From Vicinamibacterales bacterium (GTDB lineage: Bacteria; Acidobacteriota; Vicinamibacteria; Vicinamibacterales; UBA8438): a DNA stretch of 64,000 nucleotides. The DNA lies in NCBI GenBank assembly GCA_965222265.1, contig CBDCTP010000003.1, positions 2,246,280-2,310,279 on the forward strand, in the 5' to 3' direction. Shown piece after piece: positions 1 to 64,000 of this stretch; the stretch's first letter is position 1; every line of letters begins with the position of its first letter. The position numbers and the translations under genes were made by a program. The notes below the pieces were generated by a model, which saw nothing but the letters and a program-made list of their open reading frames with translations, did no database searches and was not told the DNA's origin.

Positions 1-1568
<1,568 letters not shown>

Positions 1569-1765
1569 CGGGGCACGGGGCGCTCTGAGGTGGCGTGGAG
1601 GGTAGTGAGCCTCTATTCTAGCTGACTCAACTATCTATGCTAGACACTACTGGGTGACCATGCGATCAGCATCCGCTGGTGCGGGTCGACCTGGTACGTC
1701 ACACTGCTACCGCACGATCACCAGAGAGCGGTAACCTTGAACAGGCTTCGGAGCCCTTGTCGAGC

Positions 1766-2962
1766 ATGGACTGGTCACGGCTTCTCAGTATCGAGCGCAG
1801 ACGGCAAACAACGAGGCCACAGGATCACCGCCGCGAGTTCGAACGCGACTTCGATCGGGCCGTGTTCTCCACACCGGTGAAGCGGCTACAGGGAAAAGCT
1901 CAGGTCTTCCCGCTGGATCCCAATGACACGATCCGGACGCGTCTGACGCACTCCCTTGAGGTCTCGAGCGTTGCTCGCGGCTTGGCGGGACGCATCGCAG
2001 AGTGGCTCCACCGGACCGGGCAAATCGAGCCGCAGATGATCCGCTCAATAGAAGCCATTGCCGCCACTTGCGGACTTGTCCATGACCTTGGGAACCCGCC
2101 GTTCGGCCACGCCGGCGAGAAAGCGATTCGATCGTGGTTCCAGCAAGAACGCGGCAAGGAACTTGTTGCTCCACTGCGCGACAAGAAAGAACAGTTCGGT
2201 CAAGACTTTCTCAAGTTCGAGGGCAACGCCCAGTCTCTGAGACTCGTTGCCACTTTACACGTACTCGCCGATTACAAGGGATTGAACTTCACGTTCGGAA
2301 CGCTGTCTGCGCTTATGAAATACGTCGCGTCGTCTGACCGAGCGAAGGGAAAGGACGCAGACGATCCCGCTTTCGAAAAACCCGGTTACTTTGCATCCGA
2401 GAGTGGCATCGTGGACGCTATCCGTGACGCAACCGGAACCGGGGAAGCGCGACATCCGATCTGCTTTCTTGTTGAGGCGGCAGACGACATCGTGTACCTT
2501 CCGGCGGACGTTGAGGACGGGATCAGGAAGGGTGTGATGTCGTGGCCCACGCTCGAACAACTTCTCCGCTCCGAGAATACGCAATCTGTCGAGGAATCGC
2601 TAGAAGGTAAGGAACGCATCTTGCAGGACGGCTCCACGGTTTCTCAAGGTAATTTTGAAGACGACATTCACGCGGCGGCGTTTCGAACTTCTGCAATCGG
2701 AATCATGGTTGAGAAAGCAGCGAAGACCTTCGAGGACAACTATGAGAGTATAATGAATGGGACTTATCACGGCGCCCTCCTGGACAACAGCGACGCGCAC
2801 GACTTGGAGAGAGTTCTTCGTCGGATTGGAAGAGAATACGTATATCGGACTCCCAGCACTCTCAAGCTCGAGCTTACCGGGCGCCATGTGATTTGCGACT
2901 TGATGGACTTGCTTTGGGAAGGAGCTAGCCTGGAAAATTCACCACGGCCCCGTCCGCGGTAG
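1766..2962 (+). pseudogene. dgt: Dgt-type dGTP triphosphohydrolase, 5' fragment (interrupted by IS)
   Basis: ATG at 1766 (MDWSRLLSIERRR). Motifs RTRLTHSLEV, VHDLGNPPFGHAGE, FEGNAQSLRL, EAADDIVY and LELTGRHVICDL are collinear with E. coli Dgt. The frame enters IS sequence at 2943 and stops at 2960-2962 after six IS-derived codons (PRPRPR). Confidence 0.8.
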
Positions 2963-4614
2963 AGACACAAGAGCCTCCGTGTGCTAAAACGCTGTTGCCC
3001 ACAAACGTTTTTGGCACAACGGAGGCTCTTGCGTGACGAACGCCACGATACCACAGACTGTTCGGTTCCCGGATCTGTTCGACAAGCCGCTCGTGGCCAC
3101 CTTCGACCGCGAGCAGGCGAGTTCGGATGGCGGGGCCGTGTTGCTCAAGGCGGCCGAGCGGGTGTATGGCTTGGTCAAGGCGTTCGCCCGCTGTCTGGTG
3201 GATGAACGCGCGCCGGAGAAGATTCGGCACACGCTCGAGGACCTGGTCGGCCAGCGGGTCTTCGGGATTGCCTGCGGCCATCCCGACGGCAATGATGCCG
3301 ACCATCTCGCCGACGATCCGATCCACAAGCTGCTGCTGGGACGCGACCCGGTGGCCGGGGGGCGGCTGGCGTCGCAACCGACGATCTCGCGGTTTGAGAA
3401 CGACGCGGGCCGCTCGGCCCTCTATCGGATGGGGCGTGAGTTGGCGGCGAGCGTCATCGAGCGGCATCGGCGCCGACTGGGCGGGCGGGCGCGACGCATC
3501 ACGATCGATCTGGACCCGACCGACGACCGGACGCATGGCGCGCAGCAGTTGACGTTTTTCAACAGCTACTACGACAGCTGGTGTTACCTCCCGTTGCTGG
3601 CCTTCGTGCGCTTCGACCGCGAGGTCGAGCAGTATCTGTGCGCCGCTGTGCTGCGGCCGGGCAAGGCGGTGGCTGCCGACGGGACGCTGGGGGTGTTGTC
3701 TCGGTTGCTCCCGCTGCTGCGCTGCGCGTTTCCGCGGGCGCGCTTGCTCGTCCGGCTCGACGGGGGCTTTGCCACCCCGGAAATCTTCGACTTTCTCGAC
3801 GCCGAGCCGCGGCTCGACTACGTCGTGGCGATGGCCAAGAACGCCGTCCTGCTGCGGCACGCCGCGTCCGCCCTGGTCGAGGCGCGGGCCAAGAGCGCGC
3901 ACGACGACCAGACGGCGCACGTCTACACCGACACCCGTTGCTATCGAGCGGGCACGTGGGACCATGAGCGCCGTGTCGTGATCAAAGCCGAAGTCGTGCG
4001 GCTCGCCGGCCGCGAGCCGCGCGACAATCCGCGCTTCGTCGTCACCAATCTGCGCCAGACGCCGCGCTTTATCTACGAGAAGATCTACTGTGCCCGCGGC
4101 GATATCGAGAACCGCATCAAGGAGTTGCTCGACGGCCTGCAGATCGACCGTACGAGCTGCTGCAAGTTCTGGGCGAACCAGTTGCGCGTCTTCCTGACGG
4201 CCGCCGCCTACGTGCTCATGCAGGAACTCCGCTTGCGCGCCGCACGCACCGCCTGCGCCCGCACGCAGGTGACGTGGCTGCGCGACCGGCTGCTCAAACT
4301 CGGCGTTGACGTCCGCCGCTCTGTCCGCCGCCTCGTCCTGCATCTGCCGCGGGCGACGCCATACCTCGATGCTTGGCGCCACATCGCCCTCGCCCTTGGC
4401 GCGCGCGCCGGGTAGCCTGTCCTCCTGCCGTCTGCCAGCCAAATCCCACAGCCGCTCTCACGCGCCCCAGCCGGCGGCGCTGTCGTTGCCGCGCGCTGCG
4501 GGCACGCCGTCACCCTGCCACGGCGGCTCAACCACGCCGCAACCTGCCGCCGACACAGTCCGCAGGCTGCGCTCGTCCGACAATCAGACCCCACCCGTGA
4601 CCGATTCGACAGCC
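2943..4614 (+). mobile_element. IS1380-family insertion sequence (about 1.67 kb)
   Basis: A high-G+C block (42/60 at 3301-3360) sits inside a lower-G+C gene and carries a single DDE transposase ORF. It is flanked by direct TCAC (2939-2942 and 4615-4618). Size and a 4-bp duplication fit IS1380-family conventions. I could not identify terminal inverted repeats by eye, so the ends are +/- a few bp. Confidence 0.7.
3033..4415 (+). CDS. IS1380-family DDE transposase
   Basis: 460 aa. The N-terminal FDREQASSDGGAVLLKAAERVYGL and SQPTISRFEN motifs are typical of IS1380-family transposases, and the DDE-type body is intact with no internal stops. Confidence 0.85.
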   Translation: MTNATIPQTVRFPDLFDKPLVATFDREQASSDGGAVLLKAAERVYGLVKAFARCLVDERAPEKIRHTLEDLVGQRVFGIACGHPDGNDADHLADDPIHKLLLGRDPVAGGRLASQPTISRFENDAGRSALYRMGRELAASVIERHRRRLGGRARRITIDLDPTDDRTHGAQQLTFFNSYYDSWCYLPLLAFVRFDREVEQYLCAAVLRPGKAVAADGTLGVLSRLLPLLRCAFPRARLLVRLDGGFATPEIFDFLDAEPRLDYVVAMAKNAVLLRHAASALVEARAKSAHDDQTAHVYTDTRCYRAGTWDHERRVVIKAEVVRLAGREPRDNPRFVVTNLRQTPRFIYEKIYCARGDIENRIKELLDGLQIDRTSCCKFWANQLRVFLTAAAYVLMQELRLRAARTACARTQVTWLRDRLLKLGVDVRRSVRRLVLHLPRATPYLDAWRHIALALGARAG

Positions 4615-4854
4615 TCACGAATAATGCAGGCTAGGGAGATACCTTTGCAGGGAACGCCTGGTACGTTCTCTTTTGCTGGCAAGGCTGCTGCGCTGTTTTC
4701 TGATAACTACAGGCGTGTATTTCAGCACTTCGCGACCGCCGACCAGCGGCTTCCGGACAGGTACCACCGTTTGCAGTTGCTCACAGATTACGTGTGCGGG
4801 ATGACGGATTCTTTCGCTACGAGGTTGCACAGAGAGTTGTTCAATGGCAGCTAG
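4615..4854 (+). pseudogene. dgt: Dgt-type dGTPase, 3' fragment
   Basis: SRIMQAREIPLQG...ALFSDNYRRVFQHF...RYHRLQLLTDYVCGMTDSFATRLHRELF matches the Dgt C-terminus (E. coli RCRLLQDYISGMTD). G+C falls again exactly after the IS. Confidence 0.75.
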
Positions 4855-5743
4855 GATGACCGTTCCAGAGCTGAAGCAGCTGCTGCGGGCGGAGGTCTGC
4901 AGGCTGTTCAAGCAAGATGATCGACTTTGGAAGCGGCCGATTGTTGAGATGTTGCGAGAACTCAGGGAGTCGGGATTGCAGGCCGTCGTCTTTGGTGGCA
5001 CCCTGCGCTCGCTCTTGTACTCGCGCTTGTATGAATCTCGGCAGGGCCGTCCAAGGGATGTGGATCTTGTCGTGCGGGGCGCGTCCTTACGGGATGTAGA
5101 GGAGCGATTCGGCGAATACGTAGCTAGGCGCACACGCTACGGTGGTCTCTGTTTGAAACGGGAAGGATGGCAATTCGATGTATGGCCGGTGGGCAACACG
5201 TGGGCATTCCGGAACGAGACCTATCGTAACGCCGGTTTCGCGGAGCTTCCCTTCACAACGCCATTCAACCTTGAGGCGATCGCCGTGGAGGCGTGGCCTT
5301 GCGTCGGCCGTCCTCGGCAGGTGTTTTCCGGCGATGATCAGTTTTTTGAGGGTATCCTTTCAAGGATCGTGGAACTCAATTGCACCGACAACCCGTATCC
5401 GGCGCTGACGGTGGTACGCGGACTCGTGCTGGCGACAGACCTCGGTTGCCATGTGGGGCCACGACTTGCGGACTATATCGTCGCATACGGTTCTTCCATG
5501 ACAGAGTCTCAATTCGATGAACAGCAACTGGGACACTATGGGTGTATTCGGCTTGACTCGCGGGTGTTGCGTTCAATTGTTGAATCGATTGTGAAACAAC
5601 GCGACAAAGTGTCGGTGATTCCGCTGCCGAGAGTCCGTCAGCTGTCGCTGCAGTATGATCAGGATGTGCGCCCGCGCGTCCGATTGCACTGTATGGACTA
5701 CGATTCTCAGCGGAAGCCCAGTGCGCGGCGGGCAGTGGACTGA
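4844..5743 (+). CDS. Pol-beta superfamily nucleotidyltransferase, CCA-adding/poly(A)-polymerase head-like; C-terminal half unassigned
   Basis: VFGGTLRSLL...PRDVDLVV (G[GS]...DxD), a third acidic residue in WQFDVW, and PFNLEAIA resembling the FTINA motif. Its ATG overlaps the dgt stop by 11 nt. Alternative in-frame ATG at 4856. Confidence 0.6.
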   Translation: MAARMTVPELKQLLRAEVCRLFKQDDRLWKRPIVEMLRELRESGLQAVVFGGTLRSLLYSRLYESRQGRPRDVDLVVRGASLRDVEERFGEYVARRTRYGGLCLKREGWQFDVWPVGNTWAFRNETYRNAGFAELPFTTPFNLEAIAVEAWPCVGRPRQVFSGDDQFFEGILSRIVELNCTDNPYPALTVVRGLVLATDLGCHVGPRLADYIVAYGSSMTESQFDEQQLGHYGCIRLDSRVLRSIVESIVKQRDKVSVIPLPRVRQLSLQYDQDVRPRVRLHCMDYDSQRKPSARRAVD

Positions 5744-5977
5744 AGTGAGCGGATTCAGTATTTGTATCGTCCGTGGCTGTCGGACCCGGCGTAGAACCGC
5801 AGCGCTGATCGTCGGTTGACGGTGCCGGACCCGTGCTCGGCCGACCTTGCGGGAGTCGGCGCCGTTCTACGATGCGGACTCGTGGCCCGCGACCTCGCGC
5901 TGGAGGGAAGCGCGGCCGGTTCGTTACAATGCATGGCCTGGCCGGCGGGCGCCGGCCGGGATGACGGGGGACACGCG

Positions 5978-6664
5978 ATGAGACGACCGTTGGTGGCGGG
6001 GATGACGGGGTGCCTGGCGCTGGCCGGGCTGACGGCGCTGCTGCACGGGGAACAGCAGGGCGGCACGCTGGCCGGCCGCGTCACGGTCGACGCCGTGCCC
6101 GAGAGGGTCATGGTCGAGGTGGACACCGACCAGGCCGTCTGCGGCGACGAGATCGAGGACCAGGCGACGCTCGTGGACCCGTCCGGCGGCGTGGCCAACG
6201 CGGTGGTGCTCGTCCCGGGGCTGGCCTGGAGCGCGGACCCGCCCGCGCCGTCGATCGACAACGCCGGCTGCTTCTTCGTGCCGCGCGTGCAGGTGGCCCG
6301 CACGCGCAGCCAGCTCGCCATCACGAGCGCGGACGACACGCTGCACTCCACGCACGCCTACGACGACCGGCAGCGCACGCTGTTCAACATCGCCCTGCCG
6401 TTTCCCGGGTTGAACATCATGCGCCCGCTGCCGCGGCCGGGCGTGATGCGCATCGAGTGCGACTCGCACGGCTGGATGCGCGGCTGGATCTACGTCACCA
6501 ACGACGTGGCGGCGGTGACGGGCGCCGACGGCCGCTTCGAGATTGCCGGCGTCCCGCCCGGGAGCTACGAGCTGGCCATCTGGCACGAGCGCTACGAGGG
6601 CGACGCGCAGACGGTCACGGTGACCGCGGGGGGCCTCACCGAGGCCGACTTCCTCCTGCGCTGA
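5978..6664 (+). CDS. secreted cupredoxin-like plus carboxypeptidase-regulatory-like domain protein
   Basis: Signal-like N-terminus MRRPLVAGMTGCLALAGL. Possible type-1 Cu ligand pattern HSTH...CDSHGWM (C-x2-H-x2-M). C-terminal GADGRFEIAGVPPGSYELAIWHE is typical of CarboxypepD_reg domains. Confidence 0.6.
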   Translation: MRRPLVAGMTGCLALAGLTALLHGEQQGGTLAGRVTVDAVPERVMVEVDTDQAVCGDEIEDQATLVDPSGGVANAVVLVPGLAWSADPPAPSIDNAGCFFVPRVQVARTRSQLAITSADDTLHSTHAYDDRQRTLFNIALPFPGLNIMRPLPRPGVMRIECDSHGWMRGWIYVTNDVAAVTGADGRFEIAGVPPGSYELAIWHERYEGDAQTVTVTAGGLTEADFLLR

Positions 6665-6686
6665 CCGTCCACCCTCGGGCCGCCGC

Positions 6687-8360
<1,674 letters not shown>

Positions 8361-8388
8361 GGGCCGGCCCGGCCTGCGGGTCGCCAGG

Positions 8389-10287
8389 TCAGTAGGCCAG
8401 CGCGTAGCAGTCGCGGCGCGGGTCGCCGGCCGCCAGGCGGTTGCCGGTCTCGGGATCGATCAGGACGGCGGTCGCGCACCCCGAGATGCCGAACGCCGGC
8501 ACGTCGTTGACGTGGTGTCCGCGGCGCCGCAGCTCGCGCACCACCTCCGGCGAGACCCGCGACTCGACGTCGAGCTGGTTGAAGCCGGCGGCGTGCGGCC
8601 AGAACGATCCGTGCAGGTGCTGCGTGCGCACCCGCGGCCACGCCAGCGCATCGTGCAGGTTGGGGTACCAGTCGGGCCAGAACTCGACGATGTTCAGGAA
8701 CGTCTGCAGGATGGTCTGGTCCTGGTTGTCGCCGCCCGGCGTCCCGATCGCCAGCAGCGGCTCGCCGTCCTTGAACACGATGCTCGGCGTCAGCGTGTAG
8801 CGCGGGCGGGCGCGGGGGCGGATCTGGTTGGCGCGCTCGGGGTCCAGCCAGAACTGCTCGCCGCGCGTGCTGAGCCCGATGCCGGTCGCGCCCAGGATGA
8901 CCCCGCCGCCGGTCCAGCCGCCGCTCGGCGTGGCGTCGAAGACGTTGCCCTCCGCGTCGACGACCGCGACGTGCGTCGTGTCCTTCGTCCCGCCGGCCGA
9001 CGGCACGAACGAGCCGTCGGCGTCGCTGGCCGCCACGCCGTCCTCGATGCGGGCCACCCAGAACGGCCAATCCCCGACGTCGGGGTCGTGCGGCAGCGGG
9101 TCGCCGGCCCGGAACGCGACCGAGGCCCGCGCCGGGTCGATCTCGGCCGCGCGCGCCCGGGCGTACGGGGTCGAGAGGAGGCCCGCGGCCGGCACGTCCA
9201 CGAACTCGGGATCGGCGTAGTAGGTGTCGCGATCCGCGTAGGCCAGCTTCATCGCCTCGACGACGGTGTGGACGTAGTCGGGGCTGTTGTGCCCCATCGC
9301 CTGCAGGTCGAACTCCTCCAGGATGTTCAGCGCCTGGAGCAGCACCGGGCCCTGGCTGTTGAAGCCGTGCTTGTAGATGGTGTAGCCGCGGTAGTCGGTC
9401 GCCGTCGGCGCCTCGACGCGCGAGTGGAACTCGGCGAAGTCGGCGAGCTCGAAGGGCGCGCCATGTGCCTGCAGGAAGGCCACCATCTCCGCGGCGATGT
9501 CGCCCCGGTAGAACCGGTCGCGGGCGGCGGCGATGCCCTGCTCGCGGCCGAGGTGCGCGCTCGCGCGCTCGGCCTCCACCATCTTCGTCAGCGTGGCGGC
9601 CAGGGTGGGGAACCTGATCGTCTCGCCTGCCCCGTAGAGCGAGCCGTCCGGCTTCAGCCAGAAGCGGCGGTTCTCCGGCCACGACTCCATGAACTCGAGG
9701 CTCGCCTCGATGGCGCGCGCCGTGAGCGGCCGCAGCGGAAAGCCGTGCTCCGCGTAGGCGATGGCGCGCGCCGAGACCGCCTCGAAGCTCAGCGTGCCCC
9801 AGCGTTCGAGCACTGTCAGCGCGCCGTGGAGCGCGCCCGGGACGACGGCCGGGTCGAGCCCCTCGCCGAACAGGTCCCGGCCGCGCGACCGGTACCACTC
9901 GATGCTGGCCCCCCGCGGCGCCCAGCCCTGGCCGACGACGGCGGTGACCTCGCCCTCCGCGGCCGGGTAGACGAGCACCAGCGACTCGCCGCCGAGCCCG
10001 TAGAGGTCCTGCTCGACGACGCCGCCGACGAGCAGCGCCGTCACCCCGGCGTCGAACGCGTTGCCGCCGCGGATCAGGATCTCGAACGCGGCGGCGGTCG
10101 TCAGCGGATGGCCCGTCGACACGGCGGCGCTCGGCCCCGACACCGGCGGCCGCTGGGCGGCGAGCGGCTGGGCGAGGCCGAGCAGGAGCAGGAGGAGCAG
10201 TCCGGCCAGGGCCGCGGGCGGCACGGCGCGGGCGCCGGCGTGGTGCCCGGCGGTACGGTCGAGACGTCGTGGTGGTTGCGGCAGCAT
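8389..10287 (-). CDS. ggt: gamma-glutamyltransferase family protein (paralogue 1)
   Basis: Start at MLPQPPRRLDRT followed by a hydrophobic signal. Catalytic region GGTKDTTHVAVVDAEGNVFDATPSGGW. The six-frame ORF 8389..12069 is a read-through artefact upstream of this ATG. Confidence 0.88.
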   Translation of the reverse strand: MLPQPPRRLDRTAGHHAGARAVPPAALAGLLLLLLLGLAQPLAAQRPPVSGPSAAVSTGHPLTTAAAFEILIRGGNAFDAGVTALLVGGVVEQDLYGLGGESLVLVYPAAEGEVTAVVGQGWAPRGASIEWYRSRGRDLFGEGLDPAVVPGALHGALTVLERWGTLSFEAVSARAIAYAEHGFPLRPLTARAIEASLEFMESWPENRRFWLKPDGSLYGAGETIRFPTLAATLTKMVEAERASAHLGREQGIAAARDRFYRGDIAAEMVAFLQAHGAPFELADFAEFHSRVEAPTATDYRGYTIYKHGFNSQGPVLLQALNILEEFDLQAMGHNSPDYVHTVVEAMKLAYADRDTYYADPEFVDVPAAGLLSTPYARARAAEIDPARASVAFRAGDPLPHDPDVGDWPFWVARIEDGVAASDADGSFVPSAGGTKDTTHVAVVDAEGNVFDATPSGGWTGGGVILGATGIGLSTRGEQFWLDPERANQIRPRARPRYTLTPSIVFKDGEPLLAIGTPGGDNQDQTILQTFLNIVEFWPDWYPNLHDALAWPRVRTQHLHGSFWPHAAGFNQLDVESRVSPEVVRELRRRGHHVNDVPAFGISGCATAVLIDPETGNRLAAGDPRRDCYALAY

Positions 10288-10391
10288 GGCTCGACGGCCT
10301 CCCCGGTTGCGCGGTTGTTTCCGATCTGCGGCGGCCGGTCGCGGAGAATGCGCTCGGGCCTCGTCTAGGCCCGCGACGAGCGCTGCGCCGG

Positions 10392-12329
10392 TCACGGCTC
10401 CTCCGTCTTCCCGACCGTCACCCAGTGTAGCGCGACGGCCGCCGCGACGAGCGCCGCGCCGGCGAGGCGCGTGGCGGTCTGCGGGTAGAAGAGCAGCAGC
10501 CCGGCGGCGACGGCCAGCACGCGGTCGCGCCGCGCGAGCTCCGCGCGGAGCCAGCCGCCGCAGCCCATGGCGAGGGCTGCCACCCCGAGCGCCGCGGCGG
10601 CCAGGGTCTGGGCCGTGGCGGCCAGGGGCGCCTGCAGCAGCACGCCGAGGCCCTCGGGGCCGAGCGTGAACGTGAACGGCACGAGGAACGCCGGCAGCGT
10701 GTACTTCCAGGTCAGCATCATCGTGCGGAACGGGTTGCCCCCGGTGATGGCGGCCGCCGCGAACGGCGACAGCGCGGTCGGCGGACTCACCTCCGACAGC
10801 ACGGCGTAGTAGAAGATGAACATGTGGGCGGCGACGTCCGGCACGCCGACCAGCGTCAGCGCCGGCGCGATCATGACGGCGGCGATGATGTAGGAGGCGG
10901 TGACCGGGACGGCGAGCCCCAGCATCCACACCGCGATGGCCGCGTAGACCACGGTCAGCGGGACGCTGCCCCCGGCGAGCTCGACGAGGATGCCGGCGAT
11001 CTTGAGGCCGAGGCCGGTCAGCGTGACCACGCCGACGATGATGCCGGCCGTCGCCGTGGTGGCCGCGACCGACAGGACGCCCCGGCCGCCGTCCTCGAGC
11101 GCGCCGAGCAGGCGCCGCGGCGACAGCGCGGTCGCCCGGCGGATGAAGCTCAGGCCGATGGCGCAGAGCGTGGCGTAGAAGACCGCGCGGAACGGCGTCA
11201 TCCCGGTGACGAGGAAGACGACGATGGCGACGAGCGGCAGGAACTGGTAGCCGGAGCGGCGCATCAGCGTCCCCACCGGCGGCAGGTCGACGGCCACGGC
11301 GCGCGTGTGCAGCCGGCGCGCGTCGGCCTCGATCATCAGGACGATCGAGAGGTAGTAGAGCACGGCGGGGACGATGGCCATGGCGATGACCTGCAGGTAG
11401 GAGATCTGCAGGAACTCGGCGATCAGGAACGCCGCGGCGCCCATGGTGGGCGGCGCCAGGATGGCGCCGATGCCGCTGGCCGAGAGGATGCCGCCGCCGA
11501 CCTCGGGGGAGAACCCGGCGCGCCGCAGCAGCGGCCAGGCGACCGCGCCCAGCGTGACGGTCGTCGCCACGCCGCTGCCCGAGACGGTCCCCAGCAGGAA
11601 GCCGGAGATGGTGACCGTGCGGCCCGGCCCGGCGCCGCTGCCCGAGCGCCCGAAGGCGGCCATCGTCCAGTTGATGAAGAACTGGCCGGCGCCCGAGTGC
11701 GCCAGGACCGCGCCGAAGATGGTGAACAGGACGATGTAGGTGGCGGCGACGTCGAGCGGGACGCCGAAGATGCCCTCGAGCGTCATGTACAGCGTGCCCA
11801 CCAGGCGCGCGACGTCGTATCCGCGGTGGGCGAACAGGTCGAGCCCGACCAGCTCGAACAGCGGGCCGTAGTAGCCGTAGACGACGAAGGCGACGGCGGT
11901 CACGGGCAGGATCGGGCCGACGGTGCGGCGCGTCGCCTCGAGGACGAGCAGCATGGTGACCGCGCCCAGCACGAGGTCGATGCCCGCCGGCGTCGCGGCG
12001 CGGTAGACGAAGCGGTCGAAGTCGACGATCGGCCAGGCGAGGGCCGCCACCGCGACGGCGGCCAGGCACCAGTCGCCGGCGGTGATCCGCGCCCGCCCCC
12101 GCGCGCGGGCGGGGTAGAGCAGGAAGGTGGCCACCAACACGAGCAGCAGGAAGCTCATGCGGTAGATCTGCGGCTGGACGATGCCGACCACCCAGTACAG
12201 GGCGTAGAGCGACAGGCCCGCGGTGAGCAGCGTCGCGAGGCCCCGCGGCGCGCCGGTCAGCGTCCGGATCCGGATGGCCGACTCGCTCCGGTCGGCGGCG
12301 CCGCGCGGCGGATCGGGTGTGGAGTCCAG
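10392..12329 (-). CDS. TRAP transporter fused 4TM/12TM permease (TAXI-type)
   Basis: Conserved N-terminal RTLTGAPRGLATLLTAGLSLYALYW is followed by many TM segments. The gene lies immediately downstream of the TAXI receptor. There is no ATG/GTG/TTG between the TAXI stop (12346) and the conserved N-terminus, so the CTG at 12329 is given as a provisional start. Confidence 0.78.
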   Translation of the reverse strand: MDSTPDPPRGAADRSESAIRIRTLTGAPRGLATLLTAGLSLYALYWVVGIVQPQIYRMSFLLLVLVATFLLYPARARGRARITAGDWCLAAVAVAALAWPIVDFDRFVYRAATPAGIDLVLGAVTMLLVLEATRRTVGPILPVTAVAFVVYGYYGPLFELVGLDLFAHRGYDVARLVGTLYMTLEGIFGVPLDVAATYIVLFTIFGAVLAHSGAGQFFINWTMAAFGRSGSGAGPGRTVTISGFLLGTVSGSGVATTVTLGAVAWPLLRRAGFSPEVGGGILSASGIGAILAPPTMGAAAFLIAEFLQISYLQVIAMAIVPAVLYYLSIVLMIEADARRLHTRAVAVDLPPVGTLMRRSGYQFLPLVAIVVFLVTGMTPFRAVFYATLCAIGLSFIRRATALSPRRLLGALEDGGRGVLSVAATTATAGIIVGVVTLTGLGLKIAGILVELAGGSVPLTVVYAAIAVWMLGLAVPVTASYIIAAVMIAPALTLVGVPDVAAHMFIFYYAVLSEVSPPTALSPFAAAAITGGNPFRTMMLTWKYTLPAFLVPFTFTLGPEGLGVLLQAPLAATAQTLAAAALGVAALAMGCGGWLRAELARRDRVLAVAAGLLLFYPQTATRLAGAALVAAAVALHWVTVGKTEEP

Positions 12330-12345
12330 TGGAATGGACCTTGGA

Positions 12346-13341
12346 TCAGGGCTGCGCCGGGTCCCAGGCGCCGCGCTCGCGGTAGTAGCTGACCGCGCCG
12401 TCGTGGAACGGCACCGGCGAGCCGGCGACGGCGGTCTCGAGCGCCAGCACGCCCGCCATGGGATGGACGGCCGACAGCTCGTCGTGGGAATCGAACAGCG
12501 CGGCGGTGATCCCGCGCGCCAGCTCCGCGTCCATCGCCTCGCTGGCCACCAGCACGTTCGAGACGGCAATCGTCGCGACGTCCGCGTCCATGCCCGGGTA
12601 GGTCCGCAGCGGGATGACCGACTCGTGGTAGACGGCCGCGCCGTAGCGCGCCTGCAGGAGCGGCAGCAGGCCGCCGTTCGGAACCACGCGGATGGTGCGG
12701 CCGGGCGTGGAGGCCAGGTCGAGCACCGAGCCGGTCGGGATGCCGCCGCTCCAGAAGAAGGCGTCGATCTTGCCGTCGCGCAGCGCGCCCACCGACTGCG
12801 AGGCGCCCAGGCTCTGGCGCCGGATGTCCTGCTCGGGGTCGACGCCCGCCGCCTCGAGGATGCGGAACGCGCTGATCTCGGTGCCGCTGCCGGGGGCGCC
12901 GGTGGAGACGATGCGGCCCACCAGGTCGGGCACCGCGCGGATGCCCGTGCGCGTCAGCGTCACGACGTGGTTGTGGTTGTCGTAGAGGACCGCGATGGCC
13001 CGTGCCGGGACGGCGCCGAACTCGCTGAACGCCCCCCGCCCGTGGAAGGCGTCGTCGAGCGAGTCGGCCAGGGCGAACCCGAGATCGGCCGAGTGGCTGG
13101 CGATGAACTTGAGGTTGTCGACGGTGCCGGCCGTGACCTCGGCAGTCGCCTCGACGCCCTCGAGGTTGTCGCTGATGACCTTGGCGATGCCGCCGCCGTA
13201 CGGGTAGTAGACGCCGCCCGTGCCGCCGGTGGCGATCGAGAGGCGTTGGGTGAGCTCGCCGGGCTGCGTGCAGCCGATCAGGAGCGCCGCCGCCAGCGCG
13301 CCGCCCAGCGCCGAACCTGCGAGCCGGAAGGTATTGGTCAC
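12346..13341 (-). CDS. TAXI-family TRAP transporter solute-binding lipoprotein
   Basis: GTG start, lipobox LLIGC, and GGTGGVYYPYGGGIAKVISDNL, which is typical of TAXI receptors. Confidence 0.88.
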   Translation of the reverse strand: MTNTFRLAGSALGGALAAALLIGCTQPGELTQRLSIATGGTGGVYYPYGGGIAKVISDNLEGVEATAEVTAGTVDNLKFIASHSADLGFALADSLDDAFHGRGAFSEFGAVPARAIAVLYDNHNHVVTLTRTGIRAVPDLVGRIVSTGAPGSGTEISAFRILEAAGVDPEQDIRRQSLGASQSVGALRDGKIDAFFWSGGIPTGSVLDLASTPGRTIRVVPNGGLLPLLQARYGAAVYHESVIPLRTYPGMDADVATIAVSNVLVASEAMDAELARGITAALFDSHDELSAVHPMAGVLALETAVAGSPVPFHDGAVSYYRERGAWDPAQP

Positions 13342-13385
13342 GTGCCGATCTTACTCCCGGTTCGCGCGCATGCAACCGCGGGCTT

Positions 13386-15122
13386 ATGATGGAGCCGCGG
13401 CGATTGGAGGGCGGTGGGGTGACGACTCGACTTGGCGCCGCCCGGCTGCGGGCGGCGGCGGCGCTGGCGGCCGCGCTGGTGCTCGCGCCGGCGGCCGCCG
13501 GCGCGCAGGTCGTCGAGGCGCGGCGCGGCATGGTGTCGGCGCAGGAGCCGCACGCGGCGCGGGCCGGCCTGGAGGTGCTCGCGGCCGGCGGGTCGGCGGT
13601 GGACGCCGCGGTCGCGACGGCCTTCGCGCTGGCGGTGACCCATCCGCAGGCGGGCAACATCGGCGGCGGCGGCTTCATGGTCGTCCGCCCGCCGTCCGGC
13701 CCGCCCGCGGCCTACGACTTCCGCGAGGCCGCCCCGGCGGCGGCGAGCGCGGAGATGTTCCTGGTCGGCGGGGAGTACGACCCGGCGCGGCACCACGACA
13801 GCCACGTCGCCGTCGGGGTGCCGGGCACGGTGGGCGGCCTGCATCTCGCCTGGTCGGAGCGCGGGCGGCTGCCCTGGCGGCGCCTGCTCGAGCCGGCGAT
13901 CGCGCTGGCCCGCGACGGGTTCGCCGTGCCGGAGCACCTGGCCCGGTCGCTGGCCGGCGCGCTCCCCGCGCTGCGGCGCTACCCGGCGTCGCTGGCACAG
14001 TTCTCGCGCGGCGGCCGGCCCTACGCCGCGGGCGAGACGCTGCGGCAGCCGGACCTCGCGCGGACGCTGGAGCGGATTGCCGCCGCGGGGCCCGACGGGT
14101 TCTACCGCGGGCCGACGGCCGAGCTCATCGCGCGCGAGATGCGGGCCAACGGCGGCCTGATCACGACGGCCGACCTCGCGGCCTACCGCGCCGTCCGGCG
14201 CGAGCCCGTGCGGGGCACCTACCGCGGCCACGACATCATCTCGATGCCGCCGCCGAGCTCGGGCGGGACCGTGCTGGTCGAGATGCTCAACGTGCTCGAG
14301 GGGTTCGACCTCGCGGCCGCGGGGCACGGCACGGCGCGGACGGTGCACCTGATGGCCGAGACCATGCGGCGGGCGTACGCCGACCGGGCGCTGCACCTCG
14401 GCGACCCCGACTTCAACCCGGCGCTGCCGCTGGCGCGGCTGCTCTCGAAGGCGTACGCGGCGCGGCTGCGGCGGTCGATCGATCCGCAGCGGGCGTCGCG
14501 CTCGTCGCCCGCGTCGTTCGCCTGGCCGGCGGCGGGCGGGGAGACGACCCACCTCTCGGTGGTGGACGCCGAGCGCCTGGCCGTCGCGCTGACCTACACC
14601 CTGGAGCAGCGCTACGGGTCGAAGATCGTCGTGCCGGGCGCCGGGTTCCTGCTCAACAACGAGATGGGCGACTTCAACCCGGCGCCCGGGCTGACGACGG
14701 CGGCGGGGCTGATCGGCACGCCGCCGAACCTGGCCGCGCCGGGCAAGCGGATGCTCTCGAGCATGACGCCCACCATCGTGGCCCGCGACGGCCGGCTGCG
14801 CATGCTGACCGGCAGCCCGGGCGGGCGGACGATCATCAACACCGTGCTGCACACGATCGTCAACGTGATCGACTTCGGGATGGACGCCGACGCCGCGGTC
14901 AACGCGCCGCGCTTCCATCACCAGTGGCTGCCGGACCGGCTCGTCCACGAGCGCGGCGGCCTCGAGCCCGCGACGCGGGCGCGGCTGGCGGCGCAGGGCC
15001 ACGCGCTGGCGGAGCGCCCCCGCCAGGGCGTGGTGCAGGCGATCCTGTACGACGCGGCGGCCGATCGGCTGGCGGGCGCGCCCGACCGGCGCGTGCCCGG
15101 CAGCACCGCGCTGGGGTACTGA
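13386..15122 (+). CDS. ggt: gamma-glutamyltransferase (paralogue 2)
   Basis: 578 aa. HPQAGNIGGGGFMVV, the autoprocessing region AAGGETTHLSVVDAERLAVALTYTLEQRYGS, and SSMTPTIV. Confidence 0.9.
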   Translation: MMEPRRLEGGGVTTRLGAARLRAAAALAAALVLAPAAAGAQVVEARRGMVSAQEPHAARAGLEVLAAGGSAVDAAVATAFALAVTHPQAGNIGGGGFMVVRPPSGPPAAYDFREAAPAAASAEMFLVGGEYDPARHHDSHVAVGVPGTVGGLHLAWSERGRLPWRRLLEPAIALARDGFAVPEHLARSLAGALPALRRYPASLAQFSRGGRPYAAGETLRQPDLARTLERIAAAGPDGFYRGPTAELIAREMRANGGLITTADLAAYRAVRREPVRGTYRGHDIISMPPPSSGGTVLVEMLNVLEGFDLAAAGHGTARTVHLMAETMRRAYADRALHLGDPDFNPALPLARLLSKAYAARLRRSIDPQRASRSSPASFAWPAAGGETTHLSVVDAERLAVALTYTLEQRYGSKIVVPGAGFLLNNEMGDFNPAPGLTTAAGLIGTPPNLAAPGKRMLSSMTPTIVARDGRLRMLTGSPGGRTIINTVLHTIVNVIDFGMDADAAVNAPRFHHQWLPDRLVHERGGLEPATRARLAAQGHALAERPRQGVVQAILYDAAADRLAGAPDRRVPGSTALGY

Positions 15123-15234
15123 CGGCCGCGCGCCGAGCCGGATTCCGGCAAGCGGCCCCCTTCGCCAAGGACCTCGAGGCCGGCCGGAGCGGCGCGGCCG
15201 CCGAACGAAACGTAGACGGGAGGCGACATAAGAA

Positions 15235-15645
15235 ATGGGTGAGATTCGGGCCCGCGTGACGCTGGAGAACAGGGACGACCGGGCAGTCGTGGACCGCGGA
15301 CACGGCGTCGAGGCCGACGTCCGACGCACGAGTGTCGAGGGGATCGTCGACACCGGCGCGGTGAGCCTCGTGGTCCCGGAGGAAATCGCGAGCGAGCTGG
15401 GGCTGCGCCCGTGGGGAACGAGAACCGTCGTCTACGCGGACGAGCGGCGAGAGCAGCGGCCGGTGACCGACCTGACGATCGAGATCGGCAACCTGGCGAC
15501 GCGCACCGAGGCCATCGTGGGGCCGGCCGGGAGCCAGGTGCTGATCGGGCAGCTCGTGCTCGAAGCGCTCGACCTCATCGCCGACTGCAGAAGGGGAACG
15601 CTGGCGCCGCGCCATCCGGAAGGGCCGGTCCTGGCCCTGCGCTAG
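15235..15645 (+). CDS. retropepsin-like (clan AA) aspartic protease, small stand-alone type
   Basis: 136 aa. Active-site VDTGAVSLVVP (DTGA), C-terminal LIGQLVLEALDL. GGGAGG lies upstream of the ATG. Confidence 0.7.
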   Translation: MGEIRARVTLENRDDRAVVDRGHGVEADVRRTSVEGIVDTGAVSLVVPEEIASELGLRPWGTRTVVYADERREQRPVTDLTIEIGNLATRTEAIVGPAGSQVLIGQLVLEALDLIADCRRGTLAPRHPEGPVLALR

Positions 15646-15876
15646 ACCTTGATTCCACAGCTTCAATCCGGTTTTCTGCAGCGCCTTGGACACCCGGGCT
15701 GCCAGCAACGAGTCGGAGTCGGAGTGGCTAATGAAGACCTGCATGGACTGGACCCCTCGCTGGTCGTCCCGTTCTACTCTCCGAACGTGCTCGACGAGGC
15801 TGCGGTGCGTCAACGGCGCCGGTTCGGCGCGACGGGCTACAATGGAGGTTTTCTCGGAGCAGGGAGCAGACGCGCA

Positions 15877-16890
15877 ATGACACCAGGGAAGCTGGCCGGG
15901 ATGAAGGCGGTGTCGACCGCCGCGGGGACGATCGGCGCGGCGGCGATGGACCAGCGGGGGTCGCTCAAGAAGGCGCTGTCGAAGGCCAGCGGGGGCGAGG
16001 TCTCCGACGCCATGATGGAGGAGTTCAAGGCCGCGGTCACGGAGGTGCTGACGCCGCACGCCTCGGCGATTCTCCTCGACCCGCAGTGGGGCATCGCGCC
16101 CTCGCGCAAGCGCAGCGCCAACGCCGGCCTGCTGCTAGCCTACGAGCAGAGCGGCTACGACAACACCCGGCCCGGACGGCTCCCCGACCTGCTGAGCCAC
16201 TGGTCCGTGCGGCGCCTGAAGGAGGCCGGGGCCGACTGCGTCAAGGTGCTCCTCTACTACACGCCGTTCGACACCGCCGCCGTCAACGAGGAGAAGCACG
16301 CCTGGGTCGAGCGCATCGGCGACGAGTGCCGCACCAACGACATCCCGTTCTTCCTCGAGTTCGTCGGCTACGACCCGGCGGGCGGCGACGAGAAGGGCGC
16401 CGAGTTCGCGCGCGTCAAGCCGCGCGTGGTGGCGGCCAGCATGGCGGAGTTCACGAAGGACCGCTACGGGGTCGACGTGATGAAGGTGGAGGTGCCGGTC
16501 AACATGAAGTTCGTCGAGGGGACGAGCAGCTTCACCGGCGCGGCGGCGTACACGCGCGCGGAGGCGCTCGACCACTTCCGCGCCGCGGCGGCCGTGGCCA
16601 CCAGGCCGTTCATCTACCTGTCGGCCGGGGTGAGCAACGCCGAGTTCACCGAGTCGCTCGAGCTGGCGGCCGAGTCGGGCGTCTCGTGGGCCGGCGTGCT
16701 CTGCGGGCGCGCGACCTGGAAGGACGGCATCCCGGTCTACGCGCGGGAGGGGGTCGGCGCGTTCCGCCGCTGGCTCGAGAGCGAGGGGGTCGCGAACATC
16801 GGCAACGTCAACGAGCGGTTGACGCGGGCCCGCCCCTGGTTCGACGCGTTCGGGGCGGGCTCGGCCGAGGCGCTGCTGACGACCGCGTGA
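15877..16890 (+). CDS. class I aldolase of the tagatose-1,6-bisphosphate aldolase (LacD/YihT) family
   Basis: AMDQRGSLKKAL, ASAILLDPQWG, ADCVKVLLYYTP, FFLEFVGYD, VMKVEVPVN and FIYLSAGVS are collinear with the LacD family. The ATG at 15877 was chosen over the longer ORF start. Confidence 0.8.
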   Translation: MTPGKLAGMKAVSTAAGTIGAAAMDQRGSLKKALSKASGGEVSDAMMEEFKAAVTEVLTPHASAILLDPQWGIAPSRKRSANAGLLLAYEQSGYDNTRPGRLPDLLSHWSVRRLKEAGADCVKVLLYYTPFDTAAVNEEKHAWVERIGDECRTNDIPFFLEFVGYDPAGGDEKGAEFARVKPRVVAASMAEFTKDRYGVDVMKVEVPVNMKFVEGTSSFTGAAAYTRAEALDHFRAAAAVATRPFIYLSAGVSNAEFTESLELAAESGVSWAGVLCGRATWKDGIPVYAREGVGAFRRWLESEGVANIGNVNERLTRARPWFDAFGAGSAEALLTTA

Positions 16891-17186
16891 CGTTCCGCTA
16901 CCGCCCGCAGGTGCTCGACGAGCTCGCGACCTACGGCGTGCGCCCGACGCCGCGGACGCGCCCCGAGCTGGTGCACGAGTACGTCAACGACCTCTACCGG
17001 TTCGAGCTGCGGCGCCTGCGCGCGCGCCACGTGGGGGGCGAGATTCCCCGGCCCGCGTATTCGGCGCACGTGGTCGAGCTGCGCAAGAAGTACATCCTGG
17101 TCTCGGTGCCGCTGCGGCTGTGGACCTTCCCGGCCCACCCGGCGGTCTCGGGCGAGACCCCGCCGGGCGCCGAGGCGCCCGGCTGA
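16887..17186 (+). CDS. hypothetical protein (99 aa)
   Basis: GTG overlaps the aldolase stop (GTGA). The composition is non-repetitive and protein-like (RPELVHEYVNDLYRFELRRLRARH). No family recognised. Confidence 0.4.
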   Translation: MTFRYRPQVLDELATYGVRPTPRTRPELVHEYVNDLYRFELRRLRARHVGGEIPRPAYSAHVVELRKKYILVSVPLRLWTFPAHPAVSGETPPGAEAPG

Positions 17187-17196
17187 CAGCCCTGCC

Positions 17197-17595
17197 TCAG
17201 CGTCCGAGCCAGGCGAGCATGTTGCCGGTCGTCACGGCCGGCGTGCCGTTGCGGAAGCGGTGGCGGGACGGGGTCGTCAGCGCGCGCATCTCGGCGTGCG
17301 CGGGCGAGCCGTAGCGCGGCGGGGCGTTGCGCAGGTCGAACCCGTCGAACACCTCGAGCACCGGGGCCTCCGGCGCCAGCGCGTTGACCCGCACGTAGAA
17401 GCGCAGCCGCAGGATGTCCCCGGCGTTGTCGACGGCGGGCAGCCGGTCGAGCTGGCGCCTGATGCGGTCGAGCGAGACCGGGAGCGCCGCGGCGTCGAAC
17501 GAGGCGTCGTCCTCCGCGGCCTGCCCGGCGCCCGCCAGCGCGGGGGACGCCGGCAGCAGGACGAGCGCGATCGCCAGCGCGATGACGGCCCGCAT
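17197..17595 (-). CDS. hypothetical secreted protein
   Basis: Signal peptide MRAVIALAIALVLLPASPALAGA. The start was chosen downstream of the repeat-derived N-terminal extension. Confidence 0.45.
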   Translation of the reverse strand: MRAVIALAIALVLLPASPALAGAGQAAEDDASFDAAALPVSLDRIRRQLDRLPAVDNAGDILRLRFYVRVNALAPEAPVLEVFDGFDLRNAPPRYGSPAHAEMRALTTPSRHRFRNGTPAVTTGNMLAWLGR

Positions 17596-17648
17596 CCCCT
17601 TCAAGCTACGAGCCCGGCCGCGACTTGTCAATACCCGCGGCCCGCCGG

Positions 17649-17734
17649 CCCGCCTCGGCGGGAGCGGCGCGGGGCGCAGGGGTCCCCGCAAGCGGACGCC
17701 GGGGGTTCGGGGCGCAGCCCCGTCTGATTGAAGC
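17649..17734 (+). repeat. structured intergenic repeat, copy A1 (5'-divergent/truncated)
   Basis: cgcctcggcgggagcggcgcggggcgcaggggtccccgcaagcggacgccgggggttcggggcgcagccccgtctgattgaagc. It is identical to A2 over this span. Confidence 0.95.
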
Positions 17735-17844
17735 GCAGACTCCCCAAGGCGCGCACAGCGCGCCTCGGCGGGAGCGGCGCGGGGCGCAGGGGTCCCCGCA
17801 AGCGGACGCCGGGGGTTCGGGGCGCAGCCCCGTCTGATTGAAGC
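17735..17844 (+). repeat. structured intergenic repeat, copy A2 (full core)
   Basis: gcagactccccaaggcgcgcacagcgcgcctcggcggg...ccccgtctgattgaagc, lying 110 bp in register after A1. Confidence 0.95.
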
Positions 17845-17858
17845 TACGATCGCTTCCC

Positions 17859-18854
17859 ATGTGGCTCTTCTGGGCGCCGGGGGTGCTCGCGCTGGCGGCG
17901 GCGGTGTTCCTGCTGGCGCGCCGGCTGCACGCTGCCCGCGATCACGAGGCGCGCCTCCGGGCGCGCCTCGCGGCCGTGCTCGCCGCCCGCGCGGCCGGGC
18001 TCGCGGTCTGGAGCCCGGACGGCCGGCTGGTGGCGTGCAATCCGCGCTTCCGCGAGTTCTATCCGGACGTGCCGATCCGGCCGGGCCTGGAGCTCGAGGA
18101 TCTCGTGCGCTTCACCGTCACCCGCGGGCTGGTCCAGGTGCCGGAGGCGGAGGTCGAGGCCTGGGTGCAGGCGCGGCTGGCGGGCGCCCGCGCCGCGGCG
18201 TGCGACGTGGTGCGCACCGCCGACGGCCGCTGGCTCGAGATGCGGGTCGGTCCGTCGGACGGCGGCGAGACGCTGCTGCTGTACACCGACGTCACCGCCG
18301 CGCACGAGGCCGCCGCGGCGCTGGCCGAGCGCGACGCGCAGCTCGACGGCCGGGCGGCGGATCTCGAGCTGCTGCAGGCCGCGCTGGCGGCCGCGGGCGA
18401 GGCCGGCTCGTTCGAGGCGGCCGCGCGGCGGATCAACGAGCAGGTCTGCCGCTGGGCCGGCTGGCCGGTCGGCCACGCCTGGCGCGCGGCGGACGGCGGC
18501 GCCGCGCTGGCGCCGTGCCCCGCGGCGCTCGTGATCGACGGCGACGGCTTCGAGCCGCTGCGGGCGGCGCTGGCGACCGAGCGGCCGGCGCGGGGCGAGG
18601 GCCTCGCCGGGCGCGTGCTGCAGGCGGGGCGCGTCGTCTGGGTCGCCAACACCGAGAGCGATCCGACGTTCCCGGCCGCGCGCCGGGCGAGCATGCCCGG
18701 CATTCGCGGCGCGTGCGGGGTGCCGGTCAAGCGGGGGGAGCAGGTGGTCGCCGTGCTCGAGTTCCTCGCGCGCGAGCAGCTCGCGCCGGTGGAGGCGACG
18801 ACGCGCCTCCTCGAGAGCGTGGGCCGGGCGCTGGGGTCCGTTGACTATTACTAG
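17859..18854 (+). CDS. membrane-anchored PAS-GAF sensor protein without a recognisable output domain
   Basis: One N-terminal TM segment. PAS-like WSPDGRLVACNPRFREFY...LLLYTDVT. C-terminal GAF-like GLAGRVLQAGRVVWVANTESDP...ACGVPVKRGEQVVAVLEF. The ATG at 17859 is preferred to the TTG at 17838, which lies inside the repeat. Confidence 0.7.
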   Translation: MWLFWAPGVLALAAAVFLLARRLHAARDHEARLRARLAAVLAARAAGLAVWSPDGRLVACNPRFREFYPDVPIRPGLELEDLVRFTVTRGLVQVPEAEVEAWVQARLAGARAAACDVVRTADGRWLEMRVGPSDGGETLLLYTDVTAAHEAAAALAERDAQLDGRAADLELLQAALAAAGEAGSFEAAARRINEQVCRWAGWPVGHAWRAADGGAALAPCPAALVIDGDGFEPLRAALATERPARGEGLAGRVLQAGRVVWVANTESDPTFPAARRASMPGIRGACGVPVKRGEQVVAVLEFLAREQLAPVEATTRLLESVGRALGSVDYY

Positions 18855-19219
18855 TCCCCGGACCCGCGGACAGCGTCTGCGTGCCGCCGGATGATGTCGC
18901 ACACATCCTTCACGATGTTCCCCGAGCTGCGGACGTTGTCCCGGTCGCCCACCAGGTGCCCGCTGCTGTCCCAGACCAGGGCGTAGTGCCGCTCTTCGAA
19001 CTCGAACCACACGGTGTAGTCCGCCAGCTCCTCGCGCGCCACCGGAACCACCGTCTCGCACTCGCTGCGGCTCCCCAGGTTCATGATGTACTCGTAGCGC
19101 GTCGGGCCGTCATCTCCCAGCGCGAAGTCTGCAATCGGGGCCACGAACAGCGTCTGCGCGGACAGGTGGGGCACGAACGCCGCAACGAACACCGCGGTCA
19201 ACATCATCTTCTTCGTCAT
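18851..19219 (-). CDS. small secreted hypothetical protein
   Basis: GGGAGG lies 5 nt upstream of the ATG. Signal peptide MTKKMMLTAVFVAAFVPHLSA. G+C is lower than in the neighbouring genes. Confidence 0.5.
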   Translation of the reverse strand: MTKKMMLTAVFVAAFVPHLSAQTLFVAPIADFALGDDGPTRYEYIMNLGSRSECETVVPVAREELADYTVWFEFEERHYALVWDSSGHLVGDRDNVRSSGNIVKDVCDIIRRHADAVRGSGD

Positions 19220-19295
19220 GGCTACCTCCCTCGACGCGCTCATTCTATCCGCGCTTGCCGGGCCCGGCTCAGCCGCAGTCGGTGAGGATCAGACC

Positions 19296-19943
19296 TCAGT
19301 CGAGCCGCCGCAGCACGGCGGCGGCCAGCGCCGCGAGGGGCCGGGCGCCGTCGACGACGAGGTCGGCGTGGCGCCGCGTAGGCTCGACGTAGCGCACGAA
19401 CATCGGCTGCACGGTGGCGCGCCACTGCGCCCGCACGGCCGCGGCCGTCCGTCCGCGCTCGCGCGTGTCGCGCGCCACGCGCCGGCCGAGGCAGATCTCC
19501 GCGTCGGTGGCGACGTAGACGCGGGTCGCCAGCAGCGCCCGCACCGCCGCGTCGTACAGCGCCAGCCGCCCCTCCACGACGACCACGCGGCCGGGGACCA
19601 GGCGCTCGGTCCGGGGGCTCCGGACGTGGTGGCGGAAGTCGTAGACGGGCCGCTCGACGGACCGACCCGCGGCCAGGCGGCGGAGGTGGTCCCGCAGCAG
19701 GTCCCAATCGAGCGCCGCCGGTCCGTCGTAGTCGAGACGGCCGCGGGCGCCGGGCTCCACGCCGCCGCGGTCGACGTAGTACGCGTCCAGCGACAGCACG
19801 TCGCCGGGCGCGCCGAGGAGCGTGGCGGCCAGTTCGCGGGCCAGCGCGGTCTTGCCGGCGCCGGAGTGGCCGGCGATGCCGATCAGGTGCGGGGGAGGGG
19901 CCACCGGCAGCCCCGGGCGCGGCGGCGCGGCGGGCACGGTCAT
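19296..19943 (-). CDS. udk: uridine kinase / PRK-family nucleoside kinase
   Basis: P-loop IGIAGHSGAGKTALAREL, LSLDAYY, and PVYDFRHHVR...VVVVEGRLAL. Confidence 0.85.
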   Translation of the reverse strand: MTVPAAPPRPGLPVAPPPHLIGIAGHSGAGKTALARELAATLLGAPGDVLSLDAYYVDRGGVEPGARGRLDYDGPAALDWDLLRDHLRRLAAGRSVERPVYDFRHHVRSPRTERLVPGRVVVVEGRLALYDAAVRALLATRVYVATDAEICLGRRVARDTRERGRTAAAVRAQWRATVQPMFVRYVEPTRRHADLVVDGARPLAALAAAVLRRLD

Positions 19944-19986
19944 GGCAGCACAACGAGCTGCTCGGGACTTGCCGCCCGTACGGCGG

Positions 19987-20097
19987 TCACGCCAATCGTC
20001 CGGTCGAAGGTGACGAAGCGCCCGCGGCGCGGTGATGCTGGACGTGATCGCGATCGAGCAGGGCCAGGATGACGTTGACATCCAGCAGAGCGCGCAC
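19987..20097 (-). pseudogene. vapC: vapC (PIN-domain toxin) remnant, 36 codons
   Basis: The GTG lies 14 nt after the vapB stop. VRALLDVNVILALLDRDHVQHHRAA matches VapC N-termini and then diverges to a stop. Only about 150 nt remain before udk, too few for a PIN domain of about 130 aa. Confidence 0.45.
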
Positions 20098-20111
20098 GTC
20101 CGCTCCGGCAG

Positions 20112-20351
20112 TCAGGCGAGATCGTCGTCCCGCAACCGGTTGATCAGCTCGTTGGTCACCGGCCGGCCGCGCGCGGGAAGCGGGTGGAAGCCGTAGAATC
20201 CATCGCCCGCGGCGGCGCTGTCGGGCGCCCCCGCGGAGAGCCCCTTGCGCGCCAGCTCGGAGAGCACCGACCCGGCGCTCCTGCCGTCCCGGCGCGCGAG
20301 CTCCTTGACGGTCAACAGGATGTCGTCGTCCACATTGAGCGTGGTGCGCAA
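20112..20351 (-). CDS. vapB: type II antitoxin, VapB family
   Basis: MRTTLNVDDDILLTVKELARRDGRSAGSVLSELARKGL is the canonical VapB_antitoxin N-terminus. Confidence 0.8.
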   Translation of the reverse strand: MRTTLNVDDDILLTVKELARRDGRSAGSVLSELARKGLSAGAPDSAAAGDGFYGFHPLPARGRPVTNELINRLRDDDLA

Positions 20352-20401
20352 GCATCGGATGCTAGCACGTCACAGCGATCCATAGCGGGGGAGCAGTCCC
20401 G

Positions 20402-20572
20402 ATGCTCAGACTTCTCGAGCGCCTCGCTTCGTGGCAACTCGCCGCGCTGGCGGCGGCGTTGTTCGTGGTCGACCTCGCGATTCCGGACCCGCTGCCGTTT
20501 GTCGACGAGACCCTCCTGGCGGTGCTCACCTACCTGCTGGCGCGCCGCAAGCGCCGGCCGCCGCCGACGTGA
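20402..20572 (+). CDS. small membrane protein (56 aa), DUF6116-like
   Basis: Not in the ORF track, which seems to omit ORFs under 60 aa. I translated it by hand: MLRLLERLASWQLAALAAALFVVDLAIPDPLPFVDETLLAVLTYLLARRKRRPPPT. GGGGGAG lies 8 nt upstream. Confidence 0.4.
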   Translation: MLRLLERLASWQLAALAAALFVVDLAIPDPLPFVDETLLAVLTYLLARRKRRPPPT

Positions 20573-20606
20573 TCGGGGGCCCGCCGGCCTGCCGGGGGGT
20601 GCGCGG

Positions 20607-21968
20607 TCAGCCGGCGGTCGCCGTCGCACGGACCCGCGCGTCCAGGTCGGGCGGCGCCAGGAAGGCGTGCAGCTTGCGGCCGCGCCGCCGCCTGTCGAGC
20701 AGCCCGATCTCCGCCAGGTGGAACAGGTCGGCCCGGGCCGTGGCGTACGCGACGTTGTGGCTGGTCATGTGCGATCGCGTCGTGTATTCCTCGCTCGGGT
20801 AGCGGGCGGCGTGGGCGAGCAGCGCCAGTTGGCGGTGGTTGAGGTCGGTGCGGTGCCGGAGCAGCTGCTCAACGCGTTGCACCTGCGCCACCTTCCTGTC
20901 GATGTAGCGGTCGAGCTCGTCGATCGCCTGCAGAATCACGTCGACCTGATGCACGAGGAAGTACGTCACGTCGTTCGCGTCGGTCTCCGTGTGGAGGAAC
21001 GCCCGGGCGTACTGCGCTGGCGCCGCCTTCAGGAACGGGCTGATCGACACGAACTCGAACATCCAGTAGCTGCGGTGCAGCAGCGCCCAGTAGAAGAGCG
21101 CGCGCGCGGTGCGCCCGTTGCCGTCCGCGAACGGGTGGTCGTACGCGAGCCAGAAATGGAGTACGATGGCGCGGATGACCGGGTGCAGGAAGTGCGCGCC
21201 GGTCGCCCGCGGACCGTCATCCGCGCTGGCGAACTGCACCATCTCGCGCAGCCGCTCCGGTAACTGCTCCGCCGCCGGCGGGCGGTGGAGCACGAGCTCG
21301 TGGCGGGCATCGCACACCTCGACACGGTCGTCGGCCGGGTTCTGCAGCCGGCCGCCGGCGTCCGGATCGTCGAGCGTGCCATAAGTAACCGTGCGATGCA
21401 GCGCGAGCACCGTCTCGCACGTCAGCGGGCGTTCGCTGATCTCGCGAATCTCTCGCATGGCGAGGTAGTTGTTCAGGATCATCCGCTCGCTGCGATTCCG
21501 CGGGCGCCGGTTCGCCCGGATCATGCGGGTGGCCGCTGCGCGCGTCGTCGAGGCGCCCTCGAGCTGGCTCGATGTGATCGCTTCCTGAATCAGGGAGTTG
21601 ACGATGAACCGGTCGCGGGTCACCTTGTTCGTCACCGCCTTGGCCACGCCGATCCGACCGCTGGCGCGGCTGTCGATCAGGTGCAGCGCCTCCTGCACGC
21701 GGTCCGGGAGCATGTACGTGAACGGCCGCCCCCGCGCATCGCGGAGCGGGAGCGGCCGGGACTGCTGAGTCCGTGCCAACCGAATGCCGGTCCACCATTC
21801 GCTGGCGGACAAGTCGTGCGGTCGGGGGCGCTGTCGCCGCAGCGTGTCCCAGTGGAAGTAGCGGCCGTCCACGGTCGGCTGCATGGCCTGCGAGAGGATC
21901 GCCGACAGACGCTCCTGGTGCAGGTCGATCAGCTTCGTCAGCGGCGCCGGGGCGAGCGGTCTCTTCAT
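20607..21968 (-). CDS. Fic family protein (class II, N-terminal inhibitory motif), C-terminal wHTH-like region
   Basis: Fic core HPFADGNGRTARALFYW. An upstream SSQLEG fits the (S/T)xxxE(G/N) inhibitory helix. Start chosen at MKRPLAPAPL. Confidence 0.85.
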   Translation of the reverse strand: MKRPLAPAPLTKLIDLHQERLSAILSQAMQPTVDGRYFHWDTLRRQRPRPHDLSASEWWTGIRLARTQQSRPLPLRDARGRPFTYMLPDRVQEALHLIDSRASGRIGVAKAVTNKVTRDRFIVNSLIQEAITSSQLEGASTTRAAATRMIRANRRPRNRSERMILNNYLAMREIREISERPLTCETVLALHRTVTYGTLDDPDAGGRLQNPADDRVEVCDARHELVLHRPPAAEQLPERLREMVQFASADDGPRATGAHFLHPVIRAIVLHFWLAYDHPFADGNGRTARALFYWALLHRSYWMFEFVSISPFLKAAPAQYARAFLHTETDANDVTYFLVHQVDVILQAIDELDRYIDRKVAQVQRVEQLLRHRTDLNHRQLALLAHAARYPSEEYTTRSHMTSHNVAYATARADLFHLAEIGLLDRRRRGRKLHAFLAPPDLDARVRATATAG

Positions 21969-21994
21969 GGCCGTCTGATGTCGACAGCTACGCT

Positions 21995-22023
21995 GTTCAT
22001 CAATCTTAGGATAATTGATGAAC
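21995..22023. promoter_or_regulatory. perfect 10-bp inverted repeat GTTCATCAAT-N9-ATTGATGAAC in the Fic / Cld-like divergent intergenic region
   Basis: Read directly: gttcatcaat cttaggata attgatgaac, lying 27 nt upstream of the Fic ATG (21968) in an AT-rich spacer. Confidence 0.35.
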
Positions 22024-22070
22024 GGCGATGAAAGTACATCACCGCCACTCGGTATAGAATCGACACGACC

Positions 22071-22835
22071 TTGACGCAACCGGATCACGCCGACGCCTCA
22101 TCCGTTCCGGACCTCCTGGAGCACGGGGCGCCCGTGCGCGGGCAGCCGCAGACGCTGGATACGCGGCTGTTCGTGCAGTTCCTGGCGTTCACCGAATGCC
22201 TCGACACCGCCCCGGTGGTGGCGGCGTTCGAGCGGAGCGGCCTCGCCGGGGCCGTCTACGCGAACGTGAACGACCCGCGCGGCATCGCCGTGGTGACCAT
22301 GGACGAGGATCCGGCGCTCTTCGCCGGCCCGGTGCGCGCCCTGCTCACCGCGCCCCCCTTCAGCACGCTGACGCCGCTGCCGGCCTTCACGATGTTCGGG
22401 CGGACCTACGCGCAGGGCCGCGAGGCCGACCTCGAGGACTTTCTGCTCTACAAGGTCCGCCGCAGCGTGCTGAATCCGCGCAGGCCCTGGGCGGTCTGGT
22501 ACCCGCTGCGCCGCATCGGCGCGTACAACCGGCTGCCGCGCCCGGAGCAGGGGAGGATCATGATGGAGCACGGGATGCTCGGGCGCCGCTACGGCGAGGC
22601 CGGGTACGCCAGCGACGTGCGGCTCGAATGCCACGGCATCGATCGCGACGACAACGAGTTCGTCATCGGCCTGATCGGCGCCGAGCTGTACCCGCTGTCG
22701 AAGCTGGTCAAGGACATGCGGGCGACGCGGCAGACCGCCGAGTTCATCGCCTCGATGGGGCCCTTCTTCGTCGGCAGGACGCTGTTCCAGGCGCCGGTTC
22801 CGGAGCGGGCGCGGGCGCGGGCGGGCGGAGCATGA
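22071..22835 (+). CDS. chlorite dismutase family protein (Cld/HemQ-like)
   Basis: FVQFLAFTEC, GIAVVTMDEDP, MMEHGMLGRRYGEAGY, EFVIGLIGAELYPLSKLVKDMRATRQTAEF. TTG start. Confidence 0.78.
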   Translation: MTQPDHADASSVPDLLEHGAPVRGQPQTLDTRLFVQFLAFTECLDTAPVVAAFERSGLAGAVYANVNDPRGIAVVTMDEDPALFAGPVRALLTAPPFSTLTPLPAFTMFGRTYAQGREADLEDFLLYKVRRSVLNPRRPWAVWYPLRRIGAYNRLPRPEQGRIMMEHGMLGRRYGEAGYASDVRLECHGIDRDDNEFVIGLIGAELYPLSKLVKDMRATRQTAEFIASMGPFFVGRTLFQAPVPERARARAGGA

Positions 22836-24310
22836 CGCGCGGCCGCGAAGCCCTCGACCGGCTGCCGCTCCCCGAGATGAACCCGCGCGGGTTGATGCGC
22901 CACTTCGGGCCCGGCCTGATCCTGATGATGACCGGCGTCGGCACCAGCCACATGGTGACCGCCCCGGTGGCCGGCGGGCGGTTCGAGTACGCCCTGCTCT
23001 GGTGCATTCCGGTCGCGTACATCTTCAAGTACTACGGCTTCGAGATGGCGTTCCGGTTCACCAACGCCACCGGCCGCAGCATGCTCGACGCGTACACCAC
23101 GGCGCCCGGCAAGTGGCCGGTCTGGTACGTGCTGATCACCACCGTCGTCCAGTGCGCCCTGGGGCAGGCCGGGCGGCTGGCGGCGGCGGCGGCCGTGCTC
23201 TACTTCGTCGTCTCGCAGTACCTGGGCCTGGGCCTTCCGGCCTGGGTGTACGGACTGGGGCTCGGCCTGCTCTCGGTCAGCATCATCCTGTACGGACGCT
23301 ACGCGGCGGTGGAGCTGGCCACCAAGGTGCTGGCCGGCATGCTGTTCGTCTCGACGGTCGGCGTGTACCTGTTCCAGCCGGCCCCGCTGTCGGCGATGGG
23401 CCACTTCTTCACCGTCGAGACGCCGATCGGTTCCTGGCTGACCATCGCGGCCTTCCTCGGCCTGTTGCCGACCGGCATCGACGTGTCGCTGCAGGCCTCG
23501 GAGTGGGGCAAGGCGAAGCGGGTGGGGATGGGGCGCATCCGCGAGCAGATGGAGGCGGACGGGTTGGCCCGGCGCTTCGACGCGTTCGGACCGCGGCTGG
23601 AGGACCTGACGGTGGACGTCTCGAAGCTGCCGGCGCACGCGCAGGAGTACTGCCGGCGCTGGTTCCGCATCGGGATCTGGGACTTCTCGCTGGGCCACGT
23701 GGTGTCGTTCATCCTGGCCTCGATCTTCCTGCTGCTGGCCGCCGTCTGGCTCTATCCGAGCGAGGTGGCCGGCAACGCGGTGATCGGCGAGATCGCCCGC
23801 ATCTTCACGGACAGCATCGGCCCCGGGATGATGCTGGTCTTCCTGCTGGGCGCCTTCGCGGCCACCTTCTCGACCGCGTTCAACTACTTCGACGGCTGGC
23901 CCCGCGTGGTCGCGGCCTGCTGCCGCAACCTGTTCCGGAGCACGGCGGCGTTGCCGGGCATTGCCGCCGACGAGCTGACCGACGGCAAACGCGGGACGCC
24001 GGTCTCCGAGTACAACATCTACCGCATCACGATGCTCTACTCGCTCGTGGCTTCCGTCCTCATCATGGTGGGGTTGCCGCGCCCGGTGTTCCTCGTGCTG
24101 GTCTCGTCGGCGCTCGCGCTGTTCATCGCGCCGGTCATATACTTCCTGAACCTGTACTACTGCGTGACGGTGATTCCGAAGACCGACACGGTGTTCTATC
24201 CGTCGCTGGCCGTCCGCGCCTTCGCGTGGTTCAGCCTGGCCGTCTTCACCGCCCTGACCGCGATCGTCATCCTGGCACGCGTGTTCAACGTCACGTTGTT
24301 CGGAGCATGA
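22832..24310 (+). CDS. NRAMP-family divalent metal cation transporter
   Basis: The ATG overlaps the Cld-like stop (ATGA). FGPGLILMMTGVGTSHMVTAPVAGGRFEYALLW is followed by about 11 TM segments. Confidence 0.82.
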   Translation: MTRGREALDRLPLPEMNPRGLMRHFGPGLILMMTGVGTSHMVTAPVAGGRFEYALLWCIPVAYIFKYYGFEMAFRFTNATGRSMLDAYTTAPGKWPVWYVLITTVVQCALGQAGRLAAAAAVLYFVVSQYLGLGLPAWVYGLGLGLLSVSIILYGRYAAVELATKVLAGMLFVSTVGVYLFQPAPLSAMGHFFTVETPIGSWLTIAAFLGLLPTGIDVSLQASEWGKAKRVGMGRIREQMEADGLARRFDAFGPRLEDLTVDVSKLPAHAQEYCRRWFRIGIWDFSLGHVVSFILASIFLLLAAVWLYPSEVAGNAVIGEIARIFTDSIGPGMMLVFLLGAFAATFSTAFNYFDGWPRVVAACCRNLFRSTAALPGIAADELTDGKRGTPVSEYNIYRITMLYSLVASVLIMVGLPRPVFLVLVSSALALFIAPVIYFLNLYYCVTVIPKTDTVFYPSLAVRAFAWFSLAVFTALTAIVILARVFNVTLFGA

Positions 24311-24323
24311 CGAGGTCGGCCGC

Positions 24324-25328
24324 TTGAAGGTCTGCGTCGTCGGAGCGGGCGCCATCGGCGGCTACATGGCCGTGCGCCTCGCGCACGCGGGGCACGAGGT
24401 GGCGGTCGTCGCGCGCGGGGCCCACCTGGCGGCGATTCGCGAGCGGGGGCTGACGCTGGTCGAGGCCGACGAGGAGCTGACGGCGGCGCCCGCGGCGGCG
24501 ACCGACCGGATCGGCGACCTCGGCCCCCAGGACCTCGTGCTGCTCGCGCTCAAGGCCCACCAGATCGTGGCGGTCGTCGACGAGCTGCCGGCCCTGCTCG
24601 GTCCCGGGACGGTCCTCGTGACCCTGCAGAACGGCGTCCCCTGGTGGTACTTCCAGAAGCTGGACGGCGAGTTCGCGGGCCGCGTGGTGACCGCGGTCGA
24701 CCCGCGCGGCGTCCTGTTCGACCGCATCGATCCGGACCGCCTGATCGGCTGCATCGCCTATCCGGCGGCCGTCGTCGCCCGGCCGGGCGTCATCCGCCAC
24801 ATCGAGGGCAACCGGTTTCCGGTCGGCGAGCTCGACGGGCGCGAGACCGAGCGCGTGCGGCGGGTCTCGGCGGTGTTCACGGAGGCCGGCTTCAAGGCGC
24901 GCATCCTCGACGACATCCGGTCGGAGATCTGGCTGAAGCTGTGGGGCAACCTGACGTTCAACCCGATCAGCGCGCTGACGCACGCCACGCTGGTCGATAT
25001 CTGCCGCTTCCCGCTGTCGCGGGAGTTGGCGGCGGCGATGATGACCGAGGCGCAGGCGGTGGGCGAGCGCCTGGGCGCCGGGTTCCGGGTGCCGCTGGAG
25101 CGGCGCATCGACGGGGCGGAGGCGGTCGGGCGGCACAAGACGTCGATGCTGCAGGACGTGGAGGCGGGCAAGCCGCTCGAGATCGACGGCATGCTGGGTG
25201 CGGTCGTCGAGCTCGCCGAGCTCACCGGCATCGCGGTGCCGACCCTGCGGGCGCTCTACGCGTGCGTGAGCCTCCTGGACCGGACGATCCGCGACGAGGG
25301 GATGCGGATAGCCGGTGCTCCCCGCTAG
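24324..25328 (+). CDS. panE: 2-dehydropantoate 2-reductase (ketopantoate reductase family)
   Basis: MKVCVVGAGAIGGYMAVRLAHAGHEV Rossmann N-terminus, KLWGNLTFNPISALT, and TSMLQDVEAGKPLEID. Confidence 0.85.
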   Translation: MKVCVVGAGAIGGYMAVRLAHAGHEVAVVARGAHLAAIRERGLTLVEADEELTAAPAAATDRIGDLGPQDLVLLALKAHQIVAVVDELPALLGPGTVLVTLQNGVPWWYFQKLDGEFAGRVVTAVDPRGVLFDRIDPDRLIGCIAYPAAVVARPGVIRHIEGNRFPVGELDGRETERVRRVSAVFTEAGFKARILDDIRSEIWLKLWGNLTFNPISALTHATLVDICRFPLSRELAAAMMTEAQAVGERLGAGFRVPLERRIDGAEAVGRHKTSMLQDVEAGKPLEIDGMLGAVVELAELTGIAVPTLRALYACVSLLDRTIRDEGMRIAGAPR

Positions 25329-25329
25329 C

Positions 25330-25425
25330 ACGGCGCGCACGGCGCGCCTCGGCGGGAGCGGCGCGGGGCTGTGGGGTCCCCGCAAGCGGACGCCGGGGGT
25401 TCGGGGCGCAGCCCCGTCTGACTGA
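25330..25425 (+). repeat. structured intergenic repeat, copy B
   Basis: cacggcgcgcacggcgcgcctcggcgggagcggcgcggggctgtggggtccccgcaagcggacgccgggggttcggggcgcagccccgtctgactga. Flanked by CGCTAGC at 25323-25329 and 25426-25432. Confidence 0.95.
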
Positions 25426-25442
25426 CGCTAGCGGAGAGGTAG

Positions 25443-26687
25443 ATGAAGGCGCTCGAGGGAGTTCGGGTTCTCGACATGACGCACGTGCAGTCCGGTCCGA
25501 GCTGCACGCAGTTGCTGGCCTGGTTCGGGGCCGATGTCATCAAGGTGGAGCGGCCGGGCACCGGCGACGCCACGCGCCACCAGCTGCGCGACGTTCCCGA
25601 CGTCGACAGCCTCTACTTCACGATGCTCAACCACAACAAGCGCAGCCTCACGCTCGATACCAAGCGCGAGCGGGGCAAGGCGCTGTTCGCGCGGCTGCTC
25701 GAGATTTCCGACGTGCTGACGGAGAACTTCGCGCCCGGCGCGCTCGACCGGATGGGCTTCTCCTGGGAGCGCATCCAGGCGATCAACCCGCGCCTCATCT
25801 ACGCCTCCGTCAAGGGGTTCGGGCGGGGGCCGTACGAGCGCTACAAGGTCTACGAGAACATCGCGCAGTGCGCGGGCGGGGGCGCCAGCACGACCGGCTT
25901 CGACGACGGGCCCCCGACGGTGAGCGGCGCCCAGATCGGCGACTCCGGCACGGGGCTGCACCTGGCGCTCGGCATCGTGACGGCGCTCTTCCAGCGCGAG
26001 CGGACCGGCCGCGGCCAGCGCATCGTGTGCGCGATGCAGGACGCGGTGCTGAACCTGTGCCGTGTCAAGCTGCGCGACCAGCAGCGTCTGGCGCACGGGC
26101 CGCTGACGGAGTACCCGCAGTACCCCTACGGGACGTTCGGCGACGCCGCCCCGCGGGCCGGCAACGCGTCCGGGGGAGGGCAGCCCGGCTCGGTGCTCAA
26201 GTGCAAGGGCTGGGAGGACGACCCCGACGCGTACGTCTACGTCATCGCGCAGGCGTCGGCGTTCGACGGGCTGGCGCGCGTGGTCGGGCGGGCGGACTGG
26301 CTGGAGGATCCGGAGTGGAACACGCCCGGAGCGCGGCTGGCCAAGCTCGACCAGGTCTTCGACGCCATCGAGCAGTGGACCCTGACGAAGACCAAGTTCG
26401 AGGTCATGGAGATTCTCACGCCGCTCAAGGTGCCGTGCGGGCCGGTGCTGTCGATGCGGGAGCTGGCCGAGGACCCGGCGCTGCGCGCCACGGCGACCAT
26501 CGTCGAGGTCGACCACCCGGCCCGCGGGCGGCACCTGTCCGTGGGGTGTCCCATCAAGCTGTCGGATTCGCCGGTGGAGGTCACGCGCTCGCCGCTGCTC
26601 GGCGAGCATACGGAGGAGATCCTGACGGGTCTGCTCGGCCTGGACGAGGCGGCCCTGGCCGCCACCAAGGCCGACGGCGCGGTATAG
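25443..26687 (+). CDS. frc: formyl-CoA:oxalate CoA-transferase
   Basis: Collinear with Oxalobacter Frc over the whole length: [123 protein letters not shown]. Confidence 0.9.
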
Positions 26688-26709
26688 GAGGCGGTACAGG
26701 AGCTGGACC

Positions 26710-27594
26710 ATGAAACACGCCAACGCTCTCGCGCGGGTCCCCGTCACGCTGGCGCTGGCGGCCGGCGCCGTCGTTCCGGCCGCGTCGTCCTCGGGCCTGG
26801 AGGTGTCGCATCGCGCGCGCGCCCTGCACCCCGGCGAGGTGGTCGTGATCGAGGTGCGGCCGTCGCTGACGCCGCTGTCGGTGGAGGCCACCGCCTTCGG
26901 CCACGAGGTGCGCTTCTTCGAGGGGGAGTCGGACGGGGTCTGGCGCGGCCTCGTCGGCATCGACCTGACGGTGGAGCCGGGCGCCTACGACGTCGCGGTG
27001 CGGGCCGCGATCGGCACCGGTGCGGCGGTGCACGCCACCTACACGCTCGAGGTCGAGCCCAAGGAGTTTCCGACGCGCCACCTGCGCGTCAATCCGAGCT
27101 TCGTGGACCCGCCGCAGGAGGTGATCGACCGCATCCTGCGCGAGGCGGACGAGGTGGCGGCGATCTTCCGCGGCGCCAGCCCCGAGCGGCTGTGGCAGGG
27201 CGGGTTCGCGGCGCCCGTGCCGGGCCGGCCGACCAGCAGCTTCGGCCGCCGCAGCGTCTACAACGGCCAGCCGCGGAGCCCGCACAGCGGGACCGATTTC
27301 CGGGCCGGCACGGGCGTGCCGATCAAGGCGCCGAACGCGGCGACCGTCGTCCTGACGGGCGATCTCTACTTCTCCGGCCAGGTGGTGATCCTCGACCACG
27401 GCTGGGGGCTGTACTCGTACTTCGCCCACCTCTCGGCGGTCGACGTCGCCGCGGGCGACGTGGTGACCCGCGGCCAGGTCGTCGGGCGGGTCGGCGCGAC
27501 GGGGCGCGTCACCGGGGCGCACCTGCACTGGACCGTACGCCTGAACGACGCCCGCGTCGACCCGCTGTCGCTGATGGAGCTGCTCGCAGACTGA
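26710..27594 (+). CDS. M23 family metallopeptidase
   Basis: HSGTDFRAGTGVPIKAPNAATVV, ILDHGWGLYSYFAHLS, GRVGATGRVTGAHLHWTVRLN. Confidence 0.88.
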   Translation: MKHANALARVPVTLALAAGAVVPAASSSGLEVSHRARALHPGEVVVIEVRPSLTPLSVEATAFGHEVRFFEGESDGVWRGLVGIDLTVEPGAYDVAVRAAIGTGAAVHATYTLEVEPKEFPTRHLRVNPSFVDPPQEVIDRILREADEVAAIFRGASPERLWQGGFAAPVPGRPTSSFGRRSVYNGQPRSPHSGTDFRAGTGVPIKAPNAATVVLTGDLYFSGQVVILDHGWGLYSYFAHLSAVDVAAGDVVTRGQVVGRVGATGRVTGAHLHWTVRLNDARVDPLSLMELLAD

Positions 27595-27697
27595 CCTCGC
27601 GCGCGCACGTCCAGCGCTGACGGCACCCCGGCAGGTCGAGCCGCCTACCTGAGCGGCGGGCTTGCGACAGACGTCAGGAAGGGCACCACCGCAGGCG

Positions 27698-28909
27698 TTA
27701 GCTCGGGTCGCCCACCGGCGGCAGAAAGCTCAGCATCCGCTCGCTCCGCGGCCGGTACGTACCCCCGCTCAACTCGATGAGACCCTCCTGCAGAAGCCAG
27801 TTGATGTCGCGCGTGAGCGTCTTGTCGGTCTTGCCTGCGTAGAGGGCGGCCACCGTTGGATTGAGACCACGGAGATCCGCTCTTGGGGGCGGCACCTGCT
27901 GATTGCTCAGCGCCAAGACCAGTTCGAGACGGCGGTGGAGCGCCGGCGACCGCCGCTTCGCCCGGAAAATGCCGAAAACGAAATGCTGCCACGCGATGGA
28001 CAATTGGATGACGTTGACGTATTCACACTGCTCCACTAGGCCATCGACGAAGCCTTGCAACGCATACAGAACGAATTCGATGGGGTCACCCTGACCGCTG
28101 TTCGCTCGGCTCGCCCGATCGAGCTGCCGGTAGTAGTCGGTACGCGTTCGATTGTAGTGATTACTCAGCACGTGTGCCGACGTCAGCGGAACCCCGGCAT
28201 TGGCCAACAGCATGAGTTCGACCAGACGCGCCGTACGGCCGTTGCCGTCGCCGAAGGGGTGAATCCATGCGATGTACAGGTGAGCGACGATCGCCTTGAA
28301 GATGGCCACCGCCACCCGGTTCTCACGCGGTTGGCCGAACACCGGCGGCAGCTGTTCTCCGTTCAGCCACTCGCAGAGCCGATCCAAGAGAAACGCACAG
28401 TCCGCACGAGGAGCCCCCCGATAGTGACCGACGCCCACGACGCTTGTTGGAATCTCGCCGGGAACGACCCCGTCTTCCAGGTGTTCATCGAGACCTTGCA
28501 GCACTCGTCGATTGCAGTCCGCAATCCATTCCGGAGTCAGCTGGATCTGGCCCCCGCTGACAATGGTGGCCTCGATGTCGTTGCAGGCTTGCACGACGTT
28601 GTCTACCTCCTGACCCAGGTATTCCTGCGATGGTGGCAGTCGACGCCGGCCTTCGAGACGGTCACGGATTTGCTCCTCGCTGAGCGTGTTGCCCTCGATC
28701 GCCGTTGTCGCCTGCGCCCCCTTGATCAGGTATAGGCTCTGCATCGTCTGCGCGTTGCCGGGCGGTAGTGCGGCGGCGGCGATCTGTCCGCAGCGGGCCA
28801 CCGCTTGGCCAAGCAACACCCAGAGACGGTGTCCTGCGGGACGGAGATCCAGCTCGAACGTGATCCACGGGTGGCTGCGCTCGTAGGCGCGGACGTTCAT
28901 TGAGGCCAT
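27698..28909 (-). CDS. Fic family protein (class II), C-terminal wHTH-like region
   Basis: Fic core HPFGDGNGRTARLVELM. An upstream TTAIEGN fits the inhibitory motif. The alternative ATG at 28900 has a better-spaced AAGGA. Confidence 0.85.
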   Translation of the reverse strand: MASMNVRAYERSHPWITFELDLRPAGHRLWVLLGQAVARCGQIAAAALPPGNAQTMQSLYLIKGAQATTAIEGNTLSEEQIRDRLEGRRRLPPSQEYLGQEVDNVVQACNDIEATIVSGGQIQLTPEWIADCNRRVLQGLDEHLEDGVVPGEIPTSVVGVGHYRGAPRADCAFLLDRLCEWLNGEQLPPVFGQPRENRVAVAIFKAIVAHLYIAWIHPFGDGNGRTARLVELMLLANAGVPLTSAHVLSNHYNRTRTDYYRQLDRASRANSGQGDPIEFVLYALQGFVDGLVEQCEYVNVIQLSIAWQHFVFGIFRAKRRSPALHRRLELVLALSNQQVPPPRADLRGLNPTVAALYAGKTDKTLTRDINWLLQEGLIELSGGTYRPRSERMLSFLPPVGDPS

Positions 28910-29248
28910 CCTTGGTGCTCCAAGTTCAGAATATCGGCACCGCCTGTTGATTATAGTGCGTAAATTGTCCCATAGAGTGTCTCGTAGGATGTCCCATGTC
29001 GTCAGGGGGCACCGCGCCGAGACGGCTTGGCTCGACGGCAAGGCTGAAAGAACGTCGGGCTGATGTAGGGATACTCGAGTGCGTGCCTGCACCTGGTGCG
29101 TAGGGATTGCGAAGCGGATCCACGAGGGGCAGCTTGCGTCAACGATGCCCGTGAAATCATGCTCGACGTCCGGCGTCTCTCATCACGACGTCTCGTATCG
29201 CAGAACAGCGTTGCGCCCGCCGGGTCGGTTAGACTGGGCTCCGGCTTG

Positions 29249-30046
29249 GTGACGGAACGTTCCACCCTGGCGCTGCCATCGGCGCTCGACCCCGGCCAGG
29301 CGGGCCGCTGGCGGCGCGTCCGCGGCGGCGGCGGCGTCGTCTGTCTGGACTACGACGGCACGCTGACGCCGATCGTCGCGCGTCCCGAGCTGGCGGCGCT
29401 GCCCGCGGCGATGCGCGCGACGCTGCGGCGGCTGGCGGCGGCGCTGCCCGTGGCCATCGTGTCCGGGCGGGACGTCGCGGTCGTGGCCGGGTTCGTCCGG
29501 CTCGACGGCCTGGCCTACGTGGGCAGCCACGGGCTCGACATCGTCGGGTTCCCCGGCAGCGGCCTCCGCAGGGAGCTGGCGCTCGACTTCGTGCCGGAGC
29601 TCGACCGCGCGGAGCGCCGGCTGCGGGCGGAGACGGCGCCGGTCGCCGGCGCCATCGTGGAGCGCAAGCGGTTCAGCGTCTCGACGCACGTCCGCCTCGT
29701 CGCGCCGGCGGAGCGCGCGCGCGTCGACGCGCTCGTGGGCCGCGTGCAGCAGGCGCATCCGTCGCTCCGCCGGGAGGGCGGCAAGCTCGTGCACGAGCTG
29801 CGGCCGGACATCGAGTGGGACAAGGGGCGGGCGGTGTGCTGGCTGGTCGAGGCCCTCGGGCGCGATCTCTCGTCCGCCCTCTTCATCGGCGACGATCTCA
29901 CTGACGAGACGGTCTTCCGCGTCCTGGCCGGGCGGGGCGCCGGCGTCGTCGTCGCCGAGACCGACCGCCCGACCGCCGCGGAGCTGCGCCTCGGCCACCC
30001 GGGCGAGGTGCGCACGCTGCTGGAGCGGCTGGCCGGGAGCGGCTGA
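29249..30046 (+). CDS. otsB: trehalose-phosphatase
   Basis: HAD motif I VCLDYDGTLTP, VAIVSGRD, ELRPDIEWDKGRAV, FIGDDLTDE. Start uncertain (GTG 29249, TTG 29246 or ATG 29159). Confidence 0.8.
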   Translation: MTERSTLALPSALDPGQAGRWRRVRGGGGVVCLDYDGTLTPIVARPELAALPAAMRATLRRLAAALPVAIVSGRDVAVVAGFVRLDGLAYVGSHGLDIVGFPGSGLRRELALDFVPELDRAERRLRAETAPVAGAIVERKRFSVSTHVRLVAPAERARVDALVGRVQQAHPSLRREGGKLVHELRPDIEWDKGRAVCWLVEALGRDLSSALFIGDDLTDETVFRVLAGRGAGVVVAETDRPTAAELRLGHPGEVRTLLERLAGSG

Positions 30047-30052
30047 TGTAGC

Positions 30053-30448
30053 CTAGTCTCCCAGCCGGGCGCCCCGGACGTGCTTGTGGCACTGGACGCA
30101 GTTGAGCGTCATCTCCATGTAGGCCAGCGACACGCCGTCGATGTTGCGTGCCGCCGCCGCCTCCATCAGCGCGTGGGCGGATCCCCGGAAGTCGGCCGCG
30201 TAGCGCAGGTACTGGGCCGTCTGGAGCGGGCTCCAGGTCGACACCTCGCTCAGGGCCACCAGCTCGTTGGCGATGCGCTCCACCCGGCCGTGATCGCCGA
30301 GCACCACCGCCGCCAGCAGCTCCTGGGCGTGGTCGAGCTTGTCGCGCATCAGTTGGCTCAGGCTGGGCACCTGCGCCGAACCGGTTGTCGTCAGCGCCAG
30401 GATCAGCAGGAGGGCCGCCGTCAGGGTGGCTCGTGTCCGTTGCCTCAT
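30053..30448 (-). CDS. cytochrome c'-like (class II) c-type cytochrome
   Basis: Signal peptide, helical body, and a single C-terminal heme motif CVQCHKH. AAGGA upstream of the ATG. Confidence 0.62.
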   Translation of the reverse strand: MRQRTRATLTAALLLILALTTTGSAQVPSLSQLMRDKLDHAQELLAAVVLGDHGRVERIANELVALSEVSTWSPLQTAQYLRYAADFRGSAHALMEAAAARNIDGVSLAYMEMTLNCVQCHKHVRGARLGD

Positions 30449-30546
30449 GATCCGTCCTTTCGCATGCATGTACGCATGATCGCATCCACGCTTGATCCGC
30501 CACAAGCTTCTGGCGGATCATTTTGCGTCACGGGAAGGAGAACGCG

Positions 30547-31026
30547 ATGAACAGGGCAGTCAGTTTCTGGGCGGTCGTGCTGGTGGTGGGGGCGCTGGGC
30601 GCGGCGGGCGCCGGCCAGGGCGCCGGCGGCAGCCTGACGGCGGCCGACTACATCGAGATTCAGCAGCTCTACGCGCGCTACGCCCGCGCCCTCGATCTGG
30701 GCGATCCCGAGGCCTGGGCCGACACGTTCACGCCGGACGGGGTGTTCCGGGACGCTGCCGGCCGCGAGCAGTTGGTGGCCTACGCCGAGAACTCGTACGG
30801 CGGCCGGCAGGGCACCGGCCGGCACTGGAACAGCCAGCTCGTCGTCACGCCGACGGCGGAGGGCGCCGACGGCAGCGCCTACCTGCTGCTGCTGAACGTC
30901 GGCACGCAGCCGCCCGGCGTCGGCCTCGCGGGCCTCTACAGCGACAAGCTGGTGAAGACGCCCGCCGGGTGGCGCTTCGAGTCGCGCCACGTCGAGATCG
31001 AGGGGCCGGCGGAGAGCGAGCAGTAG
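30547..31026 (+). CDS. SnoaL-like / NTF2-family protein, secreted
   Basis: GGAAGGAG RBS, signal peptide, and DYIEIQQLYARYARALDLGDPEAWADTFTPDGVF, typical of the SnoaL_4 family. Confidence 0.62.
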   Translation: MNRAVSFWAVVLVVGALGAAGAGQGAGGSLTAADYIEIQQLYARYARALDLGDPEAWADTFTPDGVFRDAAGREQLVAYAENSYGGRQGTGRHWNSQLVVTPTAEGADGSAYLLLLNVGTQPPGVGLAGLYSDKLVKTPAGWRFESRHVEIEGPAESEQ

Positions 31027-31030
31027 GCCA

Positions 31031-31161
31031 GGAGCCCGCGCCCGAAACGGCGCGGACTCCGCAAGGCGCGCACAGCGCGCCTCGGCGGGAGCGGCGCGGG
31101 GCGTAGGGGTCCCCGCAAGCGAACGCCGGGGGTTCGGGGCGCAGCCCCGTCCAATTGAAGC
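31031..31161 (+). repeat. structured intergenic repeat, copy C (full, with 5' hairpin H0)
   Basis: ggagcccgcgc-ccgaaacg-gcgcggactcc followed by the core ...ccccgtccaattgaagc. It starts 4 nt after the SnoaL stop, and its last base is part of the stop codon of the convergent gene at 31161. Confidence 0.95.
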
Positions 31162-32189
31162 TACCGCGCGCCGCCCGCCGCTTCCCGCTCGAGGGCCCGC
31201 GCGCCGCTCAGCGTGTGGATGACGCCGTAGTTGCCTTCGTGGCAGGCGTACTCCAGGTACGGCTGATCCAGCCGGCTGAGCGGCACCTCCACCGTCCAGG
31301 CCTCCGTGAACTTGGCCGGATCCTCGACGGTCAGCTCGTACATGAGCGTCCTGGCGTCCACCCGGGTGAAGCGCTCGACCAGGCGCATCGTCTCGGTCGG
31401 GACCCGCCAGGTGGCCAGCCACCGCTCGCTGGTCTTGTCGAGGAAGTTGGTCGTCTCGACGACGAGCGTCTCGCCCTCCCAGCGGCCCACGCCCTCGCCG
31501 AGCCAGTGGCGCACGTTGCCGTGCGCGCGTCCGTCCGTGGGGACGATGCGCCGGTCGCGGAACTGCTCGCCCTCGATGACCACCCAGCCGGGGCTCTGCG
31601 AGATCCGCTGCGGCCCGCCGGCCGTGCCGGTCCAGACCGATCCGGGCAGCCCGTCCGTCTGGCAGCGCTCCCCGGTGTCGATGTCGTGCCACGTGTTGAA
31701 CGGACCCTTGCCGTAGCTGTCGGCGTTGCGGTCGCTCTCGCGCTGCATCTCCGGCGTGAACGGGATCCGCCCGGTGGGGCCGGCGATCATCGACGTGCGC
31801 GTGAAGACGCGCTCTGGCTCGCCGGTATCCTGCCAGAAGCGGTTGTAGGTGCCGGTCGGCTGGCTCTCGGTCTCGGGGCTCGGCGCCTCGGGCGCCTGCC
31901 GGCCGTCCGTGCAGGCCCGGTAGCGCGAGGTGCCGCAACGCCCCTCGACGAGCGCCGTCGCCTCCTCGAGCGTGTAGAACTCCTTGCCGGCCAGCTCCGC
32001 CGGGCGCTCGAAGGGCGTCTCGGTCTCGTTCCGCCACACGCCCTGCAGGTCCGGCTCGCCCCCCGGCGTGCGCAGGGCCGCCGTCTCCGACTGCGGCTGG
32101 GCCGCGGCAATGCCCGCGCCCGCCGCCAGCACCGCCAACGCGCCGAGCACCGCGAGATTTGGATGGTTCATCGCATGCCTCACTGTCAT
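31161..32189 (-). CDS. conserved secreted protein, unnamed family (paralogue A)
   Basis: Signal peptide. Motifs PDLQGVW, RIVPTDGRAH, GRWEGETLVVETTNF, VERFTRVDARTLMYELTVEDP and LEYACHEGNY are shared with 32656..33492 and 61971..62948. Confidence 0.7.
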   Translation of the reverse strand: MTVRHAMNHPNLAVLGALAVLAAGAGIAAAQPQSETAALRTPGGEPDLQGVWRNETETPFERPAELAGKEFYTLEEATALVEGRCGTSRYRACTDGRQAPEAPSPETESQPTGTYNRFWQDTGEPERVFTRTSMIAGPTGRIPFTPEMQRESDRNADSYGKGPFNTWHDIDTGERCQTDGLPGSVWTGTAGGPQRISQSPGWVVIEGEQFRDRRIVPTDGRAHGNVRHWLGEGVGRWEGETLVVETTNFLDKTSERWLATWRVPTETMRLVERFTRVDARTLMYELTVEDPAKFTEAWTVEVPLSRLDQPYLEYACHEGNYGVIHTLSGARALEREAAGGAR

Positions 32190-32191
32190 CG

Positions 32192-32623
32192 TCAGCGCTC
32201 GGTCGGATCGCGCCCGTCGAGCGGCGCGCCAGTCCCGGACGAGCCCAGGAACAGATGCGTCCCGTCGGGGAACGTCAGATCCCTGCCGTTAGCGCGATTG
32301 CTGCCGTCGATCGCCTGGTAGCCGTCCACGACGATCTGCTGCCCGGGCTGCAGCGAGTCCTTCCTGAAGCCGCGCCGCACGAGCGAGTTCGGGGGGCCGC
32401 CCTCGACCATCCACTGCTCCACCGTGCCGTCGGGCCGCGTCACGTCGAGATGGATCCAGGCGTGCGGGTTGATCCATTCCATCCGCGTCACCGTGCCCTC
32501 GAGCTGGATGGGCTTGTTGGCGTCGAACTCCGCCCCGAACGCGTGGTGCGCCAGGGCCGGCCCCGCCGGCAGGCTCAGCATGAGCCCGGCGCAGGCCGCC
32601 GCAACGATTCGCTCCGTTCGCAT
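32192..32623 (-). CDS. DUF6152-like small secreted protein
   Basis: GGAGGTG RBS, signal peptide ending ALAHHAFGAEFD, then QLEGTVTRMEWINPHAWIHLDV and WMVEGGPPNSLVRRGF. Confidence 0.68.
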   Translation of the reverse strand: MRTERIVAAACAGLMLSLPAGPALAHHAFGAEFDANKPIQLEGTVTRMEWINPHAWIHLDVTRPDGTVEQWMVEGGPPNSLVRRGFRKDSLQPGQQIVVDGYQAIDGSNRANGRDLTFPDGTHLFLGSSGTGAPLDGRDPTER

Positions 32624-32655
32624 CGGATGCACCTCCACCTGTTGTCGCGTCCGAA

Positions 32656-33492
32656 TCAGGGCGCCGGATTGCTCAGCGAGCCCAGCAGCAGCGGCTCGAC
32701 GAACTCGAGGCACCGGAAGTCCATCACCTGCGCCCTCGCGTCCATGCGCCGGTACAGCGGCATCCGCATCGTCCAGGGCCGCTCGAACACGTTCGGATCC
32801 TCGATGGTGACCTCGTAGTCGAGATGGTACGGCGTCAGCGGCGTGTAGCGCTCGACCACGTGCAGCGCGTCGCTGTGGAAGTTGCCGGCCCGGTCGAACC
32901 AGGTGAGGCCGTTGAAGCCGGTGACGTCGACCACCAGCGTGTCGCCGTCCCAGCGCCCGTTGGACCACCCCATCCAGCTGTCGATGGCCGGCTCCTCGTG
33001 GTTGGCGAGGTGGACGATGCGCGTGGCGCTCGAGAACTCGTACGCGATGGTGATCTCGTCGGCGCCCTGCACGATCTGGAACGGGAACGGGAGGTACGTC
33101 GCGCGCGGCACGCCCGGCAGGTAGCACTTCACCTCCGGGTCGCCGATCTCCCGGTTCCAGGGATCGACCACCATCCGCTGCTCGAAGTTCTCGCGCTTCC
33201 GCGCGGCGGCCCAGGGTTGGTACGGGATGGCGCCGTCGACCACCCCGTGGCCGGCCGGAACCGCGCCGATCGCGCCCATGGCGAGCACCGCCGGGGGCTG
33301 CGCGACGTGATCCTCGACGTCCCAGTGGGCCGTGCCGAGCGCCTGCCAGATGCCGTTGAGGTCGGGGCGGTCCGTCCCGGGCAGCCTGGCCGCCCGGTAG
33401 TCCTCCGTCTGCGCCGCCGGCCACGCCGCGGCGACAGCCACCAACGCCGCCGCGACCGCGCCCCGCGTCATGCCTGGGATCCGTATCGACAT
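32656..33492 (-). CDS. conserved secreted protein, unnamed family (paralogue B, divergent)
   Basis: PDLNGIW, SNGRWDGDTLVVDVTGF and VERYTPLTPYHLDYEVTIEDPNVFERPWT. It lacks the EYACHEGN motif. Confidence 0.68.
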   Translation of the reverse strand: MSIRIPGMTRGAVAAALVAVAAAWPAAQTEDYRAARLPGTDRPDLNGIWQALGTAHWDVEDHVAQPPAVLAMGAIGAVPAGHGVVDGAIPYQPWAAARKRENFEQRMVVDPWNREIGDPEVKCYLPGVPRATYLPFPFQIVQGADEITIAYEFSSATRIVHLANHEEPAIDSWMGWSNGRWDGDTLVVDVTGFNGLTWFDRAGNFHSDALHVVERYTPLTPYHLDYEVTIEDPNVFERPWTMRMPLYRRMDARAQVMDFRCLEFVEPLLLGSLSNPAP

Positions 33493-33574
33493 CGCTCGGG
33501 CACCCCCTGGATGGATTCTGAGCGTGCCGCCCGGCACTGTCAAGCAGCAGGCCGCGCCGCGCGCCGGCCTGCCC

Positions 33575-33690
33575 GGAGCCCGCGCCGCGGAGCAAGGCGC
33601 GCACGGCGCGCCTCGGCGGGAGCGGCGCGGGGCTGTGGGGTCCCCGCAAGCGGACGCCGGGGGTTCGGGGCACAGCCCCGTCAAAATCTA
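33575..33690 (+). repeat. structured intergenic repeat, copy D
   Basis: ggagcccgcgccgcggagcaaggcgcgcacggcgcgcctcggcggg...ggggcacagccccgtcaaaatcta. The H0 hairpin is collapsed. The 3' end abuts the stop codon at 33688-33690. Confidence 0.93.
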
Positions 33691-34860
33691 GAAGAACCAG
33701 CTGAAGGAGAGATACCCGGTCAGGCCGAGCAGGCCGTACACGGACGGAATCGGCAGCTCGTCGGTGATCTCGTCCGGGCCGATCCCGAAGAATGCGCCGC
33801 CGGCGACCGCCGCGTCGTTGCCGGCCGAGTACGCGACGCTCGGTCCGAAGATCGCGCTGCGGTCGTTGAGGTTCGAGAGCCACAGCCCGGCGACGCTCCA
33901 GAGCGGATGCAACCGGTACGACGCCTGGACGACCGCCTCGTCCCGGCCGAGCACCTGCTGCTCCCCGCGGAGGTAGGTGTCGGATTGCAGCAGGTCGAGG
34001 TACTCGCCGGGATCGGCGGTTCCGAGCCCGTCGCGCTGGTACTCGACGAGGAGCATGAGATCGTTGCCGCCCACCTGCAGCAGGCGATCGAATCCCAGCG
34101 TGCCGCGAAACACCAGCGCGTGGTCGAGGCGGCGGAGCGTCCCCTCGCCCCGCACGGCCCAGCCCCCGAGCGCGCCGGCGGCGCCGAGGGCGCCGGCCGC
34201 GTCCCCGTAGAGGGCGCCGCCCCAGCCCGAGATCTCCCAGTTGCGCACGGTGGTGAGGCCACGGGCGAGCGCCGTCCATTCCTCGCCGGCCGGCGAGTGG
34301 GTGGGGCGCACGACGACGTCGATCTCGCTGAACGGGCCCGGGTAGTAGCGGGCGCGGACGGCGTCGACCCCGGCCCGGAACTCCCGGAACGGATCGACGG
34401 GGCTGAACGGCGTGAACGGGTCGCTCGGCGTGAGGAAGAGGGCCGTGCCCCACGACACCGCCTGCCGGCCGGCGGTGATCTCGAGCCGCTCGGAGGGCTC
34501 CCAGCCGACGTTCAGGCGGTCGAAGCGGTGCTGCCAGGCGACGTGCTCGCGCTCGACGAGCGTCCACTGCAGGTCCAGCCATTCGCCGCCGCCGGGCACG
34601 GCGCCGAGGCTGAAGCCCGGCAGCGTGGCGACCCGCCGCAGGGTCAGCACATGCTCGTAGGCAGCCTCGAGCCGGAACGGTCCCGCCGCCGGCTCGGTGG
34701 ACAACCGAAACCGGTTGAAGTCGCTCAGCCCGCCGCCCGCCGCGCCGCCGAGCGGGACGTTCTGCACGTAGCCCGACAGCGGCAGCGGCTGTCCGAAGGA
34801 CGTGCCGGAGAGAGCGGCGAGCGCCGCGACCGTACAGGCTGCACGGACGCGGCTGGTCAT
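33688..34860 (-). CDS. putative outer-membrane beta-barrel protein
   Basis: Signal peptide, alternating amphipathic strands, and a C-terminal aromatic signature LSFSWFF. It is the last gene of the LolA-like/ABC operon. Confidence 0.55.
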   Translation of the reverse strand: MTSRVRAACTVAALAALSGTSFGQPLPLSGYVQNVPLGGAAGGGLSDFNRFRLSTEPAAGPFRLEAAYEHVLTLRRVATLPGFSLGAVPGGGEWLDLQWTLVEREHVAWQHRFDRLNVGWEPSERLEITAGRQAVSWGTALFLTPSDPFTPFSPVDPFREFRAGVDAVRARYYPGPFSEIDVVVRPTHSPAGEEWTALARGLTTVRNWEISGWGGALYGDAAGALGAAGALGGWAVRGEGTLRRLDHALVFRGTLGFDRLLQVGGNDLMLLVEYQRDGLGTADPGEYLDLLQSDTYLRGEQQVLGRDEAVVQASYRLHPLWSVAGLWLSNLNDRSAIFGPSVAYSAGNDAAVAGGAFFGIGPDEITDELPIPSVYGLLGLTGYLSFSWFF

Positions 34861-34872
34861 TGCTTCACGGCT

Positions 34873-35568
34873 TCACGAGCGCCGCTCGTCGGAATCGATG
34901 GCGCCGTCCACCATCCGGATCAGGCGCCGCGCGCGCTCCATGACGCGGCCGTCGTGGGTGGCGAAGACGAACGTCACGCCCAGGTCGCGGTTCAGCTCGG
35001 CCATGACGTCGAGCAGCGCCTCGCTGGCCGCCGAGTCGAGGTTGGCCGTCGGCTCGTCGGCCAGCACCAGCGCCGGCCGGCTGGCCACCGCGCGCACCAC
35101 GGCGACCCGCTGCTGCTGCCCGCCCGACAGCTTGCCCGGACGCCGGTCCTCCAGCCCGTCCATGTCCGTCCGCGCGAACAGCTCGCGGACGCGCGCGTGA
35201 CGCTCCGCGGCGTCGACGCCCTGGAGGAGCATCGGAAACTCCGCGTTCTCGAGGGCCGTGAGCACCGGCAGCAGGTTGTAGGCCTGGAAGACGAAGCCGA
35301 CCTGCCCGAGCCGCAGCCGCGCCAGCTCCTGGCTCGTCATGCCGCTCACCTCGTGCCCCGCCACCCAGACGCGGCCCCGCGTGGGGCGTGTCAGGCCGCC
35401 GATCAGGTTGAGGAGGGTGGTCTTGCCGGACCCCGACGGCCCGGCGAGCGCCGTGAGCTCGCCGGGCGCCACGGTCAGGTCCACGCCGCGGACCGCCTGC
35501 ACCTCCTCGGCTTCCTGCTTGAAGATCTTCCAGACGCCTTCGGTCCGGACAGCCTCGTTGTTTGCCAT
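34873..35568 (-). CDS. ABC transporter ATP-binding protein (LolD/MacB-type)
   Basis: [42 protein letters not shown]. Confidence 0.9.
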   Translation of the reverse strand: MANNEAVRTEGVWKIFKQEAEEVQAVRGVDLTVAPGELTALAGPSGSGKTTLLNLIGGLTRPTRGRVWVAGHEVSGMTSQELARLRLGQVGFVFQAYNLLPVLTALENAEFPMLLQGVDAAERHARVRELFARTDMDGLEDRRPGKLSGGQQQRVAVVRAVASRPALVLADEPTANLDSAASEALLDVMAELNRDLGVTFVFATHDGRVMERARRLIRMVDGAIDSDERRS

Positions 35569-35589
35569 GGGATCTCGCGGAGACGAGCG

Positions 35590-36876
35590 CTAGCGGTCGA
35601 ACTTCATCGCCTCGGCCACGTCGACCCGGGCCGCGCGCAGGGCGGGATAGATCGACGCAACGACGCCGACCGACAGGATGAACACGACGATCTGCAGCAG
35701 GCGCCGCGCCCCGAAGAGCGGGACGATGAGCGGATCGATGACCGCACCCGAGAAGGTCATCTCGCCGATGTCCTCCATGAGCGCCGAGGCGTCCAGGCCG
35801 TCGCCGAAGAAGTACCAGGTGCCCAGAAGCCCCAGGGCCACGCCGAGCAGCCCACTGACGGCCGAGAGCGTCAGTCCCTCGACCAGCACGATGGCGCCGG
35901 TCTGGCGCGGCGTCAGCCCCAGCGCCTGCAGCACGCCGAACTCGCGGCGGCGGTGCATCACCGACATCAGGACCGTGTTGACGATGCCGAAAGCGATGAT
36001 GACGAACAGGAAGCCCTGCACCAGGTAGTTGCCCAAGTCGTCGATCGCGACCGCCGCGGCGAGCGCCGGGTCCGCCTCGCGCCAGCCCATGACGCGCACG
36101 TCGCCGCGCGTGACCGGGTCCGCCAGCGCGCGTTCGAGGTGGCCCCTGACGAGCGCCGTGGCGGCGCTGCCGTCCAGCACGGCGCCGACGTTCGTGACGT
36201 CGCTTTGCGACCCGAGCCAGTCGCCCGCCGTGGCGAGCGGGATGTGGATCGTCATCTGGTCGACGGCCGGCACGCCGCTGCGGAAGATGCCGACCACCCG
36301 CAGCAGCTGGCCGGCGATCTCGCGCTCGGTGTCCTGGGCCTGCACCACGAAGCGCGATCCGAGCCGCAGCTCCAGGCTGTCGACCAGCTCGGCGCCGACG
36401 TAGGCCGCGAGCCGGTCGTCCGGCTCCAGGTAGCGTCCCTCGACGATCTGATCGTCGATCATGCCGAAGCCCGTTTCGGCCACCGGATCCACCGCCACGA
36501 TCCGGGCCGGCCGCGCGCCGGCGCTCGAGCTCGCCAGACCGTTGATGCTCAGCTTCGCCGAGAGGGCGACCACGTGCGGCGCGACCTCCGGCGCGGCGAG
36601 GGCCTGCTCGGCCGCGCGCCGCACGTCGGCCGGCAGGCGATCGTCGATCCGCCGGCTCACGCGGTACTCGGGACGCTCGACGGTGACGTGGCCGTTGCCC
36701 AGGCGGACGCCGGAGTCGATCCACTGCTCGTGGCCGCCGTCGCCGATCGTGAACGAGAAGACCAGCAGCGCGCCGCCGACGATCATCGCCGAGGCGGTCA
36801 GGACGGTGCGCCGCAGGTGGCGCCGCAGGTTGCGCATGGCCAGGACGACGAGGACGCGGGCGTGCATCTTCTGCAT
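35590..36876 (-). CDS. FtsX-like ABC permease
   Basis: N-terminal AMRNLRRHLRRTVLT, a large periplasmic loop, and C-terminal FtsX helices ending YPALRAARVDVAEAMKFDR. Confidence 0.85.
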   Translation of the reverse strand: MQKMHARVLVVLAMRNLRRHLRRTVLTASAMIVGGALLVFSFTIGDGGHEQWIDSGVRLGNGHVTVERPEYRVSRRIDDRLPADVRRAAEQALAAPEVAPHVVALSAKLSINGLASSSAGARPARIVAVDPVAETGFGMIDDQIVEGRYLEPDDRLAAYVGAELVDSLELRLGSRFVVQAQDTEREIAGQLLRVVGIFRSGVPAVDQMTIHIPLATAGDWLGSQSDVTNVGAVLDGSAATALVRGHLERALADPVTRGDVRVMGWREADPALAAAVAIDDLGNYLVQGFLFVIIAFGIVNTVLMSVMHRRREFGVLQALGLTPRQTGAIVLVEGLTLSAVSGLLGVALGLLGTWYFFGDGLDASALMEDIGEMTFSGAVIDPLIVPLFGARRLLQIVVFILSVGVVASIYPALRAARVDVAEAMKFDR

Positions 36877-36880
36877 TCGT

Positions 36881-38140
36881 CTAGAGTCCCGAGAGGGTGT
36901 CGGCGGGCGGCACGCGCGCGGCCCGCAGCGCCGGGTAGAAGGCGGCGACCAGCGCCGTCACGAGCAGCCCGACCGTCGCCCAGCTCCAGGCCGGCACGTT
37001 GAGGCCCACGCGCAGGCTGGGCGTCAGCAGCGCGCCCTGCAGGGTGACGTTGCCGTAGAGCCACTCCAGGCTGGGCGGGGCGGCGTAGAACCAGGTCATC
37101 AACGGCGCCGTGATGGCCGCGCCGACGGCGAGGCTGACCGCGCCGATCGCCAGCGCCTCGTACAGCACCGTGCCCACGACCGACCAGGGCGACGCCCCCA
37201 GCGCCAGCATGACCGCGAACTCGCGCCGGCGCTCGAAGGTGGCCATCAGCATCGTGTTCGCGATGCCGAAGCTGGCGATCGCGAAGATGATGACGATGAA
37301 GATCCAGTACATCGAGTCGACGAGCGCGACGTACTCGGTGAGCACGGGGTTGAGCTCCATCCAGGGCGCGACCTCGAGGCCCCGCTCGGCGGCGCCGATC
37401 GCCGCGCCGAGGCGCGCGGCGGTCGCGCCCGCGAGCGACGGATCGGCGGTCGCGATCGCGATCTCGTGGATGCGGTCCGGACCGAGCGCCGCGAGCGCCT
37501 GGAGGTCGGCCAGCGGCATGACCGCGGTGTTGGCGTCGAACTCGACCAGCCCGGTGCGGTAGATGCCCGCGACGGTGTAGAGGTCGTTGGCCAGCGATCC
37601 GTCCGCGGCGGGGGCGACGACGATCAGCTCGTCGCCGACGCCGATCGCGAGCTGGCGCGACATCTCCTCGCCGATGACCACCTCGTACGCGCCGGCGGCC
37701 GGCAGCCGGCCCGCCAGCAGCGGATCGAGGAAGCGGGTCAGCGCGATCTCGCGCTCGGGATCGACCCCCTGCAGCAGGCCCGCCGACGTCGCCTCGCCCG
37801 AGCTGACCAGCCCCCCGGCGTACACGCGGGGCGCCGCGGCGACCACGTCCGGGTCGGCGTCGATCGCGCGCAGCAACGCCTCGACGTCGGCGCCCTCGCG
37901 CCCGCCGATGGTGTCGTACAGGCTGCGCTCGGGCCGGTACTCGGCGTCGTGGATCTCGATCTGCCCGCTGACGAGCGACGTCGCGTTCTCGACGAGCTCG
38001 GCCGAGATGCCCTCGGCCCACCCGACCATGAACACCACGGCGAAGTAGCCGACACCGAGCCCGAGCGCGGTGAGCAGGGTGCGCCTGCGGTTGCGGCCGA
38101 GGTTGCGCCAGCCGATGCGCCACCACGTCGACGGGTGCAT
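36881..38140 (-). CDS. FtsX-like ABC permease
   Basis: WRNLGRNRRRTLLTALG, a periplasmic loop, and a C-terminal FYPALRAARVPPADTL. Confidence 0.85.
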   Translation of the reverse strand: MHPSTWWRIGWRNLGRNRRRTLLTALGLGVGYFAVVFMVGWAEGISAELVENATSLVSGQIEIHDAEYRPERSLYDTIGGREGADVEALLRAIDADPDVVAAAPRVYAGGLVSSGEATSAGLLQGVDPEREIALTRFLDPLLAGRLPAAGAYEVVIGEEMSRQLAIGVGDELIVVAPAADGSLANDLYTVAGIYRTGLVEFDANTAVMPLADLQALAALGPDRIHEIAIATADPSLAGATAARLGAAIGAAERGLEVAPWMELNPVLTEYVALVDSMYWIFIVIIFAIASFGIANTMLMATFERRREFAVMLALGASPWSVVGTVLYEALAIGAVSLAVGAAITAPLMTWFYAAPPSLEWLYGNVTLQGALLTPSLRVGLNVPAWSWATVGLLVTALVAAFYPALRAARVPPADTLSGL

Positions 38141-38146
38141 GTGAGG

Positions 38147-38929
38147 CTAGCGGCTGCGCTGCAGGTTGCGGAGCGAGAAGAAGGAGCGCTCGAGGTCGAC
38201 GTCGAACTCGAGCTCGTCGTAGCGGACGGTCGTCCGCTCGTCGGGCTTGTCCGCCGGGTACATGTCCATGACGGCGGGCACCAGGCGGCCGCCGAACTCG
38301 GTGAACTCGCCGTACTCCATGGTCCGCGCCAGCTCGCCGTCCTCGTCGTAGAACTTCGCCCACAGCGGTATGTCGTCACGCTGCCGGATGCGGTACTCGA
38401 TGTGCCCCCACACCACGGCGGCCTCCGGCTTCGGCGTGAGGCGGAACTCCCAGACCGCGACGCCGTCGGGATCGTCGCCGTCGAACGTGAGCCCGATGTC
38501 GTAGTCCTCGATGAGCCGGGTCTCCTTCACCAGGTCGTCGTTGGTGAAGTGCGAGCCCATCCACGACCCGCCCATCATCGACGCCGGGATCTTGATGGTC
38601 CGGTCGACCTTCGGGAGGTAGTTCCAGATGTCGTCCTCGGCCTTGAGCGTGGCCGTCCCGGCCTCGCGCTGCGGCGCGCGCAGGCGGACCAGCGAGTAGT
38701 CGGTGCCGAGCGACCAGATCTCCATGGTCATCCGGCGTTCCCAGTGCTCGGTCACCACCTCCATGCTGGCGATGCCCACGCTCGAATCGCCGCGCAGCAG
38801 CCGGTCGACGCGATCGATGATCGCCAGCGCGTCCACCTGGGCCGCCGCCGGCGCCGCCGGCGCCAGCGCGGCGGTCGCGGCCGCGATGAGAAGAACGGGC
38901 AGACGCATCGGCAATCGCTGCATGAACAC
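38147..38929 (-). CDS. outer-membrane lipoprotein-sorting (LolA-like) protein
   Basis: Signal peptide, then SMEVVTEHWERRMTMEIWSLGTDYSLVRL, DIWNYLPKVDRTIKIPASMMGGSWMGSHFTNDDL. Confidence 0.75.
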   Translation of the reverse strand: MFMQRLPMRLPVLLIAAATAALAPAAPAAAQVDALAIIDRVDRLLRGDSSVGIASMEVVTEHWERRMTMEIWSLGTDYSLVRLRAPQREAGTATLKAEDDIWNYLPKVDRTIKIPASMMGGSWMGSHFTNDDLVKETRLIEDYDIGLTFDGDDPDGVAVWEFRLTPKPEAAVVWGHIEYRIRQRDDIPLWAKFYDEDGELARTMEYGEFTEFGGRLVPAVMDMYPADKPDERTTVRYDELEFDVDLERSFFSLRNLQRSR

Positions 38930-38982
38930 CCCCAGCTTCCTCTAGTGTACCCGTTAGCGGTCCGCGCCGTACAGCGGCACCC

Positions 38983-39088
38983 ACTCGGCAAGGCGCGCAC
39001 GGCGCGCCTCGGCGGGAGCGGCGCGGGGCTGCGGGGTCCCCGCAAGCGGACGCCGGGGGTTCGGGGCGCAACCCCGTCTGATAGAAGC
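38983..39088 (+). repeat. structured intergenic repeat, copy E
   Basis: actcggcaaggcgcgcacggcgcgcctcggcggg...ggggcgcaaccccgtctgatagaagc. It ends 11 nt before the pstC ATG. Confidence 0.95.
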
Positions 39089-39099
39089 CAGCTGCTATC

Positions 39100-40026
39100 A
39101 TGACCCATCCGGTCCCCGTTCTCCGGCTTGCAGCGATGCGACGCGTCACTCGAATCGATCCCGAGCGCGGGATCGCGCGCGTGCTCTTCTCGTGCGCCTG
39201 CCTGTCGCTGCTGGTCACTGCCGCGCTGCTGCTGATCCTGCTGCTCGAGACGGCGGAGCTCCTCCGCCGCGTCCCGCCGCTGGAGCTGCTGATCGGCGCC
39301 GCCGGGGCGCCCGCCGCCGCCGGCGGGCAGCCCGGGGTGCTGCCCCTCGTCGCGGGCACGCTGCTGGTGGCGCTCGCGGCCCTGGCGGTGGCGCTGCCGG
39401 CGGGCCTGCTGAGCGCGGTCTACGTGAGCGAGTACGCCCCGGCGGCCGTGCGCCGCGCGGTCGCGCCGCTGCTCGCGCTGCTGGCCGCCGTGCCGACCGT
39501 CGCCTACGGCTACTTCGCGCTGCGTTTCGTCACCCCGCTGCTGCAGGGCTTCGTCCCGGGGCTGGCGGACGCGAACGCGCTCAGCCCGGGCCTCGTCGCG
39601 GGCGTGATGATCCTGCCGATGGTGACGGCGCTCACGCTGGATGCGCTGCAGGGCGTGCCGCGCGGCCTGCGCGAGGCGGCCCGGGCCCTCGGCGCGACCC
39701 GCGCGCAGGCCGTGCTGCGGGTCGTGCTGCCGGCGGCCGGCGCCGGCATTGCGGCGGCCGTCGTGCTGGCCGCCGCGCGGGCCGTCGGCGAGACGATGAT
39801 CGTCGCCATCGCCGCGGGCGGGCAGCCGCGTCTCACGGCGAACCCGCTGGCGCCGGTCGAGACCCTGGCCGCGTACATCGTGCACGCGGCCGGCGGCGCG
39901 GCGCCGCCCGGCGCCCTCGATCAGCAGGCGATCTTCGCCGTCGGCCTGTTGCTCTTCGCCGGCACGTTCGGGCTGAACCTGATCGGCCACCGGCTGCGCC
40001 GGCGGGGCGGGGAGGCGCCCCGGTGA
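39100..40026 (+). CDS. pstC: phosphate ABC transporter permease PstC
   Basis: [43 protein letters not shown]. Start uncertain (no RBS; alternative ATG at 39136). Confidence 0.87.
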
Positions 40027-40853
40027 GCCACGGCCGGCCGGGCGCCCGGGCCGTGGACCGGCTGCTGCACGCGGCCGGCCTGGCCGTCACGCTGGGCGGC
40101 GTGGCGGTGCTGGGCGCGCTGCTCGCGGCCGTGGCGGCCGACGCCTTCGATGGTCTCTCGCGGCACTGGCCGCCCGGCCTCGCGCGCGCCCTGATCGGGA
40201 GCGTGTCGATGGTCGGGCTGGCCGGCTGCCTGGCGGTCCCGATCGGGATCGGCGCGGCGGTCTACCTCGAGGAGTACGCGCCGCGAGACAGGCTGACGCG
40301 CCTCATCGAGATCAACATCGCCAGCCTGGCCGGGGTGCCGGCGGTGGTCTACGGCCTGCTCGGCCTGGCCGTGTTCGTCCGCGCGCTGGGGCTCGGCCGC
40401 AGCCTCGCCGCGGGCGCGGCGACGCTCGCGCTGATCGTTCTGCCGGCCGTCATCCTGTCGACGCGGGCGGCGCTGCGGGCGGTGCCGCCGTCGCTGCGCG
40501 ACGCGTCCCACGCCCTCGGCGCCACCCGCTGGCAGACGATCCGGCACCAGGTGCTGCCGGCCGCGCTGCCCGGCACGCTGGCCGGTCTGGTCCTCGCGCT
40601 CGCGCGCGCGCTCGGGGAGGCCGCCCCGCTGATCGTGCTCGGCGCGCTGGGGTCGCTGCCCGCGCCCGCGGCCGGCGTCGACGGGGCGATTCCGGCCCTG
40701 CCGGTGCGCATCTTCGACTGGCTGTCCCGCCCGGAGTCCGAGTTCCTTCGCAACGCGGCAGCCGCTATTATTGTGCTGCTGGTGCTCGTGCTGCTGCTGA
40801 GCGGTCTGGCGGCCTGGATGCGAGACCGCTGGAGGGTTGCGGGATCCTGGTGA
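40023..40853 (+). CDS. pstA: phosphate ABC transporter permease PstA
   Basis: GTG overlaps the pstC stop. [49 protein letters not shown]. Confidence 0.87.
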
Positions 40854-41686
40854 CCATACCGGCGACACGCGCGCAAGCATCGCCGTCCGCCGTTGCCGCC
40901 GACCGGCAGCCGCCGCCGGCGCAGCCCGCCGCGCCGAAGGTCGAGGTGCGGGGCCTCAGCGTCCACTACGGCGCGACCCGGGCGCTCGACGACGTGTCGC
41001 TGGACATCCCGCCCGCGCGGGTGACGGCGCTGGTGGGGCCGTCCGGCTGCGGCAAGAGCGCCTTCCTGCGCACGCTGAACCGGATGAACGACATCGTCCC
41101 CGGCGCGCGGGTCGAGGGGCGGGTCGCGATCGACGGCCGGGACGTCCATGCCCCGGGCGTGGACGTGGCGGCCGTGCGGCGCCTGGCCGGCATGATCTTC
41201 CGGAAGGCGAACCCGTTTCCGAAATCGATCTTCGCGAACGTGGCGTACGGGCTGCGCGTCGGCGGGCTGGCGGCCGGGCGCGGCGAGCTCGAGGCCCGCG
41301 TCGAGGCCAGCCTGCAGGCTGCGGGCCTGTGGGACGAGGTGAAGGACCGCCTCGAGGCCTCGGCCCTCACGCTCTCGGGGGGGCAGCAACAGCGGCTGTG
41401 CATCGCCCGGGCGCTGGCCGTGCGCCCGGAGATCCTGCTGCTCGACGAGCCGGCCGCCGCGCTCGACCCGATCGGCACCCGGCGGCTGGAGGAGCTGATC
41501 CACCGGCTCAAGTCCACGTATACGATCGTGATCGTGACCCACGACATGCAGCAGGCGGCGCGGATCTCGGACCGCACCGCGGTCTTCTGGCTCGGCCGGC
41601 TCGTGGAGTACGATCGCACCGACCGCATCTTCACCGCCCCTTCGCAGCGGATCACCGAGGACTACGTCACCGGGCGGTTCGGGTAG
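40850..41686 (+). CDS. pstB: phosphate ABC transporter ATP-binding protein PstB
   Basis: [64 protein letters not shown]. Confidence 0.93.
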
Positions 41687-41707
41687 GAGTCTGCGCCGTA
41701 GAATGAT

Positions 41708-41747
41708 GCAGACTCCGCAAGCGGGCGCAGCCCCGTCTGAAGGAAGC
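41708..41747 (+). repeat. structured intergenic repeat, 40-bp mini-derivative (copy M)
   Basis: gcagactccgcaagcgggcgcagccccgtctgaaggaagc. This is the repeat 5' end joined to its 3' end at the internal CCGCAAG direct repeat. Confidence 0.75.
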
Positions 41748-41780
41748 GCGGTTCGGGTAGCCGGGCGGGAGAGCAGCAGC

Positions 41781-42470
41781 GTGGAGCCGGCGTACAGGAT
41801 CGTCCCGCACCTGCAGGATGAGCTCGATCAGCTCAAGGCGCGCCTGCTCGTCATGGGCGGCGAGGCGGAGGAGCGCGTGCGGTCGGCGGTCCGCGCCCTC
41901 GTGGAGCGCAACCGCGAGCTGGCCGAGCGCGTCCTCGAGGACGACGATCAGATCAACGACCTCGATCTCGAGATCGACGAGCGCTGCTTCAAGCTGCTCG
42001 CGTTGCGGCAGCCGGTGGCGACCGATCTGCGCGTCATCGTCGCGGGCGTCAAGATTAACAGCAACCTGGAGCGGGTCGGCGACTTCGCGGTGAACATCGC
42101 GGAGGCCGGGCTGCGCTACATGGAGCATCCGCCGGTCAAGCCGCTGATCGACATTCCGCGCATGGCCGACATCGCGCAGGGCATGCTGCGGGACGCGCTC
42201 GACGCCTACGTCGTGCTCGACACCGCGCGGGCCCGGGTGGTGCTCGGCCGCGACGACGAGCTCGACGCGCTCAAGGGGCAGGTGTTTCGCGAGTTGCTCA
42301 GCTTCATCCTCGAGAACCCGGCCAAGACGGAGCCGGCGCTCGACCTCATCCTGATCTCCCGGCACCTGGAGCGGATCGGCGACCATGCCACGAACATCGC
42401 CGAGGAGGTCATCTTCATCGTCTCGGGCCGCGACGTCCGGCATCACGCACAGGAGGGGAGCGCTGACTAG
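41781..42470 (+). CDS. phoU: phosphate signalling regulator PhoU
   Basis: HLQDELDQLKARLLVMGG, LALRQPVATDLR, NLERVGDFAVNIAE, HLERIGDHATNIAE. The GTG at 41781 is preferred because the longer ORF start would read through the mini-repeat. Confidence 0.87.
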   Translation: MEPAYRIVPHLQDELDQLKARLLVMGGEAEERVRSAVRALVERNRELAERVLEDDDQINDLDLEIDERCFKLLALRQPVATDLRVIVAGVKINSNLERVGDFAVNIAEAGLRYMEHPPVKPLIDIPRMADIAQGMLRDALDAYVVLDTARARVVLGRDDELDALKGQVFRELLSFILENPAKTEPALDLILISRHLERIGDHATNIAEEVIFIVSGRDVRHHAQEGSAD

Positions 42471-43182
42471 CGGGGCCGCGACGAGGGTGCTCGTGGTCGA
42501 GGACGACCACGACATCGCCGAGCTGGTGGCGCACTACCTGCAGCGGGCCGGCTACCTGACGGAGGTGCTCAACTCCGGCAGCGACGTGCTGCCGCACGTG
42601 CGGCAGCAGGTGCCCGACCTGGTGCTGCTCGACCTGATGCTGCCCGGCCTGAACGGGCTCGAGATCTGCCGGGCCATGCGGTCCGAGCCGACCCTCGCGG
42701 CCATCCCGATCATCATGCTGACGGCCAAGTCGGAGGAAGCCGACCGGATCGTCGGCCTCGAGCTGGGCGGCGACGACTACGTGACCAAGCCGTTCAGCCC
42801 GAAGGAGCTGGTGGCGCGGGTCGGGGCGGTGCTGCGCCGGGCCGGCCGGTCGCGGTCCGGCCAGCGCCGGCTGCGCTTCGGCGACGTGCTGATCGACGCG
42901 GAGCAGCACGTGGTCACCGTGGACGGCGAGGAGGTGCGGCTCACGGCCAAGGAGTACCTGCTGCTCAAGTACCTCGTGGAGCACCCGGGCCGGGTCCTGT
43001 CGCGCGATCTGCTGCTCTCCGACGTGTGGGGGTACCGCTACACGGGCGGCACCCGCACCGTCGACGTGCACATTCGCCGCCTGCGCGAGAAGGTGCCGGT
43101 GCTGCGCGACGCCATCGTGACGATCAAGCAGTTCGGATACAAGCTGCTGGAGTCGCCGGCCCCGCCGACCCGCCGGCCATGA
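42463..43182 (+). CDS. phoB: OmpR/PhoB-family response regulator
   Basis: [43 protein letters not shown], and a winged helix [25 protein letters not shown]...[11 protein letters not shown]. Start uncertain: the CTG at 42463 lies 6 nt after AGGAGG; the alternative is GTG at 42487. Confidence 0.83.
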
Positions 43183-45020
43183 AGCTGCGCACGCGGCTGT
43201 TCGCCGCGGTCCTGGGCATCGCGACGGTCAGCCTGCTGCTGGCCGGCACGCTCGTCTCGCTGTCGTCGCAGCGCCAGCTGCTCGAGCGCATCGAGCGCGA
43301 GCTGGTGGCCCAGACGCGGCTCGTCGCCGAGCTGGTCGCCCGGCGCGAGGCCGCCCCCACGCTGGCGGAGCTCGACGGCGAGGCCGACGCGCTCGGCCGC
43401 GAGCTCGGCGCCCGCGTGACGCTCATCGCGCCCGACGGCCGGGTCGTGGGCGATTCGGCCGAGGACGGCGCAGGCCTCGCGGCGATGGAGAATCACGGCA
43501 CGCGCCCCGAGATTCGCATCGCGCGCGAGCGGGGCGTGGGCGTCACCCGCCGCTTCAGCACGACCGTCGAGCGCGACTTCCTGTACGCGGCCCTGCCGGT
43601 GGAGCACGCCGCGGTGGGCTACGCCCGCCTGGCCCTGCCGCTGACCGCGATCGACGAGCAGCTGGCCTCCGTGCGGCGGGCCACCGCCATCGGGATCTTC
43701 CTGGCCCTGGTCGGCGCGCTGGTGCTGGCGTGGGTGACCTCGACCGCCATGAGCCGGCGTGTCCGCGCGATTGCCGCCGTGGCGCGCCGCTACGCCGAGG
43801 GCGACCTGAGCCGCCCGCTGCGCGGCTACGGCAACGACGAGATCGGCACGGTCGCGCGCGCGCTCGACGCGTCGGTGCACGAGCTGGGCAGCCGGCTCGA
43901 CGAGCTGTCGCGGCATCGGGTGCTCACCGACGCCATCCTGTCGAGCATGGCCGAGGGCGTGGTCGTCGTCGACGCCGGCGGCCACGTCAGGATGGCGAAC
44001 GACGCCGTGCGCGCGATGCTGGCGTTCGGCACCTCGCCGGTGGGCCGGCACTACATCGAGCTGATCCGGCATCCGGAGATCGCGGGCCAGATCGCTCGCG
44101 CGCTGGACGACGGCGAGTCGATGCGGCGCGAGGTCAGCCTGAACACCGAGCCGCCCAAGGTGCTGCTCGCCAGCACGGCCGCCCTCGTCCCGGCCGAGGA
44201 CGACGCCGGCCGCCAGGGCGCGGCGATGGTCCTGCACGACATGACCGAGTTCCGGCGCGCGGAACAGGTGCGCCAGGACTTCGTCGCCAACGTCTCGCAC
44301 GAGCTGCGCACGCCGCTGACCGCCGTCCGCGCCGCGGTCGACGCCCTGCTCGACGGCAGCGCGCCCGCCGGCGACCCGCGCTTCCTGGACATCATCGCCA
44401 GGCACACGGTGCGGATGGATCGCCTGGTCGGCGATCTGCTGCGGCTGGCCAGGCTGGACGCCGGCCAGGAGACGCTGAGCCTGATGCCCTGCGCGACCGA
44501 GGCGGTGTTCGCGGCGGCCCGGACCGAGCTGGCCCCGCTGCTGCAGGAGAAGGGGATGCGCGTCGACACGCGCATCGAGCCGGCAGCGGCCACGATCACC
44601 GCCGATCCGTCCAAGCTGCACGACATCCTGAAGAATCTGCTGGAGAACGCCGCCCGCTACGCCCCCGCCGCCAGCACGGTCACGTTGCGCATCGGCGCGG
44701 CGGACGGCGAGGTCGTGCTGACGGTCGAGGACCGTGGTCCGGGCATCCCGGACACCGACCTGACGCGCGTCTTCGAGCGCTTCTACCGCGTCGATCGCTC
44801 GCGGGCGCGCGATCCCGGCGGGACGGGGCTCGGGCTGGCCATCGTCAAGCACCTGGCCGGCCTGCACGGCGGCACGGCCGCCGCCGCCAACCGGCCCGGC
44901 GGGGGCGCGCTCTTCAGCATCTGCCTGCCGCGGCGGGAGCCGCCGCGGTCGGCACGGCCGGCACGGCCGGCACGGCCAGCCGCCGCGGCCGTGCCGGCGG
45001 CGGCCGCGGCGGCTCGCTGA
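43179..45020 (+). CDS. phoR: PhoR-type sensor histidine kinase
   Basis: The ATG overlaps the phoB stop. TM-periplasmic-TM, HAMP, PAS, H-box [18 protein letters not shown] boxes [10 protein letters not shown] and DRGPGIP...[12 protein letters not shown]. Confidence 0.85.
44951..44977 (+). repeat. in-frame 9-bp x3 tandem repeat (cggcacggc) at the phoR 3' end
   Basis: Read directly. It encodes ARPARPARP. An inverted copy ggccgtgccg at 44988-44997 can pair with 44969-44978. Confidence 0.9.
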
Positions 45021-45072
45021 GCGTCAATCAGACGGGGCTGCGCCCCGCACCCCCGGCGTCCGCTTGCGGGGG
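45021..45072 (-). repeat. structured intergenic repeat, half copy F
   Basis: gcgtcaatcagacggggctgcgccccgcacccccggcgtccgcttgcggggg. It starts directly after the phoR stop and lacks the H1 half. Confidence 0.85.
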
Positions 45073-45079
45073 CCCGTTG

Positions 45080-45676
45080 TCAGCGCACCCGCAGCGCGGT
45101 CTCGAGGAAGCCGCGCAGCGCCCGGAACGCCTGGCCGCGGTGGCTGACCGCGGCCTTCTCGGCCGGCGCCAGCTCGGCCAGCGTGCGCCCGTGCGGCGGG
45201 TAGAAGAAGATCGGGTCGTACCCGAACCCGCCGCCGCCGGCCGGCTCGGGCGCGATGCGTCCCTCGACGACCCCGCGGGCCTCGAAGACGATGCGCCCGC
45301 CGTCGGCCACGGCCAGCGCGCAGACGAAGCGCGCGGGGCTCCCGCCGCCGCCGCCGCGCGCGCGCAGGAGCTCGTAGATGGCGGCGAACTTCTCCGGGTA
45401 GCTCGCGCCGTTGAAGCGGGCCGAGCGCACGCCCGGCGCGCCGTCGAGCGCGTCGATCTCGAGCCCCGAATCGTCGGCCACCGCGCGCAGTCCGCTGCGG
45501 CCGGCGTAGTAGGCCGCCTTCAGGCGCGCGTTCGCCGCGAACGTCGTCCCGGTCTCCTCCGGCGCGCCGAGCGCGGGGTGCGCCGCCAGGGTCTCGATGC
45601 GGACCGGGAGGCCCGCCAGCAGCGCCCGGATCTCGGCCAGCTTGTGCGGGTTCGTGGTGGCGGCGAGCAGGTTCAT
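45080..45676 (-). CDS. rdgB: dITP/XTP pyrophosphatase (RdgB/HAM1)
   Basis: [60 protein letters not shown]. Confidence 0.9.
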
Positions 45677-46440
45677 CCGCGGCGCGGGCTCAGGACCGCG
45701 CCGACGACGTCGCGCTGGTGGCCGACCAGCCGGGCGATGGCGTCGTCCGCGAGGCGCAGGAGCTCGCTGAGCGCGCCGTGTCCGAACGGCGCCCCCTCGG
45801 CCGTGCCCTGGACCTCGATGAAGCGGCCGTTGCCGGTCTTGACGACGTTCATGTCGACGTCGGCCGCCGCGTCCTCCGCGTACGCGAGGTCGACCACCGG
45901 CATCCCGCCCACGATGCCGACGCTGATGGCCGCGACGTAGTCGTCGACGGGGATCGCCTTGAGCGTGCCGGCCTGCCGCAGCTTGTCGAGGGCCAGCGTG
46001 AGCGCGACGAACCCGCCGGTGATCGACGCCGTGCGCGTGCCGCCGTCGGCCTGGATGACGTCGCAGTCGACCCAGATGGTGCGCTCGCCGAGCTCGGCGA
46101 GCCGGGTGACCGCGCGCAGCGAGCGGCCGATGAGCCGCTGGATCTCCTGCGTCCGGCCGCCGGGCCGGCCGGCCGCGGCCTCGCGCGTGTTGCGCGTCGA
46201 CGTGGCGCGCGGCAGCATGCCGTACTCCGCGGTGACCCAGCCCTTGCCGCTGCCGCGCAGGAACGGCGGAACCCGGTCCTCGACGCTGGCCGTGCAGATG
46301 ATGCGGGTGTTCCCGGCCTCGATGAGCACGGACCCCTCCGCGTGCATCGAGCAGTGGGGGGTCAGCTGCAGCGGCCGCATATCGGTCGGGCCGCGTTGGT
46401 CGGTGCGCCCCCGTTCGGGCGAGGCTGGCGAGACGGTCAT
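45673..46440 (-). CDS. rph: ribonuclease PH
   Basis: [71 protein letters not shown]. The stop overlaps the rdgB ATG. Confidence 0.92.
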
Positions 46441-47045
46441 GACTGTCCGGCGGGCGCTTCCTGGTAGCCGGCGGCGGGCCCGATCCCGCCGACCCACTGC
46501 ATGCCGAGCCCGAGCGGCCGCCGCAGATCGACGTGGCCGGCCAGCGTGTCGACCTCGCGGCCCTCGATGAGGATCTGGACCGCCGCGATCTCCTGGACGT
46601 TGCTGACCAGCGCGTTGACCAGCGCGTAGACGGTGAACAGCTCGTCGAGCGAGCCGCCCGGGTGCGCGGCGGACACGTCCCGCGAGAGGTCGACGAACGC
46701 GTTCCCCTCGGCCGTCAGGTAGATGCCGCGCAGCCGGGTCCCGGCGGGAAACGCCGAGATCAACGGCAGGGCCGGCGGGGCCAGCTGGCGCTCGGCGACG
46801 ATCCGCGCGCGCGTCAGCGCGTCGCCCTCGGACGGGATCTCCACGGTGCGCGTGACGAGCGCGGTGCCGTCCTCCGCGACGTAGAAGAGGACCGCGGTGT
46901 TCGGTGTCGCGCCCGCCGGCGCGGTGCCGCCGCCGGCCCGCGGCGGCTCGTCCGGAGCGCGCGCCGCACGATCGAGCACGACGGTGACGGCGACCGCGAG
47001 GCCGATCGCCACGAGCGCCGCCACGATGCCCTTGAGCAGCGGCAT
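46437..47045 (-). CDS. GerMN domain-containing protein
   Basis: [22 protein letters not shown]...[39 protein letters not shown]. Confidence 0.75.
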
Positions 47046-47048
47046 GCG

Positions 47049-48602
47049 TCACCCACCCGGCAGCACGCCGGCCGGTTCCCCGCGCTCGAGCTCGAAGCCG
47101 AAGTGCTGGATGCTCGCGAGCAGCGCCTCGGCGACGGCGTTCCGGAACGGCGCGCCGGCGAGCCGGAGCTCGTTGTCCGGATCGGCCAGCGATCCGAGCT
47201 CGACGAGCACGGCCGGCATGTTGGCGCCCACGAGCACGCGGAACGGCGCCTGCTGCACGGGACGCGGGCTCATGACGACCCGTTGGCGCAGCTCGGCGTC
47301 GACGATGCCGGCCAGCAGCGCCGACCGGTCCACGTACAGGATCTGCGCCATCTCCCACAGCACCGGGTCGATCCGGCGGCTGCCGCCGCCGACCACGGGG
47401 ATCGGCTGGACGTCGAGGTCCGCGAGCGCCCGCGCCTCGGCGTCGTACTCGTCGATGCCGAGGTAGAACACCTCCGCGCCGGTGGCCGCCGGGCGGGTCG
47501 ATGCGTTCGCGTGCAGGCTGATGAACAGATCGGCGCCGTTGTTGTTCGCGATGGCGGCGCGCGCATCGAGGCCGACGGTCTCGTCGCGCTCGCGGGTGAG
47601 GATGACCCGCAGCCCGAGCCGGCTCTCGATCACGGCCCGCAGCCGCTGCGCCACGCCGAGCGTGATGTCCTTCTCCAGGGCGCCGTCGGGGCCCTGGCTG
47701 CCGGCGTCGTCGCCGCCGTGCCCGGGATCGATGGCGACGACGCGCGGGGCCGACCCGGCGGCGAAGTCGGGCAGCGGATCGACCGGCGCCGGCCCCGGCC
47801 GGGCGGCCGGGGCGGGGGCGGGTCCGGCATCCGCGGCGGCGCGGGCCGCCCGCAGCTCGATGCGGAGCGTGTCGCCGCCGCCCGGCCCCGGGTCGGTCGA
47901 GACGCTGTACGAATCGACGGCGGGGCCCAGATCGACCGCCAGGCTCGGGGCGTTCGCGACCCGGCCGAACCCGGTCGCCAGGGCGCCGTCGAGCCGCGGC
48001 CGGCGCACCAGGTCGATGTCGTCGGCCGCGAACGTCACGACCAGACGGCCGGCGCGCTCCTCGATGGTGTGCGGGGTGCTCGGCGTCACGTCCAGGCGCA
48101 GTTGGTCGCTGCCGCCGCCGGGCCGGTAGCGGGCCGCGACCTGCGGCACCCGCAGGCCGCCGACGATGAGCAGCCTGGACTGCCGGCGGTACTCCAGCGG
48201 CTGGCCGTGGACCGGGGCCAGCGCGCGCGTGAGGAAGTCGGGCGGCACCAGCCAGCGGTCGCGGACGCGGCGGGGCGGCGCGCGCAGCGACACGAGGCGT
48301 CCCTCGACGGAGAGGATCTGCTGATCGGGCGTCAGGATGATGACCGCGGCGCCGGCCGTGACCGACAGCGTGCCCGCGCGCGAGTCCTCGTCGAGACCGA
48401 GCCCGAACAGCCGGGCGAGGTCGTCGAGGGCGACCATCTCGCGCCCGTCGTGGTCGACGGTGGCGATGCGCCCCCGCCCGCCCGGCGCGATGACGGTGAT
48501 GCCGTCGGCGGCCGGCTGGAGGGCCGCGGCGCCCGGGAGCGCCGCAACGGCCGCCGCGAGGGCTGCGCTGGATACGAGGAGTGCGGAGAGGGAGCGTGCC
48601 AT
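47049..48602 (-). CDS. amiC: N-acetylmuramoyl-L-alanine amidase (AMIN domains plus Amidase_3)
   Basis: [54 protein letters not shown]. Confidence 0.85.
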
Positions 48603-48637
48603 CCTGTCGCGCCGCGCGCGCGGCGCGCCTCACGACG

Positions 48638-49375
48638 ATGATAGCACCGCCGGACCGGGGCGCGCCCGGCCCGGGGGGGCTTGCGCCCGGCGCCGTCCTG
48701 GCGTACATCATCCCCGTGCCCGCGCTCGCCGAGACCGGCCTGGAGGGGTTGCTGCAGCCGCTGTGGGACTACCTGGCGCTGTCGGACGCCCCGCGCCCGG
48801 CGGACGTGATCTTCGTGTTCGGCTCGGCGGACCGCGCCGTGCCGGCGCGCGCCGCCGCGCTCTACGCCGCGGGATACGCTCCCCGCCTACTGGTGAGCGG
48901 GAGCTTCGGCCGGCTGACGCGGGGGCGCTTCGATCGTCCCGAGGCGCACGTGTTCCGGGACCTGCTGGTCGCCGCCGGCGTCCCGCCGCCGGCGGTCGTC
49001 ACCGAGCCGGTGGCGGCCAACACCCTCGAGAACGTGCGGTTCGGCGTGGCCGCGCTCGCCGCTTGCGGCCACCGCCCGCGGTCCGCGCTGCTGGTGGCGA
49101 AGGGCTTCGCGATGCGGCGCTGCGTGGCGACGTTCGCGCAGCAGTTCCCGGCGGTGCGGGTGCACGCGTGTCCGCCGGGGCAGCCGCTGCCGTCCGCGGT
49201 CGACCGGAGCCTGCCCGCGTTCGCGGCGCGCCTGGTGGCCGAGCTCGAGCGTCTCGAGCGCTACGCGGCGCAGGGCGACGTCCGGCCGCAGCCGCTGCCG
49301 TCCGCGGTCGAGACGGCCGCGCGCCGCGTCACGGCCGCGCTGGCGGCGATGCGGCGCGCGTCGAATGCGCGGTGA
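48638..49375 (+). CDS. YdcF/ElyC (DUF218) family protein
   Basis: [59 protein letters not shown]. Start uncertain. Confidence 0.68.
49180..49203 (+). repeat. 24-bp perfect direct repeat, copy 1 (inside the DUF218 gene)
   Basis: gcagccgctgccgtccgcggtcga, identical to 49288-49311. Confidence 0.95.
49288..49311 (+). repeat. 24-bp perfect direct repeat, copy 2 (108 bp downstream, in frame)
   Basis: gcagccgctgccgtccgcggtcga. Both copies encode QPLPSAV. Confidence 0.95.
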
Positions 49376-49437
49376 TATACTCCGCCGGTCTGTCCGGTTC
49401 GCCCCTTTCATCCGCCCACATCTTGCAGGAGGTTCTC

Positions 49438-50160
49438 ATGCGTGCGATGCTTCTGAGTCTCGTTCTCGTCCTGGCGGCGGCGCCGGCCGCGCTCGCCGAC
49501 AGCAGCCCCGTCGACATCACCAGCGCCGACGGCACGGTGCTCAAGGGCAGCTACTACGATCCGGGGCAGCCCGGACCCGGCTTGCTGCTGGTGCACCAGT
49601 GCAACATGGACCGCACCTCGTGGGAGAGCCTCGCCGGCAGCCTCTCGGCGGCCGGCGTCCACGTGCTGACGTTCGATCTGCGCGGCTTCGGCGAGACGCC
49701 GGGCGAGGGGCTCGTCTCACCCGACTCGTTTCCGCGCCTGATGCAGCAGTCGCCGCCGGACGTCGACGCGGCCTACGCGTACCTGCTGGCGCAGGACGGC
49801 GTCGACGCGGCCCGCACCGGCGTGGGCGGCGCGAGCTGCGGCGTGGCGCTGACCTCGGACCTCGCGACGCGGAATCCCGACGTCCAGGCGTTCCTGGCGC
49901 TGTCCGGCTTCCCCAGCGAGGCGGCCCGGGAGCATATCGCCATGACGCCCGGGCTGGCGGTGTTCGGCGCGGCCGCCGATGCCGATGACCTGACGCCCGG
50001 CGTGCACGAGGTGATCAAGGCCGCGGTCGAGGGCTCGAAGAACGAGCAGTCGATGGCCAAGATCTACGGCGGGACCGAGCACGGGCTGCCGATGTTCGGG
50101 AAGAACCCCGATCTCGAGCCGGCCATCGTGTCCTGGCTCAAGGCGCAGCTGCTTCATTAG
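49438..50160 (+). CDS. secreted alpha/beta hydrolase (dienelactone-hydrolase-like)
   Basis: AGGAGG RBS, signal peptide, LLLVHQCN, nucleophile elbow GGASCG, and C-terminal GTEHG. Confidence 0.7.
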   Translation: MRAMLLSLVLVLAAAPAALADSSPVDITSADGTVLKGSYYDPGQPGPGLLLVHQCNMDRTSWESLAGSLSAAGVHVLTFDLRGFGETPGEGLVSPDSFPRLMQQSPPDVDAAYAYLLAQDGVDAARTGVGGASCGVALTSDLATRNPDVQAFLALSGFPSEAAREHIAMTPGLAVFGAAADADDLTPGVHEVIKAAVEGSKNEQSMAKIYGGTEHGLPMFGKNPDLEPAIVSWLKAQLLH

Positions 50161-50281
50161 ACGGGGCTGCGCCCCGAACCCCCGGCGTCCGCTTGCGGGG
50201 ACCCCTCTGCCCCGCGCCGCTCCCGCCGAGGCGCGCTGTGCGCGCCTTGCGGAGTCCGCGCGGGTCTACGGCGCGGGCTCC
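50152..50281 (-). repeat. structured intergenic repeat, copy G (full, with H0)
   Basis: gcttcattagacggggctgcgccccgaac...ccttgcggagtccgcgc-gggtctacg-gcgcgggctcc. It contains the stop codons of both convergent genes (TAG 50158-50160; CTA 50266-50268). Confidence 0.95.
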
Positions 50282-51669
50282 CGGCGGCGCGGCCTGACGA
50301 GGGCGGCGCCGCCGCAGGCGAGGGCGGCGCCGCCGAGGCCGCACATCGCCGGGGTCAGCCCGGCGATGCCGGCCCCGCCGGTCGCCACCTGGACGAGCGT
50401 CGCGAGCGCGATGCCGCCCGCCAGCGACGCCAGCGCCTCGGCCGCGGCCACGCGGCGCAGGTACAGCCCCGCCATGACCGGCACGAAGAGGCTGACGGTC
50501 AGCAGCGTGTAGAAGAAGCTCAGCACGCCGGCAATCGACTCCGCGGCGACCGCCAGCCCCGTGCCCAGCACGCCGCCGGCGACGGCGGCCAGCCGGGCCA
50601 CCCTGAGCACCTGGGCGTCGCTGGCCCCCGGCCGCACGAAGCGGCGGTAGAGATCCTGCGACAACGACGTCGCCAGCATGAAGAGAATGACGTCCGCGGA
50701 GCTCACCTCCGCCGAGAACAGCGCGGCCAGGCCCAGCGCGCCCACGAGCGGCGGGACGGCCTCCATCAGGAGCGTCGGCAGCGCCAGGTCCTGGTTGGCC
50801 AGCCCGGGATAGACCGACCGCGCGATCATCCCGAGCACGACCGGGGCGGCGGCGAACACCAGCAGCACGGCCGCCTGGATCCCGATGCCGGCGCGGACCG
50901 CCGCGTCGTCGCGAGCGGCGTAGACCTTCTGCAGCAGGCCCGGCGAGACGATGAACGCCGGTCCGAGCATGGCGAGGTAGAACCACCCCGAGCCGCCGCC
51001 GCGCCAGGGGTTCCAATAGCCCTCGATGTCGCGCGTCGTCTCCACGACGTGTCCCCAGCCGCCGACGTCCGCGAGCGCGAGCGGCAGGACGACGGCGAAG
51101 CCGACCAGCAGGATCGCGAGCTGCGCGACGTTGACCCAGACGGCGGTCAGCAGGCCGCCCGCGCTGAAGTAGACGGTGGCGACGAGGCCGCCCAGCACGC
51201 ACCCCACCCAGCGGTCGAGCCCGGTCACCACGTTGAGCACCCAGCCGATCGCCAGCAGTTGGCCCGCGAGAATGGCCAGCGTGCCGATCCACAGCAGCGC
51301 GGCGACCACCGCCCGGACGGCCCGACCGTAGCGCTGCTCCAGGAAGTCGCCCACGGTGTTGAGGTCGTGCTGCGCGGCGAGCCGGCGGACCCGGGGCCCG
51401 ATCCACAGCGCCAGGAAGATCGATCCGAGCCCGGCCGACCCGACCCACCACCACGCGCTGAGGCCGTCCCGATAGCCGAGCGCGGCGGCGTTCACGGTCG
51501 ATCCCGCGCCGATGTTCGAGGCCAGGATCGTGGCGAACAGGACGAACGGACCCAGCCGGCGTCCGGCGACGAAGAAGTCGCGCGCGAGCCGCACGCGCCG
51601 GCCGGCCCAGAGGCCGAAGCCCATCAGCAGGACCGCGTAGACCACGAGCACCGCGAGGTGGAGGTTCAT
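50266..51669 (-). CDS. sodium:solute symporter (SSS) family transporter
   Basis: DFFVAGRRLGPFVLFATILASNIGAGSTVNAAALGY followed by 13-14 TM segments. The ATG overlaps the upstream stop (ATGA). Confidence 0.85.
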   Translation of the reverse strand: MNLHLAVLVVYAVLLMGFGLWAGRRVRLARDFFVAGRRLGPFVLFATILASNIGAGSTVNAAALGYRDGLSAWWWVGSAGLGSIFLALWIGPRVRRLAAQHDLNTVGDFLEQRYGRAVRAVVAALLWIGTLAILAGQLLAIGWVLNVVTGLDRWVGCVLGGLVATVYFSAGGLLTAVWVNVAQLAILLVGFAVVLPLALADVGGWGHVVETTRDIEGYWNPWRGGGSGWFYLAMLGPAFIVSPGLLQKVYAARDDAAVRAGIGIQAAVLLVFAAAPVVLGMIARSVYPGLANQDLALPTLLMEAVPPLVGALGLAALFSAEVSSADVILFMLATSLSQDLYRRFVRPGASDAQVLRVARLAAVAGGVLGTGLAVAAESIAGVLSFFYTLLTVSLFVPVMAGLYLRRVAAAEALASLAGGIALATLVQVATGGAGIAGLTPAMCGLGGAALACGGAALVRPRRREPAP

Positions 51670-52925
51670 GACTGCTGCGCGGCCGGCGCCGCACCGATCG
51701 CCGCGTCGTCCGCCGGCCCGTCGTCGTCGGCCGGTTCGTCGCGGGGCGCGAGGACGGCTCCCAGGAACCGCTCCACCGCGAACGTGGCGACCTGCCCGCA
51801 CGGCCCGCTGAAGATGTAGTCGCAACCGTGGGTGGCCCAGGGGAGCCGCACCACGGCGTGCGGCACGCCCGCGGCGATCAGCCGCGCGCTGACGAACTCC
51901 GCGTGGAACGGCGACACGTGCTCGTCCCGCAGGCCCTGGATGAACAGCGTGGGCGGCGTTGCCGGCGAGACGAAGCGCGCCGGCTCGGCCGCGAGGTACC
52001 GGTCGCCGTGCGTGGCGGGCGGTCCGCCGAGATACGTCTCGAGCAGCCCGGACGAGTCGACCACGCCCGGCTTGGCGGGGTTCTCGTAGCCCCACCGCAG
52101 GGCGAACGGCCCGTAGAGCGAGACCGCGCCGCGAATGGCCGGGTCGCCCGCCGTGTAGGCGGCCAGGAGCGCGACCTGGGCGCCGGCGGACCGCCCCAGC
52201 AGTACGATCCGCTCGGGGTCGAGGCTGTGCGAGTGGGCGAGACCCTGCACGTACCGCATGGCGGCCGCCAGGTCCTCCTGCGCGGCCGGGAACTGCCAGC
52301 GGGGCGCGAGCCGGTAGGCGATGCTCGCCACGACGTAGCCCCGCGACGCCAGGTACTCGTTGAGCTCCGGCAGGTCGCGCTTGTCGCCGCTGACCCAACC
52401 GCCCCCGTGGACCGCGATGACCACCGGCAGCGTCCCCGCGGCGAACGCCGGGCGGTAGAGGTCGAGCGTGAGGTTCTGGCCGTCCACGACGGTGTAGACG
52501 TGCTCGTCGACGATCACGTCGTCCGACGCGACGCCGGCCAGCAGGTCGGTGACGACCAGCGGCGCCGGCCGCAGCTCCCGGCCCGTCGCGGCGTGCGCCG
52601 GGGCGGGGCCGAACGCCCGCTCCAGCAGGGGCGGCAGGGTGTCGTTGAGCGGCAGGGCGCGGGCCAGCGGCGACAGGAGCAGGACGATGCCGGCCGCGGC
52701 CACGACGGCTCCCGCGGCGTCGGCCCGCGAGCGCCGCCCGCCCGGGAGCAGGAGCAGCGCCAGGGCGGCCAGCCAGTGGCCCCATTCGCTCAGGATGACG
52801 CTGGCCTGCCAGACGACGGCGGTCGGCTGCGGCAGCACCGCGATGAGCCCCGCCGCGGCGACCGACAGGCCGCAGATCAGCCGGCCGACCGCTCCCCCAC
52901 TCAGAGCGTTGCTCCCGGTCGTCAT
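51666..52925 (-). CDS. membrane-anchored alpha/beta hydrolase (esterase/lipase, fold-3 type)
   Basis: N-terminal TM helices, oxyanion HGGGW, nucleophile GRSAGA, and a C-terminal His region. Confidence 0.8.
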   Translation of the reverse strand: MTTGSNALSGGAVGRLICGLSVAAAGLIAVLPQPTAVVWQASVILSEWGHWLAALALLLLPGGRRSRADAAGAVVAAAGIVLLLSPLARALPLNDTLPPLLERAFGPAPAHAATGRELRPAPLVVTDLLAGVASDDVIVDEHVYTVVDGQNLTLDLYRPAFAAGTLPVVIAVHGGGWVSGDKRDLPELNEYLASRGYVVASIAYRLAPRWQFPAAQEDLAAAMRYVQGLAHSHSLDPERIVLLGRSAGAQVALLAAYTAGDPAIRGAVSLYGPFALRWGYENPAKPGVVDSSGLLETYLGGPPATHGDRYLAAEPARFVSPATPPTLFIQGLRDEHVSPFHAEFVSARLIAAGVPHAVVRLPWATHGCDYIFSGPCGQVATFAVERFLGAVLAPRDEPADDDGPADDAAIGAAPAAQQS

Positions 52926-53914
52926 CCAGCGTCCACCCCGAGCTCCCAGGGTAACCACTCGCCCCTTTCTTCGCGGGCGCCGGCCGGCGCGTGCACCGTC
53001 ACGGCCACGTCGGCCGTGGCGGAGAGCATGCGGTCGGTCGCCGTGGCGCGCAGCACGTACGTGCCCGGGCGCGCGAAGCGCGCCGTGGTGGTGGTCCGGC
53101 CGTTCTCCGCCGGGCTGTGCGCCGGCTGGAAGACCGCGCCGGCAGGACCGCGCCACACGATCCACGAGACCGACACCCCCTCGGGACGCGGGTCCGGCAG
53201 CCGCCGGGCGGTGGTGCGGTCCGGCGCGGCCGGCAGCTGCGGCAGGTTGACCGGCGACTCCACGGCGTCCGGACCGGGCAGCAGCGTCGGCGGCGTCTCC
53301 TGGCCGACGGCCAGCTCGCGCACCTCCCGCGGGCCGCCCGGCAGGCCGTCGTCGGTGACGTCGGCGGTCAGGGCGGCCGCGCCCGGCAGCGCGACGGGCG
53401 CCACGGCGGGCACCGCAAGCGACGGCGGCCGGTTGGGCGGATCGGTCTGCAGGAAGGCGATGCCGGCCGCCGGATCGTCGATCTCCCACTCGGGCTGCAG
53501 CCAGGCCACGGCCCGATCGGCCCGGCCGTGCGCGGTCACCGACCACGCCAGCTCCCGATCGCCCCAGTCGGCCGGCACGCTCACCCGGAACGCGAAGTTG
53601 TGGAAGCGGGGGTAGAACCAGGTCGGCTGCCCCTGATCGACGCCGCCCGACTCGAAGCGGTTGCCGGGCCCCAGCGGCACGTGCAGCGCCTCGACGTAGT
53701 TCCGGTTGAGGTAGCCGAAGTGCATGTCGAAGCCCCCGGCGGGGTTGCGCGACCAGCCGTGGAAGATCGGCTGGACGTTCTGGCCGCTGTTGTACTTGAG
53801 TATCCAGGGCAGGTGCTCGAGCTGCGCGCGCGCGGCGCCCGCGCCGCCGAGCAGGCAGGCCAGGGCGACCGCCGGGACGAGCGCGCGGCCGGCGCTCCTG
53901 AAGGTCCTCACCAC
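52922..53914 (-). CDS. hypothetical secreted protein with C-terminal Ig/PKD-like segment
   Basis: Signal peptide, protein-like composition (WILKYNSGQNVQPIFHGWSRNP...), and ATGA coupling on its downstream side. No family recognised. Confidence 0.55.
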   Translation of the reverse strand: MVRTFRSAGRALVPAVALACLLGGAGAARAQLEHLPWILKYNSGQNVQPIFHGWSRNPAGGFDMHFGYLNRNYVEALHVPLGPGNRFESGGVDQGQPTWFYPRFHNFAFRVSVPADWGDRELAWSVTAHGRADRAVAWLQPEWEIDDPAAGIAFLQTDPPNRPPSLAVPAVAPVALPGAAALTADVTDDGLPGGPREVRELAVGQETPPTLLPGPDAVESPVNLPQLPAAPDRTTARRLPDPRPEGVSVSWIVWRGPAGAVFQPAHSPAENGRTTTTARFARPGTYVLRATATDRMLSATADVAVTVHAPAGAREERGEWLPWELGVDAG

Positions 53915-53920
53915 GCCCTC

Positions 53921-55273
53921 CTACTGCTCCCCGGCGGTGGACGCCGCCTGCTCGCGGCGGGCCTTGCGCGCCGCGAGCTCCTGCTCGTACTCCGCGTCGG
54001 TCAGGTCGTACCAGCCGATCCAGGCGAACGCCATCTCGTCGATCGTGCGCCCCCGCCCGTTCCCCACCCAGTTGCCGGGGTCGGGGTTCGACCGGTTGGC
54101 CTCCGAGTTGTCGTGCCAGCTGATGATGTGCAGGATGGTCCCGGCGGGCACGAGCGGCGCCACCTCGTCCGCGTAGTTGTAGACGAGGTGCCAGTTGTAG
54201 TCGAAGTGGGCGCAGCTGACGACCTCGGTCTGCATCGGCGTGCTCGCGGTGGGGTAGATCAGCTCCAGGCACTGGTACCTGCCGAGCGCGTGCATATGCG
54301 GCTGGAACGCGGTGATGCGGGCCGCCTTGTTCATGAGGGTGTAGCCGTCGCGCCGCACCACCTGGCCGGCCGGGATGTCGAGGTCGGTGACGTGCTGGCC
54401 GAGCTGCTTCGACCAGCGGATGTGCTTCGGCCGCACGCCCTCGGGGTGGAAGACGATGCCCAGCTCCATCACGGCGTCGATCGCCTCGCCGACCGCGTGC
54501 AGGTGGTAGTCCAGCTTCATCTTCCTGCCGGCCTGCAGCAGCACGCCGGAGTCGTCCGGATAGACCTCCGCGTTCTTGCCCGAGGCGTACTCCATCAGGA
54601 AGTGCCCGCTCACCGACGGCATCTGCGTGAACTCGTCGACGTCGACCGCGAACGACAGGGCGTGGTGGATGACCTGCCGCGAGCCGTCCCCGACCGGCCG
54701 GTGCTGGATGGCGCGGATGTAGCGGTCGCCCTCGAGCTCCAGCGGCGAGTACACCGAGCCGAACAGGTCGGGTCCCTCGGCCGGCACCGGCATCGCCGGG
54801 TAGCGCACGACGAGGTCGGGCTGGCCGATCTGCCACGCCGCCGCATCCGGGAACTCGCGCGCGGGCGGCATGTCGGCCGGGTCGCCCCGCGGCGCGCCGG
54901 CGTCGACCCAGCGGGTCACCAGGGCGATCTCCTCGTCGCTCAGCGACGGATCGTTCTTGAACCGCTGCAGGCCGATGTGCCGGTCGATGTGCCACGGCGG
55001 CATCTCGCGCGCCACCACGCGGCTGCGGATGGACCGCGCCCACGGGCGCACCTCCTCGTAGGTGACGAGCGACATCGGCGCCATCTCGCCCGGGCGGTGA
55101 CAGACCTGGCACGAGCGCTGCAGGATCGGGACGATGTCCCGGGCGAACGTCACCCCGCCGTCGCCGGCCGCGACGGGTTGCGCGCCCGCGCCCGCCGGCG
55201 CCAGCGCCGCGGCGGTGAGCAAAGCCGGCACGAGTCGGCCGGCGGGCCGTGTCGGTGTGGGGGTCTTGGTCAT
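53921..55273 (-). CDS. heme-c domain fused to a copper type II ascorbate-dependent monooxygenase (PHM/DBH)-like domain
   Basis: Signal peptide and CQVCH heme-binding motif. Candidate Cu ligands VIHHALSF, DYHLHAV, FQPHMHALG and TIDEMAF occur in the order expected for PHM-like CuH/CuM sites. Confidence 0.62.
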   Translation of the reverse strand: MTKTPTPTRPAGRLVPALLTAAALAPAGAGAQPVAAGDGGVTFARDIVPILQRSCQVCHRPGEMAPMSLVTYEEVRPWARSIRSRVVAREMPPWHIDRHIGLQRFKNDPSLSDEEIALVTRWVDAGAPRGDPADMPPAREFPDAAAWQIGQPDLVVRYPAMPVPAEGPDLFGSVYSPLELEGDRYIRAIQHRPVGDGSRQVIHHALSFAVDVDEFTQMPSVSGHFLMEYASGKNAEVYPDDSGVLLQAGRKMKLDYHLHAVGEAIDAVMELGIVFHPEGVRPKHIRWSKQLGQHVTDLDIPAGQVVRRDGYTLMNKAARITAFQPHMHALGRYQCLELIYPTASTPMQTEVVSCAHFDYNWHLVYNYADEVAPLVPAGTILHIISWHDNSEANRSNPDPGNWVGNGRGRTIDEMAFAWIGWYDLTDAEYEQELAARKARREQAASTAGEQ

Positions 55274-55353
55274 CGTCTCGCTCCTGCGCCCGGAACCGGA
55301 ATCCAGGCGGCAATGTACCACAGCCGCGAGCCCGCGCGCGACGGGCCGCGGCC

Positions 55354-56511
55354 TCACTCGAGCAGCAGCTCCCGAATGCGGGCCAGCTCCGCGTCGTCGA
55401 TGTCCAGCTCGGTGCGGATGTAGCCCGGAACCCCGCCGTAGGTCGCGTCCAGGTAGGCGAGCGTGCTGAGAATGTAGGACGGGTCGGAGCGCAGCAGGGG
55501 GCGCATCAGGGTGGCCGGCAGCCCGCCCAGGGCCCGCTCCCCGGCCCGCTCCGCGCGGCCCCCTGCGGCGGCCGTCCGATCGGCCTCGTAGTCGACCACC
55601 CGCTCGCTGAGCGCGTAGTCCTGCACGACGATCTCGCGCGGCACGCCGAGGGCCGACAGGACGAGCGCGGCCGCGGTGCCCGCCCGGTCCTTGCCGGCGG
55701 AGCAGTTGAAGGCCAGCGGCAGCTCGCCGGCGGCCAGGCGGTGGAACAGGTCCCGGTACTTCGCCTTGTGCTCCTCGACGATGTTCGGGTAGAGCCGGGT
55801 CATGATGCGGGCGACGCTCTGCGGCGTCAGATGCGGGCGGGAGAGGAGCGAGCCCAGCCCCATGCCGCCGGGGTCGTCGGCGTCCGAGTAGCTCCAGGTG
55901 CGGTACTCGATCGTCGGCGCCGCCCGCCAGCGGGTCGGCCGCGCCGCCCGCTCCTCCTCGGAGCGGAAGTCGCAGACGACGCGGATGCCCACGGCGGAGA
56001 GGTACTCGTAGTCGGCGTCGGTGAGGTCGGTCATGAAGCCGGAGCGGAAGACCCGGCCCCACTTGACGCGCCGCCCGTCCCGCGTCGGGTAGCCGCCGAG
56101 GTCCCGGAAGTTGCGCCCCCCCTCGAGCGGCAGCACCCGGACGGCGACCCGCCGTCCCAGTCCCGCCCCGCCGCGCAGATAGAAGTACGGGCGCGTGCTG
56201 CCCCCCAGGTCGCGCACCACGTGGCGCCCGTCCCGGTCGGCGGTGGAGAGGACCGTCATCCGTCCGGGATCGGCCTCGGGGTCGCCGGCCAGCAGCACGT
56301 CCACCGGGCCGTCGGCCGTCCAGGTCAGCGTCACCGTCCCGCCGTCCCGGGTGGCCTCGACACGCTCGATGGCGGCGGCGCGCTGGCCGGTCCCGAGCGC
56401 CAGCAGGTGCGGCGCCGGGCCCGGCCACGACAGCCAGGCCGCGGCCATCAGGACCGCGGGCGAGACCGTCCGACGAGCGACCCGCACGAACGGATTGCCG
56501 GTGGTGGCCAT
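55354..56511 (-). CDS. protein tyrosine/serine phosphatase (Y_phosphatase3-like), secreted
   Basis: GAGGAGG RBS, NFRDLGGY, VFRSG, and CX5R P-loop NCSAGKDRAG. Confidence 0.8.
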   Translation of the reverse strand: MATTGNPFVRVARRTVSPAVLMAAAWLSWPGPAPHLLALGTGQRAAAIERVEATRDGGTVTLTWTADGPVDVLLAGDPEADPGRMTVLSTADRDGRHVVRDLGGSTRPYFYLRGGAGLGRRVAVRVLPLEGGRNFRDLGGYPTRDGRRVKWGRVFRSGFMTDLTDADYEYLSAVGIRVVCDFRSEEERAARPTRWRAAPTIEYRTWSYSDADDPGGMGLGSLLSRPHLTPQSVARIMTRLYPNIVEEHKAKYRDLFHRLAAGELPLAFNCSAGKDRAGTAAALVLSALGVPREIVVQDYALSERVVDYEADRTAAAGGRAERAGERALGGLPATLMRPLLRSDPSYILSTLAYLDATYGGVPGYIRTELDIDDAELARIRELLLE

Positions 56512-56577
56512 TGCGCCTCCTCGGATCCCGCGCTCCGGCGCGCGTTGCGAGCCGCACGCGCGCAGGGTTATGCAATC

Positions 56578-57183
56578 ATGACACCCATGCAAGCTGCCGC
56601 CGCGCCCCGGCCAGGACGAGCCGCTGGCGGCGCGAGGGCGCACGCCGCCCTGTTCTGTCTCGGCCTGTGGGTCATGGGCACGGTCTGGGTGAGCGCCGTC
56701 GCGACGCAGAACTTCTTCACGATCGATCGCCTGCTGGCCGGACCGAGCCACGAGGAGTTTACCGCCTTCGTGGAGACCGCCGGCCGCGAGACCGCCAGAA
56801 GCGTGTTGCGCTACCTGTCGTCCGAGCTGAACCGGCTGTTCTTCACCTGGTGGAACGTGGCGCAGCTCGGCATCGGCGCCGCGACCCTGTGGCTCGTCTG
56901 GCGCCTGCCGGACGCGCGCCGGCTGAAGCTGGCGCTGGCGGCGATGCTGCTGGTCGTGGCCGTGCTCGCGATCGGGCTGACCCCGCCGATCGTCGCCGTG
57001 GGCCGCAGCCTCGACTTCGTTCCCCGCGACCCGGCGCCGCCGGCCATGGCGACGTTCGGCCTGCTGCACGCCGCCTACACCACGCTCGAGCTGCTCAAGT
57101 GCGGTGCGGCGATGCTCGTGGCGGCCGGGCTGATCCGGCGGGGCCGGCTGCCGGCCGGCGCCGTTCAGCGCTCCGAGTACTGA
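56578..57183 (+). CDS. integral membrane protein (DUF4149-like)
   Basis: Four predicted TM helices. No catalytic motifs. Confidence 0.5.
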   Translation: MTPMQAAAAPRPGRAAGGARAHAALFCLGLWVMGTVWVSAVATQNFFTIDRLLAGPSHEEFTAFVETAGRETARSVLRYLSSELNRLFFTWWNVAQLGIGAATLWLVWRLPDARRLKLALAAMLLVVAVLAIGLTPPIVAVGRSLDFVPRDPAPPAMATFGLLHAAYTTLELLKCGAAMLVAAGLIRRGRLPAGAVQRSEY

Positions 57184-58100
57184 CTCACGTGCTCGACGAG
57201 CAACGCGGACAGCGCCTCGGACGCCAGCTCGGGGACCCAGTGGCTCACGCCCTCGAGGACCTCGAAGCGGTACGGCCCGGCGGCGTACTCCGCCGAGAGG
57301 ACGGCGCCGTCGACGCACAGCGCCGTGTCGCCGTCGCTCCACGTGAACATCGTGGGCACCTCGACGGGGCCGATGGCCGGCTGCTCGATGTTGCGGTTGC
57401 GGATGTTCGCGCGGTACCAGTTCAGGGCGGCGCCGAGGGCCGCCTGCGACCCGAGGACGCGCACGTACTCGTCGGCCGCGCCGGCTTCCAGCTCGGCGAA
57501 GAGCGCGCGCAGCAGGGCGTGATCGTTGGCGAGGAAGGCGTCCTCCGAGTGCGGCTGGACGAACACGTCGAAGTAGGACGAGGCGGCGACCTGGCACGAC
57601 GTCGGATCGCGCAGCACGCGGGCGAACGCGTCCGGGTGCGGCACCGACACCGGGTTGGCCGTGATGACGCGCTCGGGCGCGGCGACCGCCACGGCCCAGG
57701 CGACCACCGCGCCCCAGTCGTGGCCGGCGACGTGGAAGCGCCCGGCCCCGATGGCGTCGGCCAGGCCCAGCACGTCCTGCACGAGTAGCGGCAGCGCGTA
57801 GTCCGCGACGTCGGGCGGGCGGGCGCCGGGCGAGTAGCCGCGCTGGTCGGGCGCGACGGCGCGGAAGCCGGCCTCGCCGAGCGCCTGGAGCTGCTGGCGC
57901 CACTCGTAGGACGTCTGCGGAAATCCGTGCAGGAGGATCACGACCTCGCCGTCGTCCGGCCCGGCCAGGCGCACGTCGAACGTCAGGTCGCCGACCGCCA
58001 CCTGCGCGGTCGTGATCTCGCCGGCGGCGGCGGGCAGGGCGGGCGATGCGAGGAGTGCGGCGCAGGCGCAGGCGGTCAGCGGCAGCGAACGTGTCGGCAT
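57165..58100 (-). CDS. alpha/beta hydrolase, epoxide-hydrolase/haloalkane-dehalogenase-like
   Basis: Signal peptide, HGFPQTSYEWR, Asp-nucleophile elbow GHDWGA, and C-terminal SHW. Confidence 0.83.
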   Translation of the reverse strand: MPTRSLPLTACACAALLASPALPAAAGEITTAQVAVGDLTFDVRLAGPDDGEVVILLHGFPQTSYEWRQQLQALGEAGFRAVAPDQRGYSPGARPPDVADYALPLLVQDVLGLADAIGAGRFHVAGHDWGAVVAWAVAVAAPERVITANPVSVPHPDAFARVLRDPTSCQVAASSYFDVFVQPHSEDAFLANDHALLRALFAELEAGAADEYVRVLGSQAALGAALNWYRANIRNRNIEQPAIGPVEVPTMFTWSDGDTALCVDGAVLSAEYAAGPYRFEVLEGVSHWVPELASEALSALLVEHVSQYSER

Positions 58101-58127
58101 GTGGTCTACCCTTTCCCTCGACCGATT

Positions 58128-61100
58128 ATGGCTGATAAACCCCGATCTCGGCAGGCCATCGACTACGCCAACCGCGTCATGAGCAACACGACGATCAACG
58201 CGCACCTCGGGTCCTCGACGACGCCCGCAGGGGCTAGACTCGGCCAGCGTGGGCGGATCGGAGGACGCGCTCGTCCGGCCGCGATCGAAGCGCCCTGGTC
58301 GGCGAGTGCTGCAGCAGGCGTCTCGGTCGTGGCAATCGTGCTCGTCGCCCTCTCGGCCAGCCTGGCGGCCCAGGCGTCGCCCGCGGGCGCGCGCATCGTG
58401 CCGCAGCCGGGTGACCGGGTGGCCGTGGTGCCGTTCACGAACATCAGCGGGTTGCCGGCGGACGACTGGATTGGTGCCGGGTTTGCCGAGACGGTGGCTG
58501 TGGACCTGGAGCGGGTCGCCAACCTGGCGACGGTCGATGGCGGCATCGCGGACGGTCTGTCGGCGCGCGAGGTGGGACTCCGTCTCGGCACGCAGTGGGT
58601 CGTCGCGGGCGCCTTCCAGCGGGTCGGAGAGCGCGTGCGGATTACCGCGCGTCTGGTGCACGTGGCGACAGGAGCGGTGTCGCGGACGGCCAACGTTGTC
58701 GGCCGGCTCGGCGAGCTCTTCGCGCTCCAGGACCGGATCGCCGCCGCGCTCGCCGAGGATCGCCCGGCCGCTGTGGCCGAGCAGGCAGTCACGCCGCCGG
58801 CACCCGCACCCCCGCCCGGGATTGCCCTGCCCGAGGGCGCCCGTCCCGCGTCGCCCGCTGCCGCCGCCGCACCGGGGGCCGCAGGCTTTGCGCCGGGCAT
58901 CGCCGCCGGCGTGATCGACGGGCCACCGGCGCCCGTGCCGCCCGAGGTCCTCAACCGGGACGCGGACGGCCGGGCGACGATGCGCGCGTTCCGCCTCACG
59001 AGAGAGCTGGATCTGGACGGCTCGCTCCGCGAGGCCGTCTACGACGAGACAGGCTCGGCGAGCGAATTCGTCCAGCAGTTTCCCATCGAGGGCGCGCCGG
59101 CCACGGAGCGGACCGAGGTCTGGGTCTTCTACGACGACGAGAACGTCTACGTGGGGATACGGTGCTGGGACTCGGCCCCGGAGGACCAGTGGATCGCCGA
59201 CGAGATGCAGCGCGACTCGTTCCAGCTCATCCAGAACGATCGCATCGTCGTGGCGTTCGACACGTTCTACGACCGGCGCAACGGCATGGCGTTCATGGTG
59301 AACCCGATCGGGGGCTTCTTCGACTTCGAGATCAGCGACGAGAGCAACCCCAACTCCGACTGGAACCCGGTCTGGGACGTGCGCACGGGCCGCTTCGAGG
59401 GCGGGTGGTCGGTCGAGATGCAGGTCCCCTTCAAGTCACTCCGCTTCCAGCAGGGGCGTTCGCAGCTCTGGGGCATCCAGTTCGAGCGTCAGGTGCGGCG
59501 CAAGAACGAGGTGTCGCATCTGACGCCGGTCCCGATTGCGGTGGGCCCGGGCATCATGCGTCTGTCGGTCGCCGCCACGCTGGTCGGGCTGGAGGTGGCG
59601 TCGGAGAACCGGCGGCTGGAGGTCAAGCCCTACGCCATCGGATCGTCGGCCACGGACCTGACGGCCAGCCCGCCCTTCTCGAACCGCGGCGCCGGCGACG
59701 CGGGCATCGACGCCAAGTGGGGGGTGACGCAGAACCTGACGGCCGACTTCACCTACAACACGGACTTCGCGCAGGTGGAGGTGGACGAGCAGCAGGTGAA
59801 CCTGACGCGCTTCAGCCTGTTCTTTCCGGAGAAGCGCGAGTTCTTCCTCGAGGCGCGGGGCATCTTCGACTTCGGGGCCGGGCCCAACGCGCTCGGGACG
59901 GGCTTCGGCGCCAACAACGGCGGGCGCCAGCAGGGTCCGCCCGGCACGCGCGCCGGCAGCGACGTGCCGCTGGTCTTCTTCAGCCGGCGCATCGGCCTGC
60001 AGGCGGGGCGCACGGTGCCCATCGTCGGCGGCGGCCGGCTGACGGGCAAGGTCGGCAATTTCAGCATCGGCGCGCTCAACATGCAGACCGACGATGCGCC
60101 CGACGCCAACGCCTTGGCCACGAACTTCACGGTGGTGCGCGTGAAGCAGGACATCCTGCGCCGCAGCCGCATCGGCGCCATCTTCACGCGCCGCTCCGTG
60201 TCGTTGGACCGCAACGGCGACAACGCCGTCTACGGCGCCGACGCCTCGTTCGCGTTCTACGACAACGTGACGTTCAACGGCTACTACGCCCGCACGCGCA
60301 CGTACGGCCGCGAGGGCGACGACGCGAGCTACCAGGGGCAGTTCACGTACGACGCCGACCTGTTCGGCCTGCAGGTGGACCACCTGCAGGTCGGCAAGAA
60401 CTTCAACCCGGAGGTGGGCTTCCTGCGGCGCCTGGACTTCCGGCGCTCGTTCGTGGCGGCTCATTACCGACCGCGGCCCGCGATCGAGGCCATCCGCCAG
60501 TTCACGTTCGGCGGCAGCCTCGACTACATCGAGAACGGCGCGCGCGACCTCGAGACGCGCGGGGTCAGGGCGAGGTTCGTCACCGAGTTCGAGAACAGCG
60601 ACCGAATCACCGCCGACCTCCTGCGCAGCTACGAGTTGCTCGTCGAGCCGTTCCAGATCGCCAGGGACGTGGCGATTCCCATCGGGGGCTACGAGTTCCA
60701 GGACGTGTTCCTGTCGTATTACATGGGCCAGCAGCGGCGGGTCTCGGGCACCGCGTTCGTGCAGCAGGGGACGTTCTTCGGCGGCGACATCACGGCGTTC
60801 GGGTACCGCCAGGGGCGCATCGGGCTGACGCGGCAGATGTCGCTCGAGCCGACGGTCCAGATCAACCGCATCAATCTGCCGCAGGGGCGGTTCACGGCAA
60901 CGGTCGTCAGCAGCCGGGCGACCTACACGTTCACGTCGCGGATGTTCCTGTCGGCGCTCGTGCAGTACAACTCCGCCGTCGACCAGATGGGGACCAACGT
61001 GCGGTTCCGCTGGGAGTACAGCCCGGGCAGCGAGCTGTTCGTGGTCTACAACGACCAGCGCGACACCACCCTGCGCCCGGGCAGGCTGCCCATGCTCGAG

Positions 61101-61145
61101 AACCGCGCGTTCATCGTCAAGTTCACGCGGCTGTTCAGATTCTGA
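58128..61145 (+). CDS. DUF5916/CBM9-like large envelope protein with an extra N-terminal TolB_N/LpoB-like module and Pro/Ala-rich linker
   Basis: The N-terminal VAVVPFTNISGLPADDWIGAGFAETVAVDL...VVAGAFQRVGERVRITARL is followed by a PPAPAPPPG linker. Then come VWVFYDDENVYVGIRCWD, NGMAFMVNPIGG, WNPVWDVRTGRFEGGWSVEMQVPFKSLRF and a beta-rich C-terminus ending KFTRLFRF. Alternative ATG at 58179. Confidence 0.75.
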   Translation: MADKPRSRQAIDYANRVMSNTTINAHLGSSTTPAGARLGQRGRIGGRARPAAIEAPWSASAAAGVSVVAIVLVALSASLAAQASPAGARIVPQPGDRVAVVPFTNISGLPADDWIGAGFAETVAVDLERVANLATVDGGIADGLSAREVGLRLGTQWVVAGAFQRVGERVRITARLVHVATGAVSRTANVVGRLGELFALQDRIAAALAEDRPAAVAEQAVTPPAPAPPPGIALPEGARPASPAAAAAPGAAGFAPGIAAGVIDGPPAPVPPEVLNRDADGRATMRAFRLTRELDLDGSLREAVYDETGSASEFVQQFPIEGAPATERTEVWVFYDDENVYVGIRCWDSAPEDQWIADEMQRDSFQLIQNDRIVVAFDTFYDRRNGMAFMVNPIGGFFDFEISDESNPNSDWNPVWDVRTGRFEGGWSVEMQVPFKSLRFQQGRSQLWGIQFERQVRRKNEVSHLTPVPIAVGPGIMRLSVAATLVGLEVASENRRLEVKPYAIGSSATDLTASPPFSNRGAGDAGIDAKWGVTQNLTADFTYNTDFAQVEVDEQQVNLTRFSLFFPEKREFFLEARGIFDFGAGPNALGTGFGANNGGRQQGPPGTRAGSDVPLVFFSRRIGLQAGRTVPIVGGGRLTGKVGNFSIGALNMQTDDAPDANALATNFTVVRVKQDILRRSRIGAIFTRRSVSLDRNGDNAVYGADASFAFYDNVTFNGYYARTRTYGREGDDASYQGQFTYDADLFGLQVDHLQVGKNFNPEVGFLRRLDFRRSFVAAHYRPRPAIEAIRQFTFGGSLDYIENGARDLETRGVRARFVTEFENSDRITADLLRSYELLVEPFQIARDVAIPIGGYEFQDVFLSYYMGQQRRVSGTAFVQQGTFFGGDITAFGYRQGRIGLTRQMSLEPTVQINRINLPQGRFTATVVSSRATYTFTSRMFLSALVQYNSAVDQMGTNVRFRWEYSPGSELFVVYNDQRDTTLRPGRLPMLENRAFIVKFTRLFRF

Positions 61146-61148
61146 CGG

Positions 61149-61224
61149 GCTTCAATCAGACGGGGCTGTGCCCCGAACCCGCGGCGTCCGCTTGCGGGGA
61201 CCCCTGCGCCCCGCGCCGCTCCCG
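61149..61224 (-). repeat. structured intergenic repeat, copy H1 (truncated)
   Basis: gcttcaatcagacggggctgtgccccgaacccgcggcgtccgcttgcggggacccctgcgccccgcgccgctccc. It starts 3 nt after the stop at 61143-61145. Confidence 0.93.
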
Positions 61225-61332
61225 GCTTCAGTCAGACGGGGCTGGCGCCCCGCACCCCCGGCGTCCGCTTGCGGGGACCCCCTTGCCCCGCGCCGCTCCC
61301 GCCGAGGCGCGCCGTGCGCGCCTTGCGGAGTC
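61225..61332 (-). repeat. structured intergenic repeat, copy H2 (full core)
   Basis: gcttcagtcagacggggctggcgccccgcaccc...gaggcgcgccgtgcgcgccttgcggagtc, lying 76 bp in register after H1. Confidence 0.93.
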
Positions 61333-61360
61333 CGCTGCGTTCTACGGCAGACTTCTAGCT

Positions 61361-61960
61361 CTACCGGAGGACCCACTGCACGCCGGCCACCAGGGCGACC
61401 GCGTTCAGGCCCAGGTTCTCCCCGGCTGTATCGGCGTTCGAGATGTGGTGGTTGCGCAGCTCCACGATCCAGCCCGGCCCGCGCGGCGGGACCCAGCGGA
61501 TGCCGGCGCCGTACAGGAGCTGGCCGTTGAAGACGCGGTCGATCTCGGGCACGTCGAGCGACGTCCAGAGCAGCCCGGCGCCGCCCGCGACGTAGGGGGT
61601 CCAGCTCCGCTCGTGCCAGAGGTGGTAGCGCACGCCCAGGCCGGCGACGCCGCCGGCCACCGCCAGGGTCGGCGCGTGGTAGACGAGCAGCGTGCCCTCC
61701 CCGTAGAGCTCGAGGTGGTCGGTCAGGAACCGGCCGAGCTGGGGATGGAAGGCGGCGAAGCCGAGGTCGGACTCGGTCTTGCCGTAGCCCGGCACGCCGT
61801 GTTTCCACGTGTGGCCCCAGCCCCAGGCCAGCCCGCGCGTCCAGTAGCCGGTGGCGAGAAGCGGCTCCTCGGCGGCCGCCGCCACCGGCGCGAGGGCGAG
61901 CGCCAGGCCGACGGCGGCGGCCCTCCAGGGCCGGCGCGCCGCGCTCCCGCCGGGCGGCAC
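61361..61960 (-). CDS. acyloxyacyl hydrolase / lipid A deacylase (PagL-like) outer-membrane protein
   Basis: Signal peptide, beta-barrel-like repeats, and the catalytic-type motif ELRNHHISNA (H-x-S-N). Confidence 0.68.
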   Translation of the reverse strand: MPPGGSAARRPWRAAAVGLALALAPVAAAAEEPLLATGYWTRGLAWGWGHTWKHGVPGYGKTESDLGFAAFHPQLGRFLTDHLELYGEGTLLVYHAPTLAVAGGVAGLGVRYHLWHERSWTPYVAGGAGLLWTSLDVPEIDRVFNGQLLYGAGIRWVPPRGPGWIVELRNHHISNADTAGENLGLNAVALVAGVQWVLR

Positions 61961-61970
61961 GGCCGGCCGG

Positions 61971-62948
61971 CTACTGCCGCTCGTCGGCGCGGGCGCCGGC
62001 GAGGATGTTGGCGGCCGAGTAGTTGCCCTCGTGACAGGCGTACTCGAAGAGCTCGCCGTCGATGCCGATCAGCGGGAAGGTCGCGGTCCACGGACTCGTC
62101 CAGGTGCCGGGATCGTCGATCGTGAACTCGTAGCTCAGCGTCCCGTCGTCCAGCCGCGTGAAGCGCTCGACCAGCCGGGAGGTGGCGACGGCGCCGCGCG
62201 GGTCGGTGTAGCGCCAGATGTTGACGCCGCGGGTCATGTCCCGGCTCGACGTGAAGTTCGTCGTCTCGACGACCAGCGTCCGGCCCTCCCAGCGGCCGCG
62301 CGAGTCGCCCAGCCACTGGCGGATCCCGTCGTCCAGATGGGGCCGCCCGTCCAGCGGCACGATGCGCGCGTCGTGGATCATCTCGTTGAGGATCACGACG
62401 TGGTCGGGCGTCTGCAGCAGCTGCACGGTGTTGTTGTAGGCGCTCGGGACGAACGGGGGGCCGGCGTTGAAGCCCATGATGCAGCGGTCGGTGATCGACA
62501 GATCCTCGTGCCCGGCCGGCGGCTGCGGGCCGGCAGCCCGCCGGGCCTCGCTGCGCGCCTGCGCCGCCGGCGCCAGCGGCGGCAGCCTGCCGTCCGGCGG
62601 GTCGACGATCAGCGACGTGCGCCGGGAACCGACCACGCGCGTGCCGTAGTCGACCCAGAACCGGTTGTAGGTGCCGGTGTCGCCGGGCCGCGGGGGCCGG
62701 TCGACGCGCTCGAGGGCGGTGCGCTCCTCGAAGCCGGCCGCTTCCTCCGCGGTGAGCAGCTCGCGGCCCTCGACGTCGTCCGGGCGTTGCAGCGGCGTGA
62801 TCGTGGCGAAGGTGTACACGCCCTGCAGATCCGGGTCGCCCCAGGCGGTCCGCGCCGGCGTCTGCGCGGCCGGATGCGCCGCGCCGGCGACCGCGACGAT
62901 GCCGGCGAAGGCCGCAGCGCGGGTCAGCACGATCAGTCGATGTCTCAT
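61971..62948 (-). CDS. conserved secreted protein, unnamed family (paralogue C)
   Basis: PDLQGVY, RIVPLDGRPH, GRWEGRTLVVETTNF, VERFTRLDDGTLSYEFTIDDP, FEYACHEGNY. Confidence 0.7.
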   Translation of the reverse strand: MRHRLIVLTRAAAFAGIVAVAGAAHPAAQTPARTAWGDPDLQGVYTFATITPLQRPDDVEGRELLTAEEAAGFEERTALERVDRPPRPGDTGTYNRFWVDYGTRVVGSRRTSLIVDPPDGRLPPLAPAAQARSEARRAAGPQPPAGHEDLSITDRCIMGFNAGPPFVPSAYNNTVQLLQTPDHVVILNEMIHDARIVPLDGRPHLDDGIRQWLGDSRGRWEGRTLVVETTNFTSSRDMTRGVNIWRYTDPRGAVATSRLVERFTRLDDGTLSYEFTIDDPGTWTSPWTATFPLIGIDGELFEYACHEGNYSAANILAGARADERQ

Positions 62949-63050
62949 CTCGGGAACCTCCCTGTCGACCCGTCATTCTAGTCGTTCGGCGCGGCGCTGC
63001 CCAGCGGCCCGCGGCCCCGTGCCAACTCGTGCTAAAGTGGTAACTTAGCG

Positions 63051-64000
63051 GTGGACGTACAGCCCCGAAGTCGGCTCCGCTCGCTGGCCGCGGTCGTGCT
63101 GTGCGGCGCCGCGGCGCTGGCGGAGCCCGCGCCGGTGGCGGCGCAGCGGGGGGGACTGGCTATCGATCGCCTCGCGGCCATCGACGGTCCGCCGCCCCCC
63201 GTGCCGCCCGCGGTGCTCGCGCGCGATGCCGCCGGGCGCATCACCGGCCGCGCCGTCCGGCTGGCCACCCCCCTCGACATCGATGGCCGCCTCGCCGAGG
63301 AGGTCTACGCCGCCGTTCCCACCATGTCGGGCTTCGTGCAGGTCGAGCCGATCGCCGGGGCGGCGGCGACCGAGCAGCCGGACGTGTGGATCTTCTTCGA
63401 CGATACGCAGGTCTACCTCGCGGCCCGCTGCTGGGAGAGCGAGCCCGACCGGGTCACGGTCGACGAGATGCGGCGGGACAACACCAACATCGGGCGCAAC
63501 GACCACCTGGCGTGGATCTTCGACACGCTCTACGACCGGCGCACCGGCGTCGTCTTCGAGGTCAACCCCCTGGGCGGCCGGATGGACGGGCAGGCGACGA
63601 ACGAGGGGCGGACCAACTTCGACTGGAACCCGATTTGGCACGTCGAGGTCGGCCGCTTCGCGGGCGGCTGGACCGTGGAGGCCGCGCTGCCGTTCAAGTC
63701 GCTGCGCTATCGGCCCGGCGAGGCCCAACTGTGGGGCTTCAACGTGCGGCGCCGCAATCGCTGGAAGAACGAGCTGTCGTATCTCGTGCCGGTGCCCGCC
63801 GCGGTGGGCGGCCGCGGCCTGCGCGCCTCGCTGGCGGCGCCGCTCGTCGGGCTGGAGGCGCCGCCCGGATCCCGGCACCTGGAGATCAAGCCGTACGCCA
63901 TCGCCGACGTGACGAGCGACACGGGCGCGGTCCCGGCGGTCGCCAACCGGCCGGGCGGCGACATCGGGCTCGACGTCAAGTACGGCGTGACGCGCAGCCT
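63051..64000 (+). CDS. DUF5916/CBM9-like envelope protein, 3' end outside window
   Basis: Not in the ORF track because there is no stop before the window end. I translated it by hand from the GTG at 63051: signal VDVQPRSRLRSLAAVVLCGAAALA, then DVWIFFDDTQVYLAARCWE, TGVVFEVNPLGG, WNPIWHVEVGRFAGGWTVEAALPFKSLRY. It is paralogous to 58128..61145 but lacks that gene's N-terminal module. Confidence 0.75.
   Translation, partial: MDVQPRSRLRSLAAVVLCGAAALAEPAPVAAQRGGLAIDRLAAIDGPPPPVPPAVLARDAAGRITGRAVRLATPLDIDGRLAEEVYAAVPTMSGFVQVEPIAGAAATEQPDVWIFFDDTQVYLAARCWESEPDRVTVDEMRRDNTNIGRNDHLAWIFDTLYDRRTGVVFEVNPLGGRMDGQATNEGRTNFDWNPIWHVEVGRFAGGWTVEAALPFKSLRYRPGEAQLWGFNVRRRNRWKNELSYLVPVPAAVGGRGLRASLAAPLVGLEAPPGSRHLEIKPYAIADVTSDTGAVPAVANRPGGDIGLDVKYGVTRS

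Follow-up and report, generated by a model that had tools for sequence, protein, structure and literature searches.

Clover is an anti-phage system in which the dGTPase CloA is paired with the nucleotidyltransferase (NTase) CloB. It was described by Yamaguchi et al. (bioRxiv 2025.07.09.663793 / PMC12265719; reviewed in PMC13434031) and, according to PMC12265719, had been predicted computationally in 2023 by Nicastro et al. The product of the characterised CloB is the dinucleotide p3diT, which inhibits CloA, and a distantly related CloB from Xanthomonas also yields p3diT; the hosts named are Proteobacteria, Bacillus, Clostridia and Myxococcia (PMC12265719). The stand-alone anti-phage dGTPases (Tal et al. 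2022; SpdGTPase, PDB 9P8W; NF041026 / NF003701) are likewise HD-domain dGTP triphosphohydrolases that defend by depletion of dNTPs, but are constitutively active hexamers with no NTase partner (PMC12265719). Hailong (HalB NTase, oligo-dA) and Panoptes (2'3'-c-di-AMP) share with Clover the principle of a constitutive nucleotide restraining a toxic effector, whereas their effectors and NTase lineages are unrelated.

We analysed a 64-kb stretch of Vicinamibacterales DNA (the window) and consider it highly probable, judging from sequence comparisons, that the islet at 1604-5790 is a divergent, recently IS-inactivated and horizontally acquired cloA-cloB anti-phage operon of the Clover type. The locus shares with Clover (PDB 9P8S-9P8V) the two-gene operon, gene order, strand and overlapping ORFs, a Dgt-family CloA with HD motif, HE dyad and, in both allosteric pockets, the residues that bind phosphate, and a CloB of the Pol-beta superfamily (ca. 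230-300 aa, outside any Pfam or NCBIfam family) with GG...DxD...D at matching positions. Both proteins are significantly similar to their Clover counterparts in sequence. The pairing of Dgt with an NTase, regarded as novel in the preliminary description, is that published as CloA/CloB (PMC12265719; PMC13434031), and the proposal of a defence-type, dNTP-depleting module is supported.

A foreign islet interrupted by an IS1380-family element

The islet, whose neighbours in the window are the housekeeping genes for an ABC exporter and EttA, contains two native genes (Dgt-family and 299-aa NTase) and one insertion sequence (IS). Its native DNA (1604-2928 and 4635-5790) has a G+C content of 56.6%, against 72.8 ± 2.2% (minimum 66.6%) in same-sized windows of the remaining sequence (z = −7.4). 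Both genes have a GC3 of 64%, versus 94-98% in the ABC exporter, CarboxypepD_reg and ettA genes. No other low-G+C stretch was found within the 64 kb. The islet is foreign, horizontally acquired DNA. The lower G+C content and the two native genes had been recognised beforehand, and the hand counts given then (33/60, 31/60 and 45/60) were exact on recounting.

The 5' part of cloA (1766-2928, + strand; codons 1-387 and two bases of codon 388) starts at ATG 1766, from whose product homologues align beginning with residue 1, and codes for the HD motif, the HE dyad and the residues of the p3diT pocket. The 3' part (4635-4854, + strand; from the last base of codon 388 through codons 389-460 to the stop TAG at 4852-4854) encodes C-terminal helices with the equivalents of S418, N420, T449 and Y452 of the dTTP-activator pocket. 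Between them lies an IS1380-family element of 1,702 bp (2929-4630, + strand; 67.6% G+C, one copy in the window) with imperfect terminal inverted repeats (CCTGGAAAATTC / CCTGCATTATTC, 9/12 matching), flanked by the target-site duplication CTAG (2925-2928 and 4631-4634). It encodes a DDE transposase of 460 aa (3033-4415, + strand; Pfam DDE_Tnp_1_4, 408 bits; NCBIfam NF033539 transpos_IS1380, 348 bits, cutoff 180). The syntenic relative L001, which alone shares the chromosomal site of the pair, lacks the element and has a single, uninterrupted target site reading CAAG; this empty site demonstrates the insertion. Removal of the IS and one CTAG in silico restores a clean 460-aa ORF from ATG 1766 to TAG 4852-4854.

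As found, the cloA ORF continues into IS sequence and terminates at 2960-2962, and the C-terminal 72 residues after codon 387, including part of the activator pocket, are lost. Since the IS interrupts cloA, the system is inactive in this genome: cloA is currently a pseudogene and cloB is left as an intact orphan. The preliminary description had recognised the IS, speaking of an 'IS-free reconstructed operon', but understated the pseudogene state of the effector gene. Values of dN/dS between the window and L001 (0.11-0.17 for cloA, 0.17 for cloB) show purifying selection until recently, and therefore a recent inactivation. A sigma-70-like match within the IS, at its right end (GTGACC-17-AATAAT, 4597-4625, + strand), one of two sites found against 0.9 ± 1.0 expected from shuffles, faces cloB and may be a weak candidate for an outward promoter.

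Relationship of the two proteins to CloA and CloB

The reconstructed protein scores 317 bits on TIGR01353 (cutoff 152), which places it in the Dgt family. Its top match among PDB sequences is Salmonella CloA (9P8S-V; 270 bits, E 2e-79, 38% identity, residues 3-456 aligned to 5-462), with 182 bits for E. coli Dgt and 93 bits for the stand-alone defence enzyme SpdGTPase, on whose family model NF041026 it reaches 190 bits against a cutoff of 400. The NCBIfam ranking is identical for the window Dgt and Salmonella CloA, with NF002205 nearest in both. A PADLOC search, suggested earlier, did return the dGTPase model (241 bits), a generic model that also covers stand-alone dGTPases and cannot tell Clover from other dGTPases; PADLOC 2.0 contains no CloB model.

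In Salmonella CloA numbering, used throughout, the catalytic residues H69, H117, D118, H126, E129 and D242 are all kept. The HD motifs are intact, as noted earlier. The housekeeping Dgt of E. coli (b0160; PDB 4X9E; NF003429) shares TIGR01353 membership and the catalytic residues; it is 31% identical to the window protein, lacks the Clover-pocket residues R29, R34, D37, F41, D61 and N420 (the first four being E, S, G and N, respectively), scores 895 bits on NF003429 versus 302 for the window Dgt, and is followed by degP with no NTase partner.

The p3diT-pocket residues R29, R34, D37, R38, F41, N181 and R314 occur without exception in the window and in 28/28 paired loci, and R47, D61, S418, N420 and T449 of the dTTP pocket are conserved. 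Other positions differ throughout the clade: the p3diT base readers N75 (to S/C) and Q311 (to A/S/T), the switch residues N175 (to A) and Q127 (to A/S), and Y452 of the dTTP pocket, which is F in all 28 loci. In the activator pocket, the window copy carries two further changes, Q172H and K256R.

The adjoining gene cloB (4844-5743, + strand, ATG 4844) is intact and encodes a Pol-beta-superfamily NTase of 299 aa with the catalytic signature G51-G52...D72xD74...D112; the ORF, its head motifs and its 11-nt overlap with the dgt stop are as previously reported. BLASTP against the characterised Salmonella CloB gave E 4e-11, and hhalign 96.4%; D72/D74 align to D71/D73, the residues mutated in PMC12265719. 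At Z = 1.84e9, a profile of the NTase clade finds the CloBs of Salmonella (E 1.6e-7), Phaeobacter (E 4e-18) and B. thuringiensis (E 7e-16). Identity to canonical CloBs is 20-24%, with F50, G51, G52, R55, D72, D74, G100, G101, D112, W114, T119, L135, P184 and R192 invariant across the alignment. The clade's CloB is longer and has long invariant blocks (TTxFNLEAxAVE, SGDDQFFEGI, HYG) absent from Salmonella CloB.

In the AF2 model (pLDDT 85.9; residues 268-299 disordered), the NTase is predicted to comprise a head and neck resembling those of class-II CCA-adding enzymes. A Foldseek comparison agrees with the CCA-adding-like head noticed earlier: the best 28 PDB matches (E 1e-8 to 1.8e-5, TM(query) about 0.5, 208-282 aligned columns) consist entirely of class-II CCA-adding, A-adding and poly(A) polymerase enzymes, whereas HalB and CD-NTases match marginally (E about 1e-2 to 5e-2). 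Template-independent nucleotide addition to a 3'-OH, as performed by class-II CCA-adding and A-adding enzymes and bacterial poly(A) polymerase, would fit the synthesis of a 3'-5' dinucleotide from two dNTPs. In the window clade, what we take to be the motif-B 'RRD' of CCA-adding enzymes is replaced by the invariant 'TT' of TTxFNLEA. A Pfam profile search returned no significant PolyA_pol (PF01743) match to the window NTase, and a sub-threshold head match (E 4.8e-4) to B. thuringiensis CloB.

Conservation of the pair and its spread

In 34/35 NTase loci from at least eight phyla, the gene immediately upstream and on the same strand encodes a Dgt homologue, so that the recurrent synteny proposed as a check of the pairing is real. 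The cloA stop and cloB start overlap by 11 nt in the window (4844-4854, + strand; ...ELFNG* / ATGG...); overlaps are of 11 nt in 18 loci, 8 nt in 11 (29 loci with either) and 23 nt in one. The pair is a conserved module with coupled translation. At locus L020, cloB contains in-frame stops beside an intact cloA ORF, a state that would be unexpected if CloA alone were always toxic and that could reflect an error in a long-read MAG.

The clade occurs in Acidobacteriota, Planctomycetota, Verrucomicrobiota, Chloroflexota, Nitrospirota and other phyla, outside the groups named for Clover in PMC12265719, and its patchy spread at 45-68% identity does not track taxonomy. Related Vicinamibacterales genomes carry the pair at different chromosomal sites. 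It is also found on plasmids, where eight of nine matches to the NTase are directly downstream of a CloA-like dgt. Other loci contain T4SS genes, IS elements, BrnT/BrnA, methyltransferases, a Schlafen-AlbA_2 gene and RM or MADS-like matches, along with many housekeeping neighbours (e.g., Mur ligases and TonB receptors); the association with defence islands is partial.

Proposed mechanism and alternative readings

From the characterised systems we infer the enzymatic activities, the identity of the signals and the anti-phage function in these phyla. By homology with the Salmonella and E. coli systems, CloA would be an HD-domain dGTP triphosphohydrolase and CloB a template-independent Pol-beta NTase, constitutively making a short dinucleotide with a 5' triphosphate, p3diT in the characterised system; bound in a second allosteric pocket, this product would keep CloA off in uninfected cells. 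A phage-induced rise in a dNTP (dTTP in the characterised system) would allosterically activate CloA, which would drain dGTP and block replication of phage DNA. The translational coupling of cloA and cloB would ensure that no effector is produced in the absence of its restrainer.

Alternatively, the NTase could be a tRNA or RNA 3'-end enzyme, either for CCA-adding/poly(A)-like repair or as a MenT/AbiEii-like toxin, partnering Dgt through RNA. The Foldseek ranking and the sub-threshold PolyA_pol match of B. thuringiensis CloB are in its favour, but this reading, implied by the preliminary description, is very improbable: the NTase, with its 299 aa and disordered tail, lacks the tRNA-binding body and tail domains of the matched chains (342-517 residues) and any significant PolyA_pol match, and shares homology with CloB, which has been shown to make a dinucleotide bound by CloA. 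A separate housekeeping PolyA_pol gene is located near the pair in locus L041. Moreover, cloB is no toxin that needs cloA, because orphan cloB genes persist without it in several genomes. We see equally scant likelihood that an ordinary housekeeping dgt stands beside an unrelated conserved hypothetical gene, with an incidental low G+C content and no role in defence. The adjoining exporter and ettA genes, the housekeeping neighbours at other loci and the lack of a second dgt within the 64-kb window fit such an arrangement, but the deviating GC3, the differing chromosomal sites and plasmids, the patchy distribution against taxonomy and the conserved Clover-specific allosteric pockets, absent from E. 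coli Dgt, do not. Across loci, cloA and cloB have been lost repeatedly through IS insertion or deletion, which shows that they are dispensable.

Within the favoured Clover-type reading, the clade's signals may differ from p3diT and dTTP, because N75, Q311, N175 and Q127 have changed. Clover-like logic with a different chemistry (another dinucleotide, another trigger of CloA, or both) is also consistent with Y452F and with a CloB of low identity bearing its own invariant blocks, but we find it rather unlikely: the phosphate-binding arginines, D37 (contact to the T2 base), F41 and R314 are invariant, as are the dTTP base contacts D61 and T449; S at position N75 occurs in the CloA of B. thuringiensis too; and the distant Xanthomonas CloB was reported to give p3diT as well. 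If true, it would make the locus a new signalling variant and not a plain orthologue. The islet holds a genuine system, of a type already described and in a bacterial group new to it.

Composition and layout of the islet

The window contains one region of strongly deviating composition (1604-5790). It is a genuine compositional islet, as the preliminary description had claimed on the basis of three hand counts, all of which were exact. Its native DNA has a G+C content of 56.6%, against 72.8 ± 2.2% in the remaining window (z = -7.4), and no comparable drop occurs elsewhere within the 64 kb. GC3 values point the same way: both native genes of the islet, cloA (a Dgt-family dGTPase gene) and cloB (a gene for a 299-aa Pol-beta nucleotidyltransferase, NTase), have 64%, whereas the flanking genes, an ABC exporter (48-1568), a CarboxypepD_reg-domain gene (5816-6664) and ettA (6687-8360), have 94-98%.

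With its insertion removed, cloA extends over 1766-4854 and consists of a 5′ part (1766-2928), starting at ATG 1766, and a 3′ part (4635-4854) that runs up to the dgt stop. The intact cloB (4844-5743) follows in the same orientation, an arrangement also seen in the Salmonella type locus (L038), and its 11-nt overlap with the cloA stop was reproduced exactly as first reported. The upstream GTG 1679 was rejected as the cloA start, because all homologues align from the first residue of the protein that begins at ATG 1766. About 111 nt located 5′ of this ATG (1630-1740), in a putative promoter/leader region, are absent from the otherwise collinear L001, a Vicinamibacterales MAG contig carrying the syntenic relative of the locus; they represent either a deletion in L001 or a small insertion in the window. 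No tRNA or att-like feature was found beside the islet, no Rfam families were detected in window positions 1-9000, and a promoter and terminator scan gave counts no better than chance.

An IS1380-family element of 1,702 bp (2929-4630) interrupts the gene after codon 387. It shows the traits of this family: a DDE transposase (460 aa; Pfam DDE_Tnp_1_4, 408 bits; NF033539, 348 bits, cutoff 180), a size of ~1.7 kb, terminal inverted repeats (imperfect, 12 bp, CCTGGAAAATTC / CCTGCATTATTC) and a 4-bp target duplication (CTAG). Deletion of the element together with one CTAG restores a clean 460-aa cloA ORF. In L001, which is 90-95% identical across the ABC exporter, islet and ettA, the element is absent and the site reads through uninterrupted. 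The present product of ~398 aa lacks the final 72 residues; the equivalents of S418 to Y452 (Salmonella CloA numbering, used throughout) are encoded 3′ of the element and hence lie outside the truncated protein. Of the two intact genes that the Clover anti-phage system requires, the window thus has cloA broken and cloB whole. A sigma-70-like site (GTGACC-17-AATAAT; 4597-4625, plus strand) lies in the right end of the element and faces the cloA remnant and cloB (two sites versus 0.9 ± 1.0 expected, statistically weak); it could be an outward promoter sustaining the expression of the orphan cloB.

Relationship of the two proteins to Clover

A pair of dNTPase and NTase has already been characterised as Clover (PMC12265719; reviewed in PMC13434031). 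Its CloA is a clover-shaped octameric dGTPase with lengthened helices α19 and α22, inactive alone and turned on by dTTP, which rises in T5-like infection, whereas CloB makes p3diT, which sits in an adjacent allosteric pocket and sets a higher threshold for the activation of CloA; cloA is highly toxic without active CloB (PMC12265719). Reading the islet as a defence module of two genes, one of them for an NTase resembling CCA enzymes, is supported; the suggestion that such a pairing had not been described is not, as this combination is published as Clover (PMC12265719). Two details of the published record were noticed in passing: the Data Availability statement lists CloA as 8P9S-8P9V, whereas the PDB entries matching CloA are 9P8S-9P8V, and residue 377 is given in the text as 'Q377', although it is E377 in the Salmonella sequence (PMC12265719).

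The best match of the reconstructed window Dgt in the whole PDB is Salmonella CloA (9P8S-V), aligned end to end with 270 bits; in the same search no other Dgt protein exceeded 182 bits (the score of E. coli Dgt), and SpdGTPase, a stand-alone defence enzyme, scored 93 bits. The ranking of NCBIfam scores mirrors that of Salmonella CloA. Assignment to the stand-alone anti-phage dGTPases is at odds with scores of 190.6 bits (NF041026, cutoff 400) and 163.8 bits (NF003701, cutoff 383), both below threshold. All six catalytic residues (H69, H117, D118, H126, E129 and D242) are kept in the reconstructed protein as well as in 28 of 28 paired loci, and so are the p3diT-pocket residues R29, R34, D37, R38, F41, N181 and R314, which include the three positions mutated in the 3RA variant of characterised CloA (R29, R34 and R38; PMC12265719). 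In the housekeeping Dgt of E. coli, R29, R34, D37 and F41 are replaced by E, S, G and N, whereas the window protein carries the Clover-type residues. An ordinary housekeeping dgt, the other reading of a Dgt-family gene, was dropped because of the composition of the islet, the mobility of the pair and these pocket residues.

The pocket is not conserved in every position. The base readers are replaced clade-wide (N75 by S/C, Q311 by A/S/T), as are the switch residues (N175 by A, Q127 by A/S). In the activator (dTTP) pocket R47, D61, S418, N420 and T449 are kept, and Y452 is F throughout the clade; Q172H and K256R occur in the window copy alone within the clade. Since the pocket residues are largely kept, the regulatory architecture appears, as judged from the alignments, to be retained, with p3diT and dTTP as putative ligands in this clade.

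On the Bacillus thuringiensis plasmid pBT62A (L037, 3992-6116), a dgt that scores 458 bits passes the 'equivalog' cutoff of 439 of NF002205 and is followed by a CloB homologue. It may be that NF002205, a 'housekeeping-style' model for dGTPases, is for the most part a description of CloA from Clover systems.

Scans of the 299-aa protein against PADLOC, NCBIfam and Pfam, libraries without a CloB model, gave nothing above threshold (only NTP_transf_5, E 0.0027, and DUF2204, E 0.023, below it), and a PDB sequence search returned no real match, no CloB structure being deposited. The Salmonella locus has a 277-aa ORF downstream of CloA with D71 and D73, as in the published D71A/D73A mutant; both residues are essential in characterised CloB, whose active site reads [D/E]h[D/E]...h[D/E]h (PMC12265719). 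The window NTase matches this protein in BLASTP (E 4e-11), with D72/D74 falling on D71/D73, and in hhalign (96.4% probability, E 1.4e-9), and D72, D74 and D112 of the active site are invariant. At library scale (Z = 1.84e9), an HMM of the window clade retrieves the CloB proteins of Salmonella (E 1.6e-7), Phaeobacter (4e-18) and B. thuringiensis (7e-16).

AlphaFold2 with the family alignment gave a confident model with pLDDT 85.9 and pTM 0.81, in which the tail (268-299) is disordered. Each of the best 28 Foldseek matches of this model in the PDB is either a class-II CCA-, A- or CC-adding enzyme or a bacterial poly(A) polymerase (E 1e-8 to 1.8e-5, TM ~0.5, 208-282 aligned columns), whereas CD-NTases and Hailong HalB reached only E ~1e-2 to 5e-2. 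The 'CCA-adding head' recognised in the preliminary description is thus borne out by the predicted fold, and the C-terminal half, which could not be placed there, corresponds in the model to the helical neck. The likeness to class-II CCA-adding enzymes and poly(A) polymerase, confined to the predicted head and neck, is structural only; PF01743 (PolyA_pol) did not match the NTase at E ≤ 0.1. The CloB fold appears to be derived from enzymes of this type rather than from CD-NTases. Template-independent addition of one nucleotide to a 3′-OH would be the chemistry for joining two dNTPs into a 5′-triphosphorylated dinucleotide. The body and tail domains with which CCA enzymes hold the tRNA are missing from the 299-aa protein, and a tRNA-modifying role, which the fold might otherwise suggest, was dropped because the protein is homologous to CloB and lacks these tRNA-binding domains.

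Two CloB-like proteins from the representative search carry additional domains. In P0384 (739 aa), a CloB-like NTase is fused to a TIR domain (TIR_2, E 3.4e-21) and a long C-terminal region, so that NTases of the CloB type may also be coupled to effectors that are not dGTPases. In P0257 (405 aa), an inserted HD domain (E 1.3e-8) separates the GG motif from the DxD motif.

Distribution and decay of the pair

Relatives of the 299-aa protein number 278 in a 90%-identity collection, all ~290 aa long and unannotated. An exhaustive profile search for the CloB-like family produced 1,319 clusters at 50% identity versus ~650 CloB homologues counted in the Clover paper (PMC12265719), so the family is larger than reported. 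Unannotated genes 3′ of CloA-like dgt on Phaeobacter and Bacillus plasmids are also homologous to CloB. In a synteny survey based on a single genome of each species, 35 loci were recovered; they belong to Acidobacteriota, Planctomycetota, Verrucomicrobiota, Chloroflexota (Limnocylindria), Nitrospirales, Sericytochromatia, Acidimicrobiia, Spirochaetia-labelled MAGs and one Rhizobium-labelled MAG. The pairing is ancient and does recur in other genomes with conserved synteny: at 34 of the 35 loci, the gene directly preceding that of the NTase in the same orientation encodes a Dgt homologue (52-68% identity for intact copies). Stop and start overlap by 11 nt at 18 loci, by 8 nt at 11 and by 23 nt at one, and the junction ...ELFNG*/ATGG... 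is kept across loci, which together argue for translational coupling.

The chromosomal site of the window is shared with L001 only. Elsewhere the neighbours include T4SS genes, IS21/Mu/IS110 transposases, BrnT/BrnA pairs, DNA methyltransferases and a Schlafen-AlbA_2/HATPase gene, and plain housekeeping neighbours also occur at some loci. Given these mixed contexts, we regard the pair as a mobile accessory module whose association with defence islands is partial and not exclusive. In a PADLOC comparison of 129 ORFs neighbouring the GTDB loci, five ORFs hit the 'mad2' model and two an ankyrin model. On at least one large MAG contig (L041, found via the CloB homologue P0075), the pair directly follows genes for an orphan DNA methyltransferase of the N6/N4 type and for a protein with ankyrin repeats (L041:7169-8497 and 5668-7155). 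No viral carriage or phage-encoded anti-Clover CloB was found in IMG/VR by a clade-pattern search, nor was CloB found in annotated phage genomes with either the window or the Salmonella protein as query. Intact cloA-cloB of the clade is present in two cultured isolates, Terriglobus sp. 2YAB30_2 (L013, NZ_JBFRFJ010000006.1) and Maioricimonas sp. JC845 (L017, NZ_JBFEFK010000003.1).

Decay of the pair was encountered repeatedly. Comparison of the window with L001 gives dN/dS values of 0.11-0.17 in the cloA segments and 0.17 in cloB; purifying selection therefore acted on both genes during most of the period after the divergence of the two lineages. Each lineage then lost cloA independently, by the IS1380 element in the window lineage and by a frameshifting deletion of ~89 nt in the L001 lineage (L001:9516-9517, corresponding to window 2564-2652). 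At two further loci cloA is split by an IS66-family element (L023:7399-9189; PF03050, 127 bits) or truncated after about residue 196 with cloB open (L009:9408-10006), and the L034 and L035 pairs are decayed. In the window, L001, L009 and L023, cloA is the gene lost first and cloB survives each time. Such an order fits the toxicity logic of Clover, because losing cloB first would be lethal, and the repeated destruction of cloA next to a surviving cloB offers an indirect hint, from natural history, in favour of a toxin and its restrainer. L020 shows the opposite pattern, with an intact cloA ORF and two in-frame stops in cloB (L020:10001-10759); this apparent exception may be due to an error in long reads or to a cloA that has been inactivated silently.

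A possible signalling variant and the place of the locus in the family

The Acidobacteriota/Planctomycetota-centred clade could be imagined as a distinct signalling variant of Clover, in which the CCA-adding-like CloB would produce some dinucleotide, or another short nucleotide, instead of p3diT and/or CloA would respond to a nucleotide other than dTTP. Replacement of Q311, N75, N175 and Q127 throughout the clade speaks for this reading, as do long invariant motifs in the clade CloB that are absent from canonical CloB; on balance we consider it rather unlikely. If it were true, an orphan cloB left after loss of the effector, as in the window, might still produce a signal.

Overall, the locus belongs to the Clover family as a divergent member that an IS has recently inactivated, and it comes from a phylum absent from the original list, which named Proteobacteria, Bacillus, Clostridia and Myxococcia (PMC12265719). 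The concept of Clover is unchanged by it, because the mechanism was already published. For annotation, the ~290-aa 'hypothetical protein' located 3′ of an NF002205-like dgt can now be named. Clover, so far characterised in enterobacteria, now extends to soil and aquatic phyla, the newly added groups being Acidobacteriota, Planctomycetota, Verrucomicrobiota, Chloroflexota, Nitrospirota and Sericytochromatia.

Follow-up and report, generated by a model that had tools for sequence, protein, structure and literature searches.

A mosaic, hairpin-rich intergenic repeat family specific to a clade of Vicinamibacterales

Results

Detection and distribution of the repeat

We describe a previously uncatalogued, clade-specific family of intergenic repeats from the Vicinamibacterales (Acidobacteriota), shared by several uncultured soil Acidobacteria. 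The family is of a familiar type and not a new kind of system; its members are probably mosaic, non-coding, hairpin-rich and non-autonomous REP/BIME/BOX-like repeats that are transcribed into mRNA 3′ ends. In the window, as we call the whole 64,000-nt stretch of DNA analyzed, nhmmer, a covariance model and module patterns identified 11 copies on both strands, distributed over nine intergenic loci from 17.6 to 61.4 kb (Table 1), bearing out the numbers and the mixed orientation given in a first-pass annotation made from the letters alone. Ten copies were significant by both nhmmer, seeded with seven copies, and the covariance model, run with filters off (E ≤ 5e-5; covariance-model values from 4e-17 to 5e-5, with the next best match at E = 0.07). 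The eleventh, a mini copy, lacks B and C1 (modules described below) and was therefore seen only by module patterns and its orthologous empty site. Both methods returned the same ten matches, with boundaries differing by a few bases at most except for the copy at 25319/25327-25430; for the half copy, the covariance-model match extends to 45127 and the nhmmer match covers 45021-45078. Neither method gave a significant match in positions 1-17641, in line with the copy-free first 17 kb noted earlier. In a repeat search of the window, families D1, D2 and D4, together with the inverted pairs I1-I24, fell at the places already given for them.

Table 1 Repeat copies and the flanking direct duplication in the window.
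Feature	Coordinates	Strand	Profile match	Modules	Gene context	Score
Copy 1a	17642..17734	+	17642-17734	C unit (C1, C2, tail), B remnant at 5′ end	First unit of a two-unit head-to-tail array (1a + 1b) between divergent genes	80.9 bits, E = 1.8e-11 (covariance model)
Copy 1b	17735..17846	+	17743-17844	A1 3′ arm only 17735-17743, B 17748-17764, C 17770-17844	Same array as 1a	112.8 bits
B+C copy	25327..25430	+	25327-25428	B, C	Sense; ketopantoate-reductase gene (stop 25326-25328) to CoA-transferase gene	
A+B+C full-length copy	31031..31163	+	31060-31161	A 31031-31060, B 31065-31081, C 31087-31160	Occupies whole gap between two convergent genes	115.9 bits
A remnant + B + C	33575..33692	+	33591-33692	B 33596-33612; C tail diverged	Antisense to both minus-strand neighbors; ends at stop codon of gene 33688-34860	
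Variant 5′ hairpin + B + C	38961..39088	+	38987-39088	B 38992-39008	Between divergent LolA-like gene and pstC	
12-bp direct duplication CGGTTCGGGTAG, left	41675..41686	+			pstB end including TAG stop codon	
Mini copy	41686..41747	+		A1 hairpin 41686-41716, GCAAGCG, C2 41721-41735, tail TCTGAAGGAAGC	Sense, in pst operon between pstB and phoU	
12-bp direct duplication CGGTTCGGGTAG, right	41749..41760	+				
Half copy	45021..45076	-	45021-45078 (nhmmer)	C1 3′ part, C2, tail	Fills gap between convergent phoR-like kinase gene and Ham1-family gene	E = 9e-12 (nhmmer), 5e-5 (covariance model)
A+B+C full-length copy	50150..50282	-	50150-50251	A, B, C	Between convergent genes	109.5 bits (covariance model)
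Copy 9a	61149..61224	-	61149-61224	C-only unit	Distal unit of a two-unit head-to-tail array (9a + 9b) between convergent genes	50.9 bits, E = 1e-6 (covariance model)
Copy 9b	61225..61355	-	61225-61327	A 61327-61355, B 61306-61322, then C	Same array as 9a	97.4 bits

Copies are not confined to this region, a case that the first-pass annotation had considered. A search with an exact 23-mer from unit C matched at least 97 blocks of 8 kb, and every match listed lies in one of eight other genomes, each a metagenome-assembled genome (MAG) of a Vicinamibacterales species. Including the source of the window, at least nine related genomes carry many dispersed copies. Across the window and these 97 loci, nhmmer found 181 copies in 129 arrays, with a family consensus that is identical in all genomes and agrees with the one proposed at first. 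Shared genes are ~89-96% identical among the window and six of the eight 23-mer-positive genomes, unlike OZ244900 and OZ244229, which match only at ~72-80%. Copies occur throughout a 5.85-Mb chromosome. Judging from extra arrays in the ascertained blocks, the density would be about one array per 35-45 kb, compared with one per 7 kb in the window, and the earlier estimate of hundreds of copies per genome is plausible. No exact matches were found in viral contigs, and a phage origin was rejected.

The probability of an artefact, be it local duplication, misassembly or chance resemblance of G+C-rich sequences, is practically negligible. High G+C content does make hairpins and short matches common, and the folding z-score is only about −2.4, but a sequence of 76-135 nt recurs in the 97 or more blocks of eight independently assembled genomes, long-read chromosomes among them, with E values down to 4e-17. 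Chance similarity is excluded by this copy length together with ~85% identity per alignment column among 87 B+C copies from nine genomes.

Modular build and excluded identities

The repeat had first been seen as a single element, a view that missed its mosaic build. Its modules are an optional 5′ hairpin (A1), a hairpin B and a 76-nt unit C. B is an almost invariant, perfect 7-bp stem (7+7 palindrome), and C combines two hairpins, the long and imperfect C1 and the short C2, with a single-stranded tail, TCTGATTGAAGC. The core of ~103 nt runs from CGCAAG through B, C1 and C2 (CGGGGC-GCA-GCCCCG) to this tail. The 5′ hairpin is variable and often attached, with GGAGTCTGCGCC-GTAGAAC-GGTGCAGACTCC as the commonest A1. 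A1 is also found alone as a 31-37-nt palindrome, a repeat in its own right, and is common to two composites, A1-B-C and A1-E; at L073, the site orthologous to the 31031 copy, A1 is followed by a different module. The idea of a universal 5′ 'target hairpin' was rejected by eye, as roughly half of the B-C copies that do not carry A1 show no upstream hairpin. Elements begin with (CCA)GGAGTCTGC... or CGCAAGGCGC... and end with ...GTCTGATTGAAGC; read directly from the consensus, they have no terminal inverted repeats, and their ends share only a direct GTCTG.

Architectures include A-B-C, A-B-C-C(-C) and (linker-B-C)n, in which the tandem module is either C or linker+B+C, strictly head to tail. This order holds for 35 of 35 multi-copy arrays, none being of mixed orientation. 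Units abut directly at periods of 76, 95-96, 115-116 or 121 nt with no unique spacers, and dispersed copies lie kilobases apart, which upholds the earlier dismissal of a CRISPR. A protein-coding nature, also denied at first, was rejected because copies fall between genes defined by third-position GC, carry 1-nt indels and have unit lengths that are not multiples of three.

Rfam gave no match for the whole window at gathering thresholds and nothing relevant in a permissive scan (E ≤ 10) of positions 30900-31300, which hold one full-length copy. No tRNA or tmRNA was found at the copies. A hammerhead or other ribozyme, prompted by CUGAUUGA in the tail, was dropped, as Rfam found nothing. A full-text literature search for element sub-sequences found no paper and a literature search on repeats in Vicinamibacter gave nothing relevant; in these searches, the element corresponded to no named family.

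RNA structure, strand and gene context

RNAalifold predicts hairpins B, C1 and C2. Paired cells amount to 99.2%, compared with 41-55% when partners are slid, and variable positions fall in predicted loops. Compensatory changes were found at three pairs (11 cells), a level reached in 0-2 of 500 shuffles; they are few because the stems hardly vary, and a single variant source copy may have passed on many of them, as with the TA variant at 105-119, which is mostly in one genome. The linker hairpin has the compensatory variants GCCGGC/GCCGGC, GTCGGC/GCCGAC and AGAGGC/GCCTCT. Unpaired motifs such as GCAAG and a GGA/GGA internal loop match the stems in their degree of conservation. G·U pairs arise on the forward strand only (pair 71-80: GT 105, GC 43), and the forward RNA is the more stable in 87/87 copies (−56.4 versus −51.7 kcal/mol). 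The full-length copy at 31031 folds into four hairpins (−80.1 kcal/mol).

Copies are predominantly sense-oriented. Between co-directional genes, 31 copies are sense and eight antisense (P = 3e-4), a count that includes some orthologous sites from more than one genome and becomes roughly 21:8 when about ten are taken off the majority class. The element's 5′ side faces a gene end in 63/84 cases and its 3′ side in 45/94 (P = 2e-4), and the upstream stop codon lies a median of 10 nt away. Among clearly classified arrays, 27/77 lie between convergent genes, an enrichment, and 11/77 between divergent genes, where a 3′-end role cannot apply. Orientation showed no link with replication direction (17:10, P = 0.25). 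The observation that copies always lie between genes holds with one refinement, namely that element ends overlap the final codons of two genes: in the 50150 copy, the tail provides the TAG stop (50158-50160) of one gene and the GTAG in the A-hairpin loop the stop (50266-50268) of the second.

Of the roles proposed in the first-pass annotation, one at mRNA 3′ ends fits the sense bias and forward-strand folding. The hairpins are not followed by a U-tract, so the data do not support a canonical intrinsic terminator; terminator calling on the five copies in 24000-43000 called none, and the tail reads UCUGAUUGAAGC.

The same data bear on a host-selected cis-acting RNA (a non-canonical terminator, attenuator or stabilizer), possibly with its own RNA-binding protein, whose sequence would be kept by selection and would spread by recombination or gene conversion and not by transposition. 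Sense bias, positions right after stop codons, forward-strand G·U pairs with the uniform stability advantage, conservation of the unpaired motifs and convergent-gene enrichment all suit such an RNA; the eight antisense copies, the 11 arrays between divergent genes and the missing U-tract do not. Together with the turnover described below, this makes it possible but rather unlikely.

We regard a protein-binding or chromosome-organizing site at the DNA level as very unlikely. BIMEs bind gyrase, IHF or DNA polymerase I, the almost invariant B palindrome could be a putative site for a dimeric protein, and both the occurrence of arrays and the spread of copies round the chromosome are compatible with this reading. 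However, a DNA site is expected to show neither an orientation relative to transcription nor strand-specific G·T pairs, both of which are seen, and C-only, half and mini copies lack B.

Turnover and insertion

Closely related genomes differ in the presence, copy number and even orientation of elements at the same sites. The L079 site orthologous to the mini copy has no element and a single CGGTTCGGGTAG, whereas the window has this sequence on both sides of a 62-nt insert. In L079, the half-copy site holds ~12 nt and no element, and the site at 38961-39088, with one plus-strand unit in the window, holds four units on the opposite strand. At 55266-55329 and near 52976 (window positions), elements are present in L053 and absent from the window. 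Arrays also vary in copy number within the pairs L028/L052, L036/L043 and L011/L024. Such differences in presence and copy number at orthologous sites support the non-autonomous mobile, or dynamic, role that had been among the initial suggestions.

Orthologous copies are 0.83-0.96 identical, compared with 0.83-0.92 at codon position 3 and 0.94-0.98 at positions 1+2. Individual orthologous copies drift at a rate close to that of third codon positions, with weak constraint per copy, yet the family consensus does not differ between genomes. This drift counts against the cis-acting RNA outlined above, as do presence/absence differences or flips at the same site between species ~92% identical, with no sign that neighboring genes need the copies, and the persistence of truncated half and mini copies.

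Visible duplications vary in length (12 bp at the mini copy, 10 bp at L072 and 7 bp at 25330), a poor fit to a classical cut-and-paste enzyme. Only the 12-bp duplication is backed by an empty site and the others are within the shuffled null, including the 7-mer match formed by CGCTAGC on both flanks of the 25327-25430 copy. In two tests against shuffled pairings, the longest flank matches equaled the null, giving no indication of a general target duplication. Pairwise alignments of filled and empty sites (L011/L024, L086/L030 and the half-copy site) were too diverged to yield exact ends.

With regard to a mobilizing enzyme, a weak test using two approximate probes gave no tblastn match to a RAYT or IS200-like transposase at E < 0.6 in the 858 kb sampled, and no IS was seen at the sampled loci. 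Genes lying between inverted copies are ordinary metabolic genes; that at L011 resembles, by eye, a sugar-nucleotide dehydratase or epimerase and not a transposase.

Copying from a transcript, by retrotransposition or template switching of a structured RNA akin to a bacterial SINE, would explain target duplications of variable length, 5′-truncated copies and sense bias. The varying 12-, 10- and 7-bp duplications, the half copy and C-only units that are truncated at the 5′ end while keeping the 3′ tail, and the missing terminal inverted repeats would all fit. Yet a single duplication has empty-site support, no reverse transcriptase was found, the 3′ end bears no A- or U-tract, and deletion or tandem duplication of C explains the 5′ truncation equally well, making this origin highly improbable.

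Discussion

We favor a non-autonomous, REP/BIME/BOX-like mosaic repeat as the probable identity of the family. Conserved source copies would continue to give rise to new ones through a sequence-specific machinery that acts in trans, and arrays would lengthen or shorten by slippage or unequal recombination. Copies seem to persist mainly just 3′ of stop codons in sense orientation, and such survival would imply that they are transcribed as part of the upstream mRNA, at its 3′ end, or of intercistronic RNA. The forward strand there is predicted to fold into three or four very stable G+C hairpins. E. coli REP and BIME elements block 3′-to-5′ exonucleases and/or attenuate read-through, and by analogy the hairpins most likely do the same. 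We consider it quite unlikely that the core B-C is copied by a mechanism new for bacterial small repeats; directional placement after stop codons or beside hairpins, variable duplications and exclusively head-to-tail arrays would then point to a putative dedicated trans-acting protein that recognizes conserved unpaired motifs of the folded forward strand, as RNA or as single-stranded DNA.

The family extends mosaic hairpin repeats of the REP/BIME/BOX type to Acidobacteriota and offers a ready-made marker for one clade of abundant, uncultured soil members of this phylum. It also has practical consequences: the repeat likely causes contig breaks, several MAG contigs ending inside a copy, and it yields spurious open reading frame calls, so that a model such as R1 would be useful for annotation and masking. 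With copies that are long, strongly folded, strand-asymmetric, sense-biased and packed against stop codons, the family is well suited to asking whether repeats of this type are parasites, devices at mRNA 3′ ends or both. Should the mobilizing enzyme be neither a RAYT nor an IS transposase, interest in the family would rise considerably.

REP families are extragenic, G+C-rich, high-copy hairpins located mostly downstream of genes; they form mosaics with other short motifs, have stem G·T pairs suggesting an RNA-level role and vary in copy content between related genomes (PMC3733652). The Vicinamibacterales repeat shares these general features of REP, BIME and REPIN elements, including the mainly downstream extragenic position. 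However, a REP is one imperfect palindrome of 20-40 nt, which only A1, taken alone, resembles, whereas the unit here has 76-135 nt and three or four different hairpins. REPs carry a conserved GTAG or CGTC at one palindrome end, outside the stem (PMC3733652); here, GTAG lies in the A1 loop (GCC-GTAG-AAC) and not at a palindrome end, and GTC comes after C2, but with the C and G of 'CGTC' engaged in base pairs. REP dimers are mostly head to head or tail to tail and rarely head to tail, the only arrangement in our arrays. In REPIN-RAYT systems, the RAYT gene is flanked by repeats, and the approximate probes found no such gene in the 858 kb.

MITEs such as Correia, Nezha and RUP are likewise small, non-coding, dispersed and structured with insertion polymorphism, and one clean target duplication is present here. 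They are A+T-rich, whereas the present repeat is G+C-rich and has neither terminal inverted repeats nor a fixed-length target duplication, with no parent IS known. MIRUs are tandem intergenic units of ~50-100 bp in a high-G+C host that also occur inside operons, vary in copy number, are oriented as the flanking genes and overlap the stop codons of neighboring genes, all of which have counterparts in our family. MIRUs are described as containing short reading frames that couple translation, not multi-hairpin structures, whereas the present units have lengths indivisible by three and lack a conserved reading frame.

Compared with the BOX elements of Streptococcus pneumoniae and S. suis (boxA-boxB(n)-boxC), the sequence is unrelated and the likeness is architectural only. 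The Vicinamibacterales host has 73% G+C. BOX ends resemble IS inverted repeats, of which our repeat has no equivalent, and the repeated BOX module is internal, whereas here it is 3′ terminal. In S. suis, elements flanked by boxA/C and by boxE/F have boxB in common (PMC3049150), and modules are similarly shared between composites here, with A1 in both A1-B-C and A1-E. Both families are built of distinct modules, one of them in variable tandem number, vary in copy number at the same locus (between strains for BOX, between orthologous loci here), have a predicted fold in the transcript and show enrichment at the 3′ ends of genes.

Identification of the repeat family in the window

The first-pass annotation had proposed a dense family of structured repeats, placed between genes and missing from the first 17 kb of the window. 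A repeat search connected the repeat loci through 24 long inverted pairs and three direct families (D1, D2 and D4). Ten window matches were returned by nhmmer with a seven-copy window profile, and an 87-copy covariance model run with filters off recovered the identical ten (E = 4e-17 to 5e-5), its best further match having E = 0.07. The eleventh, a mini copy at 41686-41747, is devoid of the central modules and was recognised by module patterns and an empty orthologous site. Neither nhmmer nor the unfiltered covariance model gave a significant match in 1-17641, in agreement with the proposed copy-free stretch. All copies are intergenic on a gene map derived from third-position GC (window G+C ~73%), though the copy at 50150-50282 supplies the last codons and the stop codon to both adjoining genes. 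The repeat family is real, and its initial description was good.

Modular architecture and predicted fold

Individual copies are mosaics of modules, with a core that starts with CGCAAG. Module B is a perfect hairpin of 17 letters with a 7-bp stem, and module C is a 76-nt unit, GGGAGCGGCGCGGGGC-NNN-GGGGTCCCCGCAAGCGGACGCCGGGGGTTCGGGGCGCAGCCCCGTCTGATTGAAGC, comprising a long imperfect hairpin (C1, outer stem CGGCG/CGCCG), a short hairpin (C2, CGGGGC-GCA-GCCCCG) and a tail. RNAalifold and single-sequence folding concur on the structure of B, C1 and C2. In the predicted fold, C1 contains symmetric GGA/GGA internal loops and carries the variable NNN in its apical loop, while the element tail is single-stranded. 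An extra hairpin often lies 5' of the core in three recurring forms, one of which, A1, is also found alone and fused to another module, E. Arrays are of the type C-C-C (period ~76 nt) or (linker-B-C)n (period ~115 nt); unit direction is uniform within each of 35 multi-copy arrays, with none mixed.

Across 87 copies, pairing reached 99.2%, versus 41-55% with slid partners. Compensatory changes at three pairs and in 11 cells in these copies were matched by 0-2 of 500 shuffles; covariation is thin because the stems barely vary, and part of the compensatory variation is inherited from variant source copies. G.U pairs in the consensus are confined to the forward strand, the element's own consensus strand (at pair 71-80, for instance, 105 copies have GT and 43 have GC). 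Folded as RNA, the forward strand is the more stable one in 87 of 87 copies, with a mean advantage of 4.7 kcal/mol over the reverse. Considered alongside this strand-asymmetric fold, a DNA-binding site appears a very unlikely explanation for the family. As a terminator check, we looked for a U-tract after the element and found one in 0 copies.

Distribution among related genomes

An exact 23-mer from C matches at least 97 eight-kb blocks and, among the matches listed, all lie in eight species-level Vicinamibacterales or Vicinamibacteraceae MAGs, long-read chromosomes among them. In six of these genomes, genes shared with the window or with one another are ~89-96% identical; for OZ244900 and OZ244229, identity is only ~72-80%. 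Across 858 kb sampled, nhmmer found 181 copies in 129 arrays. The consensus is identical in each genome, with variable positions confined to the predicted loops and tail. Estimated from extra arrays in blocks chosen for containing the repeat, array density is about one per 35-45 kb in these ascertained blocks, compared with one per 7 kb in the window, and hundreds of copies per genome are therefore plausible.

Several short-read MAG contigs start or stop inside a copy, which suggests that the repeat breaks assemblies. Among the sampled eight-kb loci (L-numbers), pattern matches lie within ~100 nt of contig ends in L004, L027, L029, L045, L073, L077 and L080. Viral sequences gave 0 matches to the repeat. 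Rfam returned no family in a scan of the window or in a permissive scan at one copy, and a full-text literature search with repeat sub-sequences found no paper containing the sequence, consistent with the first-pass remark that no named REP/BIME/MITE family was recognised.

Turnover at orthologous sites

Comparison of orthologous sites revealed presence, absence and exchange of copies. The mini copy in the pstB-phoU gap is absent at the L079 ortholog; the last 12 nt of pstB (CGGTTCGGGTAG) flank the 62-nt insert on both sides in the window and are single in L079. In place of the half copy at 45021-45076 (-), L079 has ~12 nt. Conversely, full elements in L053 occupy two sites (55266-55329 and near 52976) that are short unrelated spacers in the window, and in L073 an element adjoins the ortholog of 30046-30053, where the window gap is 6 nt. 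Orthologous arrays also vary in copy number. A single plus-strand unit upstream of pstC in the window corresponds to four units on the opposite strand in L079, and site 31031 reads A-B-C in the window versus A1-E in L073. No terminal inverted repeats were found in the element, and two tests for general target duplication against shuffled pairings were null. Retro-copied RNA, a rival reading, seems a highly improbable origin.

For four single copies compared with their orthologs, identity is 0.83-0.96, near the level of third codon positions in the flanking sequence (0.83-0.92) but far under that of positions 1+2 (0.94-0.98), and we therefore infer little constraint on individual copies. As judged from these sequence comparisons, single copies appear weakly constrained and the family consensus constant, a combination that ongoing copy production from conserved sources would predict. 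Considered together with this turnover, a purely host-selected RNA element is an unlikely account of the family, if the least unlikely of the alternatives.

Gene context and orientation

Between co-directional genes, 31 arrays are in sense orientation (that of the flanking genes) and eight antisense (p = 3e-4), counts that include some orthologous sites more than once across genomes and become ~21:8 under a conservative correction. Another 27 arrays lie between convergent and 11 between divergent genes. Arrays have a gene end on their 5' side in 63 of 84 cases, compared with 45 of 94 for the 3' side (p = 2e-4), and lie a median of 10 nt from the upstream stop codon. On two long replicons, orientation showed no link to GC-skew replichores (17:10, p = 0.25); the bias is therefore attributed to transcription rather than replication.

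Sigma-70-like near-consensus promoters directly adjoin two copies, so elements can adjoin promoters as well as gene ends.

Coordinates and sequences of recurring 5' hairpins and neighbouring features
Feature	Location	Strand	Sequence or remark
5' hairpin form 1 (A1)			GGAGTCTGCGCC-GTAGAAC-GGTGCAGACTCC
5' hairpin form 2, linker within arrays			GCCGGC-GCA-GCCGGC; has compensatory variants
5' hairpin form 3			GGGACCACG...CGTGGTCCC
Promoter-like sequence	17601-17629	-	TTGACA-17-TAGCTT, read by eye
Promoter-like sequence	33543-33515	-	TTGACA-17-CAGAAT
YACHEGNY-protein gene	31161-32189	-	
YACHEGNY-protein gene	32656-33684	-	
YACHEGNY-protein gene	61971-62948	-	
YACHEGNY-protein genes elsewhere	L008, L010, L016, L018, L026, L033, L039, L041, L048 and others		
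A1 + TGGTGAGGGTTGGTTGGGCGGCAACCGGAGCCGCAGGCGACGATTGCCGG composite	L073 2460-2559; L007 ~4962; L024 ~2342; L030 ~1336; L062 ~2383		
110-nt insertion	L001 7088-7199; L040 3905-4013		missing at L019 ~6395

Neighbouring observations

Paralogous secreted proteins of ~330-340 aa with a conserved YACHEGNY near the C-terminus, a family with no Pfam match, occur in at least 17 of 97 loci picked solely for repeat content; the repeat often lies right at the 3' end of their genes, in both orientations. A second composite repeat joins the A1 hairpin to a different module, TGGTGAGGGTTGGTTGGGCGGCAACCGGAGCCGCAGGCGACGATTGCCGG; its L073 copy occupies the site orthologous to 31031, and module patterns detected none in the window. 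Two genomes carry an insertion that bears no relation to the repeat family and that a third genome lacks at the corresponding position. ARAGORN called an 85-nt tRNA-Arg(TCG) at 48892-48976 (+), within a plus-strand ORF (48581-49375) with a clear third-position GC signal; the Rfam scan gave no tRNA there, and the call is probably a false positive. Window positions 2001-6000, with G+C of 0.61-0.62 versus 0.70-0.76 elsewhere in the window, may represent acquired DNA; they contain no repeat copies.

Interpretation and comparison with known repeats

The best-supported reading is a non-coding, non-autonomous mosaic repeat of the REP/BIME/BOX kind. Copies would arise and disappear as species diverge and be tolerated mainly just 3' of stop codons in sense orientation. 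There they would enter the 3' ends of mRNAs, or intercistronic RNA, where they fold as stacked G+C hairpins. On the analogy of REP, BIME and BOX elements (PMC3733652, PMC3049150), the likely effect would be to shield upstream mRNA from 3' exonucleases and/or to damp read-through.

We rejected a textbook MITE, from which this family differs in having neither inverted ends nor a fixed-length duplication. A textbook REP/REPIN was likewise rejected: the family differs in size, forms head-to-tail arrays and carries GTAG inside a loop, and no RAYT gene was seen in the 858 kb sampled with approximate probe sequences. The repeat represents a new family, of familiar type, in an under-studied phylum, and a mobilising machinery beyond known RAYT/IS types would, if true, make it more interesting.

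Follow-up and report, generated by a model that had tools for sequence, protein, structure and literature searches.

The unit at positions 17735-17844 raises the question of why copies of a repeat should differ in their hairpin loops and in a hypervariable triplet while their stems stay intact, a pattern that an earlier note on this DNA ascribed to selection on secondary structure. The unit lies in a 64,000-nt stretch of a Vicinamibacterales genome, referred to below as the window, which contains ca. 10 copies of it. In the reading preferred here, to which a probability of about 0.5 is attached, it is one unit of a high-copy, order-wide, non-autonomous repeat of ca. 100 nt that carries three hairpins and is actively turning over, and whose stems, together with some unpaired bases, would be selected on the sense strand, most simply as co-transcribed RNA.

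The focal locus and the copies of the window

Positions 17735-17844 span a single unit of this GC-rich repeat, while the locus as a whole is a two-unit tandem in which a 5'-truncated unit lies directly upstream of the complete one. The tandem sits between a divergent upstream ORF and the gene of a PAS-GAF protein, the ATG of which is at 17859. The focal unit scored 118.8 bits against covariance model R1 (genome G000, contig C3:2264014-2264123). Its parts and the other copies are given below, where G000 is the genome of the window and the other G numbers are relatives.

17640-17737, forward strand: 5'-truncated unit without H1, beginning in CCTCGGCGGGAGC; first of the two-unit tandem, with the 35-nt core at 17679-17713
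17733-17847, forward strand: complete (focal) unit, whose first letters, GCAGACTCC, form the 3' arm of cap hairpin H0 and whose last are GTCTGATTGAAGC
17747-17765, forward strand: hairpin H1 of the focal unit, A-GGCGCGC, loop ACA, GCGCGCC-T
17766-17811, forward strand: hairpin H2 of the focal unit, with outer stem CGGCG/CGCCG, GGA/GGA internal loop, GC/GC and inner G/C helix
17786-17788, forward strand: hypervariable triplet in the H2 loop of the focal unit, GCA
17818-17832, forward strand: hairpin H3 of the focal unit, CGGGGC, loop GCA, GCCCCG
17833-17844, forward strand: A/T-richer 3' tail of the focal unit, TCTGATTGAAGC
25317-25431, forward strand: single uncapped unit between an upstream TAG stop and a downstream GGAGAGG ribosome-binding site with ATG; site empty in G002 and G004, filled in G005
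31027-31164, forward strand: capped unit with degenerate H0; the site is empty in G002, occupied by family B in G004 and by four units in G005
33546-33695, forward strand: unit with collapsed cap; site empty in G002
38953-39091, forward strand: capped unit with one H3 stem change (GCAACCCC); opposite-orientation four-unit array in the same intergenic region of G004, empty in G002 and G005
41687-41748, forward strand: mini element, H0 cap fused to the H3 end, with a 12-nt duplication (CGGTTCGGGTAG) on its flanks
45021-45078, reverse strand: 3' half-unit between convergent genes
50148-50290, reverse strand: capped unit, the 3' tail of which overlaps the adjacent gene at its final codons and TAG stop; same site occupied in G005
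61149-61360, reverse strand: tandem of a capped unit and, after it, a 5'-truncated one, within a 4.8-kb stretch absent from G002

Chance is excluded for these copies by match counts far above those of shuffled DNA: with up to 3 mismatches allowed, the 35-nt core matches the window 10 times and 100 shuffles not once, and the H1 pattern has 11 at up to one mismatch against a shuffle mean of 2.49 and maximum of 7.

The details first described for these copies were recovered. The H1 stem GGCGCGC-NNN-GCGCGCC, said to be unchanged in seven copies, occurs with zero mismatches at 17748, 25332, 31065, 33596 and 38992 on the forward strand and at 50230 and 61306 as the reverse complement, with loop ACA at 17748, 31065 and 50230 and loop ACG at 25332, 33596, 38992 and 61306. 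The H3 loop is GCA in most copies, ACA in the 33.6k copy and in the partial 61.15k copy, and GCCA at 61.2k, and the two exceptions reported for the H3 stem are the 39.0k copy (GCAACCCC) and the mini copy at 41687-41748 (GGGC). The triplet located between CGGGGC and GGGGTCCCC varies by locus, reading GCA, TGT, GTA, TGT, TGC, AGA and AAG(G). An eighth zero-mismatch match to the H1 pattern, with loop GAA, is located at 53068.

Abundance and architecture of the family

A profile built from the window copies, and afterwards extended, gave 402 matches in 327 loci of the 6.01-Mb genome (G000; three contigs, 70% GC), with a density alike on all three contigs. Most loci consist of a single unit (264), the others of two (53), three (8) or four (2), and orientation is mixed at seven of them. 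A 374-kb stretch with many IS and reverse-transcriptase genes is free of the repeat, and a plasmid collection contained no match to the element, nor to the contig C2 stretch.

Each unit is ca. 100-110 nt long and is made of H1, H2, H3 and an A/T-richer tail. The consensus opens with an optional cap, (C)TAG-GGAGTCTGCGCCG-TAGAA-CGGTGCAGACTCC, then GCAA, and continues with H1 (GGCGCGC-ACA-GCGCGCC), with H2 (CGGCG-GGA-GC-...GGGGC-NNN-GGGGTCCCCGC-AA-GC-GGA-CGCCG), with GGGG-TT and with H3 (CGGGGC-GCA-GCCCCG), which is followed by the tail TCTGATTGAAGC. Loci are built of an optional H0 cap and one to five tandem units, the cap being common to a second family, B, and also found alone. This build is a mosaic of the BIME or BOX kind, in which the modules vary in combination and the central unit in tandem number. 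Partial copies are 5'-truncated in 39 cases and 3'-truncated in 5.

Location relative to genes

The units lie mainly 5' of genes and are oriented with them. Gene positions come from a crude GC3-based caller that covered 78% of the genome and for which starts are approximate; on this basis, 139 loci fall in divergent regions and 25 in convergent ones, for a background of 724 and 714, respectively, and 111 of the 156 loci located between co-directional genes are in sense orientation. The 3' end has a ribosome-binding site followed by a start codon and an ORF no more than 40 nt away at 43 of 320 loci, compared with 8 of 320 for the 5' end and 3% of random intergenic points. Orientation relative to replication showed no significant bias (121 of 218 loci, p = 0.12), the direction being inferred from GC skew alone, which is monotonic on C1 and C2 and on which the inferred origin and terminus are based.

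Three further observations were set aside. The finding of zero loci inside genes was discarded as evidence, the gene caller having masked the elements. A preference for TAG stop codons was rejected (TAG accounts for 23 of the 54 stops nearby and ends 41% of all called genes), as was the view of H3 and the tail as a Rho-independent terminator, none of the four elements in 17000-35000 being listed by a terminator scan and the tail containing no more than 4 T per 9 bases.

Four libraries from two studies, labelled metatranscriptomic, include contigs of up to 2.4 kb that carry the element internally and vary at the same triplet positions. These contigs, which belong to many other organisms, have no visible transcript ends and possibly include DNA carry-over, are compatible with co-transcription of the element and no proof of it.

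Some REP elements have been shown to act as cis RNA on the stability, processing or translation of neighbouring genes, and each copy of the present repeat might similarly be kept at the level of the host as a folded 5' UTR or intercistronic RNA that stabilises, processes or tunes the translation of its neighbours. The sense bias (111 of 156) and the location of 3' ends beside ribosome-binding sites and start codons (43 of 320 against 8 at the 5' end) are in line with such a role, as are the units found exactly between a stop and the next ribosome-binding site at 25.3k and at G005 loci 2 and 21, the loci shared by G000 and G005 that differ only at hot spots (e.g. locus 24) and the excess of G-U over A-C in stems described below. 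What argues against it, besides the failure of the terminator scan to list H3 and the tail, is the dispensability of individual copies.

Spread and turnover among relatives

The element was matched in 12 of 13 other genomes of the genus, and full-length covariance-model matches were obtained in 28 of the 151 genomes that were sampled evenly across the order, representing 19 of 79 genera and several families. At shorter range, units are gained and lost between species that are ca. 92% identical, and turnover is high. Comparison of 80-kb regions of three congeners with flanks 90-95% identical indicated that syntenic G002 (90-95% identical) has the element at none of eight window loci; this genome, the closest relative by flank identity, gave 82 first-look candidates against 386-456. 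The focal site is empty in G002, whereas G011 and G012 each have one truncated unit there, G004 has five units, and G005 has a unit plus an IS. More generally, unit number, orientation and even the repeat family vary at the same site between species. Twenty G005 loci were mapped onto G000, and ca. 7 of the 14 compared side by side were read as having no family-A unit there. The composition of the family also differs, the T131/A145 variant being present in 19 of 34 copies in G005 against 11 of 323 in G000.

Orthologous sites that appear empty contain 9-30 nt of unrelated spacer and no clean junction. The phase of the units is particular to each tandem array, which points to local slippage. Overall, intergenic DNA gains and loses units, and multiplies them in tandem, over the time in which species diverge. 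Set against the idea of a cis-acting RNA kept copy by copy for the host, the absence, truncation or fivefold presence of the focal element in G002, in G011/G012 and in G004, the ca. 7 of 14 G005 loci without a family-A unit in G000 and the low candidate count of G002 make that explanation unlikely.

Variation among copies

Variation was measured over 278 genome copies that span H1 to the 3' end, on 86 module columns of which 58 are paired and 28 unpaired in the RNAalifold consensus. The contrast noticed in the window, stems intact while loops and triplet vary, was borne out genome-wide: the comparison of stem and loop substitutions that had been suggested gave a mean non-consensus fraction of 0.013 for paired and 0.095 for unpaired columns, or 1.3% against 9.5% (Mann-Whitney p = 3.4e-4; 278 copies), and the ten columns with more than 10% non-consensus bases (model positions 70, 99, 100, 101, 113, 118, 129, 130, 137 and 138) are all unpaired (Fisher p = 3.7e-6).

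Among the 278 copies, the triplet was found in 26 forms (GCA in 126, GAA in 65, TGT in 17, TAT in 10, and others), and it has a length of 3-5 nt in other genera, while the third base of the H1 loop is A in 163 genome copies, G in 102 and C in 11. The statement that loops vary nevertheless holds for particular positions only, since 14 of the 28 unpaired columns are nearly invariant, including the AC of the H1 loop and two G-tracts; primary sequence is thus constrained too. The variable sites are independent of one another, with 191 haplotypes among 278 copies and associations found solely within the triplet and within the H3 loop. Subfamilies were accordingly rejected as the source of the variable sites.

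In 38 pairs of adjacent tandem units with at most 3 differences, 40 of the 50 differences occur in the 25 unpaired of 66 positions, 12 of them in the triplet. Near-identical neighbours that differ mainly in loops fit a mutation hot spot in loops as well as selection. The arms of a palindrome can correct each other through intramolecular template switching, and the whole pattern might therefore be mutational, with hairpin loops as hot spots and arms that self-correct by template switching or gene conversion, structure itself being free of selection. The independence of the variable sites (191 haplotypes) fits recurrent hits of this kind, and the genome-specific composition in variants suggests homogenisation. 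On the other hand, half of the unpaired columns are invariant, so that the unpaired state does not in itself amount to mutability. Two further results, given next, weigh against a purely mutational origin, which is considered improbable: the existence of three outer-H2 versions within an architecture conserved across families, which is hard to account for without selection on pairing, and a strand-specific asymmetry of G-U over A-C.

Covariation across the order

Double changes already occur within the genome. Eight G-C to C-G changes were found at H1 pair 62/76 and nine C-G to T-A changes at H3 base pair 131/145, whereas the H2 pairs 83/120, 87/116 and 88/115 have 3, 4 and 4 doubles, respectively, with few singles.

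For comparison across the order, 84 copies (83 distinct) from ca. 25 genomes were aligned to a covariance model built from 65 same-genus copies. Pairing extends to 93.4% of the cells in this alignment, compared with 85.0% in shuffled controls (0 of 500 reach the observed value) and 38-50% when the partners are slid. Both sides have changed in 16 of 31 pairs (8.6 expected) and in 189 cells against 64. Covarying pairs are distributed over H1 (7 of 8), the outer H2 stem (5 of 5), GC/GC (2 of 2) and H3 (2 of 6), and both-side change was found in 0 of the 8 pairs of the inner H2 helix. At the base pair of H3, 50 copies have C-G and 31 have U-A.

Three complementary versions of the outer H2 stem occur: CGGCG/CGCCG with the GGA/GGA internal loop, GCGAGG/CCGAGC with tandem G-A, and perfect 10-bp stems that differ in sequence. 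The covariation figures are biased towards structure by the fitting of the alignment to it and by the relatedness of the copies; the slid controls and the three outer-H2 versions argue that the signal is real. Stems are thus kept by compensatory changes across the order. The proposal that secondary structure is under selection, primary sequence alone being insufficient, is supported at the level of sequence comparison, substitutions being uneven and compensatory changes present; the opposite outcome, evenly spread substitutions with no compensation, was looked for in the large alignments and not seen.

Folding energy was no better than that of composition-matched shuffles on either strand (z-scores -1.26 and -1.16), and in DNA of 75% GC the stability of a fold is in itself uninformative. 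In stems across the order, G-U occurs 29 times against 7 for A-C, and most copies have G-U at two further pairs. Together with an orientation that tracks genes, the excess of G-U over A-C points to the sense strand and most simply to RNA.

This asymmetry also bears on the proposal that the element acts at the level of DNA, its palindromes (GGCGCGC-N3-GCGCGCC, GGGGTCCCC and GGGGC-N3-GCCCC) binding a protein or folding as single-stranded DNA for a recombinase, with no role for RNA. The palindromes are identical on both strands, compensatory changes preserve dyad symmetry as well as they do pairing, DNA transposition is attracted to these loci, as the IS-derived cap shows, and other palindromic caps are found at the same module edge in other genera (see below). 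However, the two majority G-U pairs would be A-C on the opposite strand, the 29 to 7 ratio goes in the same direction, orientation follows genes and not the replication direction inferred from GC skew, and no HUH Y1 enzyme was recovered in the genome search, so that a purely DNA-level element appears quite improbable.

The cap hairpin H0 and an IS element

H0, a 37-nt palindrome, is a frequent head of arrays in this genus. In G005, a 1.6-kb insertion sits between both of its arms, and G000 contains at least three full-length IS copies of ca. 1606 bp that encode a DUF772 transposase, are flanked by CTAG and have the H0 arms as terminal inverted repeats; the full-length termini start with CTAG-GAGTCTGCGCCGCAG and end with CTGCGGCGCAGACTC-CTAG. 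This identity of IS terminal repeats and H0 arms identifies H0 as the inverted repeats of an IS5/IS1182-like IS in collapsed form. Other genera have different palindromes next to this edge of the module, (C/T)TAG-G. As cap palindromes vary between genera, the cap is secondary and the module of ca. 100 nt is the conserved entity.

Search for signatures of mobility

Searches for the means by which the module itself spreads gave negative results. RAYT/Y1 transposase (PF01797) had 0 matches in G000, the assembly of which is 94.9% complete, in a search that was positive for 6 of 14 known genomes used as control. No module was found within 1.5 kb of the enzyme loci fetched, namely 6 of 27 RT, 2 of 2 TnpB, 3 of 3 Y2, 3 of 6 IS110 and 4 of 63 matches of the abundant DUF772 IS. 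For the 15 RT and two TnpB genes measured, no element match of any kind lies closer than 5.6 kb, nor closer than 28 kb in the case of the TnpB-type loci. No neighbouring gene recurs as a possible autonomous partner, a flank being common to at most 6 of 320 loci.

Target-site duplication through CTAG/CYAG flanks was not detected, the tetramers agreeing at 6 of 50 loci against 6.39 in shuffles, with no left-right correlation. Duplications of variable length were not in excess either, flank repeats of at least 8 nt occurring at 22 of 320 loci against 7.4% of permuted controls; isolated cases are a 12-nt duplication at 41.7k and another of 12 nt at C3:3501080. As for terminal inverted repeats, the module ends (AAGGCGCGC... 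and ...GTCTGATTGAAGC) are not mutually inverted, and only the separate H0 cap matches IS repeats.

A SINE-like retroelement, transcribed and copied back into DNA by a genomic reverse transcriptase, is very improbable: the predominance of 5' truncation (39 against 5), the A/T-richer tail, the sense strand as the apparently folded one, the 27 RVT_1 matches of the genome and the two 12-nt flank duplications (41.7k; C3:3501080) would suit it, but deletion also yields 5' truncation, the array-specific unit phase points to slippage, the 15 RT genes measured lie at least 5.6 kb from any element with no module within 1.5 kb of six RT loci, and the lack of a general excess of flanking duplications weakens it further.

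Relation to known classes of repeats

MITEs such as Correia, ERIC and RUP are non-autonomous, intergenic, present in hundreds per genome and differ in presence or absence between close relatives. The element shares these properties, and its H0 cap derives from an IS in true MITE-like fashion; unlike MITEs, the conserved module comes without terminal inverted repeats, target-site duplication or a cognate transposase, as far as these were searched for.

The BOX element of Streptococcus pneumoniae has the structure boxA-boxB(n)-boxC, and BOX and the MIRUs of mycobacteria are modular and intergenic with a tandem central unit, show an orientation bias relative to transcription and differ between strains in tandem copy number. 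Modular build, variable tandem central unit, location between genes and orientation bias are all found here. The present element differs from both by its unrelated sequence, its far more structured nature, its order-wide covariation and the lack of small ORFs bridging genes.

REP, BIME and REPINs of proteobacteria, which are mobilised by RAYT/TnpA-REP (PMC3733652, PMC8266576), are high-copy GC-rich extragenic palindromes that occur single, clustered or in tandem, with conserved stems, mosaics with other modules and use as IS insertion targets, and the element resembles them in each of these respects. A REP is defined in PMC3733652 as one short imperfect palindrome of 20-40 nt that ends in a conserved tetranucleotide, GTAG or CGTC. 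No such tag was found at the unit ends, and the unit has three hairpins, not a single palindrome. In contrast to REP and REPINs, the element is thus ca. 100 nt long, three-hairpin and untagged, in a genome in which the search found no Y1/RAYT, and its enrichment 5' of genes and depletion between convergent genes set it apart from REP.

A further likeness exists with TwoAYGGAY RNA (RF01731; bioRxiv 10.64898/2026.09.22.753630) and the cuckoo RNA family, which have several hairpins, many copies per genome and flanking repeats and are defined by structure. These differ from the element in having tens of copies compared with 300-450 here, and the element has no Rfam match; a discrete RNA transcribed from it is so far hypothetical. 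In the whole window, Rfam gave 0 matches at gathering scores, and at E up to 10 the region 17600-17900 gave merely two chance-level matches (E = 1.1 and 9.8). The accessible literature on Acidobacteria repeats, MITEs and REPs yielded no description of this element or of the repeat content of Vicinamibacterales. The element is read as belonging with the interspersed structured repeats of the REP, BIME, BOX and MITE-like kind, yet it lacks the features by which a REP or a MITE is defined.

Proposed mode of action and possible implications

If the preferred reading holds, units would be co-transcribed with neighbouring genes, and the folded molecule would be RNA rather than single-stranded DNA. 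Selection would act on the folded sense strand, its stems and a few unpaired bases (the AC of the H1 loop and the two G-tracts) being needed for persistence or propagation, and the third base of the H1 loop, the H2 triplet, two bases of the H3 loop and the H2-H3 linker would be free to vary. No single copy would be essential to the host.

Vicinamibacterales, of which few members have been cultured, are Acidobacteria that abound in soil and in association with hosts. At 300-450 copies per genome, the element takes up a sizeable share of their intergenic regions and breaks short-read assemblies, and its tandem copy number and presence or absence mark differences at the strain level. It also puts a stable structure, supported by covariation, ahead of many genes. 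A conserved multi-hairpin module combined with lineage-specific IS-derived caps, and devoid of the usual signatures of mobility, offers a tractable case for the spread and possible host co-option of structured repeats.

More speculatively, the element might be a mobile, transcription-oriented cassette of RNA structure upstream of several percent of genes, in which the G-tracts switch the three-hairpin fold to a G-quadruplex or to an alternative pairing, and which spreads without inverted repeats, target duplications or a known transposase family. Such a scheme is rather doubtful; if true, it would make the element a portable regulatory switch. The manner of spread and the invariant G-tracts that flank variable spots are its most interesting loose ends: the unit has four runs of at least 4 G, with precisely the hypervariable triplet and the variable TT linker between them, and the G-tracts scored as unpaired are invariant.

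Insertion sequence related to the H0 cap and second repeat family

The arms of H0, the optional 37-nt palindromic hairpin that occurs 5' of units of family A (the ~100-nt three-hairpin module), are the terminal inverted repeats of an IS of ~1606 bp with a DUF772 transposase, which has CTAG on either side. In G000, the genome containing the window, this IS was found at:

C3:2107582-2110542, DUF772-transposase IS
C3:448711-450316, DUF772-transposase IS
C3:2620652-2622256, DUF772-transposase IS

One copy is nested beside a partial copy, and one adjoins a family-A unit at the 3' end of the unit.

The H0 cap is common to family A and to a second repeat family of G000, family B (~95 nt), in which it precedes TGCAGGGTTGGTTGGGCGCCAAGCGGAGCCG...CGACGATTGGCGGGCTAG. 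By pattern search, ca. 50 copies of family B were detected, including:

C1:881262, family B
C2:113719, family B
C3:735934, family B

At one orthologous site, corresponding to the family-A locus at 31.0k of the window, the same-genus genome G004 carries family B in place of family A.

Palindromes in other genera

Other long palindromes were found 5' of the module in carriers of other genera:

L119 and L146-L151 (module copies of G036), long palindrome
L155, L159 and L160 (module copies of G061), long palindrome

Their sequences differ (GGACCGCTATACGGC...GCCGTATAGCGGTCC and AGCCCGTTATGC...GCATAACGGGCT), and each contains a small hairpin, ACGAGAA-TTTT-GTTCTCGT. These palindromes probably derive from further IS families that inserted at the same edge of the module, (C/T)TAG, and whose ends have collapsed.

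Variable and element-free regions, and candidate retroelements

Window positions 1577-5936 lack an equivalent in the syntenic DNA of three same-genus genomes (G002, G004 and G005) and therefore probably represent a strain-specific island. The GC content there is 61-62%, versus 70-75% in the neighbourhood. A second stretch of ~4.8 kb (58112-62973) is missing from syntenic G002 and has only partial matches in G004 and G005; it holds the tandem family-A copies at 61.2k together with paralogous segments that have repeats D3, D6, D10 and D17 in common with 31.3-32.9k.

In G000, 374 kb of C3 (1755263-2129727) are devoid of element copies, as compared to a median spacing of 8.9 kb elsewhere. This stretch contains numerous IS, IS110-like and reverse-transcriptase genes and has the appearance of a region that was acquired recently or is rich in mobile elements. 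Genome-wide, RVT_1 matches were detected in 27 places (e.g. C1:61696-62325 and C1:63185-63883), often spaced by 1.5 kb, with ORFs of two types, of 496 aa (13 copies) and 523 aa (8 copies); these loci resemble group II intron-like retroelements present in multiple copies.

Finally, TAG terminates 1911 of the 4609 genes (41%) crudely called across the whole G000 genome, a share that seems high for a GC content of 70% and that may in part be an artefact of the gene caller.
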